Source: a virus
Strand: one strand, 5' to 3'
Virus record (IMG/VR): IMGVR_UViG_3300042780_000007
Length of the DNA stretch: 56,503 nucleotides
Part shown: positions 1 to 56,503 of the stretch, one piece after another
Position numbering within the stretch: the first letter of the stretch is position 1
Layout of the letters: each line of letters opens with the position of its first letter
Made by a program: the position numbers and the translations under genes
Notes under the pieces: model-generated
Told to the model about the DNA's origin: nothing
Seen by the model: only the letters and a program-made list of their open reading frames with translations
Database searches by the model: none

Positions 1-127
1 TTGCAGTAATTGCATCCCCATCAATCCTTTTTGGAGGATTTAGATGAACGATCCAATAGCGACTGTAAAATATATGGGCACTCTGGATGGGTTAACACAT
101 AAGAACCCAATAACCGGAAATGTCCAT
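1..127. repeat. Terminal direct repeat, copy 1 (circular assembly overlap)
   Basis: Bases 1-127 are identical to 56377-56503. The end of the capsid gene and the start of ORF 44 run through the junction. 127 is a common assembler k-mer length. Confidence 0.95.
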
Positions 128-364
128 AAATTTGCAGGTAAGAATGTCCCTGCGAAACTGTACGATTCTCGTGATGTCGATTATTACAAGACTAAAAATC
201 ATTTCAAGGTAACACTTATTGAGAAAAAGGAAGAACCTGCTCCAATTTCTAAAGAAGATACCAAGGAAGACACGAAGAAGAGTGCTCAGACCAGACGTTC
301 CAGTACAGCCCGAAAGACCAAAGCGAGCAAAACAAAAAGCTCAACGAAGGCTAAAAAGGAGTGA
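44..364 (+). CDS. Small protein after the capsid gene, with a Lys/Ser/Thr-rich basic tail; probably virion-associated
   Basis: GGAGG RBS; directly follows the capsid gene across the junction; C-terminus RRSSTARKTKASKTKSSTKAKKE. Confidence 0.7.
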   Translation: MNDPIATVKYMGTLDGLTHKNPITGNVHKFAGKNVPAKLYDSRDVDYYKTKNHFKVTLIEKKEEPAPISKEDTKEDTKKSAQTRRSSTARKTKASKTKSSTKAKKE

Positions 365-370
365 TGACAG

Positions 371-637
371 ATGGCTTTTGCATATGAGGTAACAGACAGA
401 GGTGTATTTGGAGATAAAAAATACACCAGAGGCACTTATACCAATGCTCTCGGAGATACTGGTGGAGATATAAACACCGGACTCGGACTTTGTGAAATGC
501 TTATACTTCAGCCCACAGGAGCGTCCGCAATTGCAACTGCACCTGTAGTAAATGAAATCCTGCCTGTAGATGGTTCTGCTGTAACTGTTGTTACTGCAGA
601 CGATGAAGATGGTATGTGGATCGCATTTGGTAACTGA
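371..637 (+). CDS. Putative capsid decoration or minor head protein
   Basis: 88-aa beta-rich ORF two genes after the capsid gene; resembles, from memory, small post-capsid proteins of marine archaeal tailed viruses. Confidence 0.55.
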   Translation: MAFAYEVTDRGVFGDKKYTRGTYTNALGDTGGDINTGLGLCEMLILQPTGASAIATAPVVNEILPVDGSAVTVVTADDEDGMWIAFGN

Positions 638-662
638 CTAATGCGATTCTGTTATACCACAA

Positions 663-676
663 TCTTTCTTTTTTTA
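663..676 (+). terminator. Archaeal-type oligo-T terminator candidate
   Basis: T-tract TCTTTCTTTTTTT in the gap after the head genes. Confidence 0.45.
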
Positions 677-702
677 GAAACTAATATGGAGAACTGATAG
701 CA

Positions 703-1275
703 ATGACTATATCACTGGTATCTGAAATTTTTACACACGAAGAACTCAAAGACGGAACTGCGGAGGCTTGGATAAACACCCAAGACCCCCAAAATATATC
801 ATCTGTAATGCAAACACAGGCTGGTAATGCTACAGTAACCCTTACCCTTGTATTTGGGGAAGGAATAGGGATAGGAGAAGCATACAACACAGCCATCAAT
901 AGTTTAAATGTTGTAGAAAATGCTCCACTTGATCAGCAGCCACTTGATGAGACACCTCTGAATGCAGTAACTACTGCCCAAACATCTACATATACAACTG
1001 TTCTTGATAAGCAGAGACTTACAGTGATTGTGAATGTTACATCCGGTACAACTGGTGGAACAATTACATTGAAGACCAAGAACAGTGCTGGAATAGCAAT
1101 TAATGTACCTTTCATTGACACTGCTGATGATTCAATAAATACATCAAAAGTATGTACTACTGGTTCTTATATACTCAAACTTCCAGCAGATATCACTCTC
1201 AAAGACCTTGCAGTAGATTTGAGTTCTGTTACAGATGGTACATTTACAGTTGATATCCTTGGAGGTGCTCTGTAA
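703..1275 (+). CDS. Putative virion structural protein (Thr-rich, beta-rich)
   Basis: GGAG RBS; Thr/Val/Gly-rich composition; lies in the structural arm. Confidence 0.55.
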   Translation: MTISLVSEIFTHEELKDGTAEAWINTQDPQNISSVMQTQAGNATVTLTLVFGEGIGIGEAYNTAINSLNVVENAPLDQQPLDETPLNAVTTAQTSTYTTVLDKQRLTVIVNVTSGTTGGTITLKTKNSAGIAINVPFIDTADDSINTSKVCTTGSYILKLPADITLKDLAVDLSSVTDGTFTVDILGGAL

Positions 1276-1655
1276 TGACACTTGATATAATAAAACCTGT
1301 ACCAAAAACTGAACAACCAGACATTTCTGGAATTGATTTAGGTGTAATCATAGCAGAAGGTGTAAATTCTGGCGATATTAAAGATTTGCATTCATGCGTG
1401 GAATTTGTAAACAGTAAAATTGACCCTGATATTGGTGGTAATGAAGTTCAGGGAACATTCAAAAAAGTTGTTAAAGAAGCCAAAGATATGAGTAGTAAAG
1501 CCGATAGTATGGCAAGAAATGGTGCTACTGTTACTGAAATGGCTGCTGAAATCACTGGTGACTATTTCACATTTGACGACATCAAACAAATGAAAATCGA
1601 AGTGTATGGAACTGTAACTGAATGGAAAAACGCAATGACAACAGATGAGGTATGA
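1275..1655 (+). CDS. Hypothetical protein in the structural arm
   Basis: TAATG overlap with the upstream gene; 126 aa. Confidence 0.6.
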   Translation: MTLDIIKPVPKTEQPDISGIDLGVIIAEGVNSGDIKDLHSCVEFVNSKIDPDIGGNEVQGTFKKVVKEAKDMSSKADSMARNGATVTEMAAEITGDYFTFDDIKQMKIEVYGTVTEWKNAMTTDEV

Positions 1656-1661
1656 TAGCCT

Positions 1662-2309
1662 ATGCCTCGTCTTACGCTTCCAAGTGAAAGTTGTTGTTTT
1701 AGATTAGATTCAGACTATGGATATCGACAGCAGTTCCCGATGACATTCAATGATGTTGGATTAAGTGATGATGGGTTTGAGTTTAATGGGAGTAGTAGTG
1801 AAATAACTACTATATCGGGAGAATCGGTTGTTGGAAAAAGAATAGTATCTGAATTTTCAATTATAACAAAAATAAACCCAATTGAACAGCCACGTGGTCA
1901 ACATGATTACAATTGCGTAATATTTGATTTACGTAAGAATATGACTAATAGTGTTCCAGATTCTTTTAATGAAATTGCATTGTATATACGGTATGAAGAT
2001 ATGTATGTTAGATGTTGTGATGAATATATACCAGTGTCAGAATCATATCCGATTTCTGAAATTGAAATAGCAATAACTGTAAAAAATAACTTATGTAGTA
2101 TATACAAAAATGGCAATTTATTTATTGAGAAAACAATCAACAATGATTGGCTAATAGACTCAACAGTATTCTACATTGGTAGAGTGGGTGCGGACATAGA
2201 TAAATTAAATTTCATGGGTTCTATGCGGTTTTTGGATATGTACAATCGTGCATTAACACCACAAGAAATATTTGACAAGTATCAGCGTAGCACCTTCCTA
2301 CTGGAGTGA
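1662..2309 (+). CDS. LamG/concanavalin A-like domain protein
   Basis: LamG-type end: IYKNG...FYIGR...FMGSMRFLDMYNRALTPQEI. Confidence 0.7.
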   Translation: MPRLTLPSESCCFRLDSDYGYRQQFPMTFNDVGLSDDGFEFNGSSSEITTISGESVVGKRIVSEFSIITKINPIEQPRGQHDYNCVIFDLRKNMTNSVPDSFNEIALYIRYEDMYVRCCDEYIPVSESYPISEIEIAITVKNNLCSIYKNGNLFIEKTINNDWLIDSTVFYIGRVGADIDKLNFMGSMRFLDMYNRALTPQEIFDKYQRSTFLLE

Positions 2310-2315
2310 TTAAGG

Positions 2316-2963
2316 ATGTCTAAAATAACACCTTATGCCCACATTAAATGCAACGGTAACGCAAACGACATTAGTGGCAATGATAATCACGGTACAGTTT
2401 ACGGTGCGTCATTAACTGATGATAGATTTGGTCATCCTAATTCTGCTTACAATTTCGATGGTACAGATGATTACATAGAGTTACCACACGTATTATCTGG
2501 GGCTAACAGGTTTACTATTGTATGTTGGGTTAAAACAACACAACAGACAAGCGGCAGTTTTCGATACACTGACCCTGTAATATTGGGTACTGGACAGTTG
2601 ACTGGTATCAGTGCAGATTTCCTGATAACAAATTATAATGGTAATTTTGCATGGTTAGATGAGTTTTACACATCGAGAGTATCACATGACACAGGTGAAT
2701 TCATTGCTGACGGAATGTGGCATCAATTAATCGTTGTCAGAAATGGTGAAAATCTTTACTTCTATCTTGACGGTGTTAATGTAGGCGAAAATAGTACTGG
2801 TTCAAATACAGTTAGAGACAGTCCAATATATTTAGGACACTCGGATGGTACGTTATACTACGATGGTATGATTGATGACGTAAGAATTTACAACCAACCA
2901 CTTACACCGACACAGGTTGATTACATTTACACAATGACTAAACGGAAATATGGGAGAAGATGA
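2316..2963 (+). CDS. LamG/concanavalin A-like domain protein
   Basis: NGNANDISGNDNHG...AYNFDG...WHQLIVV...FYLDG...GMIDDVRIYNQPLT. Confidence 0.9.
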   Translation: MSKITPYAHIKCNGNANDISGNDNHGTVYGASLTDDRFGHPNSAYNFDGTDDYIELPHVLSGANRFTIVCWVKTTQQTSGSFRYTDPVILGTGQLTGISADFLITNYNGNFAWLDEFYTSRVSHDTGEFIADGMWHQLIVVRNGENLYFYLDGVNVGENSTGSNTVRDSPIYLGHSDGTLYYDGMIDDVRIYNQPLTPTQVDYIYTMTKRKYGRR

Positions 2964-3000
2964 TAATAATGATTAAAATTAATTACGGAGTTGTTGCGTA

Positions 3001-3762
3001 ATGGCACGTTCACTCGAAGAATTACGTGAATATCTCGTTGGGGAATGGAATTTCAACTTAAACTTCCTCGACAGTAGCGGGAATGAAAATCATGGAGTTC
3101 CTACGGATATTGAATGGAAACCGACAGCAAGAGGACTGAAACCGTATTTTAGTAGTGGAAGATTTGTTAACTGTGGAAAAACAACCGTTCCAGATACATT
3201 TACAATACACATGATTGTTAATTTTATGAGTAAGGAACATGCTGAAACTATTGTACATATAAACAATACGCTATGGATTGCATCACGTATTACTGGACAC
3301 GACATGTATTTCCAGTTATTTGATAATGATGGCAATGTAGTTGTTGATGAAGGATACGTAAGTATGTATCCAATCGGAAATTATAAAGATAAAACAATTT
3401 CGTTCACAGTAAGTGTTGGTAACAATGAAATGGATTTGTATCTCGATGGTAAACACAAACATACAATCAATATAACAGGTGATATAAACCCAAATGAAAA
3501 TGATTTTTATATAGGCAGAAGGCAAAATTCAACATATTGGCATAACGGTTTTATACATCATGTTTCGTATTATAAAAATGTAAAATTCACCGATGATGAA
3601 GTCCTTGCACTCTACAACGAAACCAAAAACGCTGTCGGTGTCCGACCTGCCGAAAGAAGTTTCACTCACCGCCTGCAACCTGACGTAGATGACAACACCG
3701 TGTTTGCTACTGATATGAGTACCAAGAACAGCGATGGTACACTCATGGATTTAAGTTGGTGA
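3001..3762 (+). CDS. LamG-domain protein, N-terminal part of a split tandem-LamG gene
   Basis: DSSGNENHG...LYLDG...FYIGR...GFIHHVSYY; ends in the middle of a second LamG start motif (TLMDLSW*). Confidence 0.8.
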   Translation: MARSLEELREYLVGEWNFNLNFLDSSGNENHGVPTDIEWKPTARGLKPYFSSGRFVNCGKTTVPDTFTIHMIVNFMSKEHAETIVHINNTLWIASRITGHDMYFQLFDNDGNVVVDEGYVSMYPIGNYKDKTISFTVSVGNNEMDLYLDGKHKHTINITGDINPNENDFYIGRRQNSTYWHNGFIHHVSYYKNVKFTDDEVLALYNETKNAVGVRPAERSFTHRLQPDVDDNTVFATDMSTKNSDGTLMDLSW

Positions 3763-3766
3763 TATA

Positions 3767-4570
3767 ATGGGGAATAATCATGCTACTATCTATGGGGCTA
3801 CTCGTTCAGGTGGATACCTAACAGACGGACTAAGGATGAATGGATCGAATAACTATCTGGGAATTGGTGACACAGAAACAGATATTAAAACAATTGAACT
3901 TATTGTACAATGTTCTTCTGATACAGAATATTTGATTGATTTGAATGGAACTGCAAATATAGATGTATCGAGTGGTATGATCAGAGCAAACAATATAGCA
4001 AATCCAACCGTATATATTAATGGGGAAGAAAATAGTGCAATAACCGAAGACAAAATAAATCACGTAGTTGTTACAACTGAGACTCCAGTAACGGCATCAT
4101 CAGTTGAAATTGGTAAAGTTGGAAGTAATTATGGGAATTTAGTGATATTGCAGGGTGCTCTTGATAGCAGTGCTCTTACACTTACGCAAATCAAATCCAG
4201 ATTCAACTCACTGGCAACCCTACCACTCTACACATTCGATGCCAGCAAGTATCCGACAAGTGACGGCTGGACAGCAAATGTACCATACTCAAGCATGTCT
4301 ATAACATCTGGTGAGTTCTCATTTACAGATAATGGTCAATTGCAATGCGACAGTGCAGGTTCATTTTCACTTCGCAATTCACATCCCTTCGATGCTGATG
4401 AATACATCAAACTGACAATCAACGGTACTGAATATGCAGGTACAGGTAGCATAACTCAAGGTAATGTTACAGTAGCAATTACTCAGAGCAGTACCAAAAT
4501 AGATGTTGATATGGGTACTAGTGATTTAATTGATGGTATTGACATACAATTCAGAGAACCTGTGGAGTGA
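3767..4570 (+). CDS. LamG-like protein, continuation of 3001-3762
   Basis: Starts MGNNHATIYGAT, the second half of the DLSGNxNH motif; GGTGA RBS. Confidence 0.7.
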   Translation: MGNNHATIYGATRSGGYLTDGLRMNGSNNYLGIGDTETDIKTIELIVQCSSDTEYLIDLNGTANIDVSSGMIRANNIANPTVYINGEENSAITEDKINHVVVTTETPVTASSVEIGKVGSNYGNLVILQGALDSSALTLTQIKSRFNSLATLPLYTFDASKYPTSDGWTANVPYSSMSITSGEFSFTDNGQLQCDSAGSFSLRNSHPFDADEYIKLTINGTEYAGTGSITQGNVTVAITQSSTKIDVDMGTSDLIDGIDIQFREPVE

Positions 4571-4574
4571 GAAC

Positions 4575-5111
4575 ATGGTTGACTACGAACTCAAAAAATT
4601 TAAGGGAAAGATACTCCTTATGTGTCAGTCCAATGCTAAAGATATAAAAGAACACACAGGCATTACGACACAAAAGATTCAGAAACTTGACGACAAGATA
4701 CGTCAATTTGAAAAGAACGATAAAATAAGAAAGGAGATCGTCAATCAAACCAGAAATCATCTAGGTGAACTCCAGAATTTTAATAAAAGGATGGATGAAA
4801 TGTACGAAGAAATGGAGAATTTTGTAAAGAAAATGAGAGAAAAGACTTCCAAACTGGAGACCAATAATTCCAAAACCGATGAAAGAGTCCTTTTCCTTGG
4901 TAATCAAATAAAGAAAGCAAAAGAACAATCCGCAGAAGAGAAAAAAATTCTTGAAAAGCGGATTGATGGGGATTACGCCAGAGTGGTAGAAGAACTACAG
5001 GAAATAAAAACCCTCATCAAGGATATGGAAAGGGAAAATATAAAATGGAGAGAGGGACATCTCCAGACACATGAAGAGAACAAAGGAATTCTAAAGAGGA
5101 TATTCAAATGA
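4575..5111 (+). CDS. Coiled-coil protein
   Basis: Start moved to ATG 4575 after GGAGTGA; charged heptad-like pattern throughout. Confidence 0.7.
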   Translation: MVDYELKKFKGKILLMCQSNAKDIKEHTGITTQKIQKLDDKIRQFEKNDKIRKEIVNQTRNHLGELQNFNKRMDEMYEEMENFVKKMREKTSKLETNNSKTDERVLFLGNQIKKAKEQSAEEKKILEKRIDGDYARVVEELQEIKTLIKDMERENIKWREGHLQTHEENKGILKRIFK

Positions 5112-5320
5112 TAAATTTTGATGTAAACACCGTTGTAATGGTAACTGTTGCTATAAGTGGATGGGCAGTAGCCTTTGGTAAGCACGCATATAATTGGTGG
5201 TCTGAAAAGTCCAAATCTACAAGGGTAAAGATTATTGATGAAATCCAGGAATCTATCAGGGATGGTGTGATTACCAAGGAAGAGGGTTTTGCCATAATCG
5301 ACGCTGCGACGGAGAAATAA
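5108..5320 (+). CDS. Small protein with one N-terminal transmembrane segment
   Basis: Hydrophobic VNTVVMVTVAISGWAVAF; ATGA overlap with the upstream gene. Confidence 0.65.
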   Translation: MINFDVNTVVMVTVAISGWAVAFGKHAYNWWSEKSKSTRVKIIDEIQESIRDGVITKEEGFAIIDAATEK

Positions 5321-5321
5321 A

Positions 5322-5948
5322 ATGGCTGATTATTGTACGGCACAGGATGTAGCAAAATTTATAGGAATAGATGTGGGTGTAGATACTGTTCCGGATACCA
5401 GTACAGTAGAAGAATTTATTGAAGAAAGCGAAGATGAGATTGATTTCTACACCCACCACGCATGGAGAACTGTGAGGAAGGAAAATGAACATTACAACTT
5501 TCATGGATTTGTTGCACAGAGAGAAAGATTTGGAGATTGGTCTGACAGGGCAAGAATTTACCTCAAGAACCGCAATATTCAACAACTCGTCAAGCTCGAA
5601 GTCTGGGATGGTTCTCATTGGGAAGAATTCATCGGGAATTACACCGAAGATCGATATGGAGATTATTGGGTGGACTACGACAGAGGAATTATCCACTTTG
5701 CTAACAGATACCCGTGGAGAATGCGACATTCTATACGAGTGACATACGACTACGGTCTGGACTCCGTGCCTAAAGATATCAAAAGAGCCTGCACATTGCT
5801 TACAGCAAGTTATATGATACAGCAGGACGACTATTCTGTCCTCTTGCCCGAAGGTACTTCCAACATCCCACCTGTAAATAAAGCCAAGATGTGGGAAGAA
5901 AGGGCATACAAAATAATGGATAGGCATGTTGAAATTAAATCGTGGTGA
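5322..5948 (+). CDS. Head-tail adaptor (gp6/gp15-like)
   Basis: YCTAQDVAKF...IEESEDEID...IRVTYDYG...VPKDIKRAC pattern; expected position. Confidence 0.8.
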   Translation: MADYCTAQDVAKFIGIDVGVDTVPDTSTVEEFIEESEDEIDFYTHHAWRTVRKENEHYNFHGFVAQRERFGDWSDRARIYLKNRNIQQLVKLEVWDGSHWEEFIGNYTEDRYGDYWVDYDRGIIHFANRYPWRMRHSIRVTYDYGLDSVPKDIKRACTLLTASYMIQQDDYSVLLPEGTSNIPPVNKAKMWEERAYKIMDRHVEIKSW

Positions 5949-5952
5949 TTAA

Positions 5953-6393
5953 ATGACTTCACCAGATATAGATATTGTAGGAGTCATTCTGGATTTTTTG
6001 AATACCAACTGGAATATAGAAAATTGTCCAAAGCCCATAATCAAGAGGGTTGAAGAAGTCAAACGTATTAATGTAAAAAGTAGTGCTGGATATATCCTGC
6101 TCTATGAGAGTTCCGGACTTCACATTTCCAGAGGCGATGTTCAGTGGGATTCCAGAGATTGGGCAGGTTCCGTATCTGCAGACATTCGTACAGTGAATGG
6201 TGTGGATCATGTAAACCAAATTTATACTGAACTTGACAGACTCTTACTTACCTTGAGGAGGGATGTGACAGGCACGGGATGGCATAAACTTGAGGGTACT
6301 GACCGTATGAATCTCACTAATAAGGCTGTGGGATTATGGCGGTATGTTGTTGAAATAAAACTTGTTGCACGTAAAAAACTAATAGGAGACTAA
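5953..6393 (+). CDS. Putative tail terminator/completion protein
   Basis: 146 aa, immediately before the tail tube gene. Confidence 0.6.
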   Translation: MTSPDIDIVGVILDFLNTNWNIENCPKPIIKRVEEVKRINVKSSAGYILLYESSGLHISRGDVQWDSRDWAGSVSADIRTVNGVDHVNQIYTELDRLLLTLRRDVTGTGWHKLEGTDRMNLTNKAVGLWRYVVEIKLVARKKLIGD

Positions 6394-6395
6394 AA

Positions 6396-7412
6396 GTGAG
6401 TATATTCAGAAGTGAGCAATATAGACTTGCTCTAACACCATGTGAAAATGCATTCGGTTATAAAACCGGAACTACAGCATGGGGAGTTGCCGATGGAGCT
6501 TATCCGGTTGGACTCCTCAAAGGATATGAACCTCCAGACCCCGAAATCGAATGGAAGGATTTCAAACAGATAGGTGTAGCCTCTAGTAGGAACATTGAGA
6601 CTTTGGTTCAAGGTCCATTTTCTCTATCCGGCAATATTCCATTCACCATTCAGGATGCCCGTATGATTGCACTGGCATTTGGTTCCGATTCTGTGTCAGG
6701 TTCAGCTGATCCATATACCCACACAATCAAACCTGCGGACGAACTCCCAAGTTTCGGAGCAGTAGTCTCCAGACTTACATCCGGAGTCGGTAATGATTAT
6801 AACCGGATTTATTCCGGACTCAAAGTTGATCAATTAAGTCTTGCTGCCGAATCTTCCGGAGAGCTCAAAGCTTCGGTTACGGTACAGGGACAGAACGTCA
6901 CCCAAGACAATGCTTCCGATGCTCCGGACGTGACTGCCCTTGACGACGAGCCATACTGGTTCTATCAGTCCACCATAACCTTCTGGTCAACAGAAATTGG
7001 TAGATTACAATCCTTCGAAATGACACTTTCCAATAATATTGATGGAAAAAGATACTTCAAGACCGCACCAGTAAATTCGGTTTCTGAACTTCTGGAAGGC
7101 GGAAGGCAATTCTCCCTCAAAGCAGATATCGCAATCGATGATATGACCATATATGATAAACTCATCAATGGCACTAACTTTGATATCTCCCTGTATTTCG
7201 AAAGGGCTTCCGGAGACACCTTAAAGATCAGTTCCGATATTTCCCTTGATATGCAGACCTTAGACGGGGGAGCCAATAACTGTTATATTAGCAAAGCACC
7301 ACACAGCGTGCCCGATTCCAATGAAGTGGTCGTACCTGTAGAAATAATCATGAAGAATGCTTATGCAGTAATCGAAAACGATTACGCAACATCATACGTA
7401 GCACTCGCATAA
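6396..7412 (+). CDS. Major tail (tube) protein
   Basis: GTG start; YTHTIKP...LPSF...YSGLKVDQLSL...FEMTLSNN...GGRQFS tube-like pattern; followed by chaperone and tape measure genes; no sheath gene. Confidence 0.8.
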   Translation: MSIFRSEQYRLALTPCENAFGYKTGTTAWGVADGAYPVGLLKGYEPPDPEIEWKDFKQIGVASSRNIETLVQGPFSLSGNIPFTIQDARMIALAFGSDSVSGSADPYTHTIKPADELPSFGAVVSRLTSGVGNDYNRIYSGLKVDQLSLAAESSGELKASVTVQGQNVTQDNASDAPDVTALDDEPYWFYQSTITFWSTEIGRLQSFEMTLSNNIDGKRYFKTAPVNSVSELLEGGRQFSLKADIAIDDMTIYDKLINGTNFDISLYFERASGDTLKISSDISLDMQTLDGGANNCYISKAPHSVPDSNEVVVPVEIIMKNAYAVIENDYATSYVALA

Positions 7413-7439
7413 ATAAAGTAAAACAAAGTAAGTGATAAT

Positions 7440-7802
7440 ATGAGTGAAGATGTTCAGAAAATGGAAAATGGGATTTTTGCAGATTCCCGTGTCAAGAAAA
7501 AACCTTTCTTTTTTAGAGGAAAGGAGTATGAATTTCAGGTAAAAGAAATTTCCTGGATGGAAAAACAGCGTATTGTATCCAATTGTATGTCTGCCAATAA
7601 AAAGGGTATGGGTATAGATATTGCAAAATACAATAAAGAAATACTCCTGAAAATCCTTGTGGATACTGACGGACTCTTCCGTGTCGATGCCATGGATATT
7701 ATGAGGCTCTCTGATGAAATGGGTAATGCCCTCACAGAGCAAATAATCCCCGATGCAGATGATATGGGCGGACTTGACGAGGAAGAGTCAAAAAACTGCT
7801 AA
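7440..7802 (+). CDS. Tail assembly chaperone (G-type)
   Basis: Lies between tube and tape measure genes; ends at a slippery heptamer. Confidence 0.75.
   Translation: MSEDVQKMENGIFADSRVKKKPFFFRGKEYEFQVKEISWMEKQRIVSNCMSANKKGMGIDIAKYNKEILLKILVDTDGLFRVDAMDIMRLSDEMGNALTEQIIPDADDMGGLDEEESKNC
7790..7796 (+). other. Programmed -1 frameshift site A-AAA-AAC
   Basis: Correctly phased X-XXY-YYZ heptamer; the -1 frame reads AAA CTG CTA AAA GCT ATG into ORF 7808. Confidence 0.75.
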
Positions 7803-7807
7803 AAGCT

Positions 7808-7999
7808 ATGGAGGGAGAACGTAATGAATTCTCCCATTATATTATTCAATATAATTTAATTACCATGGGTTTTAGAGTAGATGAAATCGAGCGCATGTCC
7901 AGTAAGGAAATAGATATTTATTCTACTATTGGATATCAGCAAAATAAGGATATAAAGAAGCAGACAGAACAACTCAAGGATGTAAACACTGGAGGATAA
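7808..7999 (+). CDS. Tail assembly chaperone, GT extension
   Basis: In the -1 frame of 7440-7802 with no intervening stop. Confidence 0.7.
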   Translation: MEGERNEFSHYIIQYNLITMGFRVDEIERMSSKEIDIYSTIGYQQNKDIKKQTEQLKDVNTGG

Positions 8000-8000
8000 T

Positions 8001-9356
8001 ATGTCATTAGAAGATTTGAATGATGAACTGAAAAAATTGAATTCTCTTTCTAAAGAAGATTTAAAAAACTCCAGTGAGAATGCTCAAGAAAAGAATAAAC
8101 AAGCCAATGCTGTAGAAAAACTCACATCCAAATACGAAAAGTATTTCAGGATGATGAATAAATACGTAAGTAAAATTCCTGGATTTGGAAGCGATTCAGG
8201 TGGTGAAGCTCCCCCACCAATAAATACCGGAAATGGTGAAGCCACTGGAGCACCTTCCGGAACACCTGCCAAAACAGATAAGGTAGAAGACAAGAACAAA
8301 GACCTGAATCAGGGTTTGATAAAGCAGGGAGAAATCCTCATGAACGTGAGGGCAAAATGGAAGGAAATGACTGGTGCAGTCATCGGTTCTTTTTATACTC
8401 TTGCAAAACTTTCTCCTCTTTTTGCTTCTTATATCTCGGAATTTGGTGGAGTCCTTGGATATGTCTATGATACAGCAATAATTCCATGGTCTGATGAGAT
8501 TGAAGGATTACTTGATAAATTATGGGCAATGGCTGATTGGTTTGATAGCCAATCCGAAACAGTGAAAAAATTTGCTGGTGCAGTAATGATTGCAATTCCA
8601 GTCATTACCGGAATAGCTGTTGCAGTATCTATATTCTTGGCTACCGTGGGCTCTCTTGCATCCGGTGGAGTAATTTCTGCTGGTATCGGGGCTATAATGG
8701 GATTTTTGGGAGCCATTTCTGTGACTACAGTAGGTATAGTAGCCCTTATTGCAGTCCTTGGATATCTTATAGTTAAATATACTGATTTAGATGAATCATT
8801 CGTTAGGTATGTCAAAAATTGGATTGATAAATTTAAAGAATTCTTTTCTAATGTAAAATCAATTGCAGAATCTATATACAGTATCCTGAAAACTACTTGG
8901 GATAAAATGCATAACGATACAGAATCCATATGGTATAAAATGTATCAGCCAATCAAAAATTTTGTTGGAAAAGTTAAGGATGCTATTGGTAATCTCATAG
9001 ATTATATGCCAAGTTGGTTAATAGGTTCGGATGCTTTTAGTATGAGTAACATAATAGTAAATGCATCTGGTGGTGTGGCAGACTATCTTAGTGATTATGC
9101 AGACAGTTATTCAAATTCTTATGCAACTGGTGGTTCAATCACACAGGATGGAATATATAAACTCCATCAGGGTGAAACTGTAATTCCTGCAAGTCAGAGT
9201 TCCAGAAATACCAACAACACATCAATAACCATTTCGCCCAATGTAACTATAAATGGAAGTATTTCTTCATCCTTGGATATAAGAAAGATTGCAGATGAGA
9301 TGTCCAGATATTGGAAAGAAGATATTAAGAAGTACGCAGGAGGTTCTCTTAGATGA
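8001..9356 (+). CDS. Tape measure protein (short, 451 aa)
   Basis: Helical with Trp/Phe-periodic repeats, a central hydrophobic Gly/Ala-rich region and the C-terminal GGSITQDGIYKLHQGETVIP motif. Confidence 0.85.
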   Translation: MSLEDLNDELKKLNSLSKEDLKNSSENAQEKNKQANAVEKLTSKYEKYFRMMNKYVSKIPGFGSDSGGEAPPPINTGNGEATGAPSGTPAKTDKVEDKNKDLNQGLIKQGEILMNVRAKWKEMTGAVIGSFYTLAKLSPLFASYISEFGGVLGYVYDTAIIPWSDEIEGLLDKLWAMADWFDSQSETVKKFAGAVMIAIPVITGIAVAVSIFLATVGSLASGGVISAGIGAIMGFLGAISVTTVGIVALIAVLGYLIVKYTDLDESFVRYVKNWIDKFKEFFSNVKSIAESIYSILKTTWDKMHNDTESIWYKMYQPIKNFVGKVKDAIGNLIDYMPSWLIGSDAFSMSNIIVNASGGVADYLSDYADSYSNSYATGGSITQDGIYKLHQGETVIPASQSSRNTNNTSITISPNVTINGSISSSLDIRKIADEMSRYWKEDIKKYAGGSLR

Positions 9357-19187: not shown

Positions 19188-19748
19188 TTACTCTCCGTGT
19201 TGTTCTATAATTTCTCTGATCGCCTGATGAACGTCCATGATTGATTGATTACCATCTACCTTGTGATAAATTGGCATAAGTTGCCTACCAATCATGTAAT
19301 TCGCCAGCCTCTCGTACTCTTCTTTTACTCTTTCTTGGAACTCGACCTTGCCATATATATCGTCTTCGGTAACAAACGGGGTACCCGTAAGAATAATCAC
19401 GATATCTGTTTTGATATATGAATCAATAAGGTGATTAATCCTGTGTAGCCACTCCTCATCAAGTCCTTCAGCAATACCATAAGCGATGCCTGACTGGTAC
19501 CACCTGTCGAAGATTACCAGACCATCTGTTTGGTTTATCTTATGTTGTGTCTCAATCTTATTCAAGGTCATTAATGCCTGAAAAGACACAGGTTCATAGG
19601 GTAGGACTTTATTCAGGATTTCCCTGATTACCTTACCACTATAAAAATCCTCATCTGGGTACTTTACTTTTTTGGCTCCCATTCCTACAAGCAAATCTGC
19701 CTGTGTGGTCTTTCCTATTTTATCTGGTCCTTCAATTACTACACGCAT
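19188..19748 (-). CDS. tmk: Thymidylate kinase-family dNMP kinase
   Basis: VIEGPDKIGKTTQ P-loop; FDRWYQSGIAYG. Confidence 0.88.
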   Translation of the reverse strand: MRVVIEGPDKIGKTTQADLLVGMGAKKVKYPDEDFYSGKVIREILNKVLPYEPVSFQALMTLNKIETQHKINQTDGLVIFDRWYQSGIAYGIAEGLDEEWLHRINHLIDSYIKTDIVIILTGTPFVTEDDIYGKVEFQERVKEEYERLANYMIGRQLMPIYHKVDGNQSIMDVHQAIREIIEQHGE

Positions 19749-19752
19749 ATTA

Positions 19753-20169
19753 TTACCTCTTTATATAATCTGCAAGTCCGGTGGGTGTCAGTAGGAAAGG
19801 TACTCCATTAGTAGTCAGACCGGAGACATAATTGTCCCTTAGGAGTTTACTTTCCCTCATTACTTCTTCCACATAAGCAGGAGTTTTGAATGCTTCAACA
19901 GACATAGGCACATATACTGTTTTCTCAAAGTTGAATTTTCCATTCATCTTGTACAAGAGGCATTTGATAGGTACTTCGGGTTTCCTCAATTCATCGAAGA
20001 TGGGTTTTATTCTATCTTCAACTTGTTTCAAGAAGTAGAAGATTTCTTCATCACCAAAATTTACTGTAGCACCATGAGTATCTGTAACTGTCAGGTGTAT
20101 GTAGTTGTTTTCGGGATTGTCATCCCTCATCTTTCCAATGCTCATTTCAATGTTTCCTGATTCTACCAT
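19753..20169 (-). CDS. Hypothetical protein
   Basis: AGGTGA RBS; 138 aa. Confidence 0.65.
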   Translation of the reverse strand: MVESGNIEMSIGKMRDDNPENNYIHLTVTDTHGATVNFGDEEIFYFLKQVEDRIKPIFDELRKPEVPIKCLLYKMNGKFNFEKTVYVPMSVEAFKTPAYVEEVMRESKLLRDNYVSGLTTNGVPFLLTPTGLADYIKR

Positions 20170-20174
20170 TTAAA

Positions 20175-20291
20175 TCACCTTTTCGATCTCTTATCTTTAT
20201 GTCTTCTTTGTCTTTCGTGGTAGGCTGGTATGTTCGGCTTGATGGGGATGAGGGAGCGTAAAGAGCGTATCTTCTCTTTGCTTTCCAGCAT
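20175..20291 (-). CDS. Basic 38-aa protein (not in the ORF track)
   Basis: AGGTGAG RBS; MLESKEKIRSLRSLIPIKPNIPAYHERQRRHKDKRSKR; fills the gap between its neighbours. Confidence 0.5.
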   Translation of the reverse strand: MLESKEKIRSLRSLIPIKPNIPAYHERQRRHKDKRSKR

Positions 20292-20323
20292 ATCTCTCAC
20301 CTTATGCCAGCCTGCGCTGTGTC

Positions 20324-21286
20324 TTAGTCTTTATATTCATAAGGACAAGGGTTGTCAGGAGTATCTGTACAGTATCCCATATCCTTAATCCTATGACAAT
20401 TATAACACACCATTGCTCTGTCGTATATTATATCTAACTGCCCTTCGGCAATGCAATGATTGTATTTTTCAGGATTCCAGACCTTACTCAAATATTGAGC
20501 AATGGCATCCTTGGAGTATGCAAGTTCTACAAGAGAGGATATAATAATAAAACGTTGCCTGTTGTCCGGATTTGGACCGCACATCATACAATTTTTATTT
20601 ATATCTTCCTTGCGTACTTCAATATCATCCAGATCGATGTCTTTGGTATTATGTACCTTGTATTCTTCATCGAACTTGGACAGGTCGATACTCTTGCTTC
20701 CCACAAACATTCCCGAAGACAAGGGTTGTTGTTTTTTCGCCAGCGACCTTAGGGCTTGTAGGTCAAGCTCACGAAATTGTTGATCTGTTAAAGGAATACA
20801 AAAACACTGGGCTCCACCATTCCACGTATTAATCATTCTGACATGCTGGTTGGCATTTACACCTACAGCATCATCTTTCATAATACCAGCATTACTTTGA
20901 ATGTATTGCATGGCGTTTTTAATGGAAGCGGTGGGATACTGTATAGGTTTAGAATTGGTGGTGGTACACGACAAAACTATGTGGAGACCGCTTCCAGAAA
21001 GAATACGAAGTCTCTTCACATCATAGTCTTCTAAGAACCTATCGAGTTTACGTGCTTCTTCCAGTGGGTTATACCCTTTATCCGGATCAAAGTCAAATAA
21101 CAATTTATCAACCATTGCGGTCTCATAGACCGGTTTCCCATTATTGAGCCAGCCATAAGAATAAAGTGAAGTGCTTACCATATTGGATTTACCATTATGG
21201 GCATTCACGTAATCTCTCAATTCTTCCCATGAATGAACTATTCTTCTTTTACGGGAAACTTCTCTGGGAAATGAATTGTATAGCAT
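20324..21286 (-). CDS. Archaeo-eukaryotic primase (PriS-like) with a Cys-rich PriL-like C-terminus
   Basis: LLFDFD, SGSGLHI, HVRMINT; C-terminal C...CYNC...GYC...CP. Confidence 0.85.
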   Translation of the reverse strand: MLYNSFPREVSRKRRIVHSWEELRDYVNAHNGKSNMVSTSLYSYGWLNNGKPVYETAMVDKLLFDFDPDKGYNPLEEARKLDRFLEDYDVKRLRILSGSGLHIVLSCTTTNSKPIQYPTASIKNAMQYIQSNAGIMKDDAVGVNANQHVRMINTWNGGAQCFCIPLTDQQFRELDLQALRSLAKKQQPLSSGMFVGSKSIDLSKFDEEYKVHNTKDIDLDDIEVRKEDINKNCMMCGPNPDNRQRFIIISSLVELAYSKDAIAQYLSKVWNPEKYNHCIAEGQLDIIYDRAMVCYNCHRIKDMGYCTDTPDNPCPYEYKD

Positions 21287-22053
21287 TATAACATCTTTTC
21301 CATTTTCTTTACCTTACGCCATTCACTCTTTGAGCAATCCGCTCTGCACTCTTTTTTGTAATCGCACCACTTACAAAGAGGGGTGGGTACTCTTTCAAAG
21401 GCTCCCGTTTTGCGTATCTCCCATGCCTTCTGGATATGTTCGTCTAAACTCTTCCATAAGCGAGGACTGACTTTTTCGAAGAAGAATCCACCTTGCGGAT
21501 ACTTCTCCGACTCTCCAAGGAATAAAGCTCCAATGTACTCTGCGTCTATCATCCTTGCATAAAAGGCAGTCTCTATCCTGATGTTGGCGAGATTGTCTTT
21601 GAATTTCCCACTTTTGGTATCTATAACTGCTCTGGCACCACATTCTAAATCCCATACTGAATCGAGTGTTCCTATTTCATGATATCTACGTGCAACAACT
21701 TCCTGATAGGTAGGTGTTATATTAAATTTACCTCCAGTCATTCTGCAATAGATACGCATAAAGTTATTCATATAAGGCACATAATATTTGTCATGTTCCG
21801 GTAGCCAGTCTTCCAGTTTATCTACACCCACACGGAACGGATAATTCTTGAAGTTATCAAAAGTTTCCTCTACCAGTGAATGAATATGAGTACCTTTCTC
21901 TGCCAGATCATTTGTGTATTCTATACCAAGTTCATATCTATAATAATATGGCATTGTACACTTTTTTCTGGAAAGTGACATAAATTGTGATTTAGACATA
22001 AGGTCGGGGTCTTTATCATAACCCCTACGTTCTGCAGGTTTTCCAACAATCAT
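21286..22053 (-). CDS. Cas4-like PD-(D/E)xK exonuclease
   Basis: N-terminal Cys, GTHIH, DSVW...IDTKSG, C-terminal CKWCDYKKEC. Confidence 0.85.
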   Translation of the reverse strand: MIVGKPAERRGYDKDPDLMSKSQFMSLSRKKCTMPYYYRYELGIEYTNDLAEKGTHIHSLVEETFDNFKNYPFRVGVDKLEDWLPEHDKYYVPYMNNFMRIYCRMTGGKFNITPTYQEVVARRYHEIGTLDSVWDLECGARAVIDTKSGKFKDNLANIRIETAFYARMIDAEYIGALFLGESEKYPQGGFFFEKVSPRLWKSLDEHIQKAWEIRKTGAFERVPTPLCKWCDYKKECRADCSKSEWRKVKKMEKML

Positions 22054-22057
22054 AATA

Positions 22058-22480
22058 TCACCTATTTGGATTGTTTTTTTCCATCACGGATATTTTATCC
22101 TTAGGTGGCATTAATATGAATTCATTTACCTTAGATAAAATATTAAGTGTCATGCTTTTATCCGCAAATTCTTCATGTTCTTCACTTAATTCTCTTGATG
22201 GTATGCTTACATTTGTGATATATACTAATGTGTCTCCATTATATGTTATATCAATATGTTTTTGATTTTCCTTTGAGAATATGTCCAATTTTTTTGTCTC
22301 TATATCATAATCCCATATAATGCCAGCAAAGTGTCTAAAATTAGACATTAATTTAGTAAGTTCCTTTGCTTTTCCCATATAATGTGAATATTCAATAAGT
22401 GATTTATTCCATTCATCAAAACACTTTGGGTTAGGAGTTTCCAAACAATACATTGCGTATCCAAATTCTGGTGGTATCAT
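22058..22480 (-). CDS. Hypothetical protein
   Basis: Start moved to ATG 22480 after GGAGGT. Confidence 0.55.
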   Translation of the reverse strand: MIPPEFGYAMYCLETPNPKCFDEWNKSLIEYSHYMGKAKELTKLMSNFRHFAGIIWDYDIETKKLDIFSKENQKHIDITYNGDTLVYITNVSIPSRELSEEHEEFADKSMTLNILSKVNEFILMPPKDKISVMEKNNPNR

Positions 22481-22695
22481 AATACTACCTCCATTGTTAT
22501 TAATGCTGACAATATAAAACCAAGGACAAATCCACATGCAAACCAGAGAGCACGCTGTATATTTAAATATTTATACACCATACCGACAACTTTTGCTGGT
22601 TCTTCTGTATAGTATTGTTGCACTATGGTAGCAATATCCGTGTCTTCTCTAATCTCGTACTTTCTTTCATTACATAATTTACATGTTAATTTCAT
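22477..22695 (-). CDS. Small membrane protein
   Basis: C-terminal hydrophobic helix ALWFACGFVLGFILSALI. Confidence 0.6.
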   Translation of the reverse strand: MKLTCKLCNERKYEIREDTDIATIVQQYYTEEPAKVVGMVYKYLNIQRALWFACGFVLGFILSALITMEVVL

Positions 22696-22883
22696 TTAAT
22701 ATCACTTCCCATATTTTCAATCAACTCTTTATTTGTTTTAGGTTTTGGACAAGGTTCATTCGGCCTATATCTAGATAATAAAGGTTCGCATATCCATTCC
22801 CTTGTTATTTTATAACCTAAAATACATCTATTAAACTCCAAAGCCTTACAATCATTACAATTTTTCTTTTGTGAGATTTTCAT
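22692..22883 (-). CDS. Cys-rich small protein
   Basis: CNDC...C...CPKP; overlapping start and stop with neighbours. Confidence 0.6.
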   Translation of the reverse strand: MKISQKKNCNDCKALEFNRCILGYKITREWICEPLLSRYRPNEPCPKPKTNKELIENMGSDIK

Positions 22884-23320
22884 TGTATCAACTCTGAAGT
22901 CTCATAGATGTTGCCAACAATGGTTAAATATTCTGTCTTCAGTTCTTCATCCTCTTGGTCGTATATTGGAATCCATTCTCTACCAGTAGGATGTATTAAT
23001 TCAGGGTATATTGGATATATTCCTGCACATCCATATCTCCATTCAACTATATATAAAAATGGTTTTATACTACCATTAACTTTTATGTGTCCTTCCCTAT
23101 CACCATATATTTTTTCAACAATATCCCCTTCGTAAATCTCCGTGCCATTCTTATCATAAAGTCCTGTAAACGGCATTAATGTCATTTTATGCAGCATTCG
23201 TTCTTGAACACAATGTGTATCATCACGTAGATAAACTGTATCTGTATGCCATTCAATTCCCACAACTGTCCACATCCCTTTCTCAATTGTATCCCATGCT
23301 CTAAACTTAATTTCTCTCAA
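22880..23320 (-). CDS. YopX-family protein
   Basis: REIKFRAWD...MPFTGLYDKNGTEIYEGDIV...IVGNIYE. Confidence 0.9.
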   Translation of the reverse strand: MREIKFRAWDTIEKGMWTVVGIEWHTDTVYLRDDTHCVQERMLHKMTLMPFTGLYDKNGTEIYEGDIVEKIYGDREGHIKVNGSIKPFLYIVEWRYGCAGIYPIYPELIHPTGREWIPIYDQEDEELKTEYLTIVGNIYETSELIQ

Positions 23321-23709
23321 ATCATCACCCCATAAGTTATATCAATCTCTTTTATATCATAAATTTTTATAAGTGTAGCATCATTAATATAATATTGTTC
23401 TTCAATCTGTTCTCGAAATATTGATGCAGCCTCGTGCATATTTGGGGCAACAATTGTCTTATCGAATTCTTCTGATATTACATTATACATCTTCAATTTG
23501 CGCCCTTTATGAGTAGCATCAGTATCTTTTGTTTTCTCATCTTTCTGCCTCTCAAGATATTTATCATACACATCATTACTCATACGACATACTTTCACAT
23601 CCCAGTCCATTGACTAAACCATATACCCATACTCTTTTACAAGATTCTGGATAAAATTATGTATCTTGCTGTCAATTTCTTTTGATTCATTTACTTTAAT
23701 ATTGCTCAT
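23317..23709 (-). CDS. Hypothetical protein with an in-frame TAG at codon 32 (130 aa if read through)
   Basis: GAGTGA RBS and ATG 23709; 31 codons, TAG at 23614-23616, then TCA ATG in frame with track ORF 23317-23610. Confidence 0.55.
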
Positions 23710-23713
23710 TCAA

Positions 23714-24070
23714 TCACTCTTCCCTGTATAGGACGATGGTTGTCATCTTGTCATGTACATATGAAAGTACTTTGCTAATCCCCATTACCGTTGTAACGAA
23801 AATCACGGCGAGTCCTGTCGAAAGAGGAAGGGCTTCAGTAATTGTTCTTTTTGGGATGTTATTTGTGGCAAATATCCACCATATAGAATATATTACTGAA
23901 TATATGACGAATATAAGCACTAAAGAAAAGGCGATCCCTCTCAAAATACTCCACGGAGTGATGAAAATATCTCTATCAGGTTCTAATCCAGTATATATTC
24001 TATAAGAATATAACATCTCTTCTCCGAATATTGCTAACAATATGTTTTTAACTTTATCTGCAATTTTCAT
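23714..24070 (-). CDS. Membrane protein with two transmembrane helices
   Basis: Two long hydrophobic stretches. Confidence 0.65.
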   Translation of the reverse strand: MKIADKVKNILLAIFGEEMLYSYRIYTGLEPDRDIFITPWSILRGIAFSLVLIFVIYSVIYSIWWIFATNNIPKRTITEALPLSTGLAVIFVTTVMGISKVLSYVHDKMTTIVLYREE

Positions 24071-24513
24071 TCAATCAACTCTGGATTTTCGTAGATGTTT
24101 CCAATTATTTCTACTTCGCCTCGTGAAATATATCCACCTGCACAGGAATCTAATGTGACAAAATCACCGTTGCCTACTTCTACTGCCCACCTGCCACATT
24201 CCCATACAACATGTCGGATACACCACTGTTTATCATTACCGTTCAATGCTATTTTCACAACATCCCCTTCGTAAATCTCCTTGCCGTTTTTATCACGAAG
24301 TCCGGTGAATTGTCCAATTGTTTCAGGTTTGACTACATGTTTTACAGTACCAACAGCCAATGACTTTGTATCGTCATTATCAATAATCCATGTGTTATGG
24401 GGATCTTGTAGAACTCCTGAACCGTGCACCATTTTGGATTCAAATTTATGCCGCCCAAAATTTTTCGGCGGTTTTGTCATCGCTCTGAATTTAATTTCTC
24501 TCATTTTTTCCAA
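24067..24513 (-). CDS. YopX-family protein
   Basis: REIKFRA...GQFTGLRDKNGKEIYEGDVV...IIGNIYENPEL. Confidence 0.9.
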   Translation of the reverse strand: MEKMREIKFRAMTKPPKNFGRHKFESKMVHGSGVLQDPHNTWIIDNDDTKSLAVGTVKHVVKPETIGQFTGLRDKNGKEIYEGDVVKIALNGNDKQWCIRHVVWECGRWAVEVGNGDFVTLDSCAGGYISRGEVEIIGNIYENPELIE

Positions 24514-24802
24514 TCTCCTTCCATGTTTCCAGTGTAAGTTCTACAGAATCCCAGTTTGAAACCGCACGATCATCTATATAAATAGTTGCCCTGGGTTTGT
24601 CAAGCAGAATTTCGTCGTATGGAATATCATGTGCAATAAGAAATCCTATTATCTCGTTGTACCTCTCCACATTATTGGCAGTCCATATAGTTATATGCCA
24701 GCCTTCTTCACGGAGTTTCTGCATCATGGATTTAGAACGTGGGATTAACTCCCACGTATCTTCATCGCAGATTATTCCGTCAAAATCTACAACCGCTCTC
24801 AT
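24491..24802 (-). CDS. Cap-less HAD-superfamily phosphatase
   Basis: VDFDG (motif I), IWTA (II), KP (III), YIDDRA (IV). Confidence 0.85.
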   Translation of the reverse strand: MRAVVDFDGIICDEDTWELIPRSKSMMQKLREEGWHITIWTANNVERYNEIIGFLIAHDIPYDEILLDKPRATIYIDDRAVSNWDSVELTLETWKEIGKNERN

Positions 24803-24808
24803 GTTCCC

Positions 24809-25186
24809 TCATACCTTAATGTTATAATCTTCAAAATCCAGTTTTTCCTTGGACATAATTTCAAGTACAACATCCTCGGTTTCCGTATCAAAATCCCGAA
24901 TATCAGGATCGATTTCACCCATGTCACAACCAATGCGCCTGTGCCGATCTATGTCAGCCAATCCGGCTTCTTTTTTGAGTGCAAATATTTTGCCTTCAAT
25001 TGGTTGCTTTTTGACTTTCAGGTCTTCAATTTGCTGGTTGATTTCATCTCTCTGTTCATAAAGGTCAGCGTTATTCTCTTTGAATTCTTGTAATTTGGAT
25101 TTTACAAGTTCGCATCTTTTTTGTTCCCTACGCTGTCTGTACAACCTTTTTATGGATTCTCGCTGGTATTTGGGTGTTTTTGCCAT
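24809..25186 (-). CDS. Coiled-coil hypothetical protein
   Basis: GGAAGC upstream; charged helical pattern. Confidence 0.65.
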   Translation of the reverse strand: MAKTPKYQRESIKRLYRQRREQKRCELVKSKLQEFKENNADLYEQRDEINQQIEDLKVKKQPIEGKIFALKKEAGLADIDRHRRIGCDMGEIDPDIRDFDTETEDVVLEIMSKEKLDFEDYNIKV

Positions 25187-25187
25187 A

Positions 25188-25487
25188 TTATTGCTTCCTT
25201 ATTGGTTCGAAATCTTTGAAAATTTTGAATATTCCATCTTCTGATAAACGTACTTCGGTGTGTCTGGATTCAGTTTCAGATATAAATAAGGTAATTCCTT
25301 TCTTATCAACATGCAAGAATGGATACCTCTGCTTATTCTCTATCTCTGCCCTCATCACATTCAAACAGTTCTTACAGGTTACTTCATCGGGTTCCTCATT
25401 GATGAGGGCTTTCTCATTTAAATGAGCTCCGCACAATGCAGCACCATTCCTATTCATGTGTACCTTACGTACATGATTGCTAGTCAT
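25188..25487 (-). CDS. Hypothetical protein with a His/Cys metal site
   Basis: VH...ALCG...VTCKNC. Confidence 0.65.
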   Translation of the reverse strand: MTSNHVRKVHMNRNGAALCGAHLNEKALINEEPDEVTCKNCLNVMRAEIENKQRYPFLHVDKKGITLFISETESRHTEVRLSEDGIFKIFKDFEPIRKQ

Positions 25488-25489
25488 AT

Positions 25490-25750
25490 TTAATCTTCCT
25501 TCTCCAATGGTTCAAACGTTTTTCTGCCAATGGTTACCTTCTCCTTGGTTTCTTCTGCAAAGAAATTGAGCACTTTGGCAAGGAAAACTACCTGTTTCTT
25601 TTCAATAGCAGTTTCCCATTTAATATAATCATTTTCCGTCATACCAATAAGTATTTTACCACTATCATCTTCCTTTACAAGAATACTGCGATCTCCATGT
25701 CCGGAAGATACCATTACCTTGTTCCTATATTCATCTGGATTCATTTTCAT
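25490..25750 (-). CDS. Hypothetical protein
   Basis: 86 aa, tightly packed in the operon. Confidence 0.6.
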   Translation of the reverse strand: MKMNPDEYRNKVMVSSGHGDRSILVKEDDSGKILIGMTENDYIKWETAIEKKQVVFLAKVLNFFAEETKEKVTIGRKTFEPLEKED

Positions 25751-25899
25751 TTTCTTTTCTCCGGTTCTTCAAATTCAGTCTTACATTGCCTACATCTATA
25801 CTTGGGTTGTTTACGTACCCTTATGCGGAAATCGGCAGACTTACAGTTTGGGCAGGCAAGTCCGGAACTGTAAAGTTTGCCCTTTCTGAATTTTATCAT
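25747..25899 (-). CDS. Zn-ribbon protein, 50 aa (not in the ORF track)
   Basis: CPNC...YRCRQC; ATGA overlaps at both ends. Confidence 0.7.
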   Translation of the reverse strand: MIKFRKGKLYSSGLACPNCKSADFRIRVRKQPKYRCRQCKTEFEEPEKRK

Positions 25900-28244
25900 G
25901 TTAAGAAATCCGCCAATGATCGCTGTCCTATCAATCCATTAATATCCCAGCCCATGGAGGAATACAAAAATTCCAGCTTTTTCATTGTAGCATCTCTCAT
26001 TGCTTTATAATCTACAACTACTCCATCGGGTAGTGATGTATCCTCATCCACGGCAATGTAATTGGCTGGTGGATATTTGGAAGCTACCTTCTTGACCTTC
26101 ACATAAAAGGGTTTGGTGCCTTCCTTGAAGTTCGTATTCAGGTTCTCATTTGACCACATGGCTGCAACCGCACGGTAGTAAGATTCCGGATAGGCGTGCA
26201 AGGGCTTCTTGATTTCTGCCGGAACTCCAATCTCGGTTAATGGATATTGCCCTTTTTCTACCTTCTTCAATTCAGTAGAGTATTTCAAGTCCAATTCCCT
26301 CTTGGGCTTATAATTCAGAAGGTCAAGGATTAGCTCCTTCTGCAGGTTCCGTGCCAGAGGGGAAGAATCTGAACGAATAGCATCAAAACCCTTCACTTCT
26401 AGCGCAGAAGGATCATCCTCATCAAAGGTGGTACCGTCAATCCACCAAAGTTTGATGGCGTATCTGGTCTTGCCTGAAAAAATGCCGTTGCGTGCGACCT
26501 TTTCAAAGTCAATGTTCATTTTTGCATGTTCATATGGTATGTTATATTGGCGTAGATGGAGAGGGAATTTACTATTCAGGTGTTCCTTGACTTCATTGCC
26601 GACTTCAATCAACTTCTTGAGACTATTGTATTTGGTTACGAAACCTACCGAATCCGTGTGCCCGAATACCCACTGATATCCAAGTTTGTTGACCTCATGT
26701 CCGCAGAAGTCAATTACACCACGGGTAATGTGTGTTACAGCATTAGCAATCCTTACATCATAAAACTTACAATGCTTGTCGGCTACATCACCATATACCG
26801 TGTTAATTGCTACCTTGTATGCTTCACGGATTGCATTGGCAACCTTCCATTCTTTGGATTTGTACTTTTCTTTATCTCGCTTCTTGCCCCACTCGTCTTT
26901 CTTTTGAAAGATATCTTCAAGGAACGTCACGTATGCTCCCTTACGCACGTGGTGTGGCATGAAGCACGTACCCCCGATATCGATACAATCGTCAAGGGAC
27001 ACGCCTTCTGGGAGATTGGAGCCATCTTCATTTACCAATGTTTCTACAGACATATTACCGGACATCATGGAGAAGGGATAGGCAGAGGTCAAATCCTCAA
27101 ATATAACATTCTCATGAAGTCCTACAACTGGTGGTCGGGGTTCGGCACCTTTTACCTTGCCATGCTCGGAATCGTGGGATGGGTATATGAACTGTGGCAT
27201 TGCCCTACTCATGGCGGTTTCTACCATCTTGCCCGAATACAGGGTGTCTTCCAGATTGCAGCCAAAAATCCTATGGAAGGTAACATGAGAACTCAAGATT
27301 GAAAGTTCCCTGTCAAGGAGCATCATCTTGTCCACATCATGATAATTATACTCCAATACTTCATCCGGATTCCTTGCCCATGCACGAGCAAGATATGCTG
27401 CATTCAATCCATCATATTTGGCAAGTCCAAGTTCCCTTTCCAGAATATCATTCAGGGAATTTTTAATATATTTGCGCCTCTTCAGTCTCAAATATCCAGC
27501 TCTGTAATCAAAGAGTGCTACTCCTTTAATCTTGGCTTTGGGATTCCCATTAAAGTCCACGTTCACACTTACCGACTTCATTGGACTTATTGGGCTAATG
27601 TCAATATTCAAAGTGTTACACCGTCTGATTATGTAAACAATATCATAACCTAACAGGTTAAACCCTGCAATGACATCCGGACCGAATTTAGCAATATACT
27701 TTATCCAAGCATTCAACATCTCGGTCTCTGTGGGATACCAGTATTCAATCCTGCCTGCAGTATTGAACTTCTGGGCTTCCTTGATTGATGAGTGAAAGCA
27801 GAACTGCACGACCTTGCTGGAATGATTGAACTGGAAACCGATTATAATTATAGGCTCCGGTGCATCCATCATATACTTATTCGTGATGGGGGTATTATTG
27901 GAAGCTACCTCAATATCCAGTCCACAGACCAGAGGATCAGCTTTTTCTTCAAATCCTTCCTCTATTCTATCAATCCAGTATCGTGTGGTAAAGGGAGTCT
28001 TGGCTTCGTAGTGTCTGTCACCACGCAATTTGCCAATATCCTGTGCCATCTTACATTCGACTTTCTTGACTTTCACGCCATCCTTGGCAGTATAAACATC
28101 TCCCTCTTTGCATCCTTGCGGAGTAGGAACATCTACCGGAAGATAGAAGTAGGGGTGGAAATCCCACACTTCGTAGGACTTGCCTCCCCACGGAAATACT
28201 ACAATTCCCGATCTATCGTTCTTGACAACCTGCTCGATCTGCAT
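25896..28244 (-). CDS. polB: Family B DNA polymerase with 3'-5' exonuclease
   Basis: DIEV, GFNLLGYD, YNYHD exonuclease motifs; DLTSAYP, KVAINTVYG, FGHTDS, KTRY, VKGFDAIRSD. Confidence 0.95.
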   Translation of the reverse strand: MQIEQVVKNDRSGIVVFPWGGKSYEVWDFHPYFYLPVDVPTPQGCKEGDVYTAKDGVKVKKVECKMAQDIGKLRGDRHYEAKTPFTTRYWIDRIEEGFEEKADPLVCGLDIEVASNNTPITNKYMMDAPEPIIIIGFQFNHSSKVVQFCFHSSIKEAQKFNTAGRIEYWYPTETEMLNAWIKYIAKFGPDVIAGFNLLGYDIVYIIRRCNTLNIDISPISPMKSVSVNVDFNGNPKAKIKGVALFDYRAGYLRLKRRKYIKNSLNDILERELGLAKYDGLNAAYLARAWARNPDEVLEYNYHDVDKMMLLDRELSILSSHVTFHRIFGCNLEDTLYSGKMVETAMSRAMPQFIYPSHDSEHGKVKGAEPRPPVVGLHENVIFEDLTSAYPFSMMSGNMSVETLVNEDGSNLPEGVSLDDCIDIGGTCFMPHHVRKGAYVTFLEDIFQKKDEWGKKRDKEKYKSKEWKVANAIREAYKVAINTVYGDVADKHCKFYDVRIANAVTHITRGVIDFCGHEVNKLGYQWVFGHTDSVGFVTKYNSLKKLIEVGNEVKEHLNSKFPLHLRQYNIPYEHAKMNIDFEKVARNGIFSGKTRYAIKLWWIDGTTFDEDDPSALEVKGFDAIRSDSSPLARNLQKELILDLLNYKPKRELDLKYSTELKKVEKGQYPLTEIGVPAEIKKPLHAYPESYYRAVAAMWSNENLNTNFKEGTKPFYVKVKKVASKYPPANYIAVDEDTSLPDGVVVDYKAMRDATMKKLEFLYSSMGWDINGLIGQRSLADFLT

Positions 28245-28253
28245 TTTATTTCC

Positions 28254-28418
28254 TCACGCACTTGTAGTATATCCCTGATATGGATATTCTACATTTACAA
28301 TGGCAACACTGGCTTCAATGCCATCTTCCTCAAGGGCTTTTTTCAACAATTCCCTGATGTATGCTGGTGCGGTGTTTTCCTCGCCACCTTCTTCTATCCG
28401 TAGATCGAAGTACATCAT
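28254..28418 (-). CDS. Small acidic protein
   Basis: Start moved to ATG 28418 after AGGTGA. Confidence 0.55.
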   Translation of the reverse strand: MMYFDLRIEEGGEENTAPAYIRELLKKALEEDGIEASVAIVNVEYPYQGYTTSA

Positions 28419-28419
28419 A

Positions 28420-29310
28420 TCACCTTTTGAGGACTTCATTCACTTTGTCTCTCACAAAGGAATCCATCATCTGGAAGTCTGGCATTTCCAGTGTATCATA
28501 ACAATGCTTACCCAGCATCTTCTCGAAGGTTGCATAATGCACCTTCTTGCCATCTACCATGTCGGAGTGGAGTTTCACGATATTCTGGGTATCAAATGCC
28601 AGATTCTTTTCTGATCTAATTTCCCTTGCTTTGGCATTGGAATCTGTATCATTTCTCCTTGCAGAATAAATGATATTGATTCCCTTGGAACGCAGAGCAT
28701 TGAGCTGGAGTACCAGATTCTTGTGCTTTTGCTTGATATCCGACCATTCAATGTTACCATCTTGTGCAAGTTCAGTTATGGTCTTACCAGCCATCTGTGC
28801 CTGCTGTCTCTTACCTTCATATTGAATTTCATCCCAAAAATCGGACATTGATTCAACAGCAACAATAGAACCTTCAGGTACTTCTCCCTCTTCTACCAGA
28901 TCGCAAAGTTGGGTTACGAACTTGTTGGTCTGGTCGAGGGTAACTTCTATATCCATTACGCTCTTGTATTCTCCATCTTCCATTACCCTTTTCATCACTA
29001 CAGGCTCGACCACATTGATATCATACTTCGTGTCCGGAAATTCTAGAAGGCTTGTATCCTGTGCTCGAAATTCTGTATCGATAATGAATACCGGAGCTAT
29101 ATTGGCTGCCGAACAGATAGTATAAGTCTTGCCATCTCCGGTATCACCATACAGAATCCAGTTCATTCCTTTGAAGATTGTCCTCTTGGTGAAGAATTTC
29201 TTCAAGGAATCCAGCCCCTTCTTGGAAGGAGCCTTGGGTGGATTTTTCTGTGCTTTCTTCTTGGATGTCTTGTCTTCGGATAGTGTGTCCCAATCTGCAG
29301 CTGTTGCCAT
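28420..29310 (-). CDS. P-loop ATPase, AAA_24/Sak4-like annealase
   Basis: ILYGDTGDGKT, FIIDTE, VAVESMSD; adjacent to an SSB-like gene. Confidence 0.7.
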   Translation of the reverse strand: MATAADWDTLSEDKTSKKKAQKNPPKAPSKKGLDSLKKFFTKRTIFKGMNWILYGDTGDGKTYTICSAANIAPVFIIDTEFRAQDTSLLEFPDTKYDINVVEPVVMKRVMEDGEYKSVMDIEVTLDQTNKFVTQLCDLVEEGEVPEGSIVAVESMSDFWDEIQYEGKRQQAQMAGKTITELAQDGNIEWSDIKQKHKNLVLQLNALRSKGINIIYSARRNDTDSNAKAREIRSEKNLAFDTQNIVKLHSDMVDGKKVHYATFEKMLGKHCYDTLEMPDFQMMDSFVRDKVNEVLKR

Positions 29311-29311
29311 C

Positions 29312-30547
29312 TTACATCACCGCTACGTATTTTGCGTTGTCGTTGAGTTCGATTTCACCATTCATTACTAATTCTTTCAGGGCATCTTTTACGGATTCAG
29401 TGTCGTATCCATTGCTGACTGCCTGTTTGACTGCTTCTTCACTGGAAATACCATCTTCTCCAGCGTACATTACGACTTTTACCATCAGGGAAGGTGTGGC
29501 AGTCTTGGTCTCCTGATCATCACCAATGTCGGCAACTTCTTCCTTGTCGTTGGATGCAATTTCTTCATCATCGGGCTGGTTATAATCGATTGCCTGATCA
29601 AAATCTTCCACATCTTCGGGGTTGTACTTGAATTCAGGTATTGCCCAGATTCCCATTGCGGTCATGGTTGGTCCATAATCTCCTTTGCCCTTCTTGGCAG
29701 AGGCAAATACTATGATTCTGGACATCTCACCAAAGTCAATTGGTGTGGATTCCGGTACAAAAACATTCTGTCCGTATTCGGTCTCATTGTCCAGTTTAAT
29801 TGTACGGGAGCCACCTGCATTAAGTTCCATGTCCACGGAAATTACATCGGCTTCCGTTATCAGGACATCTTTCTTGCCATGTGTTTCCACCCATTCGGGC
29901 AGTTTCTCAATCTCGATTTTGAGGTCTTTGAGATTCTTGTCCACGTATTCGTCAACCCTGATTTCGTCCCCATCAAGGATTTGCATCTTGGTGGACTTGG
30001 TACCATTCCAGACTCCATTCTTGCCAAGTTTACCATTGAGCCGGATTTGAGTAAACATTGGAATTTCCATATTCTTGGCTTGGTCTCCCTTGAGAATGAA
30101 AGTCGTAGGCTTCTTCTCCTGCAGGTCAACACCCCAGAGAATACGCATCCAATTTGGTTTCATTGGTTTACCAAAGTTACGATTTTCCATCGTTTTGTTG
30201 TAATCAAGAAATTTGTCCCTATCCAGTGGAGTTCCGGATTCGTCGGTATAACCTTCTGCAATAGCCTTCTGGGGGTTGGACTGGAACAATTTTATTGCGT
30301 CTTCCCTTGCGTTTGCACTGGAGTCAAATGCATCTTTCTGTCCGAAGACTAACATATCCAGGTTTTCGGTGGGAGCACCAATGGACTGTTTTTTGAATCC
30401 CAGCTGGAGCAGCCTCATTGCTCTTTTTTCGGCAGTTGGTTTTTCAAATCCCTTGCCGAGTTCGGTCTCAAGGTATTCATTGAATTTTGTCTGCGCTTCA
30501 TCTACACTTACGGAATATTGCTTTGCTAGTTCTTCTACGGTTGTCAT
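29312..30547 (-). CDS. Putative RPA-like ssDNA-binding protein
   Basis: OB-fold-like beta segments, acidic linker, wHTH-like end; next to the Sak4-like and Hjc genes. Confidence 0.55.
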   Translation of the reverse strand: MTTVEELAKQYSVSVDEAQTKFNEYLETELGKGFEKPTAEKRAMRLLQLGFKKQSIGAPTENLDMLVFGQKDAFDSSANAREDAIKLFQSNPQKAIAEGYTDESGTPLDRDKFLDYNKTMENRNFGKPMKPNWMRILWGVDLQEKKPTTFILKGDQAKNMEIPMFTQIRLNGKLGKNGVWNGTKSTKMQILDGDEIRVDEYVDKNLKDLKIEIEKLPEWVETHGKKDVLITEADVISVDMELNAGGSRTIKLDNETEYGQNVFVPESTPIDFGEMSRIIVFASAKKGKGDYGPTMTAMGIWAIPEFKYNPEDVEDFDQAIDYNQPDDEEIASNDKEEVADIGDDQETKTATPSLMVKVVMYAGEDGISSEEAVKQAVSNGYDTESVKDALKELVMNGEIELNDNAKYVAVM

Positions 30548-30590
30548 TTAATCACCTAAGTCACGTCGAGCCACGTGCTGTGACAGAAGG

Positions 30591-30983
30591 TTATCGGCTG
30601 TCACCCACGCTGCTTATATTGTTGGTCTCTTCATCCAGCAAACCGTCATCTTCACGGATAACCGGATAAAGCATTTGCATTACCTGCATAGGTAAGATTG
30701 TCCACACATTGCCTGTGGTATCGCCTTTGAATTGAAAGGCAAGCATCGGAATTTTGTCTTCACGCTTGGCTTCATAGATCATCTCATCAAGCCATTCCTT
30801 CTTAATCGTTATCTGTTTACCACCCTTGGAATCTTTTATGCCGGAGTATTTGACTTCGATATAAAGTTCGTCATGTAAGGTGTCAGAGGCGGTGTGCCTT
30901 GATGAGGAGCCAGAGAGGGGAGTTCTGAATGTACCAAATGTCTTGGCAATCCTACGCTCCAATTTTTTCCATGCTTTACTCAC
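30591..30983 (-). CDS. hjc: Archaeal-type Holliday junction resolvase
   Basis: WKKLERRIAK...PLSG...SD...YIEVK...EAK...PMLAF. Confidence 0.8.
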   Translation of the reverse strand: MSKAWKKLERRIAKTFGTFRTPLSGSSSRHTASDTLHDELYIEVKYSGIKDSKGGKQITIKKEWLDEMIYEAKREDKIPMLAFQFKGDTTGNVWTILPMQVMQMLYPVIREDDGLLDEETNNISSVGDSR

Positions 30984-31599
30984 TTAATGCCTCCTTCTCC
31001 TGGAGGAATCTGGCTTCCGGAGATTCCGGGCATTTTTCAGCGATCTGCTGATAAAGTTCCTTAATCTTTCTCTCCTGAAACTCGGTACGACATTCTTCGG
31101 GTACCTTTTCATAAGTGGATAGCATATTCCTTAAGACATCCGGACTTTCCACCATCTCATTAAAGGTCATGTCCTGTACCTGCTGGTACTGCATCTTGTT
31201 GTATTCAATGAGGGCTGTCTTGAGTTCATCTATGCGTCTGCGGTTCTGCTCTATCCGGTCTCCCTTGGTGTGCCTGTTTTCATTCAGGAGCTTAAGCCAC
31301 TCCTTCACGAAATCTATAGGCTCGCTGTTCTTCCGGATGTCATTGCTAACATGCTCCAGCAGGTCACGTAAAATGCTTGGACCAAGGATAAGGAATGCCT
31401 GTGATCCTCTACTCTTTATTCTGCCTCCACCAATTTCGTCTCTCAATTCATGGGCTTTGGCTTTGTTATCTGCCCTAATCCATGCAGAGGGAACTGGACT
31501 TGCCCTGCCTACATTAGAGGATTTGAACTTTGCATTATCAATAAGCTTCCTCCATTTGAGCATGAGCCGACCATCATCAAGTCTATCTTTTACTGTCAT
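30976..31599 (-). CDS. Hypothetical protein with a possible degenerate LAGLIDADG-like domain
   Basis: WIRADNKAKAHELRDEIGGGRI...LRDLLEHV pattern; no intact LAGLIDADG helix seen. Confidence 0.5.
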   Translation of the reverse strand: MTVKDRLDDGRLMLKWRKLIDNAKFKSSNVGRASPVPSAWIRADNKAKAHELRDEIGGGRIKSRGSQAFLILGPSILRDLLEHVSNDIRKNSEPIDFVKEWLKLLNENRHTKGDRIEQNRRRIDELKTALIEYNKMQYQQVQDMTFNEMVESPDVLRNMLSTYEKVPEECRTEFQERKIKELYQQIAEKCPESPEARFLQEKEALSE

Positions 31600-32258
31600 T
31601 TACCATACACTTCCTTCATGAACCCTTTACGGGCATCGCCCATTTTAAGTTGGACTAAATCCTGTTCGGTTCGTATATACTTTCTTGCTTTAATGTTTTC
31701 ACCCATCTTGTCAAAAATTCTCTGTTCGAATTCATTTTTCATATCGGTCATAGTTTGAGGCGGTTTGGTTCTCGCCTGTCTGTGTTCATAATAAACTACG
31801 CACCTTATATGAAACTCATTAAGAAGCTCTCTCAATTCAGTCAGGAAGGTATAAAGACTGATGTGCCTCTTCTTACAGAGTTCAGCCTCAACTTTTGTGG
31901 CGTAGGCAACATACCAGTTGCCATAACCTTTGACATCGAACTGGAAAGTCCTATGAAAATCATCTACTTGTGTAAGGATTGAAATATATTTGGAGAGAGT
32001 ACGCATTGAAATACTCCCTCCATAATTGTTCTCTGCCTTACTTATTATGCCGTACTCTTCCCGTAAAGCATCCGGAATATCACTCGTACATATTATCTTC
32101 TTGTTGAGGAGAAGATCATATAGTGCAGCCAGTGTTTCATAGTCCAGATGCCTTTTACGTTTAAAACTTTCAATCCGGTCAAGTTCTTCTTCAAGGTCAA
32201 TGGTCATCCTAATGACCAATGGATTCTCTTTCTTCTCGTTCATTGGTCTTAAAGACAT
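31596..32258 (-). CDS. Hypothetical protein, possible wHTH
   Basis: GAGGTG RBS; ISMRTLSKYISIL. Confidence 0.6.
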   Translation of the reverse strand: MSLRPMNEKKENPLVIRMTIDLEEELDRIESFKRKRHLDYETLAALYDLLLNKKIICTSDIPDALREEYGIISKAENNYGGSISMRTLSKYISILTQVDDFHRTFQFDVKGYGNWYVAYATKVEAELCKKRHISLYTFLTELRELLNEFHIRCVVYYEHRQARTKPPQTMTDMKNEFEQRIFDKMGENIKARKYIRTEQDLVQLKMGDARKGFMKEVYGK

Positions 32259-32267
32259 CTTTGCACC

Positions 32268-33317
32268 TCATTCTATCTTTACCTTGATATTCTTTTTAAT
32301 GTTTTCGTCCTCCACTTCGACGAATTTATCTTGCAACTGTTCCTTCTCCTGAATGTCCAGCATATCCGATGCTATGTGTTCCAGTGTGTCCTTTACTCCA
32401 TGGCTTGCATCATGAGAGGACACGGAAGTTATGGCGTTTATAATACCCCACAGGTTGTCGGCATGAGCCCCGTGCATCCTGTCGTTTATGCGCTTCTTGA
32501 CTTCCGTGGCTATTTTGCCAGACATCTTTTTCTCCAAGACGTAGTGATCTATCAAGTTGTTGGCTTCCTCTTTGGTAACAAGGATACTCTTTGCCCTGTC
32601 AATGCTTTCCAGTACGTTCCAAGCATTGTCTAATATTTCGCCTACCTTGATAGTAAACTCTTCCAAGAGTTCCTCTTTATTACCCAGATGAGTCTCTGTG
32701 ATGGATTCTTCTGTCTTGTAGGATACCATACCATTTTCGCATTCCAGTCTCTCAAAATAAAGGGAAACTGTTATGCTTCGTGTACCATATTCATTGTTCT
32801 TGATCTGCAATCCGGTAGAGATTATATCCCCGACCTCACCATCCGAAACATTGTCTTTGATAACGTATCGGGTAACATCATAACCTCTGGGATAGGTTGT
32901 CTTGTACCTCATGGAATCTACTTGAGTTACACCTTCCTGAATCATTATCTCTTCGGCATAGTGTTCCAGTTCTTCCATGTCGATAGGTACATAACTACTA
33001 CCAACAACAGACATGATATCTCCGGTATCCTTCAATCTCCTGAAGATAAGAGGATTATTGTCCTTCCTCATGTGCAGCATCTCAAGGAATTTGGCATTAG
33101 TATTTGGGCAAGCACCATCCTCTTCCATTTCCTTGTCAAAGATTGACTTATACGCTCCGGTCATTCTAAAAAGTTTGGTCACTGCAAATCCTTTGAGTTC
33201 AAGTGGTCCGTGTACAGTATCCAAAAGCATGTGGTTGTCTCCCACATACTTGGCATCTTCAATCTCGCTTCCCTTAATTTCTATATTTTCCCATTTAGTC
33301 TCCGGTGGATAATCCAT
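32268..33317 (-). CDS. DUF932-like protein
   Basis: SVVGSSYVPI...GLQIKNNEYGTRS...FERLECENGMV...LWGIINAIT. Confidence 0.75.
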   Translation of the reverse strand: MDYPPETKWENIEIKGSEIEDAKYVGDNHMLLDTVHGPLELKGFAVTKLFRMTGAYKSIFDKEMEEDGACPNTNAKFLEMLHMRKDNNPLIFRRLKDTGDIMSVVGSSYVPIDMEELEHYAEEIMIQEGVTQVDSMRYKTTYPRGYDVTRYVIKDNVSDGEVGDIISTGLQIKNNEYGTRSITVSLYFERLECENGMVSYKTEESITETHLGNKEELLEEFTIKVGEILDNAWNVLESIDRAKSILVTKEEANNLIDHYVLEKKMSGKIATEVKKRINDRMHGAHADNLWGIINAITSVSSHDASHGVKDTLEHIASDMLDIQEKEQLQDKFVEVEDENIKKNIKVKIE

Positions 33318-33322
33318 TGCTC

Positions 33323-33547
33323 TTACTCCTGTGGTTCTTCTTCGTAGCCTATTCCTAAGAAATACTTCATCATTGCTATAGCCAAGCCCAGAAAGCTAAA
33401 TAATATAACAATGAGTCCAATCACAAAGATCGGTGTAACTCCAATCCCTGCACCTATTATGCAAAGCACGACACCAAGCAAAAACATTGCCCAGCCCTGT
33501 ACCCACATTATTCTGGGGTCTGTTGACCTAAAGTTCGTGTAATCCAT
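33323..33547 (-). CDS. Small membrane protein with two transmembrane helices
   Basis: Almost entirely hydrophobic core. Confidence 0.7.
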   Translation of the reverse strand: MDYTNFRSTDPRIMWVQGWAMFLLGVVLCIIGAGIGVTPIFVIGLIVILFSFLGLAIAMMKYFLGIGYEEEPQE

Positions 33548-33548
33548 T

Positions 33549-34052
33549 TCATACCTCCGTTATTACTCTGTTACAGGCAGGACAAAGCACCACCGATGTT
33601 TCACCTTGTAGGGTAAACACCACGCACCTTACTTGAAGGAACTTTGGTATATTACCACAAAAGTGACATCTGTGGAAATCCTGTCTGAGCGGTTCTCGGA
33701 ATCTAAGGACACTAAGGGAATTGAAAGGTATCCCTACGGTTCCCTTATCATTCCTCACCACGGCAGGTATGGGTTTACTGGCTTCCCTGAAACGGTATAC
33801 CCCACGTTTGGAATCTGCATACTCGATCAGGTGGGCTTCCAAGGATTGCTCAACCAAAGCCTTACATTTTCTTCTAGTCTTATGGTAATCCTCACCAGAT
33901 TGCCTGCTGAAGAAGGTTGCCATCCTTGTCAAATTCCATCTGCGTGTTCCCATAACCAGCTTGAAATGCTTCAACATTTCGCTGCTGGTTAACGAAGATG
34001 AGGAGTAGTCCTCATCCACGTTTTTGTCCTCTCCATCACACATCAACATCAC
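33549..34052 (-). CDS. Putative wHTH plus Zn-finger protein
   Basis: C-terminal CHFC...CPAC. Confidence 0.55.
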   Translation of the reverse strand: MMLMCDGEDKNVDEDYSSSSLTSSEMLKHFKLVMGTRRWNLTRMATFFSRQSGEDYHKTRRKCKALVEQSLEAHLIEYADSKRGVYRFREASKPIPAVVRNDKGTVGIPFNSLSVLRFREPLRQDFHRCHFCGNIPKFLQVRCVVFTLQGETSVVLCPACNRVITEV

Positions 34053-34618
34053 TTATCGTCGCTACCCCTATACTTTAACTCTGCACCAAGTTCCCATAAT
34101 TCCTTGATGAGGGGGTGAGCATTGGTGCGTGTGCCAGTGTACCAGAGTTGATCTCCTTGATACTCCGGTTCCTTGCCCAATGCAAGTACAGATTTCAGGA
34201 AGACAGCTTCAATACATACCTTGTCTCCGGATTCATCAACACCTTCCCACCCAGCACCATTCCATGCTGTGGCTCCTGTTTTCTTGATGATTTTCTTTAT
34301 TTTGTTCTTGCTGTCGTGGTAGGTTCCTTCAGGGAGGAGGAAACCAATGGTAACCTCTTCCTCCCCTTCCTCCATAAGCGATTCGTACAACTGCTTTTCT
34401 TCTGCTGTCCTTTCAAACATATTCTCTTCCTCTTCTAGATTTTCCCATCTTATAGGAGCAGACAACCTGCCCCTTGCATGCCAATAATCATACTCTTCCT
34501 TTTCAAATGTCCGGTGACTCCCACATTTCGGGCAGTGGTACTGAAGGCGTTTAACCTCAATATACATGCCTTCCCAGCCACAGCCCACACAAATCACTGG
34601 TGTCTTACTGTTCGCCAT
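34049..34618 (-). CDS. Zn-ribbon-containing hypothetical protein
   Basis: CVGCG...CPKCGS. Confidence 0.65.
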   Translation of the reverse strand: MANSKTPVICVGCGWEGMYIEVKRLQYHCPKCGSHRTFEKEEYDYWHARGRLSAPIRWENLEEEENMFERTAEEKQLYESLMEEGEEEVTIGFLLPEGTYHDSKNKIKKIIKKTGATAWNGAGWEGVDESGDKVCIEAVFLKSVLALGKEPEYQGDQLWYTGTRTNAHPLIKELWELGAELKYRGSDDK

Positions 34619-34841
34619 CCATGTCTAGCCTCCTATTTTTATATGCTAGGACTGCCTGTTGAAGCACTTTGGAACTTTGAACGCATACTTCTGCACCAGC
34701 AGTCATAGCATCTATGTCTTCATTCTCCAGTTCCCGTTCAATGATATTGCAAAGTTGCCTAACTCTGGTAAGGTCTGCAATAACATTGCTTCTGCTTGCC
34801 GATACTGCCAATTCTCTCATTATCTTTTCTTGTTTGCTCAT
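34605..34841 (-). CDS. Helical hypothetical protein
   Basis: Start moved to ATG 34841 (ATGA overlap). Confidence 0.6.
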   Translation of the reverse strand: MSKQEKIMRELAVSASRSNVIADLTRVRQLCNIIERELENEDIDAMTAGAEVCVQSSKVLQQAVLAYKNRRLDMDGEQ

Positions 34842-35059
34842 ACAAATTCTCCCTGTTCCATCATTATTGTTTCCAGTAGTCCTTCTGAATCTATCGTAAA
34901 TTCCAGTCCACAGTCCGGACAGTAGAGCACGGATTCCATGCCCTCGTAAATCTCTGCCGGATCGTGGTTGAAGTATTGAACCTCTGCCATGCATTTTGGA
35001 CAGTACACCGGATATTCAATGTTTATTCTCTTACCGATTATTGCGTAGTCTGTTCCCAT
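34838..35059 (-). CDS. Zn-ribbon protein
   Basis: CPKC...CPDCG. Confidence 0.7.
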   Translation of the reverse strand: MGTDYAIIGKRINIEYPVYCPKCMAEVQYFNHDPAEIYEGMESVLYCPDCGLEFTIDSEGLLETIMMEQGEFV

Positions 35060-35060
35060 C

Positions 35061-35303
35061 TTATTCCTCCCTTAATGATTTAGCCATATCCTTTGAGGCT
35101 TCCTTTATATTATTGTCCTCAATTTCCTTTCTCAAGATATCAAGTTCCCTTCTTCTACCATTAAATGATCTGCGTACAAGTTCTCTGGTTTCTGGATAAA
35201 CTGATTCTATTGCTTTATTCTGTTCTCTATTGAGTGTTTTTATTCGAAAATCGATATAAGCAAGTACATCTTTTTTCTCCAGTAGTTGATCAAGTATTCC
35301 CAT
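35061..35303 (-). CDS. Hypothetical protein
   Basis: GGAGG RBS; 80 aa. Confidence 0.65.
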   Translation of the reverse strand: MGILDQLLEKKDVLAYIDFRIKTLNREQNKAIESVYPETRELVRRSFNGRRRELDILRKEIEDNNIKEASKDMAKSLREE

Positions 35304-35304
35304 C

Positions 35305-35610
35305 TTATTCCTCCTTGAGGTGGTATCCTCTCTTGTTTATTTCATCTTCCAGTTCGGAGATGTCTGCATCATCAAGGGCTTCTTGCAGGTCTTCGTAGCA
35401 GTTTATACTATCTCTCTGCACTACTTCATACAGGATTTCGTCATCATCTGCATCCAGTAAGGCATCCACACGGGCATAATAAACCTCGTCCTCGGTCATC
35501 TCTATTACTTCCCGTGCCTCTTCTCCATCAAGAGTGTCCTTAATTATCTCAAGTCCGTATTCGTCAATTGCCATTCTGATTACTTGCTTTGCAAAATCCT
35601 TTTCATACAT
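35305..35610 (-). CDS. Very acidic hypothetical protein
   Basis: GAGGT RBS; D/E-rich. Confidence 0.65.
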   Translation of the reverse strand: MYEKDFAKQVIRMAIDEYGLEIIKDTLDGEEAREVIEMTEDEVYYARVDALLDADDDEILYEVVQRDSINCYEDLQEALDDADISELEDEINKRGYHLKEE

Positions 35611-35658
35611 TATTCATACCTCGTGTCTTTGGTCTGCCTGTCCTAATAATCCTTGTCC

Positions 35659-35961
35659 TTATAAATCATTGCGCTTTGCCACTAGTTTATAATAACTGTT
35701 GTTCCTATCAATGTATTCCTTATTAAATGAAATACACCAACCCCTTTCTAAAAAAAGAAAGAAAAAATAAATTAGCATCTTTTTTATATTTTTTCTTTTC
35801 TTTTTTGTATTTGGTACTATTGCTATTATCTCATTATCTCCTGTTTCTACAATACTGAAACCTTTCTTTTGTAGTTTATCTTTCAAGTCCTCTGTAGTTC
35901 TGGTTCCCAAGGACAAGGGTTTCTGGCACCCTCGTCGTTCGGGCTGAAGGTTTGGGATCAA
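35659..35961 (-). CDS. Basic hypothetical protein
   Basis: TTG start after GGAGG. Confidence 0.55.
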   Translation of the reverse strand: MIPNLQPERRGCQKPLSLGTRTTEDLKDKLQKKGFSIVETGDNEIIAIVPNTKKKRKNIKKMLIYFFFLFLERGWCISFNKEYIDRNNSYYKLVAKRNDL

Positions 35962-36206
35962 TCATCTGCCTCCACGATGTCCACCATGAACATTGTTATT
36001 CTACGTGCCTCTTCCAATTTGTCGGTTTCCCTCTTGAATTCATTGACCTTCTAACCGATTGCCTTGTCTAGTTCCACGATAAATTCACGGGTGCTGTTTG
36101 TCCTCCGTGCTGTCTGTTCAATCAGCCAAGGCATGTGCTGGGATTGTGCTGTGGCTTCTCCAAGTACGGTATAGACCGATTCAAGATTAATGTTTGCTTT
36201 TGCCAT
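35958..36206 (-). CDS. Hypothetical protein with an in-frame TAG at codon 52 (82 aa if read through)
   Basis: AGGTGA RBS and ATG 36206; TAG at 36051-36053; read-through ends at TGA 35958, overlapping the next TTG start. Confidence 0.65.
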
Positions 36207-36210
36207 GATA

Positions 36211-37722
36211 TCACCTGTTGTTGAATGCTTCAAGTACCTCGTTCTTTGATCTTATAAACAAATTGTTCCAGTCGTTCCATTGTCTCCCCATCAAGCGCAA
36301 GACAAGTCCTTCCCTGCTGGCAAAGAGTTCATTGTGTTCGGAATACCAGCAGTGAGTATATTCATGGGCAGCCAGCATAAAAATTTCGATTCCGGTGGCT
36401 ATTTTGCCCTTTGTACTCTCCACGGCATTTGGATTGATAAGAAAAACTCTCTTGCTATCCTTCCTGAAGACTTTAGCGTTGCATTCTTTGTCAAAAGTAA
36501 ATCCAACACCGATTTCTACGTTCTGGTTGAATTCTTCTTCTATCTTGAGGATTATATTTGTCCAGTAGTGTAGGATGGTTTGAAGCTTCTTGGAATCTAT
36601 CTTCATCGGATAGTTCTTGGTGTCTTCCCTTCTTTCCACCATGAACTCGTATCCCATTGGTCCAATTTCATGCTTGCTTCCTTCCAGCATGTCACTAACC
36701 AGCTGTCCAAGTTCCGGAAAGGTGTCGGATACTTGTTCTTCCACGGCTTTATAGTTAGTTATTCCGCTTGTGGTGTTCTGTGCTGTGATGGCTTCAATAA
36801 AGTCCTTCTTATGGTCTGTTACCTCCGGATGATGAAACTCATTCAGTTTGTCCATCACATTCAGTCCGGCAAAGGTGTCAATTACCATCTGCGGTTTCTT
36901 CTCCGTGGCTGATCTGGGATCAACGATCATCTCGTTTATCTTTTCATCCAGTTTAGACCTGAATGGATAGACAAGATTATCCCTGTTGGCAGCAAGGAAA
37001 TTGACGGACTCGCCCTTGAGTTCCACATAAACCGTGGACTCCAAGTTCGGCATCATTCTCCAGAACATGGGAATGCCACGGAGCCTCACGACCATTTTGC
37101 TACTCTCAAAATTCTTGTCCACTATGAAATCCGCAAGCTCACTGCTCTTGAGAGTACCTTTGACCTTCTCGCATTTGACCTCTTCTCCATCAAGGCAAAT
37201 TGTTGCCTCTGTGGAAAGGAAAGATAAAAAGTGTTCAACTTTGTATTTCCAGAAGCCAGCGTCATAAATAGAGCCTTCTTCGTACAAATTGATTGATATC
37301 TCGGTGCCAGTCTTGCATTCAGTCTCAATGCACCTAATTGGTTCCTTGCCAATCATTTCGTTGTTTATCTCATACAACGTCGTTCCGTCTTGAGAAGATT
37401 TAATCGACCATAGACTCCATGCAAAGAAAAGGATTTCCTTTGCCTTGCCGAATCCGCCAACGGAACCTTCCTTCTTCTGGGAACCACCAAGCACAAGTAA
37501 CTTGTCACGAATAATGTTTGCATTCATTCCGCAGCCATCATCCACGACAGTTATCGTGTTGGCTTCCTTATCAATATCAATGCTTACCTAACTGGCTCCA
37601 GCATCCAGACTGTTCTGAATCGCTTCACGAATCCAGACCGTTGGTAGATCGTTTGAATAATCTGCTCTGGCATTCCTGCGGAAATAATCGGCACCTATAA
37701 CAATATTTGCTACTTCTTCCAT
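36211..37722 (-). CDS. GHKL (Hsp90/MORC/rIIA-like) ATPase with C-terminal HExxH motif and an in-frame TAG at codon 45
   Basis: GGAGG RBS and ATG 37722; REAIQNSLDAGAS*VSIDID...VVDDGCGM...GGFGKAK...GTEI; C-terminal HEYTH...H. Confidence 0.85.
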
Positions 37723-37741
37723 TATAAACCTCCTTTAAATC

Positions 37742-37764
37742 CCAAAAGAAGACATCTCTTTTGG
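37742..37764. other. Intergenic stem-loop (8 bp stem)
   Basis: CCAAAAGA-N7-TCTTTTGG just upstream of the GHKL gene RBS. Confidence 0.5.
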
Positions 37765-37860
37765 TCTGCTTGTCGCATCCTTATGCTGTGTCCAGTCCAT
37801 GCTCTCGATGTCAAGGGAGTCGCTCTCTTTGGCTCCCTTGGCTATCTCCGGCTGGCTGTC

Positions 37861-38538
37861 TTACTCTTCTGGTGGATAGTCGTACTCGAACCTATCCATG
37901 GATTCTGCAACTGCCTCGTCAAATTTATCGTTGTTGGCATTCTTGCGGAGTTTGGGGAAGGCTACAGTAATTATCGCTGTTTTGACTTTGCCAAAGTCTT
38001 CTCCAAATTTGGACTCTCCCATGAAGACTGGTGCGATTCCCTTGATAAAGATGTCTTCAAGGTAGTTGGTCACCTGTTCCAGTTTGTCTTCTGGAAATTC
38101 TGCTTCCTCAAGGTATTCCCTGACCTCCGTGTCAAGGTCTGCGAAAGAATCCTTGTCCTCGGATTCTTCCAGTTCTTCTGCCTTGGGTTCCCTTTTCAGT
38201 TCCTTGGTTTCCTTCTCTGCCTTAACTGCCGTGGTCTGTGTTTCCACCCTTGCCACCGTAGGCTCACTGAAAGGAGTTGGGAACACATCGTGGAGTTTGA
38301 CTGGCTCTCCATTTTCATCAAGATAATGCTTCTCCTCTGATCTGATATGTCTGCGAATGTTCTGTGTGGAGCACCCGAAATGCTTGGCAATGAGTCTGTA
38401 ACCCCATGCCTTGGGTTCTTCCATCTTGTTCTCTTTTCTGTCGTAGTAGTTGAGTTCATGCCTGCCAACATAAAGGTCAACTACTTCCTTGTGGTTGATA
38501 CCGATATGTCCAGATTTTGTGGTCTGCTCGTTTGTCAT
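37861..38538 (-). CDS. HTH-domain protein with acidic C-terminus
   Basis: WGYRLIAKHFGCSTQNIRRHI. Confidence 0.8.
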   Translation of the reverse strand: MTNEQTTKSGHIGINHKEVVDLYVGRHELNYYDRKENKMEEPKAWGYRLIAKHFGCSTQNIRRHIRSEEKHYLDENGEPVKLHDVFPTPFSEPTVARVETQTTAVKAEKETKELKREPKAEELEESEDKDSFADLDTEVREYLEEAEFPEDKLEQVTNYLEDIFIKGIAPVFMGESKFGEDFGKVKTAIITVAFPKLRKNANNDKFDEAVAESMDRFEYDYPPEE

Positions 38539-38568
38539 ACTCGTTCCTCCAATTCACTAAAGAATCAC

Positions 38569-38742
38569 TTAGAAACTCACCTGAATTTCTACTTCATCCG
38601 GAACCTTGTCCTCAAAGGCAGTCTTCCTGATGTAAAGTTGCCCGATGATCTCATCTTCACCCTTCACGGGCACTTCAGAGAATCTCACGGTATTCTTGGT
38701 TTCCTTGTTCTGTACGAAAGTCCTTGTGGTAGTATTTCCCAT
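38569..38742 (-). CDS. Hypothetical protein, 57 aa (not in the ORF track)
   Basis: AGGTGAG RBS; MGNTTTRTFVQNKETKNTVRFSEVP...IGQLYIRK. Confidence 0.7.
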   Translation of the reverse strand: MGNTTTRTFVQNKETKNTVRFSEVPVKGEDEIIGQLYIRKTAFEDKVPDEVEIQVSF

Positions 38743-38780
38743 TTTCTCTCACCTTTGCGTTTATTCAGACGTTTATCTGT

Positions 38781-38831
38781 CCTGACTGATACCAGTCAGG
38801 ATTCCAGTAAACGGAGGGAGGAATCTCCCTC
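38781..38831. promoter_or_regulatory. Two adjacent perfect hairpins
   Basis: CCTGACTG-ATAC-CAGTCAGG (38781-38800) and GAGGGAG-GAAT-CTCCCTC (38814-38831). Confidence 0.5.
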
Positions 38832-39018
38832 ACAAATACGATATCGGAATCGTTGAACCGCATCCATAAACATTCTTACTTGCTAACTAATCCTCCATGC
38901 ATTCCTTACATGAATCGCAATCAACTCCGATATGCCCTTCAGGTGCCCCACAATCCTTACAAGCGTAGCACTTCCGCACTGCATAACATTGCAATTTATA
39001 AGGGCAAGGTTTATGCAA
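38830..39018 (-). CDS. Cys-rich small protein with an in-frame TAG at codon 44 (43 aa if stopped, 62 aa if read through)
   Basis: GGAGTGA RBS and TTG start; CPY...C...CYACKDC...CDSCKEC; TAG at 38887-38889; next stop TGA at 38830. Confidence 0.55.
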
Positions 39019-39148
39019 CCGAATCACTCCTTAACTTTCTTAAGATTGCTGGGAGATCATCCCCATCGGGGAGCTCACGATTGAAGACTTCATCCTCTAC
39101 GTCATGATCAACTTTCTTGCGCCTGTGTGGGGATAACCCTTGCCTCAT
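39011..39148 (-). CDS. Hypothetical protein, 45 aa (not in the ORF track)
   Basis: ATGA overlap with upstream gene; MRQGLSPHRRKKVDHD... Confidence 0.5.
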   Translation of the reverse strand: MRQGLSPHRRKKVDHDVEDEVFNRELPDGDDLPAILRKLRSDSVA

Positions 39149-39426
39149 TGTTTTCTTCTCCTTGCTGTTAGTGAAATTATCTTGGAATCAAAGACATTAT
39201 TGGTTGAACATTCGACACGCCAGCCTTGCTCTCGCATTTTCTTGGCAAGGAAATTCCTGATTCTTTGATTCTTTTTGTGTTCATCGTACTCCTTGGAAAC
39301 CCATGATCCGATCACGATATCGAATTCATTCACGACCTCCGATGGATAAAGTCGTCCGGTGGCATTTGCGTTGCCACCTTCCTCCTCAATAACATCCTCC
39401 CACCATTCCTTATCCTTGTATTCCAT
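39145..39426 (-). CDS. Hypothetical protein
   Basis: Start moved to ATG 39426 after GGAGGAGTGA. Confidence 0.65.
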   Translation of the reverse strand: MEYKDKEWWEDVIEEEGGNANATGRLYPSEVVNEFDIVIGSWVSKEYDEHKKNQRIRNFLAKKMREQGWRVECSTNNVFDSKIISLTARRRKQ

Positions 39427-39431
39427 ATGAA

Positions 39432-39875
39432 TCACTCCTCCAGTAATCCGTGATTCCCACGAATTTCGTATGTTGATTTGCCAAATTTGCGTGCCCACTT
39501 AAATATCTGGTCTGCGCAATCCGGTTTATTTATATCGTCCTTTATGCAATGAATGCTGTCAGAATCAAATGGCTCGTCAAAAGGAATGCATGCTGTATCA
39601 ATTCCGCATTCCTCAACCAGATCGTATAAATCCTCACTGCGTATCTCATCAAGCGTCATTGCCCTGCCTATCAAGTCTGCCCATGCAACTTGGGCAATCT
39701 CGTCATACACGGAGTAACCCACGAATTGAAACTTGACCTCCGACATTTCAATAAAAGTTGGCTCATGGCAGATGCCCACATCGACATCATCACCATTATG
39801 CAAACGGAATCTCAAAATGTGTGTGGCAACTTCGTCATATCGATAATACCCACGATCCTTGTCCTCGTTATTCAT
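39432..39875 (-). CDS. Acidic hypothetical protein
   Basis: GGAGG RBS; 147 aa. Confidence 0.7.
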   Translation of the reverse strand: MNNEDKDRGYYRYDEVATHILRFRLHNGDDVDVGICHEPTFIEMSEVKFQFVGYSVYDEIAQVAWADLIGRAMTLDEIRSEDLYDLVEECGIDTACIPFDEPFDSDSIHCIKDDINKPDCADQIFKWARKFGKSTYEIRGNHGLLEE

Positions 39876-40024
39876 TATGCATCCTCCATTATAATCTCGA
39901 CTACGGTTTCACCAACATCGCCTGCTGGATCATTCTCATCACGGGTGAACACACGAATTTGTTTCACGCCTACAAGGGAATCCTTGTTCAGGTTAAATTC
40001 ATCATGCTTGTCGCTGAAAGTCAC
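39875..40024 (-). CDS. Small hypothetical protein, start uncertain
   Basis: Open frame ending in a TAATG overlap with 39875. GTG at 40024; the frame stays open to about 40087, with ATC 40069 downstream of AGGAG. Confidence 0.45.
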   Translation of the reverse strand: MTFSDKHDEFNLNKDSLVGVKQIRVFTRDENDPAGDVGETVVEIIMEDA

Positions 40025-40111
40025 GTGCTTGGTGACTTGCCTAACTGTAAATTGACGTTTCTCTCCGATAGTTTCACGCTCCTGTTGTTAATTTCACGGT
40101 TGCTTCACGCT

Positions 40112-40189
40112 TCACTTCACGCCTGCGATTTCACGCAATCGTGAAGGACGTCCGAATGCGCAACCACACGCATCCGGATTCCGTCCCAT
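40112..40189 (-). CDS. Micro-ORF, 25 aa
   Basis: Preceded by GAGGACAAGGATTC; MGRNPDACGCAFGRPSRLREIAGVK. Confidence 0.3.
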   Translation of the reverse strand: MGRNPDACGCAFGRPSRLREIAGVK

Positions 40190-40254
40190 GAATCCTTGTC
40201 CTCGTGAATGAATGGGGTCAGATCAAACTGCCCCACCATTCGACTCATTCTGAG

Positions 40255-40413
40255 TCAAATGAATTCATCCCTGTGGGATGAATACCAATCGTCCCGACGA
40301 TATTCTGACCTCACGTGACCAGAATCCATGACGAATCCCATGGCGCCATTTTTCTGAATGAATGTGCGCACAATTCTGCTATTGTCGCTGCAATGCTTGG
40401 CTGCTGGTTTCAT
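40255..40413 (-). CDS. Micro-ORF, 52 aa
   Basis: GGGAGG RBS; ATGA overlap with the upstream micro-ORF. Confidence 0.5.
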   Translation of the reverse strand: MKPAAKHCSDNSRIVRTFIQKNGAMGFVMDSGHVRSEYRRDDWYSSHRDEFI

Positions 40414-40460
40414 AACTGAACCTCCCAGTTCAGCCAGTTTGAATTCACAAATTCAAACAT
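40410..40460 (-). CDS. Micro-ORF, 16 aa
   Basis: GGTGAGG RBS; MFEFVNSNWLNWEVQL. Confidence 0.35.
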   Translation of the reverse strand: MFEFVNSNWLNWEVQL

Positions 40461-40552
40461 AACTGATCCTCACCAAATTCGACATTCCTGACAGTGGTTC
40501 CAAACCGATTCAGGAACAATTCATGTGCATTGTCGTGGATGTTGAGTTGCAT
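40445..40552 (-). CDS. Micro-ORF, 35 aa
   Basis: GGAG RBS; MQLNIHDNAHELFLNRFG... Confidence 0.45.
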   Translation of the reverse strand: MQLNIHDNAHELFLNRFGTTVRNVEFGEDQLCLNL

Positions 40553-40585
40553 TTCAATCGCTCCAAAAAAGTGAATTGGTTGGGC

Positions 40586-40924
40586 TCATTGCCCAACCTG
40601 TGACTCCAATTCAGCAATACGCTGCTTGAGCAATTCCTCCTTGGATGGCTCATGTATTGCATCATCAATGATATCCTTGAGTTGCATTGCGACCAATTCA
40701 CCCACGAATTCCTCTGGGGTTGGTTGCAATTGCGCTGCTGACTTGACTGACTTGGATCGCTTGAGGTCACGTGGCGCCGGTTCCTTGATTCCCAACCTCA
40801 CCAGCCAGCGTCGTGCATTCTCTCTGCTGCATTCCAATTCCTTGGCAACCCCAGTCACAGATTGCCTCACGTCCCATGCGTTACGAACCGATTGCTCGTT
40901 AATTCCTTTATGGTTGCTGCTCAT
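40586..40924 (-). CDS. HTH-domain protein; first gene of the leftward arm
   Basis: SVTGVAKELECSRENARRWLVRLGI; C-terminal coiled coil. Confidence 0.75.
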   Translation of the reverse strand: MSSNHKGINEQSVRNAWDVRQSVTGVAKELECSRENARRWLVRLGIKEPAPRDLKRSKSVKSAAQLQPTPEEFVGELVAMQLKDIIDDAIHEPSKEELLKQRIAELESQVGQ

Positions 40925-41210
40925 GCTTGATTCACGTCCTGCCATGGATGGGAGCGGGTTGCGCTGATCCGGAACCGAACCGGAACCGAACCAGCATGCC
41001 GCTCATGCCCCGACTCCATGAGTCGTGGCTTGGGCGATCCGTTCGAACCGCCCCATCCCTCGGCAATCAACCCGATGAGGTGGGCGCTCGTGCTGTGATC
41101 GCTATCGGGCACCATCGGCAATGGCTTGCTGGTGCTATGCGATGGCGGCAGAGGTCGGTGGCGGGGTTGAATCGGCATCGGAATCCGATGTCCGGTGGGG
41201 TTTGCTAGAG

Positions 41211-42150
41211 GAAATAAGAATCTGATTGCCGATATTCGTCGTTTGTGAAACCGGAAAAATAATTCTAATTGAGTACAAAAAAGGGGAAACACTTGTTTGA
41301 TTTTACAAATGTAGTCAGCAATTTAATTCCGACATAATAAGAAACCGGAATCTGATTGCTGTTTGTATTTTCGTAAACCAAATAAAAGAATTAGTTAACT
41401 AGTAAACCGGAAATTAAAAAATAATTAACTAGTAAACCAGAAAAAGGTTGCCGATTTACGAGCAGTCAAATATCGGAAACCGATTGCCGAAAATATGAAA
41501 ATGAGTTGGTAATACATATGAAATATTATATAGATTAGGTACTTCGTAATAATGAGTTTATAGGGCGTATGAAATATTCTATAAATTAGGTACTTAGTGG
41601 TAATTATTTTGATTCTCATTCTAAGTGAGAACATACACAATACATCAAATCTTACAAAAAACAAAACCTTCTTATTTATGAAGTGTCTTATTATACATAA
41701 TTATCAAGGACAAGGAATTAGAGCATATTATGCTGAAAATATGAGTACACACCCATCAATCGATTTAATCAAGTGTTATGCGTTTGATGGGGATGATCTA
41801 TGTGGGTTATTTACGGTTAAATAGATAGGATAGCATAATTCCTTCAACAACAATTAAACATGCAAATGCTACACCTATTAATGGATTATTTGGATCATAT
41901 TTCAATTCAGAGAATTGAAATAAAAATAATGCTTGTATTATTTTATATATCATGTAAAATACTAAATCTCATGAAATCCCATGAAATACAATATAATATG
42001 ACCCCATATAATCCCACATGGCACCAATAAATATGGCACCAATAAATACTACACGATATTTTATTAGGTACCCAAGGGTATTTCCTATTACCAGCATATG
42101 TCCAGAAAGATTAACTCAAAGTACGTACGTAAAAATAATTTATAAGGACA
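41211..42150. repeat. AT-rich divergent intergenic region with several direct repeats
   Basis: TTAACTAGTAAACC(G/A)GAAA x2 (about 41396 and 41426); 27-bp repeat at 41518 and 41569; ATGGCACCAATAAAT x2 at 42018-42047; several AAACCG-like copies. Confidence 0.7.
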
Positions 42151-42156
42151 TGGAAT

Positions 42157-42303
42157 ATGACGATAGCACTTGAAGACTTAAAAATGGAAGAGATTGAATT
42201 ATGGTTTGACTCCCTTGATGGGGATGAAAGACAGGAAGTGATTGATTATGCAAAAGGAATGAAACCACCAATAGATATGGTACTTGAAAAGGTGAATCAA
42301 TGA
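42157..42303 (+). CDS. Acidic protein, 48 aa (not in the ORF track); first gene of the rightward arm
   Basis: Preceded by TTTATAAGGACATGGAAT; ATGA overlap with the next gene. Confidence 0.6.
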   Translation: MTIALEDLKMEEIELWFDSLDGDERQEVIDYAKGMKPPIDMVLEKVNQ

Positions 42304-42515
42304 CACAGTATATAAGTGATAATGCCAGAGAATGGTTATATGAAGTCAAAAATTGGTTAAAAGAACAGGGGATACAAAAGTTTGCATACTGTGAATTACC
42401 ATCTCATCTAAAAAATTATAAGAATTTTAGAAAGGCTGCAGTTTCATCATTGATAAATAAAGATAGTAGAAAATATGTGAATAACTCATGGACTTGTATC
42501 TGGAGGATAAATTGA
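42300..42515 (+). CDS. Small basic protein, possible DNA-binding
   Basis: Overlapping start and stop; similar in pattern to the next ORF (W...V..W......KYF...LP.HL.N.K). Confidence 0.6.
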   Translation: MTQYISDNAREWLYEVKNWLKEQGIQKFAYCELPSHLKNYKNFRKAAVSSLINKDSRKYVNNSWTCIWRIN

Positions 42516-42796
42516 TGACCAAGATACCTACATATGATTTATTATGCTGGATACATAAGGTAGATAAATGGATGCAGAAAAATGATCTGAAATATTTTAT
42601 GACCTATGCACTGCCCGAACATTTGTATAATAAGAAGTATGCAATGTCTGCATCACAACAGGAATTGATTGAAAAATATGGTAGAGTACCACTTAATGGT
42701 AATAATGTAAAACAATGGATGATACCGCCAGAAACTAAATTAAAGGTTAAAAGGAGAGTATTAGGTGTTACCAAAGCCAAGGAACTTGCTTGTTAA
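42515..42796 (+). CDS. Small basic protein, apparent paralogue of the preceding ORF
   Basis: TGATG overlap after GGAGG. Confidence 0.6.
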   Translation: MTKIPTYDLLCWIHKVDKWMQKNDLKYFMTYALPEHLYNKKYAMSASQQELIEKYGRVPLNGNNVKQWMIPPETKLKVKRRVLGVTKAKELAC

Positions 42797-42868
42797 AATA
42801 CTATTAATGTATGTAATACTATACATGATTGCTCTCTTTATTGTAGGGGTTGTTGCGGTGAGGTAAAT

Positions 42869-43153
42869 ATGGAATTATATGATATATTAAAAAATAAATT
42901 TTGGAATTGTATGGATTACATAATGCTGAGCTCCTTACGCAGGGTTTACTCTATTTCCTTTGATTGTAAATGCATGTGTAATGATGTTGATTTTGAAAAG
43001 AAATGGAGATTGTATAATGATCAGGAAGTTTACAGATGCCCGAAGTGCGGAACCATTATAAGGTGTGGATTTACGTTATACAACAGAAAAAGAGCGAGAA
43101 AAATCAAAGACAACGACATTTACGAGGATATGGAATATGACAGAAATGGGTGA
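42869..43153 (+). CDS. Zn-ribbon-containing protein
   Basis: GGTGAGG RBS; CKCMC...YRCPKCG. Confidence 0.65.
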   Translation: MELYDILKNKFWNCMDYIMLSSLRRVYSISFDCKCMCNDVDFEKKWRLYNDQEVYRCPKCGTIIRCGFTLYNRKRARKIKDNDIYEDMEYDRNG

Positions 43154-43358
43154 ATACCTTGGATATGAGTATGAAGTGTATTACGATGCTATTGGTGAGG
43201 ATAAGAAGGTACAACACACTCTGACAGTTTACATAGATCATCAACATTATATAACCATGCCCAAAGCCAGTGGTAAGTGGAGTATAAGTGAAATCAAGCA
43301 AAAAATTCAAAAAATATCTGACATGATGACCCCTAATAGTTACAAGTCAGTTCAATGA
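43146..43358 (+). CDS. Hypothetical protein
   Basis: Start moved to ATG 43146. Confidence 0.55.
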   Translation: MGEYLGYEYEVYYDAIGEDKKVQHTLTVYIDHQHYITMPKASGKWSISEIKQKIQKISDMMTPNSYKSVQ

Positions 43359-43391
43359 CAAGACTGGGTATTGAAGGTGATATAGTACCTA

Positions 43392-43562
43392 ATGGGGAGT
43401 GCGAGACACTCTTCAGGTGGTACTTATATACAAAGTAAAACAATGAAAGATGCGATAAAAGGTTCCGATGCCATTATACTTACGAATGAAGATGCCCACA
43501 TTCAAATGCTCCGTAGAATGATGCATGGTGGTGCCGGAACTTTTTGCCTTTGCCATGATTGA
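43392..43562 (+). CDS. Hypothetical protein, 56 aa (not in the ORF track)
   Basis: AGGTGA upstream; the stop runs into a TGAGGG hairpin. Confidence 0.4.
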   Translation: MGSARHSSGGTYIQSKTMKDAIKGSDAIILTNEDAHIQMLRRMMHGGAGTFCLCHD

Positions 43563-43598
43563 GGGTGAAATCCCCTCATTTTATTAGGAGGAATTTAT

Positions 43599-44351
43599 AT
43601 AACAACACCAGTAAGAACATTTCACTGCAAGACAGGAAATATAGATAAGATACATGAAGAAATGGTAAAGACTATCCTGAATGAAGGCGAAGATATCACC
43701 TTCGGGGATGCAGAAGAAAAGAAGTATGCACGAAACATTTATGGTGTACTCATATTGGAAAGACCAGCCATTGTAAAAGCCATAGATAAAACTCCCAAAA
43801 TATATCCATGGGGAGGTAAGAAGGCTCAAGTATTCAGAGATGAATTCCTTGCGGAATGTAGAAAACTGGAAGTGAGCAAACAGGGATTTGACTACACATA
43901 TCCAGACCTGTTGAAATGTTTCCATGCCAAAAATTCCGAATATGGAATGAATCAATTTTATGTATCTCTTGATAAATTGAGAGAGGATATAAAAACTGGC
44001 ATCAGTAGCAACAGGAACATTGGTGTACTCTATAATCCTTGTACCATGTATAAAATGAAGAATCTACCCTGTTTCAATGAATTTCAGGTAGTGTATGAGG
44101 GTGATGCGAAAGGTTCTCTAAGATTGACCTTCCGCTCTCATGACTGGGGAACTGCAGTGTGGGCAAATATAATGTCTATTGCTAATGCTTTCAATGAATT
44201 GGTGTTCAAGCCAGCAGACTGCAAACTTAATAATATTATTATTAATTCTTATTCTGCTCACATATATAAAAATGATATGGGGTATTATGAAAAGATGTTG
44301 AATTCCAAAACTGCAAAATACTTCCATGGGTTATCAAAGGCGGTACAATGA
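43599..44351 (+). CDS. thyA: Archaeal-type thymidylate synthase (probable ATA start; first ATG at 43662)
   Basis: GFDYTY, NQF, LPCF (catalytic Cys), FRSHD, WAN, SAHIY. Confidence 0.85.
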   Translation: MTTPVRTFHCKTGNIDKIHEEMVKTILNEGEDITFGDAEEKKYARNIYGVLILERPAIVKAIDKTPKIYPWGGKKAQVFRDEFLAECRKLEVSKQGFDYTYPDLLKCFHAKNSEYGMNQFYVSLDKLREDIKTGISSNRNIGVLYNPCTMYKMKNLPCFNEFQVVYEGDAKGSLRLTFRSHDWGTAVWANIMSIANAFNELVFKPADCKLNNIIINSYSAHIYKNDMGYYEKMLNSKTAKYFHGLSKAVQ

Positions 44352-44662
44352 ATAGATTATTACACGAAAAAGTGATTGAAGATACCGTAACACTCCGGAG
44401 TACGGAAGAGCATGAAAGAGCCGTACACGAAGAAACTTCTGAACTTTCCATGACCATTGCTCATCATGCCCGTGGAAGAACTACTCTTGGTGAAGTCATG
44501 AAAGAAGTGGCAGATGTAATTCTTGCATGTGAAGTCTTTCTGGCTGCTAATAATATAGATCAGGAAAGTTTCGACCTTGTAATGAATGATGAATTGAAAC
44601 GCATGGATATGAAAAATAAATCACTCAAAGTCCAGAAATCAGGACCTACCTTTTCTGATTGA
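44348..44662 (+). CDS. MazG-like nucleotide pyrophosphohydrolase
   Basis: EETSEL...EVADV acidic metal-binding pattern; ATGA overlap with thyA. Confidence 0.75.
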   Translation: MNRLLHEKVIEDTVTLRSTEEHERAVHEETSELSMTIAHHARGRTTLGEVMKEVADVILACEVFLAANNIDQESFDLVMNDELKRMDMKNKSLKVQKSGPTFSD

Positions 44663-44741
44663 TGATGTCGTGTGAGCAGGGAGATATAGTTGGAGTGTCA
44701 GCCGGAAACTGTGGTTCTACCTACAGGCAATCTGCACGCTC

Positions 44742-44793
44742 GGAGGATGGTTCTATTCTCCCCACCCCCAATCTCTCACCAAAACCATCCTCC
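44742..44793. ncRNA. Candidate structured RNA or stem-loop
   Basis: Perfect 11-bp stem GGAGGATGGTT/AACCATCCTCC with a 30-nt C/T-rich loop. Confidence 0.35.
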
Positions 44794-44815
44794 ACATTTC
44801 CCATGGAGATCAAAA

Positions 44816-45121
44816 ATGAAAGTAACTGTAATGCCCAATAAAGACATGGTATATTTTTCGGCTAGATTAGCTTTACGTGGACAAGGAGTCACTCATCTGG
44901 CTGAAGAAAAGTTGAGTGCTGAAGAAATAATTTTCAGAAAGATTGAAGAGAATAAAGTAGGTAGAAGTATTGCCTATCCTCTTATATATAATAAGAAAGT
45001 CAAACGTCAGCATGGACTTTTGAAAAACAAGCGTCTTTGTCAATTCATGGAAACTGTAAACGAATCCAATAAATGGATTGCCCAAGACTCCGGTGATAAG
45101 ATAATCCTTATCCCCCAATAA
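44816..45121 (+). CDS. Basic hypothetical protein
   Basis: Start moved to ATG 44816 after GGAG. Confidence 0.6.
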   Translation: MKVTVMPNKDMVYFSARLALRGQGVTHLAEEKLSAEEIIFRKIEENKVGRSIAYPLIYNKKVKRQHGLLKNKRLCQFMETVNESNKWIAQDSGDKIILIPQ

Positions 45122-45161
45122 TCTTTGTTATTTCTGTTTTACTTATACTTATTCTTTTTAT

Positions 45162-45725
45162 ATGACTGACGATAAAATTTCTGATGTTACAGATGCTATA
45201 AAAGCTCCCAATTGTAGGATATGTAACCATCCCAGAAGGTCAGATGTTGACCAAATGCTTATCCTGGGTGTCAGATATAAGGACATAATCAAAAATCTGG
45301 GAGCTGAAGGCAGCGAATTGAATACCAAAATTCTGTCCAATCACAAGAACAAACATATAAATGCAGATCAAGTTCCGGATGTAATACCAAGTACCATACA
45401 GGCTGGACTGGTGGATGCCCATCAAAGGGCGTTTGAATTACAATTTGAAAATCAACGTCTGCGCTCCGAAAATATGCTTGCTGATCAGAAGATGAGAATG
45501 ACACAGCAGGCTGCAGTTTGTTTAACTATTATAGACCAGTTGCCACAGGTACTTGAAACAGCAACAGTAAAAGATGTTCTGAATGCGACCAAAATGCTCT
45601 CCGAGATATGTGGGGATAGAGTGGAAAAGCACGAACATCAGATTGATGTAGTTGCTGACATGAACATGGATGAAGATACTCTCAAAGCAATTGGAGATAT
45701 TTTAGCCAGTGGCAAGAAGAAGTGA
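45162..45725 (+). CDS. terS: Terminase small subunit
   Basis: CRICNHPRR...H N-terminus; directly upstream of terL. Confidence 0.65.
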   Translation: MTDDKISDVTDAIKAPNCRICNHPRRSDVDQMLILGVRYKDIIKNLGAEGSELNTKILSNHKNKHINADQVPDVIPSTIQAGLVDAHQRAFELQFENQRLRSENMLADQKMRMTQQAAVCLTIIDQLPQVLETATVKDVLNATKMLSEICGDRVEKHEHQIDVVADMNMDEDTLKAIGDILASGKKK

Positions 45726-47263
45726 GGCACATCATGGAAATGAATGATGCCACCGAAATACTCCTGAAGACCAGTGAAGGTAGAAGAGCCCTTGCCAAAA
45801 ATTCTATTTCTTTTTTCTTGAGTTATTATCTGGGATTGGATATTGATAAGCATCATGAAGAATGGATATCCAGAGTACACATTAAGAGATTACATTACGA
45901 AGCCCCCCGTGATCATGGAAAATCTACGATCTTTTCTTTTGGATACCCATTGTGGTTACTTTATCATGTACCGAATGTAAGAACACTGGTCGTATCCCGT
46001 ACAGGAGGTTCTTCCGGTGTTTCTACGAAGGTTAGGGAAGCCATAATTGAGGAGATGAAGACCAATAATCGCCTTCTGGAAGATTATGGTAAGATAATTA
46101 CCAAAGAGAAGGGAGGAAATATATGGGTTAAACGTACCAAACGAGGTATAAAAGACCCCTCACTAGAGTCTGTGGGTGTGGGTGGTTCAATTACTGGTGG
46201 TCACTACGATTTTATTCTGGTGGATGACTTGATTGATCCCAGCAACTCCCGAACCCAGACCATGAGGGATTACGTAGCTGACTGGTTTAATGGTACCCTG
46301 ATGGAACTTCTGGAACCGGATTCCCAGATCATTGTGGTTGGTACCCGTAAACACTGGGATGATTTATATAAATATATACTGGACAACAAATTGTGGAACA
46401 GTTATATAGATAAAGCCATAATCAGATATCCAGATCATTATGAAATTATTGCACCCGATGAAGAAACATATGAAGATATGACATTTGAGGAAGCCGACAG
46501 GCGTGGCGGAGAACTCAAGATCATTAATGATGTCAAGGTATATGTTGAAGGAGACTATGAAGTCCTCTGGAAAGAAAAATGGGATATATTCCAGTTATTG
46601 TATAATAAATACGATATTGGCTCCATTCTTTTTAACAGGGAAAAACAAAATGATCCATCCGGCATGCAAGGTAAGATTCTGAATGTAGAATGGTTACAAT
46701 TTTATGAAAAGAAAGACTTGCCCAATGATTTAATTGTTTATCAGGGAGTGGACTTGGCAATCTCTGAAAAGGAAACTTCCGATTATATGTCAATCTGTAC
46801 GGTAGGATACTCCCCATCAAAACAGATCGTCTATGTTCTGGAGTTCTGGAGAGGACATCGCACATTCCCTGAACAAATCGGGATGATTGAACGATTTGGT
46901 AATAAATGGGACCCCATACGGATAACTATCGAATCTAACGCATACCAGAATGCAATGATACAGTACCACCACGCTGTCAATATGTTACCCGTTGTGGGTT
47001 CCCCAACTACAAAGGATAAAACAACAAGGATGCTTGCCATTTCTCCACAGATCGAGAATGGTAAAATTCTATTTAACAGAGATATTCCTTATTATGAAAA
47101 TTTTGAAGAGGAATTTGTACAATTCCCATATGGAGCGCATGATGATACTTTGGACAGTCTGGAAATTTGTGTAAGACCTATTTTTCAGGTTGGTCAGATA
47201 CATATTGGTGATTGGTCAACTGGTAAGGATGTTGCAGGAGAAAAAGGATGGTTTTCAATATAA
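45722..47263 (+). CDS. terL: Terminase large subunit
   Basis: APRDHGKS (Walker A), ILVDD (Walker B), GVDLA, ESNAYQ, HDDTLD nuclease motifs. Confidence 0.95.
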   Translation: MRHIMEMNDATEILLKTSEGRRALAKNSISFFLSYYLGLDIDKHHEEWISRVHIKRLHYEAPRDHGKSTIFSFGYPLWLLYHVPNVRTLVVSRTGGSSGVSTKVREAIIEEMKTNNRLLEDYGKIITKEKGGNIWVKRTKRGIKDPSLESVGVGGSITGGHYDFILVDDLIDPSNSRTQTMRDYVADWFNGTLMELLEPDSQIIVVGTRKHWDDLYKYILDNKLWNSYIDKAIIRYPDHYEIIAPDEETYEDMTFEEADRRGGELKIINDVKVYVEGDYEVLWKEKWDIFQLLYNKYDIGSILFNREKQNDPSGMQGKILNVEWLQFYEKKDLPNDLIVYQGVDLAISEKETSDYMSICTVGYSPSKQIVYVLEFWRGHRTFPEQIGMIERFGNKWDPIRITIESNAYQNAMIQYHHAVNMLPVVGSPTTKDKTTRMLAISPQIENGKILFNRDIPYYENFEEEFVQFPYGAHDDTLDSLEICVRPIFQVGQIHIGDWSTGKDVAGEKGWFSI

Positions 47264-49512
47264 ATGGTTTAGTAGAGAGATTACGGGATTTCAATCCCAA
47301 TCGTGTCAAGCACTTGGAAAATCAATTGGCTAAGACAAGTAACGAATTGGACAAGACCATGCAAATGGTAGAAAAGCCACAGCATAATGTATATAGCAGG
47401 GAGATCGGTATCCAGCACATGAATCTGCCTTTGCGGATTCGTGATATATATAATGTGGCTGCCTTCAATTCAGTATTACGTACAGCTATTCATAATATAA
47501 AGAGTGAAATTTTCAGACAACCCCCAGTGTGGAAGGCAAGGTTTGTCAGAAAGTGTAGTGAATGCGGACACGAACACATGAAAAGTGTTGATAAGTGTGA
47601 GGCGTGTGGAAGTACATCCCTGCAAGAACCGGATATCAATCAGACCGCCCGATTTGAGGAATTTGTACAGAATGCAAACAAGAATGGACAGACTTTGAAG
47701 GAAGTCCTAAAAGAATGTGAACGTGATCTTGAAATTATCGACGATGCCTATGTCGTGCTTGTCAAGAGTTATGCTGTTGGTAAAGATGGCATCATGTATG
47801 AAAGAGTCAACGAGATCATCCGAGGCAACCCAGAAAGGATACGTATCGTGTCCAACGACAGGGGCGAGATCGGTGGTAAATGGTGGGTGTGCCCCTTACA
47901 CCGTGAACCCAAATTTGAAACTGAAAAAGACCCCATGAAGCGTAAACATGGTAAAGTTTATGAAAATCCTGGGCATTGTGAAATCTGTGGAAGAAAACTT
48001 TACGAAGTACATCATGTATCAATAATGGGTACCGATGCTTCCGCAGCAGCCGAACAATACTTTATTGAAGGCGAGATTATTCATGGTTCCAAATACAGTC
48101 CATCCCTGCTTTATGGTTACAGTCCGGTAGTTTCCCTCTGGAAGGAAGCTTCCACCCTGCTGAACATGGCAAATTACATTAACGAGTATTATAAATTCCA
48201 GCGTACTCCCAAAGGTGCCATCTTCATCAATACCATGAATCCGGAATCCATGTATAAGAAATGGGATGAAATCAATGAAAGAATGAGAGTTGATCCTCAT
48301 TACATACCCATGATTGCTACGCAGGGAGATTCCAATTCCAAGAACAGGGCGGATTTTGTAAAATTCTCCGATACCCTGCAGGAAATGGGATATTCAGAAG
48401 GCAAGGATGAACTTCGACAGAGGATTTCTGCATTCTACGGTGTTACCAATATACTTATGAATGATGCTACGTCATCGGGAGGCAGTAATAATGAAGGACT
48501 CCAGATCAAAGTGACTGATCGTGCGGTAGAAACTGGACAAAATGTCTGGAACGAGAAATTCTTCCCGAAACTCATGAAAGCATTCTCCATAACGGACTGG
48601 AATCTTGTACTTCAACCCAACGAAGAAACTGACCAGATGAAACGTATTCAACTGGAAACTTCCAAAGCCCAGCACGCACAACTCATGCAACAGATGGGAT
48701 TCAAGGTAACACTGGATGCGCAGGGTGAATTTGAATATAGTGGAGAAGCCATGGACTTATCTGCACAACAGGAAGAAATGATGGGAGAAGACGAAATGGG
48801 TGAAGGTGATCCTGAATATGATGATGGGATGGTGAATCCGGATGAAGAACCGGATGACCTTTTCATGGATGCCGATGATGAAGCCGAAGGCGGACAATAT
48901 AGAGAACTCTTCTTCGATGCCGAGGAGGATGGTAGAAAAAATAAGAGTGACTCCTCACCTATAACTATTGATGGGGAGTTAACAAAGACAGTACCATGGA
49001 GAAGGAGTGCCGCCAACGGTTATAGAAAGATCGAAATTACCAGACGAGATGGAGAAAGACAGGCAGTCTGGGTAAAGATGCATTCTGATAGGGAACTTGG
49101 TCAAAAACGTGATGGAGAATCCATGGATACCCATGAACTGTTTGGTGAAGACAGAGATAGATGGAATATCCAGCGCAGACCATCTGAAGAAATTAAGAGG
49201 GATAACTACTCTACCAGATGGGAGCAGGAAGAAGGCGTCAAGAATAAGGAGACTCCACTACCACCGGAGAAAGCTAAATTGAGGACAACATTCCAAGAAG
49301 CCCACAATGATGTGGTCGTCAATATAATAGGTAGGGATGCCGACCAGATGAAAGAAACCGCGGAAGATGATCCTTTGCAGGGACACATGGCAGCCTTCAA
49401 TCCGGACACCAAAGAGTTGAATATTGATAGTAACATTACAACCAGCCAGATGAAGCAGGTTTTCGAGAAGTATCATGATATGTTGAGGAAGCAAGATGAA
49501 GAATCTAAATGA
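47248..49512 (+). CDS. Portal protein with Zn-ribbon insertions and acidic C-terminal extension
   Basis: DLEIIDDAY, IHGSKY...LYGYSP, TPKGAI, ISAFYGV...GG.NNEG portal motifs; position. Confidence 0.88.
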   Translation: MVFNINGLVERLRDFNPNRVKHLENQLAKTSNELDKTMQMVEKPQHNVYSREIGIQHMNLPLRIRDIYNVAAFNSVLRTAIHNIKSEIFRQPPVWKARFVRKCSECGHEHMKSVDKCEACGSTSLQEPDINQTARFEEFVQNANKNGQTLKEVLKECERDLEIIDDAYVVLVKSYAVGKDGIMYERVNEIIRGNPERIRIVSNDRGEIGGKWWVCPLHREPKFETEKDPMKRKHGKVYENPGHCEICGRKLYEVHHVSIMGTDASAAAEQYFIEGEIIHGSKYSPSLLYGYSPVVSLWKEASTLLNMANYINEYYKFQRTPKGAIFINTMNPESMYKKWDEINERMRVDPHYIPMIATQGDSNSKNRADFVKFSDTLQEMGYSEGKDELRQRISAFYGVTNILMNDATSSGGSNNEGLQIKVTDRAVETGQNVWNEKFFPKLMKAFSITDWNLVLQPNEETDQMKRIQLETSKAQHAQLMQQMGFKVTLDAQGEFEYSGEAMDLSAQQEEMMGEDEMGEGDPEYDDGMVNPDEEPDDLFMDADDEAEGGQYRELFFDAEEDGRKNKSDSSPITIDGELTKTVPWRRSAANGYRKIEITRRDGERQAVWVKMHSDRELGQKRDGESMDTHELFGEDRDRWNIQRRPSEEIKRDNYSTRWEQEEGVKNKETPLPPEKAKLRTTFQEAHNDVVVNIIGRDADQMKETAEDDPLQGHMAAFNPDTKELNIDSNITTSQMKQVFEKYHDMLRKQDEESK

Positions 49513-52162
49513 TATGAAACGAAATGTGAAGGCGTGGGAGCGTGAGCACAAACCCTCCAAAAACCCTTCTCCTCATGAATCACCAAAAGAGGAACCCGCA
49601 AAGGATACACCCATCAATCAACGGGAACAGGCTAACCAAAAGGTGGAAGAGAATAAAAAGAATATTGAAGCCAGAAGAAAGATTGGTGCCAATAAACGTA
49701 AATATAATGAATTACGTAGGAAAGCAAATTACAAAGAACAGAAAGAGAATATTGAAGCTGGTAAGACTCCCGTAGGAAACAAAGAAGAGTACAAAAAACC
49801 TACCAAGGGGCATGATCTGGTAGAGGCTGCGAAGCCTCGACATAAATTGGCAAATTACAGGCAACCTGCATGGAACAAAGGTATAAAGAGGGAGATGGTT
49901 CCGGAAGGCAAGTATATAAAACATCAAATAGATGCTCAAGGTAGAAGAAATGTAAATTTTGCCAATACGCCTCTTCCTAATGATGCCAAGGATGCCGACG
50001 GAGCCAAACGTGCCCGACGTGTGAACGATGATATTCAGGAACAACAGGCAGAACGTGCTCATATGGATAGGGGCATGCGTGGAATGGGTGAACAAGCCAA
50101 GCGTCGGTTGAATCCGGACATCAAAGACCTTATCGTGCAGGGTAAGAAAGAACTGGATGAATTAACGGACAAAAATCTGGAAGATGATGATGGGCGTGCC
50201 ATGAAAGAATGGGCAGAAGATATGAAAGAGACTCTGCTCAAGTTCGGTCACGATGAACTTGCCGAACAGGTACCAGACCCCGAAGATACCGAAGCCATGC
50301 AAAAATTTGTGAAACTTGCTTATAAAAGGGCAGGTTTTCACTATCCCACACCTATTCCGGACTTGGAAGTTGGAGAAATTACCAGAAGCGATGGTGTTAC
50401 TCAAAGAGTTTACCATATTCCCAAATCTCCGAAAAAGGACAAATTAAAAATTAGACCTGGGTTTGTGCAGGAAGACAGGGAACGCCCTCATGGACACGAA
50501 GGTAGGGATGATAATGTAACACAAAGAATCTGGAAGAAGGATGAAGATTTCAAAATTAAGAATGTAATAAATCAGGGAGACTGGAAATTTGATCCTGATC
50601 AGCAGATTACAAAAGTCACCAAGACAAAAGGAAATCAGGGATTTGAATTTGGTGGAGTGAATCCTTCTGCATTAGTTACATATGAAGATGGTTCCCGTGC
50701 CTTCTTTAAATCCGAACAAGAACATGAACATTTTGCCATTGATCCTCAACAGAGAATGAGAAATGAATATGGTGTATCCAAATTCTTCCACCAGAACTTC
50801 TCTGATAAATTTTCTTTTAATATTCCAAGGTCTAATATCATTTCTTTAAACAAAATAGATAATGAAGAACTTATAGATATACTTGGAGTAGAAGAGGGAG
50901 AAGTTTTAAGGAATGAATTTATAAATGGATATCCCATAGATATTATCCATGATAAAGAATTCATTGATAAAGTGGATGAAAAAGGATTAATTGAATCTGT
51001 AATCTTCAATTATGCTATAGGTAATAGTGATTACCATGGTGGAAATGCCTTAATAGATGAAGAAGGCAAAGTGAATGTTATAGATACTGCTTCATCAATA
51101 CTTTCAATCCTTGATCCGGAAGAAGAAGATATTGAATTTAATCTATCTGATAATACTCTCCTGTGGAATTATCTAGATAATGTATATGATGGAGAGATAG
51201 AAGTAGATGATGAAACGGTGCGGGGTTTTCTGAATGAAGAAGACATACAGGAATACATTAAAGATTCTATAAATACTCTTCTGGAAATGGAACCGGAAGA
51301 ATTTGCAAGAAACCTTTTACAAAACACCGAACTTTCTGATGAGGAATATGAAAAGAAAGCCGGAATTATAAAAGAAAATCTTGGTGTTTTAAAAAATTTT
51401 GTTCTGGAAGAAGATGAGGAAGAACAAGAAAAATGGAACGAATGGTGGCAGACTGTAAGGGAAGATAGACTTGCTGAATATAAAGAACAACAAGCCAAAA
51501 AAGATGCAATAAAAGAAGAGAAAGAAGGCAAATTCAGTGATGATGAAGATTTGCAAGCCATTCTGGAAAGGGTAGCTGCTGGTGAATCTGCAGAAGAGGC
51601 AATGGAAAGTCCGGAGGAACCCGCAAATAAAGAACCCGAACACAATATTGCAATGCCCAAGCCAGTAAAAACCAGCGAATACACCATGCAAGACCTCTTC
51701 AAAGAAAATCAAGCAAGAAGAGCCGAAGGTCTGGAACCTCTAAATTCAATTGAAGAACTTGCAGCAAGCAAACTCCCTAAACCTACGGAAGAAGCAGTGA
51801 TTTCCGAGGACGAGGAGAAGGGTTTCCAAGAGTGGGCAGAACAGAACGAGCCACCAAAGGTTAAATTGGGTGCTATTCCGGAAGAAGAATTCCAAAAATT
51901 GATTGATAAGGGTATTCTTGCACCGAAACCCGAAGATGAAAATGAAGAATCTTCTTCAAATTTCCAAGAAGAGCCCACGGAAGAGCCAAAAAAAGAGTCC
52001 GACCAAAGCGTCGTAGAAGCTTTTGAAAACGCAAAGCGGACGACAAAAGAAGCTCCCAGACCTATCTCTGACAAAGGCAAGCGCTCTGCAAACACCCTCT
52101 TCATGGAAGATGCAGATGATGAACCGCACAAGATACAGGGCTGGAAGCCCAATACTAAATAA
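49496..52162 (+). CDS. Large head-module protein with an atypical (HipA/PI3-4K-like) kinase domain
   Basis: GGVN...AFFK...RNE...IGNSDYHGGNAL...VIDT. Confidence 0.7.
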   Translation: MKNLNDMKRNVKAWEREHKPSKNPSPHESPKEEPAKDTPINQREQANQKVEENKKNIEARRKIGANKRKYNELRRKANYKEQKENIEAGKTPVGNKEEYKKPTKGHDLVEAAKPRHKLANYRQPAWNKGIKREMVPEGKYIKHQIDAQGRRNVNFANTPLPNDAKDADGAKRARRVNDDIQEQQAERAHMDRGMRGMGEQAKRRLNPDIKDLIVQGKKELDELTDKNLEDDDGRAMKEWAEDMKETLLKFGHDELAEQVPDPEDTEAMQKFVKLAYKRAGFHYPTPIPDLEVGEITRSDGVTQRVYHIPKSPKKDKLKIRPGFVQEDRERPHGHEGRDDNVTQRIWKKDEDFKIKNVINQGDWKFDPDQQITKVTKTKGNQGFEFGGVNPSALVTYEDGSRAFFKSEQEHEHFAIDPQQRMRNEYGVSKFFHQNFSDKFSFNIPRSNIISLNKIDNEELIDILGVEEGEVLRNEFINGYPIDIIHDKEFIDKVDEKGLIESVIFNYAIGNSDYHGGNALIDEEGKVNVIDTASSILSILDPEEEDIEFNLSDNTLLWNYLDNVYDGEIEVDDETVRGFLNEEDIQEYIKDSINTLLEMEPEEFARNLLQNTELSDEEYEKKAGIIKENLGVLKNFVLEEDEEEQEKWNEWWQTVREDRLAEYKEQQAKKDAIKEEKEGKFSDDEDLQAILERVAAGESAEEAMESPEEPANKEPEHNIAMPKPVKTSEYTMQDLFKENQARRAEGLEPLNSIEELAASKLPKPTEEAVISEDEEKGFQEWAEQNEPPKVKLGAIPEEEFQKLIDKGILAPKPEDENEESSSNFQEEPTEEPKKESDQSVVEAFENAKRTTKEAPRPISDKGKRSANTLFMEDADDEPHKIQGWKPNTK

Positions 52163-52190
52163 TCCTTATCCTTATAAATGAGGTAATAAA

Positions 52191-52439
52191 ATGGGTAGAA
52201 TAGCAGTAATTTCAATGGTAGGAAATTCAGGTGAATACGAGGATGTTGCTATAATTGCACAAGATGATTATGGTGAATTCTCTGTTCACGGAAGAGATAA
52301 AGTTATAAAGAAGAGTCTCGAAAGAGATGTTAAGAAAGGAATCAACTTCAAAGGGCACACATGGAATAAGGACAACCTTATTGATGGGGTGCTCGTCAAA
52401 TATAACAGACCACCACAAATACAAGTAAGAGAGGATTAA
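52191..52439 (+). CDS. Hypothetical protein
   Basis: GAGGT RBS; 82 aa. Confidence 0.65.
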   Translation: MGRIAVISMVGNSGEYEDVAIIAQDDYGEFSVHGRDKVIKKSLERDVKKGINFKGHTWNKDNLIDGVLVKYNRPPQIQVRED

Positions 52440-52441
52440 AA

Positions 52442-52690
52442 ATGCAACTATGTACAGATGCAGGCATGAGAAGTAATGGAAAACCATTTACCGGACCGGA
52501 TTATACACAAGCCCCGATAGCACCTCTTCCGATTCAAAACCCATCAAGGGAAGGAAAGGAAGACCCCAATGCTGGCAGGGAGACCGGAAATGTAATTGGT
52601 GGAAATGATCGCAATCTCGGTGTACGTACCCAGAAGCCCAACATGAACAGAATGATTGTGGGTACTTTGGGTATTGAACGTATAGATTAA
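52442..52690 (+). CDS. Pro/Gly/Asn-rich hypothetical protein
   Basis: GAGGA RBS; looks disordered. Confidence 0.6.
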   Translation: MQLCTDAGMRSNGKPFTGPDYTQAPIAPLPIQNPSREGKEDPNAGRETGNVIGGNDRNLGVRTQKPNMNRMIVGTLGIERID

Positions 52691-52707
52691 TTCACAAGGA
52701 CAAGGAT

Positions 52708-53253
52708 ATGAGCTGGCAGGACGTAGAGCTCAAGTACATCTTGGAAATTGACGAGAAATATATCGATGCATTTCCAAAGAAGATGAAAGAAGCCATAAAG
52801 ATAGGTATTCGTGAAATTGCCAGATTTATCAGGGATCAGTGGAGAGAGAACGTCCATAATTTCGGACTGGAAGTGAGTGGTACAGCATATCACTCCATCC
52901 GATTCAGAAAGATAAATGATTTCAAATATAAAATCTTTTCCGATGATACGGCTCCGTATCTCAAATATCATGAATGGGGTGCTGGTGTCAGTCATGAACC
53001 AGACCCCCATGATCCTTTCTTTCCACCACCAGATAAAATCAGGCAATGGATTGAGGCTAAAGGTGTTTATGCATATGATGCCAATGGCAGACTTATAAAT
53101 TCCAAACGTCTTGCCTTCTTAATTAGTAAAAGCATATTTAAGCGAGGATTATATCCAAAACCATGTTTCAGACCTGCAGTGGCTTCAGGCGAGCGGGTTT
53201 TCCGACAATATATTAATGATGCAATAGCTGAATATTACGGGTTGAAAAAATGA
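52708..53253 (+). CDS. HK97 gp10-like neck/morphogenesis protein
   Basis: SGTAYHSI...APYLKYHEWG...PP...I..W...KRG..PKPCFRPA. Confidence 0.7.
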   Translation: MSWQDVELKYILEIDEKYIDAFPKKMKEAIKIGIREIARFIRDQWRENVHNFGLEVSGTAYHSIRFRKINDFKYKIFSDDTAPYLKYHEWGAGVSHEPDPHDPFFPPPDKIRQWIEAKGVYAYDANGRLINSKRLAFLISKSIFKRGLYPKPCFRPAVASGERVFRQYINDAIAEYYGLKK

Positions 53254-53573
53254 GCGCAGAACAACATACGGTAGGACAGAAAAAGACTTATTTCAAAAGA
53301 CAAAAGGGTTGTCTGGGTGAGCGTGGGCTTGGTACCTGCAATGATTGTATAAAAAATTTTCCAGAAATGGCTCTGGGTTGCAAAAATATGGGAGATTTCC
53401 TTCCTAAGAAGGACTGGAACCGTATCTTCAAGAACAGTCCACTATATAACAAGGATGTCAAACCCCGTCACGAATTATCCGAAGAATGGTATGAAGATAA
53501 ACCCATGGGATATAATCGTGCTGGTAAAAAAGTAAACCGTTTTGGACTTCCAATAGGAAGGAACGGTATTTAA
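53250..53573 (+). CDS. Cys-containing basic hypothetical protein
   Basis: ATGA overlap; GC...CNDC...GC. Confidence 0.6.
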   Translation: MSAEQHTVGQKKTYFKRQKGCLGERGLGTCNDCIKNFPEMALGCKNMGDFLPKKDWNRIFKNSPLYNKDVKPRHELSEEWYEDKPMGYNRAGKKVNRFGLPIGRNGI

Positions 53574-53638
53574 ATCTTTTCTTTTTTCAATGTTAAATTC
53601 TGATAGCTGTGATTTGTAAATGTTCACATAATTATTAA
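53574..53638 (+). promoter_or_regulatory. T-tract followed by an AT-rich promoter-like gap before the protease gene
   Basis: TCTTTTCTTTTTT then TTAAA/TTTGTAAA; no RBS before ATG 53639, suggesting a leaderless start. Confidence 0.4.
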
Positions 53639-55237
53639 ATGCTCAATGTCGATGAAAATACTAGAACTGTTAGTGGCTATGGTACCGTAGAGATTGTCGA
53701 TAATCAGGGCGACTACGTACCCATCGATGTTGTTTTGCGCTTAATGGATACCTACATGAACAGGGGCGGTGTGCTTGTCGATACACATACCAACCGCCAT
53801 GTAGGTAAAATTCTCCATTGGGAACCCAAAGAAAAAAATGGGAAAAATGCTGTCTGGTTACAGGCTCAAATCTTTGATGATTATTCAATCGATGATATGA
53901 TTTGGGATGCTATAAAGGAAGGGCATTATACTGGATTTTCATTTGGGGGCAGGGGTTTGGACAAGCACGTAGTATGCAATGCAGAACAGGGCTGTTTCAA
54001 CCATATAGACGACATGGAAATTTGGGAATGGTCAATAGTTCCCAAGCCTGCTAACAAAGAATCGACTATAGACAAATTCAATAAATTAGCAAAAGGTGAT
54101 AAATTGGCAGATGCCATGATGCCAGTGTTGAACTCAAAAGGAAATATCGAATATATGGAAGTAGAACTTTTACAGAAAGCCGAAAAGGAAAGTCCTGAAG
54201 AAGAAAAAGCATACCTCGAAGAGGATGTTGATCTCGCAGAAGGTGAAGAAGCAGATTGTCCATTGAAAGAGAAAGAAAAGGCAATGGGTAATCGTGAAAT
54301 GAATCCTGATTCGGACAGACCTCTTCAATATGATCGAGATGCCAAGCATTCTGAAAGGGTAAAACCCGATAGAAGGAACAGGCGTAAATTGAGTTCAACA
54401 GAAATAAAAGACGCACGTAATGTAGCCGAAGCTGCTAATGATCCCAAGCAGAATATTGGAAAGGACGACATTCCGGAATATATGATGTCTGACGGACATA
54501 GTGAATCTAGTAAGGCAACTAAACGTGCAATTCGTTACGCTAATAAAGGAGAACAAAACATGACAGTGGATACCGTTGAAATTTTGGTACCTATGGAAAA
54601 GTCCGATGGGACAGTTTCGTGGGAACCAGTAGTAGCAGACTACGATTACATTCAAAAAGCCGGAAACCGAATGGGTTATCATGGTTTGAAAGCGCCCAAG
54701 AATGATGGATTGCGTGAACGTGGTCCACACCCCGATGATCCGGAATCTGAAAAAGCAGGAGATGAAGTACCAGTGACACCCCCAGCAGAAGAATCCGATT
54801 CCCCGATGAATCAGATACTCAAGAAACTTGAAAGTATTGAGGGCAGGATAACCAAGCTCGAAGGTACCTCCGGACAGCCAGAGATCGAATCTGGAGAGAC
54901 AGAAAAAGCCGAAACCCCAAAGAAGGTAACGCTTCCAGAAGCCGAACAGACAAACGATACTACCCACGCAACTGACGATCATCAGATTCAGCAGGGCAAA
55001 TCCAAGACCATGAACAAATCAGAAGAGCTTGCTTCCGTTGTTCAGAATGAACTGCAGAAAGCTGGATATACAGAAACACCCAGACCTGCAGCACAGTCAG
55101 ACCAGCCATTCATGGACAATGATGCATCAACCATAAAGGATGTCCTTATGAAATCCGATGAAGGTGGTTTCGACATGCACAAGGCACTTGCCAACAAATC
55201 ATTTGATGATCTCAACACCCTCTTTGGAGGAGAATAA
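53639..55237 (+). CDS. Prohead maturation protease with C-terminal scaffold
   Basis: VSGYGTVEIVDNQGD...THTNRHVGK...YTGFSFGG...EWSIVPKPAN; acidic, disordered C-terminus. Confidence 0.88.
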   Translation: MLNVDENTRTVSGYGTVEIVDNQGDYVPIDVVLRLMDTYMNRGGVLVDTHTNRHVGKILHWEPKEKNGKNAVWLQAQIFDDYSIDDMIWDAIKEGHYTGFSFGGRGLDKHVVCNAEQGCFNHIDDMEIWEWSIVPKPANKESTIDKFNKLAKGDKLADAMMPVLNSKGNIEYMEVELLQKAEKESPEEEKAYLEEDVDLAEGEEADCPLKEKEKAMGNREMNPDSDRPLQYDRDAKHSERVKPDRRNRRKLSSTEIKDARNVAEAANDPKQNIGKDDIPEYMMSDGHSESSKATKRAIRYANKGEQNMTVDTVEILVPMEKSDGTVSWEPVVADYDYIQKAGNRMGYHGLKAPKNDGLRERGPHPDDPESEKAGDEVPVTPPAEESDSPMNQILKKLESIEGRITKLEGTSGQPEIESGETEKAETPKKVTLPEAEQTNDTTHATDDHQIQQGKSKTMNKSEELASVVQNELQKAGYTETPRPAAQSDQPFMDNDASTIKDVLMKSDEGGFDMHKALANKSFDDLNTLFGGE

Positions 55238-55239
55238 AC

Positions 55240-56385
55240 ATGACGTACAGAAACTCAATACAGACAATTGGAGACCTTGAATCCCTCTACTATGGAGACC
55301 TCTTCTCCAAGCAGTACATGCAGAAAAGCGATGCGCCAATGCTTACTTCCACCTCTGGTATTTACAACCAGATTTATGGTGCAAAGGTTTGGGTAAACCT
55401 GAATCTTGAAGCCAATGCATTTGGTATGTTGAACAAGACTCCTTGGAAACAGTCCGGTTGGAGGCTTATCACAACCCGTGCTCTCGGAACTTCTGGAAGC
55501 GGTGGAGTTGCTGAAAATGCTGCACTTCCAGATACCACAAAACCCACCTTCAAAGAGGTTGCTACCAAACCCAAGACCGTTGCACACACCTTCGACAGTT
55601 CCGAAGTCATGCAGTACATGGGTACAGTGGACGATTCCCTTGGAGATGTCATGGGAGTTCTGCGTGAACACATGGCAAAGGAACATGCAGAACAGATCAA
55701 TAAGATGCTCCTGAAAGATGCTTCTGCTGAAGCCGCAGCAGCCAGTGGAGACCGTGCTGCAGCCGACATGTACAATATCGAATCCCTTGACCGTATAGTG
55801 TCCAGTGATGCAGAAGAAGACGCATTTGGTGGAACCTATAATGGTTGGTTCGATGTATTCAGCCTTGATAGGGATTCCACAACTGACTACGATGCACAGG
55901 TCAGCCACAACTCTGGTACAGACCGTTCCTTGTCCTTGTCCCTCATTGATAGTATGTTCACCAACCTGTGGACTGCTGGTGGAAATCCAAAGGTCATTAT
56001 GACCGGATATGACTCCCTCATGGCAACCCAACAGCTCTTGCAGGCACAGCAGAGATTCATGGACACCAAGAGAGTAACACCTTCCGTAAACGGTATTAAA
56101 GGTGTAGATGGTGTAGATGCAGGATTCGTTGTTGCAACATACAATGGTGTTCCATTCATACCATCCAAAGACATGTGTCAGGATACCCTTTCAAGGATGT
56201 TCTTCCTCGATACCGACTATCTGGAAATGAGAATTGCAAAACCAACCCAGTATTTCGAGTCCGGTATCCTTTCTGGAGACCCCTTCGGAATTAACCGTCT
56301 TGGTCAGGAAGGACTTTACCGTACAATGGGTGAAGCAACCTGCCAGTGGTTTGGCGTACAGGGTAAGATCAGGGATTTGCAGTAA
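55240..56385 (+). CDS. Major capsid protein (HK97 fold)
   Basis: Follows the protease-scaffold gene; NLEANAFG..KTPW..SGWR, KPKTVAH, QGKIRDL pattern recalled from archaeal tailed-virus capsid proteins. Confidence 0.9.
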   Translation: MTYRNSIQTIGDLESLYYGDLFSKQYMQKSDAPMLTSTSGIYNQIYGAKVWVNLNLEANAFGMLNKTPWKQSGWRLITTRALGTSGSGGVAENAALPDTTKPTFKEVATKPKTVAHTFDSSEVMQYMGTVDDSLGDVMGVLREHMAKEHAEQINKMLLKDASAEAAAASGDRAAADMYNIESLDRIVSSDAEEDAFGGTYNGWFDVFSLDRDSTTDYDAQVSHNSGTDRSLSLSLIDSMFTNLWTAGGNPKVIMTGYDSLMATQQLLQAQQRFMDTKRVTPSVNGIKGVDGVDAGFVVATYNGVPFIPSKDMCQDTLSRMFFLDTDYLEMRIAKPTQYFESGILSGDPFGINRLGQEGLYRTMGEATCQWFGVQGKIRDLQ

Positions 56386-56503
56386 TTGCATCCCCATCAA
56401 TCCTTTTTGGAGGATTTAGATGAACGATCCAATAGCGACTGTAAAATATATGGGCACTCTGGATGGGTTAACACATAAGAACCCAATAACCGGAAATGTC
56501 CAT
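56377..56503. repeat. Terminal direct repeat, copy 2
   Basis: Identical to 1-127. Confidence 0.95.

Follow-up and report, generated by a model that had tools for sequence, protein, structure and literature searches.

The virus described here probably infects an archaeal host that reads UAG as an amino acid, and it appears to have adapted to that code, with the host's Pyl-tRNA(CUA) as the likely decoder. We give this reading, jointly with the assignment of the virus to lytic-type Caudoviricetes of an archaeal host, a probability of roughly 70%. The window, that is, the whole stretch of 56,503 nt that was analysed (IMGVR_UViG_3300042780_000007), is a complete viral genome with a G+C content of 40%. 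Two features of this genome carry the argument. None of its genes ends in TAG, and TAG lies within at least two conserved genes; the codon must therefore stand for an amino acid in the host. The following features are referred to below:

1..56503, unstranded: complete genome of the virus, with an exact direct repeat of 127 bp at its termini; about 87 genes, TGA/TAA stops and no tRNA or pyl gene
12040..13533, plus strand: tail-fibre protein, CBM96 domain at its N-terminus; intact in this virus, the 3' part of the gene shared with the virus G002
23317..23709, minus strand: conserved small gene of 130 codons with an in-frame TAG (23616-23614) at codon 32
25896..28244, minus strand: family B DNA polymerase (PolB), best matches in haloarchaeal tailed viruses
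35958..36206, minus strand: ORFan gene of 82 codons, in-frame TAG (36053-36051) probably sense at codon 52, on sequence context
36211..37722, minus strand: gene of 503 codons for a GHKL ATPase (MutL/MORC-like), in-frame TAG (37590-37588) at codon 45
38830..39018, minus strand: small Cys-rich ORF of 43 codons that starts at TTG and runs to TAG 38889-38887
47248..49512, plus strand: portal protein, matched only by Haloarcula tailed viruses and one Methanomassiliicoccales virus
55240..56385, plus strand: major capsid protein with an HK97 fold (SU10-type), matched only by archaeal tailed viruses

The original prediction held that all well-supported genes stop at TAA or TGA, and the terminators bear this out. 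When non-overlapping ORFs of at least 50 amino acids are called mechanically, 47 end in TGA, 40 in TAA and two in TAG. One of the two TAG-ending frames (15829-16128, plus strand) is antisense and lies inside the gene at 14902-16293 on the minus strand; the other is site 36051, which the original prediction had already named. Among the hand-curated SD-led genes, 87 of 87 end in TGA or TAA when the four predicted sites are read through. There is no depletion of the TAG triplet itself: counted in both off-frames on the coding strand, TAG occurs 453 times, TAA 890 times and TGA 1258 times, a TAG share of 17.4%. Given this share, the probability of finding no TAG among about 85 terminators (0/85) is 9e-8.

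All four in-frame TAGs lie where they had been predicted, on the minus strand, and no further TAG with a credible extension was found genome-wide. The remaining ORFs that end in TAG are artefacts, either antisense or N-terminal. Reading through the four sites leads into free space or a 4-nt overlap. Coding density barely shifts when genes are re-called with TAG as sense, from 0.925 under code 11 to 0.931. TAG is a rare sense codon in this genome, not a frequent one.

Each of the four TAGs had been said to read into a coherent continuation. This holds for the two conserved genes, where homologues span the site. In the GHKL ATPase gene, the reading frame starts at ATG 37722, which is preceded by AAAGGAGG, and the first possible start past the TAG is a GTG at 37545 without an SD. 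The TAG falls into the ATPase core, with the N-box (E33, N37, D40) on one side and the DxGxG motif (DDGCGM) on the other; the Pfam family HATPase_c_3 covers residues 31-115. Full-length homologues (n = 21) continue uninterrupted through the TAG column, where they carry H, R, E, K, L, N, S or Q, and a profile match to MutL motifs I-II in the PDB also extends across the TAG. In the AF2 model, codon 45 opens a strand (45-51) after the N-box helix (26-40) at a pLDDT of about 90, which places it in a confidently modelled Bergerat core. A product begun past the TAG would, according to the model, come without the ATP-binding helix and two strands. Public gene calls break it up, giving one piece of 44 residues and one of 444. 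In the GHKL cluster of 25 members, all 12 near-full-length ones listed (438 or 444 aa) begin just past the TAG.

A similar picture emerges for the 130-codon gene. It has an SD-led ATG at 23709, and the ATG at 23610, past the TAG, is without an SD. The TAG interrupts a conserved 58-residue domain. Five homologues (P0152, P0153 and P0155-P0157, 39-59% identity) are unbroken at this column, where they carry V, L or T, and conserved motifs flank it on both sides.

For the third site, the continuation is suggested by context. Homology searches found no homologues of the ORFan gene. Read-through at 36051 extends the frame by 30 codons to a TGA, which overlaps the SD-led TTG start (35961) of the next gene by 4 nt (TTGA). 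These 30 codons have a codon-usage score of 0.52 per codon in frame, as opposed to -0.65 and -0.69 off frame. On this context, TAG 36051 is probably a sense codon. At the fourth site, a coherent continuation finds no support in codon usage or homology. Read-through at 38887 would add 18 codons, followed by a TGA and two hairpins; the codons before and after the TAG alike score about -0.07 in codon usage, and no family match was found for the ORF. Reading TAG 38887 as a sense codon is not supported.

The TAGs recur in independently assembled genomes. A strain from a separate JGI sample (L002, 99.2% identical) keeps the TAGs at 36051, 37588 and 38887, and a strain from a third sample (L053, 96% identical) keeps the one at 23614. 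The 12 listed near-full-length members of the GHKL cluster keep theirs as well, and no intact non-TAG allele was found among 5.8 billion clusters. Judging from these assemblies, the TAGs are neither errors nor minority alleles. Substitutions upstream of TAGs 23614 and 37588 are mostly synonymous: codons 2-33 of the 130-codon gene differ in L053 at 10 synonymous and 3 nonsynonymous codons, and upstream of the GHKL TAG there are 2 synonymous changes and one R-to-K change between strains.

One could also argue that the TAGs are true stops. TAG would then be a rare terminator (4/89), the GHKL and 23614 genes would have been inactivated or split recently, and the other two sites would be ordinary ends of genes. 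The nearest syntenic relative, from a cold seep (L005), does terminate 4 of 42 genes with TAG, there an ordinary stop, which means that TAG avoidance is not lineage-wide. The 4/89 (4.5%) of our virus is lower than the 9.5% of that relative, but not significantly (P = 0.067). Furthermore, the available strains differ by merely 1-4%, so that population data alone would still allow a recently fixed nonsense mutation. We nevertheless think that true stops are very unlikely, for the following reasons. First, even if all four TAGs are counted as stops, 4/89 is far below the off-frame expectation (P(<=4/89) = 2.5e-4). Second, two independent nonsense mutations in conserved domains would be needed, both fixed in every sampled strain. 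Third, the SD-led upstream pieces are intact and under purifying selection, and the downstream pieces have no start signal. Fourth, read-through at 36051 closes exactly in a 4-nt gene overlap. Fifth, a like pattern is found in other genes of two viruses, G002 and G003, that share the tail-fibre module.

These two viruses are informative about where TAGs are placed. Over its 3' 1.1 kb, the tail-fibre gene has 99.2% DNA identity to G002; the module shared with G003, a complete genome of 54.6 kb, has 50% amino acid identity. In both relatives the tail-fibre gene has an in-frame TAG at codon 83, and the intact protein of our virus aligns across it (Y/N at this column in homologues). In addition, the AEP/PriL primase of G003 has a TAG inside its PriL-like domain, for which the Pfam match is below threshold (E 0.0012, 18.7 bits with a cut-off of 22.4 bits), and another read-through ORF of G003 ends in a 4-nt overlap. 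All TAG-ending ORFs of G002 and G003 are of the read-through type, spurious or ambiguous. The original prediction had confined in-frame TAGs to early or accessory genes. This is true of our genome, where all the TAGs are in the early/replication arm and the structural arm has none, but the tail-fibre and primase TAGs of G002 and G003 show that the pattern does not generalise. TAG placement looks neutral, at tolerant positions, rather than like a regulatory design.

If TAG is a sense codon, who decodes it? A tRNA search of the complete genome found no tRNA, nor was there any tRNA-like Rfam match, and a family search found no pyl-type family in any ORF. The predicted lack of pylT and pylS is thereby borne out. 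Since the virus has neither a suppressor tRNA nor a pyl gene, decoding must come from the host, as the original prediction had proposed. Among the relatives, the only tRNA found is a tRNA-Leu(TAA) in G003.

The lack of tRNAs also bears on TAG-to-Gln recoding, which had been named as the alternative. Stop-codon-recoded phages with code 15 are known (e.g. Ivanova 2014, Borges 2022). Such phages typically carry their own suppressor tRNA, have many TAGs, mainly in late genes, and infect bacteria that use the standard code. A virus of this kind, such as crAss-like or Lak phages, would switch the code itself during infection. As in these phages, in-frame TAGs in genes of our virus must be sense. In all other respects the fit is poor, and we regard this explanation as extremely improbable. 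The complete genome encodes no tRNA-CUA, and G003 has only its tRNA-Leu(TAA). The in-frame TAGs number only four, code 11 leaves coding density unchanged, and the late genes of this genome, which code 15 would be expected to fragment, are free of TAGs. Finally, the hallmark genes resemble those of archaeal viruses, for which no recoding of this type is described in the literature searched.

Archaeal affinity is found in capsid, portal, tail tube and PolB. Among 50,697 phage records, capsid and portal matches are confined to Haloarcula viruses and methanogen viruses, and for tail tube and PolB the top matches are haloarchaeal viruses. The TerL is generic. By the similarity of its capsid, portal and tail tube, the virus groups with archaeal tailed viruses. 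No peptidoglycan hydrolase gene was found in the genome, and there is no excess of sigma-70 sites. Judging from its gene content, the host is an archaeon. Two tailed methanogen viruses, BK063666 (vir519, host Methanofastidiosa) and BK063680 (vir335, host Methanomassiliicoccales), have capsid and portal proteins that are 25-28% identical to ours; we take both to stem from the compendium of methanogen viruses by Medvedeva et al. 2023. In vir335, 0 of 52 annotated terminators are TAG. The kinship is remote, and vir335 has a G+C content of 58% as opposed to 40% in our virus.

For an archaeal host, pyrrolysine is the only known mechanism of reading UAG as an amino acid. We infer that the inserted residue is pyrrolysine and that the host is a Pyl-decoding methanogen, for which Methanosarcinales or Methanomassiliicoccales would be the obvious candidates. 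The G+C content of 40% and the affinities to viruses of Halobacteriota make us lean to Methanosarcinales. It is also conceivable, albeit rather unlikely, that TAG is sense but does not encode pyrrolysine, either because an amber-suppressing tRNA-CUA of the host carries a standard amino acid, or because UAG termination in the host is weak and permits leaky, near-cognate read-through. The alignments do not pin the residue, since the columns vary (H/R/E/K/L/N/S/Q in GHKL, V/L/T at 23614, Y/N in the tail fibre), and such variable columns imply that any residue is tolerated. Host evidence is also compatible with this explanation: a scan of reference genomes for GHKL relatives (one contig scan) gave only distant, bacterial ones. 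However, no archaeal reassignment of UAG other than to Pyl is described in the literature searched, and the archaeal-virus affinity agrees with Pyl-using lineages. The complete absence of TAG terminators counts against leaky read-through; it indicates efficient, constitutive decoding.

Pyrrolysine decoding by the host would act as follows. The virus would fit the host's code by ending all genes in UGA or UAA. A few in-gene UAGs would be tolerated where the residue is not critical, namely at codon 45 of GHKL, codon 32 of the small protein and probably codon 52 of the ORFan. With no viral tRNA or synthetase, the host's Pyl-tRNA(CUA) would likely decode them, and pyrrolysine would be the likely residue.

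The original prediction went further and proposed that these codons tie viral proteins to host metabolism. The basis of this idea is that in Methanosarcina acetivorans Pyl-tRNA charging and ribosome pausing at UAG follow methylamine demand (PMC12626013, PMC13663744). By analogy, a link between methylamine metabolism and the viral UAGs is plausible. A stronger version, in which UAG serves as a host-state sensor instead of a neutral codon and couples the early programme of the virus to the methylotrophic state of its host, full-length GHKL ATPase and the protein of the 130-codon gene being made efficiently only when Pyl-tRNA is abundant (growth on methylamine) and containing pyrrolysine, seems unlikely to us. 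In M. acetivorans UAG is decoded without a PYLIS-type signal (Shalvarjian et al. 2025, PMC12626013; Britt et al. 2026, PMC13663744). As no such signal is required, Pyl-tRNA could decode UAG wherever it occurs in a foreign or viral mRNA. In M. acetivorans UAG also still terminates; the host of our virus may be of that ambiguous type or of a fully recoded one.

If our reading is true, pyrrolysine, or another residue inserted by the host, enters viral proteins. Stop usage together with in-gene TAGs would be a practical host predictor for viruses of methylotrophic methanogens, and standard code-11 annotation would truncate or split genes of such viruses. The genetic code of the host would be a barrier to host switching. 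These viruses would also be a natural system to ask whether Pyl supply limits viral gene expression.

Descriptions of Pyl decoding, and of the Code 34 proposed for archaea, concern cells. In archaea of the Code 34 type, TAG occurs inside conserved genes and does not serve as a terminator (Kivenson et al., bioRxiv 10.1101/2024.09.30.615893). Our virus resembles these and other TAG-minimised Pyl archaea (Borrel et al. 2014, PMC4153887). TAG is unused as a terminator; TAGs flanked by homology on either side (Category 1) occur at codon 45 of GHKL and codon 32 of the 130-codon gene, as well as in the tail fibre of G002 and G003 and, more weakly, in the G003 primase; and no read-through creates a long out-of-frame overlap (Category 4). 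The TAGs sit at variable, tolerant positions, as neutral drift predicts. Unlike Code 34 cells, the virus has no pylT, pylS or pylBCD of its own and would depend wholly on its host, and pyrrolysine is here a deduction.

The sole viral counterpart in the literature searched is found in smacoviruses, where depletion of TAG terminators served as a clue to Methanomassiliicoccales hosts (Diez-Villasenor and Rodriguez-Valera 2019, PMC6336856). In both cases viral stop usage appears to mirror that of a Pyl-using archaeal host. Smacoviruses have 2.5-kb ssDNA genomes in which TAG makes up 4.25% of terminators, and an in-frame TAG is not described for them (PMC6336856). Our virus, in contrast, is a 56-kb tailed dsDNA virus with 0% TAG terminators and TAGs inside conserved genes. 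In this case, TAG in conserved, functionally necessary domains is carried by a complete tailed dsDNA virus and by two viruses with which it swaps tail-fibre modules, all of them without decoding machinery of their own.

Our results suggest that this virus uses TAG as a sense codon, a reading to which we assign a probability of about 0.9. In a mechanical ORF call on the window, TGA terminates 47 ORFs, TAA 40 and TAG 2; of those last two, one is an antisense artefact. The original prediction that all stops are TAA or TGA is borne out by a curated set of 87 SD-led genes, every one of which ends in TGA or TAA. TAG is not a rare trinucleotide: when the coding strand is read in its two other frames, 17.4% of the stop triplets are TAG. 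The probability that none of 85 terminators is TAG is 9e-8, and it rises only to 2.5e-4 when the four TAGs in question are taken as terminators. When the genes are re-called with TAG as sense, as was proposed at the outset, coding density is nearly unchanged (0.925 to 0.931). TAG is a rare sense codon in the window, not a common one.

An exact 127-bp direct repeat is found at both ends of the window of 56,503 bases (1-127 and 56377-56503). Hence, the genome is complete, either circularly assembled or terminally redundant. The same genome is public as NCBI RWII01000001.1 (56,475 bp; record GCA_003940385.1) and on a 56,517-bp contig. The virus is present in JGI samples 3300043112, 3300043117, 3300035540 and 3300035047. 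It encodes the following genes.

45722-47263, large terminase
47248-49512, portal
53639-55237, prohead protease/scaffold
55240-56385, SU10/HK97-type capsid protein
6396-7412, tail tube
12040-13533, one of the tail fibres, with a CBM96 domain
25896-28244, minus strand, family B polymerase (PolB), in the replication and nucleotide-metabolism arm
16199-18139, minus strand, anaerobic ribonucleotide reductase (NrdD), same arm
18136-19185, minus strand, PurA/PurZ-like synthetase, same arm
36211-37722, minus strand, GHKL ATPase, same arm
Also on the minus strand of this arm: dTMP kinase, thymidylate-synthase-like protein, AAA_24 ATPase and DUF932

The synthetase scores almost equally as archaeal-type PurA (242 bits, cut-off 368) and as PurZ (226 bits, cut-off 300), and it matches the PHROG "PurZ" at 2e-62. 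Its P-loop reads GSEGKGK; that of PurA is GDEGKGK. PurZ is the enzyme of the 2-aminoadenine (Z-base) pathway, and the gene's neighbours are the dTMP kinase, the thymidylate-synthase-like gene and NrdD. It is possible that the window represents a Z-genome archaeal virus. Elsewhere, a 379-nt non-coding stretch (39876-40254, minus strand) holds at least six copies of GCGTGAA(A/G), an iteron-like array that may be a replication origin or bind a regulator.

The original prediction had four minus-strand TAGs reading through into a coherent continuation. One of them (37590-37588) lies in the GHKL ATPase gene, 44 codons past an ATG start with AAAGGAGG upstream. It follows the motif EAIQNSLDAGAS, and DDGCGM comes 16 codons further; the pair corresponds to motifs I and II of the Bergerat ATP-binding fold. 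Read-through at this site is upheld by 21 full-length homologues (26–45% identity) that are uninterrupted at the TAG, and by the GHKL family profile, which aligns with E. coli MutL residues 29-71 straight across it. The homologues carry H, R, E, K, L, N, S or Q in the TAG column; the position is therefore variable and polar, and a single mutation could turn codons for several of these residues into TAG. In an AlphaFold model built from the alignment, codon 45 opens a strand (45-51) just after the N-box helix, with a pLDDT of about 90.

One could also argue that the TAG is a stop and that a second protein starts behind it. Public gene calls do cut the gene this way, into products of 44 and 444 residues. 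The sole downstream start is GTG 37545, which has no SD, and a protein begun there would lack two strands and a helix as well as the catalytic Glu and Asn. The downstream fragment belongs to a 90%-identity protein cluster of 25 members, and the 15 listed are at least 98.9% identical. Among the cluster matches listed, the first codon lies just past the TAG in all 12 near-full-length members (438 or 444 aa), and no intact (non-TAG) allele was found among 5.8 billion clusters.

Whether the TAGs are fixed was judged from independent contigs of other samples. Over 10 kb, the contig L002 of another JGI sample matches the window at 99.2% identity, and all three TAGs within its span are present there too. 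L053, from a third sample and with a mosaic neighbourhood, keeps the TAG at 23616-23614. That the TAGs are errors or minority alleles, which would have counted against the original prediction, is thus contradicted by L002, L053 and the 12 of 12 listed GHKL members. The GHKL gene differs between the window and L002 by 13 synonymous and 6 nonsynonymous codon changes, of which two synonymous changes and one R-to-K fall upstream of the TAG. In the gene around 23616-23614, all 16 differences from L053 lie in codons 2-33 (10 codons synonymous, 3 nonsynonymous). Since the changes upstream of the TAGs are mostly synonymous, the upstream pieces are translated and constrained.

The proteins at the other three sites have no Pfam family. 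At 23616-23614, an SD-led ATG (23709) is followed by 31 codons, the TAG, one codon and then a same-frame 97-codon ORF without an SD of its own. An exhaustive HMMER search yielded five homologues (59–86 residues, 39–59% identity) that run unbroken across the TAG position. Their TAG column holds V, L or T, and the motifs flanking it on either side are conserved. For the TAG at 36053-36051 no homologues of the protein were found, which makes it an ORFan, and the predicted continuation draws on context. The 30 codons past the TAG score 0.52 per codon for codon usage in frame versus −0.65 and −0.69 off frame, and read-through ends at a TGA sharing four bases (TTGA) with the SD-led TTG start of the gene that follows, as is typical of this operon. 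With TAG as a stop, an unusual 90-nt gap would be left. Read-through is therefore the favoured reading of this context. At 38889-38887 read-through would add 18 codons, and here the predicted continuation receives no support from codon usage or homology, which do not exclude it either. Two strong inverted repeats, GAGGGAG-ATTC-CTCCCTC and CCTGACTGGTATCAGTCAGG, lie at 38743-38832 (minus strand), directly 3′ of the possible read-through end of this site's ORF, which is small and Cys-rich; the repeats resemble a terminator or an operator.

Two further viruses were reached through the tail-fibre protein at 12040-13533: G003 (IMG/VR 3300031987_000009; 54.6 kb, complete, with terminal repeats) and G002 (IMG/VR 3300027365_000077; 19.6 kb). 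In the tail-fibre gene, 1.1 kb of the window (12517-13620) is 99.2% identical in DNA to G002 (contig L046, 5838-6941), otherwise a different virus with 35% G+C. This identity implies recent recombination, in which a receptor-binding module would have been exchanged, and very probably the same host population for both viruses. Tail-fibre codon 83 is an in-frame TAG in both G002 and G003; the uninterrupted protein of the window aligns across this position, where the other two proteins in the alignment have Y or N. In G003, codon 251 of an AEP primase with a fused PriL-like C-terminal domain (32976-34001, minus strand; contig L050, 12976-14001) is a TAG; it falls within a DNA_primase_lrg match (residues 235-339) that is below threshold (E 0.0012, 18.7 bits against a cut-off of 22.4). 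A further read-through ORF of G003 overlaps the next gene by 4 nt at its end. As for the other TAG-ending ORFs of the two viruses, one is an antisense artefact, one a short read-through candidate and one, of 61 aa, ambiguous. Hence, the pattern recurs in different genes, and the original remark that no TAG lies in structural or core replication genes holds for the four window sites and fails for the tail fibres of both viruses and the G003 primase. These TAGs are always at variable positions, which fits neutral drift better than design.

A more distant syntenic relative, L005 (ENA ERZ23498485 scaffold_113, South China Sea cold seep), carries TerL, GHKL (40% identical), DUF932, AAA_24 and PolB in the window's order. 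It uses TAG as terminator in 4 of 42 genes, including GHKL and AAA_24. The TAG-free style is thus not common to the whole viral lineage, and it probably follows the host. Another distant relative, L001, comes from Ace Lake. A profile search of genome contigs with the GHKL alignment returned only relatives in bacterial MAGs, at most about 30% identical over most of the protein, and no archaeal match; viral-contig searches with the GHKL protein and TerL gave only near-identical fragments or one marginal match.

What is the host? Searched against 50,697 records of phages and archaeal viruses, the capsid has matches in Haloarcula tailed viruses and a Methanofastidiosa virus and in no others. In the same records, the matches of the portal are confined to Haloarcula viruses and a Methanomassiliicoccales virus, and haloarchaeal viruses are the best matches of tail tube and PolB. 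Peptidoglycan hydrolases are absent from the window, which also shows no enrichment of sigma-70-like sites. Hence, the host is very likely archaeal. The Methanomassiliicoccales virus vir335 (BK063680) has no TAG terminator in 52 annotated genes, a count restricted to annotated CDS because greedy ORF calls on its 58% G+C are mostly spurious antisense ORFs. We also considered CBM96 and Disaggr_repeat in the tail fibre as a Methanosarcina marker and rejected it: CBM96 is found in Bacillus subtilis too, and Disaggr_repeat matches only below threshold.

As predicted, the window has no pylT or pylS: pyl-type families are absent, the complete genome contains no tRNA gene, and Rfam gives no tRNA-like match. 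The only tRNA of G003 is Leu(TAA). Because the virus is without its own decoder, the host would have to read UAG for it. The only archaeal system in the literature searched that does so is pyrrolysine (pylTSBCD), and UAG in viral genes would then be decoded as pyrrolysine by the host. The full chain, from TAG as sense through an archaeal host to pyrrolysine, seems probable, somewhat less so than its first two steps.

We found no paper reporting archaeal tailed viruses whose genes contain in-frame TAG codons, in a search without the main methanogen-virus compendium. For smacoviruses, depletion of TAG terminators has already served as a pointer to the host (PMC6336856). Pyrrolysine decoding needs no cis element and hence acts on any mRNA (PMC12626013). 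In M. acetivorans, Pyl-tRNA charging and pausing at UAG track methylamine demand (PMC13663744), which would give the idea that full-length viral proteins are tied to methylamine metabolism a real biological basis in that species. In some lineages, including Methanosarcina, Methanococcoides, Methanohalophilus, Methanimicrococcus and Methanomethylophilus, TAG has been given up as a stop altogether ("Code 34"; bioRxiv 10.1101/2024.09.30.615893). The window has Category 1 TAGs (internal, with homology on both sides), no Category 4 TAGs (read-through giving a long out-of-frame overlap) and no TAG terminators, which is the diagnostic pattern of that proposal.

Follow-up and report, generated by a model that had tools for sequence, protein, structure and literature searches.

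To our knowledge, pyrrolysine (Pyl) is the only established TAG-decoding system in archaea. Published descriptions of Pyl decoding, among them the proposal of an archaeal Code 34, concern cells (10.1101/2024.09.30.615893). Code 34, in which TAG means Pyl genome-wide, was proposed for Methanosarcina, Methanohalophilus, Methanohalobium, Methanococcoides and other genera (Kivenson et al., 10.1101/2024.09.30.615893). In M. acetivorans, UAG has two readings, stop and Pyl (PMC12626013). The balance between them follows pyl gene expression and the charging of tRNA-Pyl, both of which rise on methylamines, as reported by Shalvarjian et al. and Britt et al. Among viruses, the recoded phages include those with code 15 (TAG = Gln) and code 4 (TGA = Trp) (PMC9523058). 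A 2026 survey of 3708 archaeal viruses found none that departs from code 11, the criterion being a large gain in coding density (PMC13465236); sparse TAG use of the kind described here would be missed by that criterion. Viruses are not mentioned in the Code 34 paper (10.1101/2024.09.30.615893), and our literature search found no published report of Pyl decoding or Pyl dependence in a virus.

The DNA analysed here is a single stretch of 56,503 nt (the window; IMG/VR record IMGVR_UViG_3300042780_000007). Its last 127 nt (56377-56503) exactly repeat positions 1-127, which identifies it as a complete, circularly assembled virus genome of about 56.4 kb. The virus comes from oil-field samples and encodes a terminase, portal, capsid, PolB and NrdD. 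No tRNA gene (ARAGORN) and no Rfam match was found in the complete genome. The virus is unable to suppress TAG by itself.

The ATPase gene is on the minus strand (36211..37722) and extends from ATG 37722 to TGA 36213-36211 (503 codons). Its sole in-frame stop is a TAG at 37590-37588 (codon 45). The frame around the amber codon reads WIREAIQNSLDAGAS-TAG-VSIDIDKEANTITVVDDGCGM, and 458 open codons follow before the TGA. A Shine-Dalgarno-like AAGGAGG (37735-37729, minus strand) is found 6 nt before the start codon (37722-37720). The N-box E33-x3-N37-x2-D40 (37603..37626, minus strand), with the catalytic Glu and the Mg-binding Asn, is upstream of the TAG. The G1 box D61-D-G63-C-G65-M66 (37525..37542, minus strand) is downstream of it, and the two halves of the ATP site are therefore on opposite sides of codon 45. 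The code-11 ORF from GTG 37545 (codon 60, 444 aa) has neither E33 nor N37; since the N-box comes before the TAG and the G1 box after it, this ORF lacks the catalytic half of the ATP site. A preliminary description, made from the letters of the window, had reported the ribosome binding site and ATG 37722 followed by an in-frame TAG, placed this TAG between the N-box and the G1 box of a GHKL fold and noted that the ORF starting at 37545 lacks the catalytic Glu and Asn. All three statements hold after re-reading of the sequence and comparison with the Pfam match and the 233-member alignment described below. A full-length ATPase product is possible only if the ribosome reads through the UAG at codon 45.

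The Pfam family HATPase_c_3 matches residues 31-115, across the TAG, with 37.3 bits (cut-off 25). Exhaustive searching with HMMER gave 1517 relatives, of which the full-length members are approximately 490-510 aa and begin at query residues 1-10, i.e., within ten residues of ATG 37722. The nearest relatives outside this virus species show 38-45% identity over 98-100% of the query and are uninterrupted at the TAG position. A search of a protein database of 5.8 billion clusters found no version of this virus's ATPase with a sense codon at position 45. Among 233 aligned relatives, E33, N37 and D40 are each conserved in 232 and Q36 in 231. R32, E33, Q36, N37 and D40 of the N-box are essentially invariant and all precede the TAG, while D61, G63, G65 and M66 of the G1 box all follow it. 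The Gly-rich G2-like lid G89-F-G-K-A-K-E (GGFGKAKE motif), also downstream, is invariant in the family alignment (A1). The alignment column at the TAG holds polar residues and is variable (E in 43, N in 39, K in 35, R in 34 and Q in 15 of the 233 relatives). The preliminary description had proposed a homologue alignment at this loop with Lys, Gln or a variable residue as the expected outcome, and the column agrees with it.

The N-box stretch aligns with the ATP-binding motif of MutL. In the HMMER alignment to E. coli MutL (1b63_A) the TAG is opposite an Arg within the motif NSLDAGATRIDIDI. In the AlphaFold model (pLDDT 84.5) residue 45 opens strand 45-51 (beta-1), directly after the N-box helix (residues 26-40). 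The best Foldseek matches of the model are Hsp90/TRAP1 (E = 1e-14). An N-box of the form ExxxNxxD, a G1 box and a G2 lid, a profile score above the cut-off and a matching fold are the features by which GHKL (Bergerat-fold) proteins are recognized, and all are found here. Near the C-terminus there is an HExxH motif (H453, E454 and H457; 36352..36366, minus strand) followed by H463 and E465 (HExxH...H.E). Of these residues, E454 and H463 do not vary in alignment A1, and H453, H457 and E465 are almost invariant there. Relatives give weak matches to WLM or YgjP-like metallopeptidases, and the top PHROG matches of the ATPase are families of 'unknown function'. We describe the protein as a predicted Hsp90/MutL-like ATPase with a middle domain and a zincin-like HExxH domain fused at the C-terminus. 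It resembles the GHKL ATPases MutL, Hsp90 and MORC in its N-box, G1 box, G2-like motif and Hsp90-like N-terminal and middle fold. It differs from them in belonging to a viral family of about 500 aa with a C-terminal HExxH zincin-like domain. No orthologue was detected in 284 Methanosarcinales genomes with the A1 profile, where the matches were limited to the N-terminal ATP motif of cellular GHKL proteins, and a blastn search of the ATPase locus against 50,697 phage records gave no match. The sole IMG/VR match of the ATPase proved to be a short unrelated GHKL motif. One contig (L002; P0020, 444 aa) was considered as a second truncated homologue and rejected, the protein being cut off by the contig end.

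The TAG at codon 45 is genuine. It is fixed in the population, essential motifs lie on either side of it, and purifying selection acts on the gene. The codon is unchanged in 11 of 11 aligned whole-gene variants including the window, among which 20 other codons vary. Two further contigs also carry it, so that all 13 sequence variants, the window among them, agree; they come from separate metagenomes. In four further oil-field or subsurface runs (Logan contigs from different studies, 2020-2025) the site is covered at a depth of 11 to 166 with no variant there. The split into 44 + 444 or 438 aa is annotated on JGI, NCBI (GCA_003940385.1), ENA and Logan contigs. No paper mentioning the NCBI accession of the split-gene contig was found, and none of the listed sequencing runs holding the sequence is an RNA run. 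We attach practically no probability to an error of sequencing or assembly, since independent JGI, NCBI, ENA and Logan assemblies from at least 15 samples all show the same codon. Polymorphism in the gene amounts to 14 synonymous and 6 non-synonymous changes (omega ~0.11, P = 2e-6 against neutrality). None of the 13 variants has a further stop or an indel; with the omega of 0.11, this is not the pattern of a recent pseudogene. Taken together, these observations exclude an assembly error and are strong evidence against a pseudogene in decay. The preliminary description had called the remaining 458 codons intact with no sign of decay, and had named relaxed selection as one observation that would speak against its reading; the variants bear out the former, and the latter was not observed.

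A TAG that is simply a tolerated nonsense mutation is nevertheless to be considered. Translation would stop at codon 45, and either the 444- or 438-aa remainder would be made by re-initiation at GTG 37545 or ATG 37527 (codon 60 or 66) as a non-ATPase working, for example, through its HExxH domain, or the gene would be dispensable and not yet decayed. The gene callers do annotate 44 + 444 or 438 aa. Over the part that was compared, the sampled strains share at least 97% identity, which implies that little time has passed. Upstream of the TAG there are just two synonymous and two amino acid changes (R16K, and N6D in the ENA contig L137), too few to demonstrate selection on the first 44 codons alone, and purifying selection is measurable only downstream of the TAG. 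The invariant Met66 codon (ATG 37527) also sits in the apical loop of a predicted hairpin described below. On the other hand, neither GTG 37545 nor ATG 37527 is preceded by a Shine-Dalgarno sequence. A product starting at residue 60 or 66 would lack helix 26-40 and strands 45-51 and 56-61 of the Bergerat fold, together with every N-box residue that is invariant in the 233 relatives. The upstream 44 codons retain the ribosome binding site, the ATG and all invariant residues. For a dispensable gene an omega of 0.11 would not be expected, and in no strain is the gene lost or further damaged. We consider a tolerated nonsense mutation unlikely.

The host was approached through the structural genes. 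Of the 50,697 phage records searched, those with capsid and portal matches are all archaeal tailed viruses (Haloarcula viruses HVTV-1, HCTV-1 and HCTV-5, plus metagenomic methanogen viruses), and the present virus belongs to this group. Scanning IMG/VR with the capsid yielded fragments alone, in numbers too small for a family-wide comparison of TAG usage. Capsid relatives with 45-46% identity are present in two of 284 Methanosarcinales genomes, both of them Methanosarcinaceae bins, and in none of 401 sampled Halobacteriota. Both capsid-matching bin contigs also carry matching terminase, portal and scaffold genes. In one of the two bins (G075, Methanolobus-like) PylS scores 380 bits and a tRNA-Pyl-like sequence is present; the pylT region of this bin shows 81% identity to Methanolobus loci. 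On the viral contig of this PylS-bearing bin 2 of 34 stops are TAG. In the other bin (G168) PylS was not found, and 15 of the 66 stops on its viral contig are TAG. This sharp contrast in TAG stops is suggestive, although it comes from no more than two bins. The related viral contigs are C48 in G075 (L101/L102) and C189 in G168 (L103-L105). Contig c75 also has candidate internal TAGs, e.g., at codon 137 of 16012-16701. A CRISPR-spacer search of window positions 1-20000 and 28001-46000 (about two thirds of the genome) against 177 Methanosarcinaceae genomes, with two candidates per genome scored, gave no spacer-like match, which at this depth does not speak for absence. Methanosarcinaceae are common in oil-field brines. 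From the two related viral contigs, which place it at the family level, we infer that the host is most likely a Pyl-decoding Methanosarcinaceae methanogen.

TAG is rarely used as a terminator in the window. Greedy gene calling gave 47-48 genes with TGA, 40-41 with TAA and 2 with TAG as the stop. About 89 genes end in TGA or TAA. Of all stop trinucleotides, 17.5% are TAG. One of the two TAG-ended calls (15829-16128, plus strand) is spurious and lies inside a longer minus-strand ORF. Only four RBS-led frames end in TAG (37588, 36051, 23614 and 38887). If the three sites outside the ATPase gene are also read through, TAG has essentially no role as a terminator here (P < 1e-3, even when the baseline is set at 10%). 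If all four are real stops, the count is 4 of about 91, which is not significantly below the 4 of 42 genes of the closest syntenic relative, and genome-wide TAG avoidance is only modest. A similar TAG stop share, about 5%, is reported for Methanosarcina (PMC13663744). That closest relative (L140; ENA ERZ23498485 scaffold_113, 55.1 kb, GC 34%) is at roughly the genus/family level, with a terminase of about 71-73% aa identity; TAG ends 4 of its 42 genes. Its ATPase gene is uninterrupted, encodes 501 aa and has GAA (Glu) at the aligned codon. In a Methanomassiliicoccales-linked virus 7 of 45 stops are TAG, which indicates that TAG avoidance is no general rule for viruses of Pyl-using orders.

The other three TAG sites have no homology support on both sides, and the ATPase TAG is the only one in the genome that has it; the preliminary description had singled this gene out as the strongest single case for TAG as a sense codon, and among the four frames it is. 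The small gene directly downstream of the ATPase gene (35958..36206, minus strand) has a TAG at 36053-36051. Read-through here would extend the gene by 30 codons, up to a TGA overlapping the start of the next one; the read-through product has no homologues, and no strain polymorphism was found in 36300-35600. The second site is in 23317..23709 (minus strand), where a 31-codon frame from an ATG ends at TAG 23616-23614 and is continued in frame by a 97-aa ORF. This TAG and its upstream codons are identical in ENA contig L137, and homologues of the product are called as the 93-97 aa downstream part only. The C-terminal third of the 97-aa protein is locally divergent between the two (L137:19900-20001 against window 23317-23450; about 89% aa identity overall), which in the otherwise near-identical L137 suggests a mosaic exchange. 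The third is a Cys-rich mini-ORF (38830..39027, minus strand) that ends at TAG 38889-38887, inside a 166-bp insertion (38861-39026) absent from many strains (L005-L009 region compared). Where the insertion is present, a 45-aa gene is cut short and the Cys-rich mini-ORF is gained. The read-through tail, GSTIPISYL and a stop, is the normal C-terminus of a 50-aa protein in deletion-form strains. Read-through of the four RBS-led frames ends 4 nt into the next gene, ends before the next gene or gives an in-frame fusion. Category 4 of the Code 34 scheme comprises TAGs whose read-through gives an out-of-frame overlap longer than 60 nt; genomes of that kind should have few or none of them, as is the case in the window.

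In-frame TAG together with avoidance of TAG terminators resembles the recoded phages (PMC9523058), and a phage-style code 15, in which a suppressor tRNA reads TAG as Gln as in crAss-like and other gut phages, was also weighed. The likeness to code 15 and code 4 phages is that genes are not fully readable with code 11. The recoded phages (PMC9523058) differ in that they encode suppressor tRNAs, have recoding in many late genes and depart from the code of their host. Here the complete genome has no tRNA, hence no virus-encoded suppressor tRNA(CUA), and there is no TAG enrichment in late genes. In-frame TAGs are missing from the terminase, portal, capsid and tail genes; the one to four candidate sites of the genome all fall in the leftward non-structural arm. 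Moreover, the hallmark genes are of archaeal-virus type, and no code 15 was found in the survey of 3708 archaeal viruses (PMC13465236). We regard code 15 as very improbable. The virus appears to follow the genetic code of its host.

MFE folding predicts an 87-nt hairpin (37481..37567, minus strand) that starts 20 nt 3' of the TAG. Its MFE is -35.9 kcal/mol compared with -25.7 +/- 3.1 for shuffled sequences (z = -3.3), none of 200 shuffles being as stable, and it is in the top 2% of 1946 genome windows. A strain SNP at 37522 converts a G.U pair of the hairpin to G-C. No comparable 3' structure was found at the other TAG sites; near 38889 the fold is made up of terminator-like hairpins beyond the next TGA. 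Across the genome, the 116-nt RNA folds of highest stability (-44 to -57 kcal/mol, GC 0.5-0.66) cluster at 40000-41250, a GC-rich stretch between the divergent gene arms. PYLIS elements are not needed for Pyl insertion. The hairpin may act like a PYLIS element and favor read-through, or may be a chance structure.

Stable 3' hairpins occur at some viral read-through sites, and the hairpin could also serve a leaky TAG in a host that does not use Pyl. There, a near-cognate tRNA (Gln, Lys, Tyr or Trp) would read the codon at low frequency and hold a potentially toxic ATPase at a very low level. Position 45 accepts almost any polar residue and the host is placed only at the family level, both of which would suit such a leaky stop. 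It leaves the genome-wide rarity of TAG terminators unexplained, however, and the relatives of the virus sit in Methanosarcinaceae bins, one of them with PylS. We know of no near-cognate read-through system of this kind in archaea. We find such a leaky stop improbable.

The reading that we favor, and consider probable, is that the Pyl machinery of the host decodes the TAG at codon 45, presumably incompletely; host, inserted residue and read-through efficiency are all inferred. The gene would encode a working viral GHKL ATPase, its UAG being read in a Pyl-decoding Methanosarcinaceae host. The host Pyl-tRNA(CUA) would insert Pyl at position 45, which is predicted to be exposed and is variable in the family. 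Pyrrolysine is a long lysine derivative, and it should be tolerated at a position that is often Lys, Arg or Glu in homologues. Two products would be made, a 44-aa stub and the full-length Pyl45 protein, in a ratio set by the Pyl-tRNA supply of the host. Both are probable, since UAG is ambiguous in the best-studied hosts of this kind. The preliminary description had called TAG a sense codon. The intact, selected gene and the uninterrupted homologues support that the codon is read, but in M. acetivorans UAG serves as both stop and Pyl, and the word 'sense' may overstate the case.

Category 1 genes of Code 34 have an internal TAG with more than 30% identity on both sides and an extension of more than 15 aa (10.1101/2024.09.30.615893). 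The viral ATPase shows 38-45% identity and a 458-aa extension, far beyond 15 aa, with homology on both sides of the internal TAG. TAG is rare as a terminator and there is no large out-of-frame read-through overlap, again as in Category 1 genes, and the putative Pyl position is non-conserved, as neutral drift predicts. The differences are that the gene is viral and that the virus has neither pyl genes nor a tRNA. RdmS of M. acetivorans (PMC12626013) is comparable as a non-methyltransferase with an ATPase domain and a single internal UAG, for which long and short forms are expected. RdmS is, unlike the viral protein, a cellular sensor kinase with the TAG in a PAS domain (PMC12626013). The 44-aa short form of the viral ATPase cannot function, the TAG being inside the ATP-binding fold itself.

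We also entertain, as a doubtful extension of the Pyl reading, that amber codon and hairpin together form a translational gate by which full-length ATPase is made only when host Pyl-tRNA is abundant, as during growth on methylamines. If so, an early or accessory viral function would be tied to the metabolic state of the methanogen host, and this would be the first virus known to use the machinery of the 22nd amino acid as a regulatory input. The GHKL-HExxH family, with about 1,500 members, is itself uncharacterised. Standard annotation splits or truncates genes of this kind, and every public call of the present one is 44 + 444 or 438 aa. If the viral gene needs host Pyl-tRNA, the TAG pattern would be a host-prediction marker among methanogen viruses, and the gene would be a natural reporter of UAG read-through in methanogens. 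It would also raise the question of whether the genetic code may limit the host range of such viruses.
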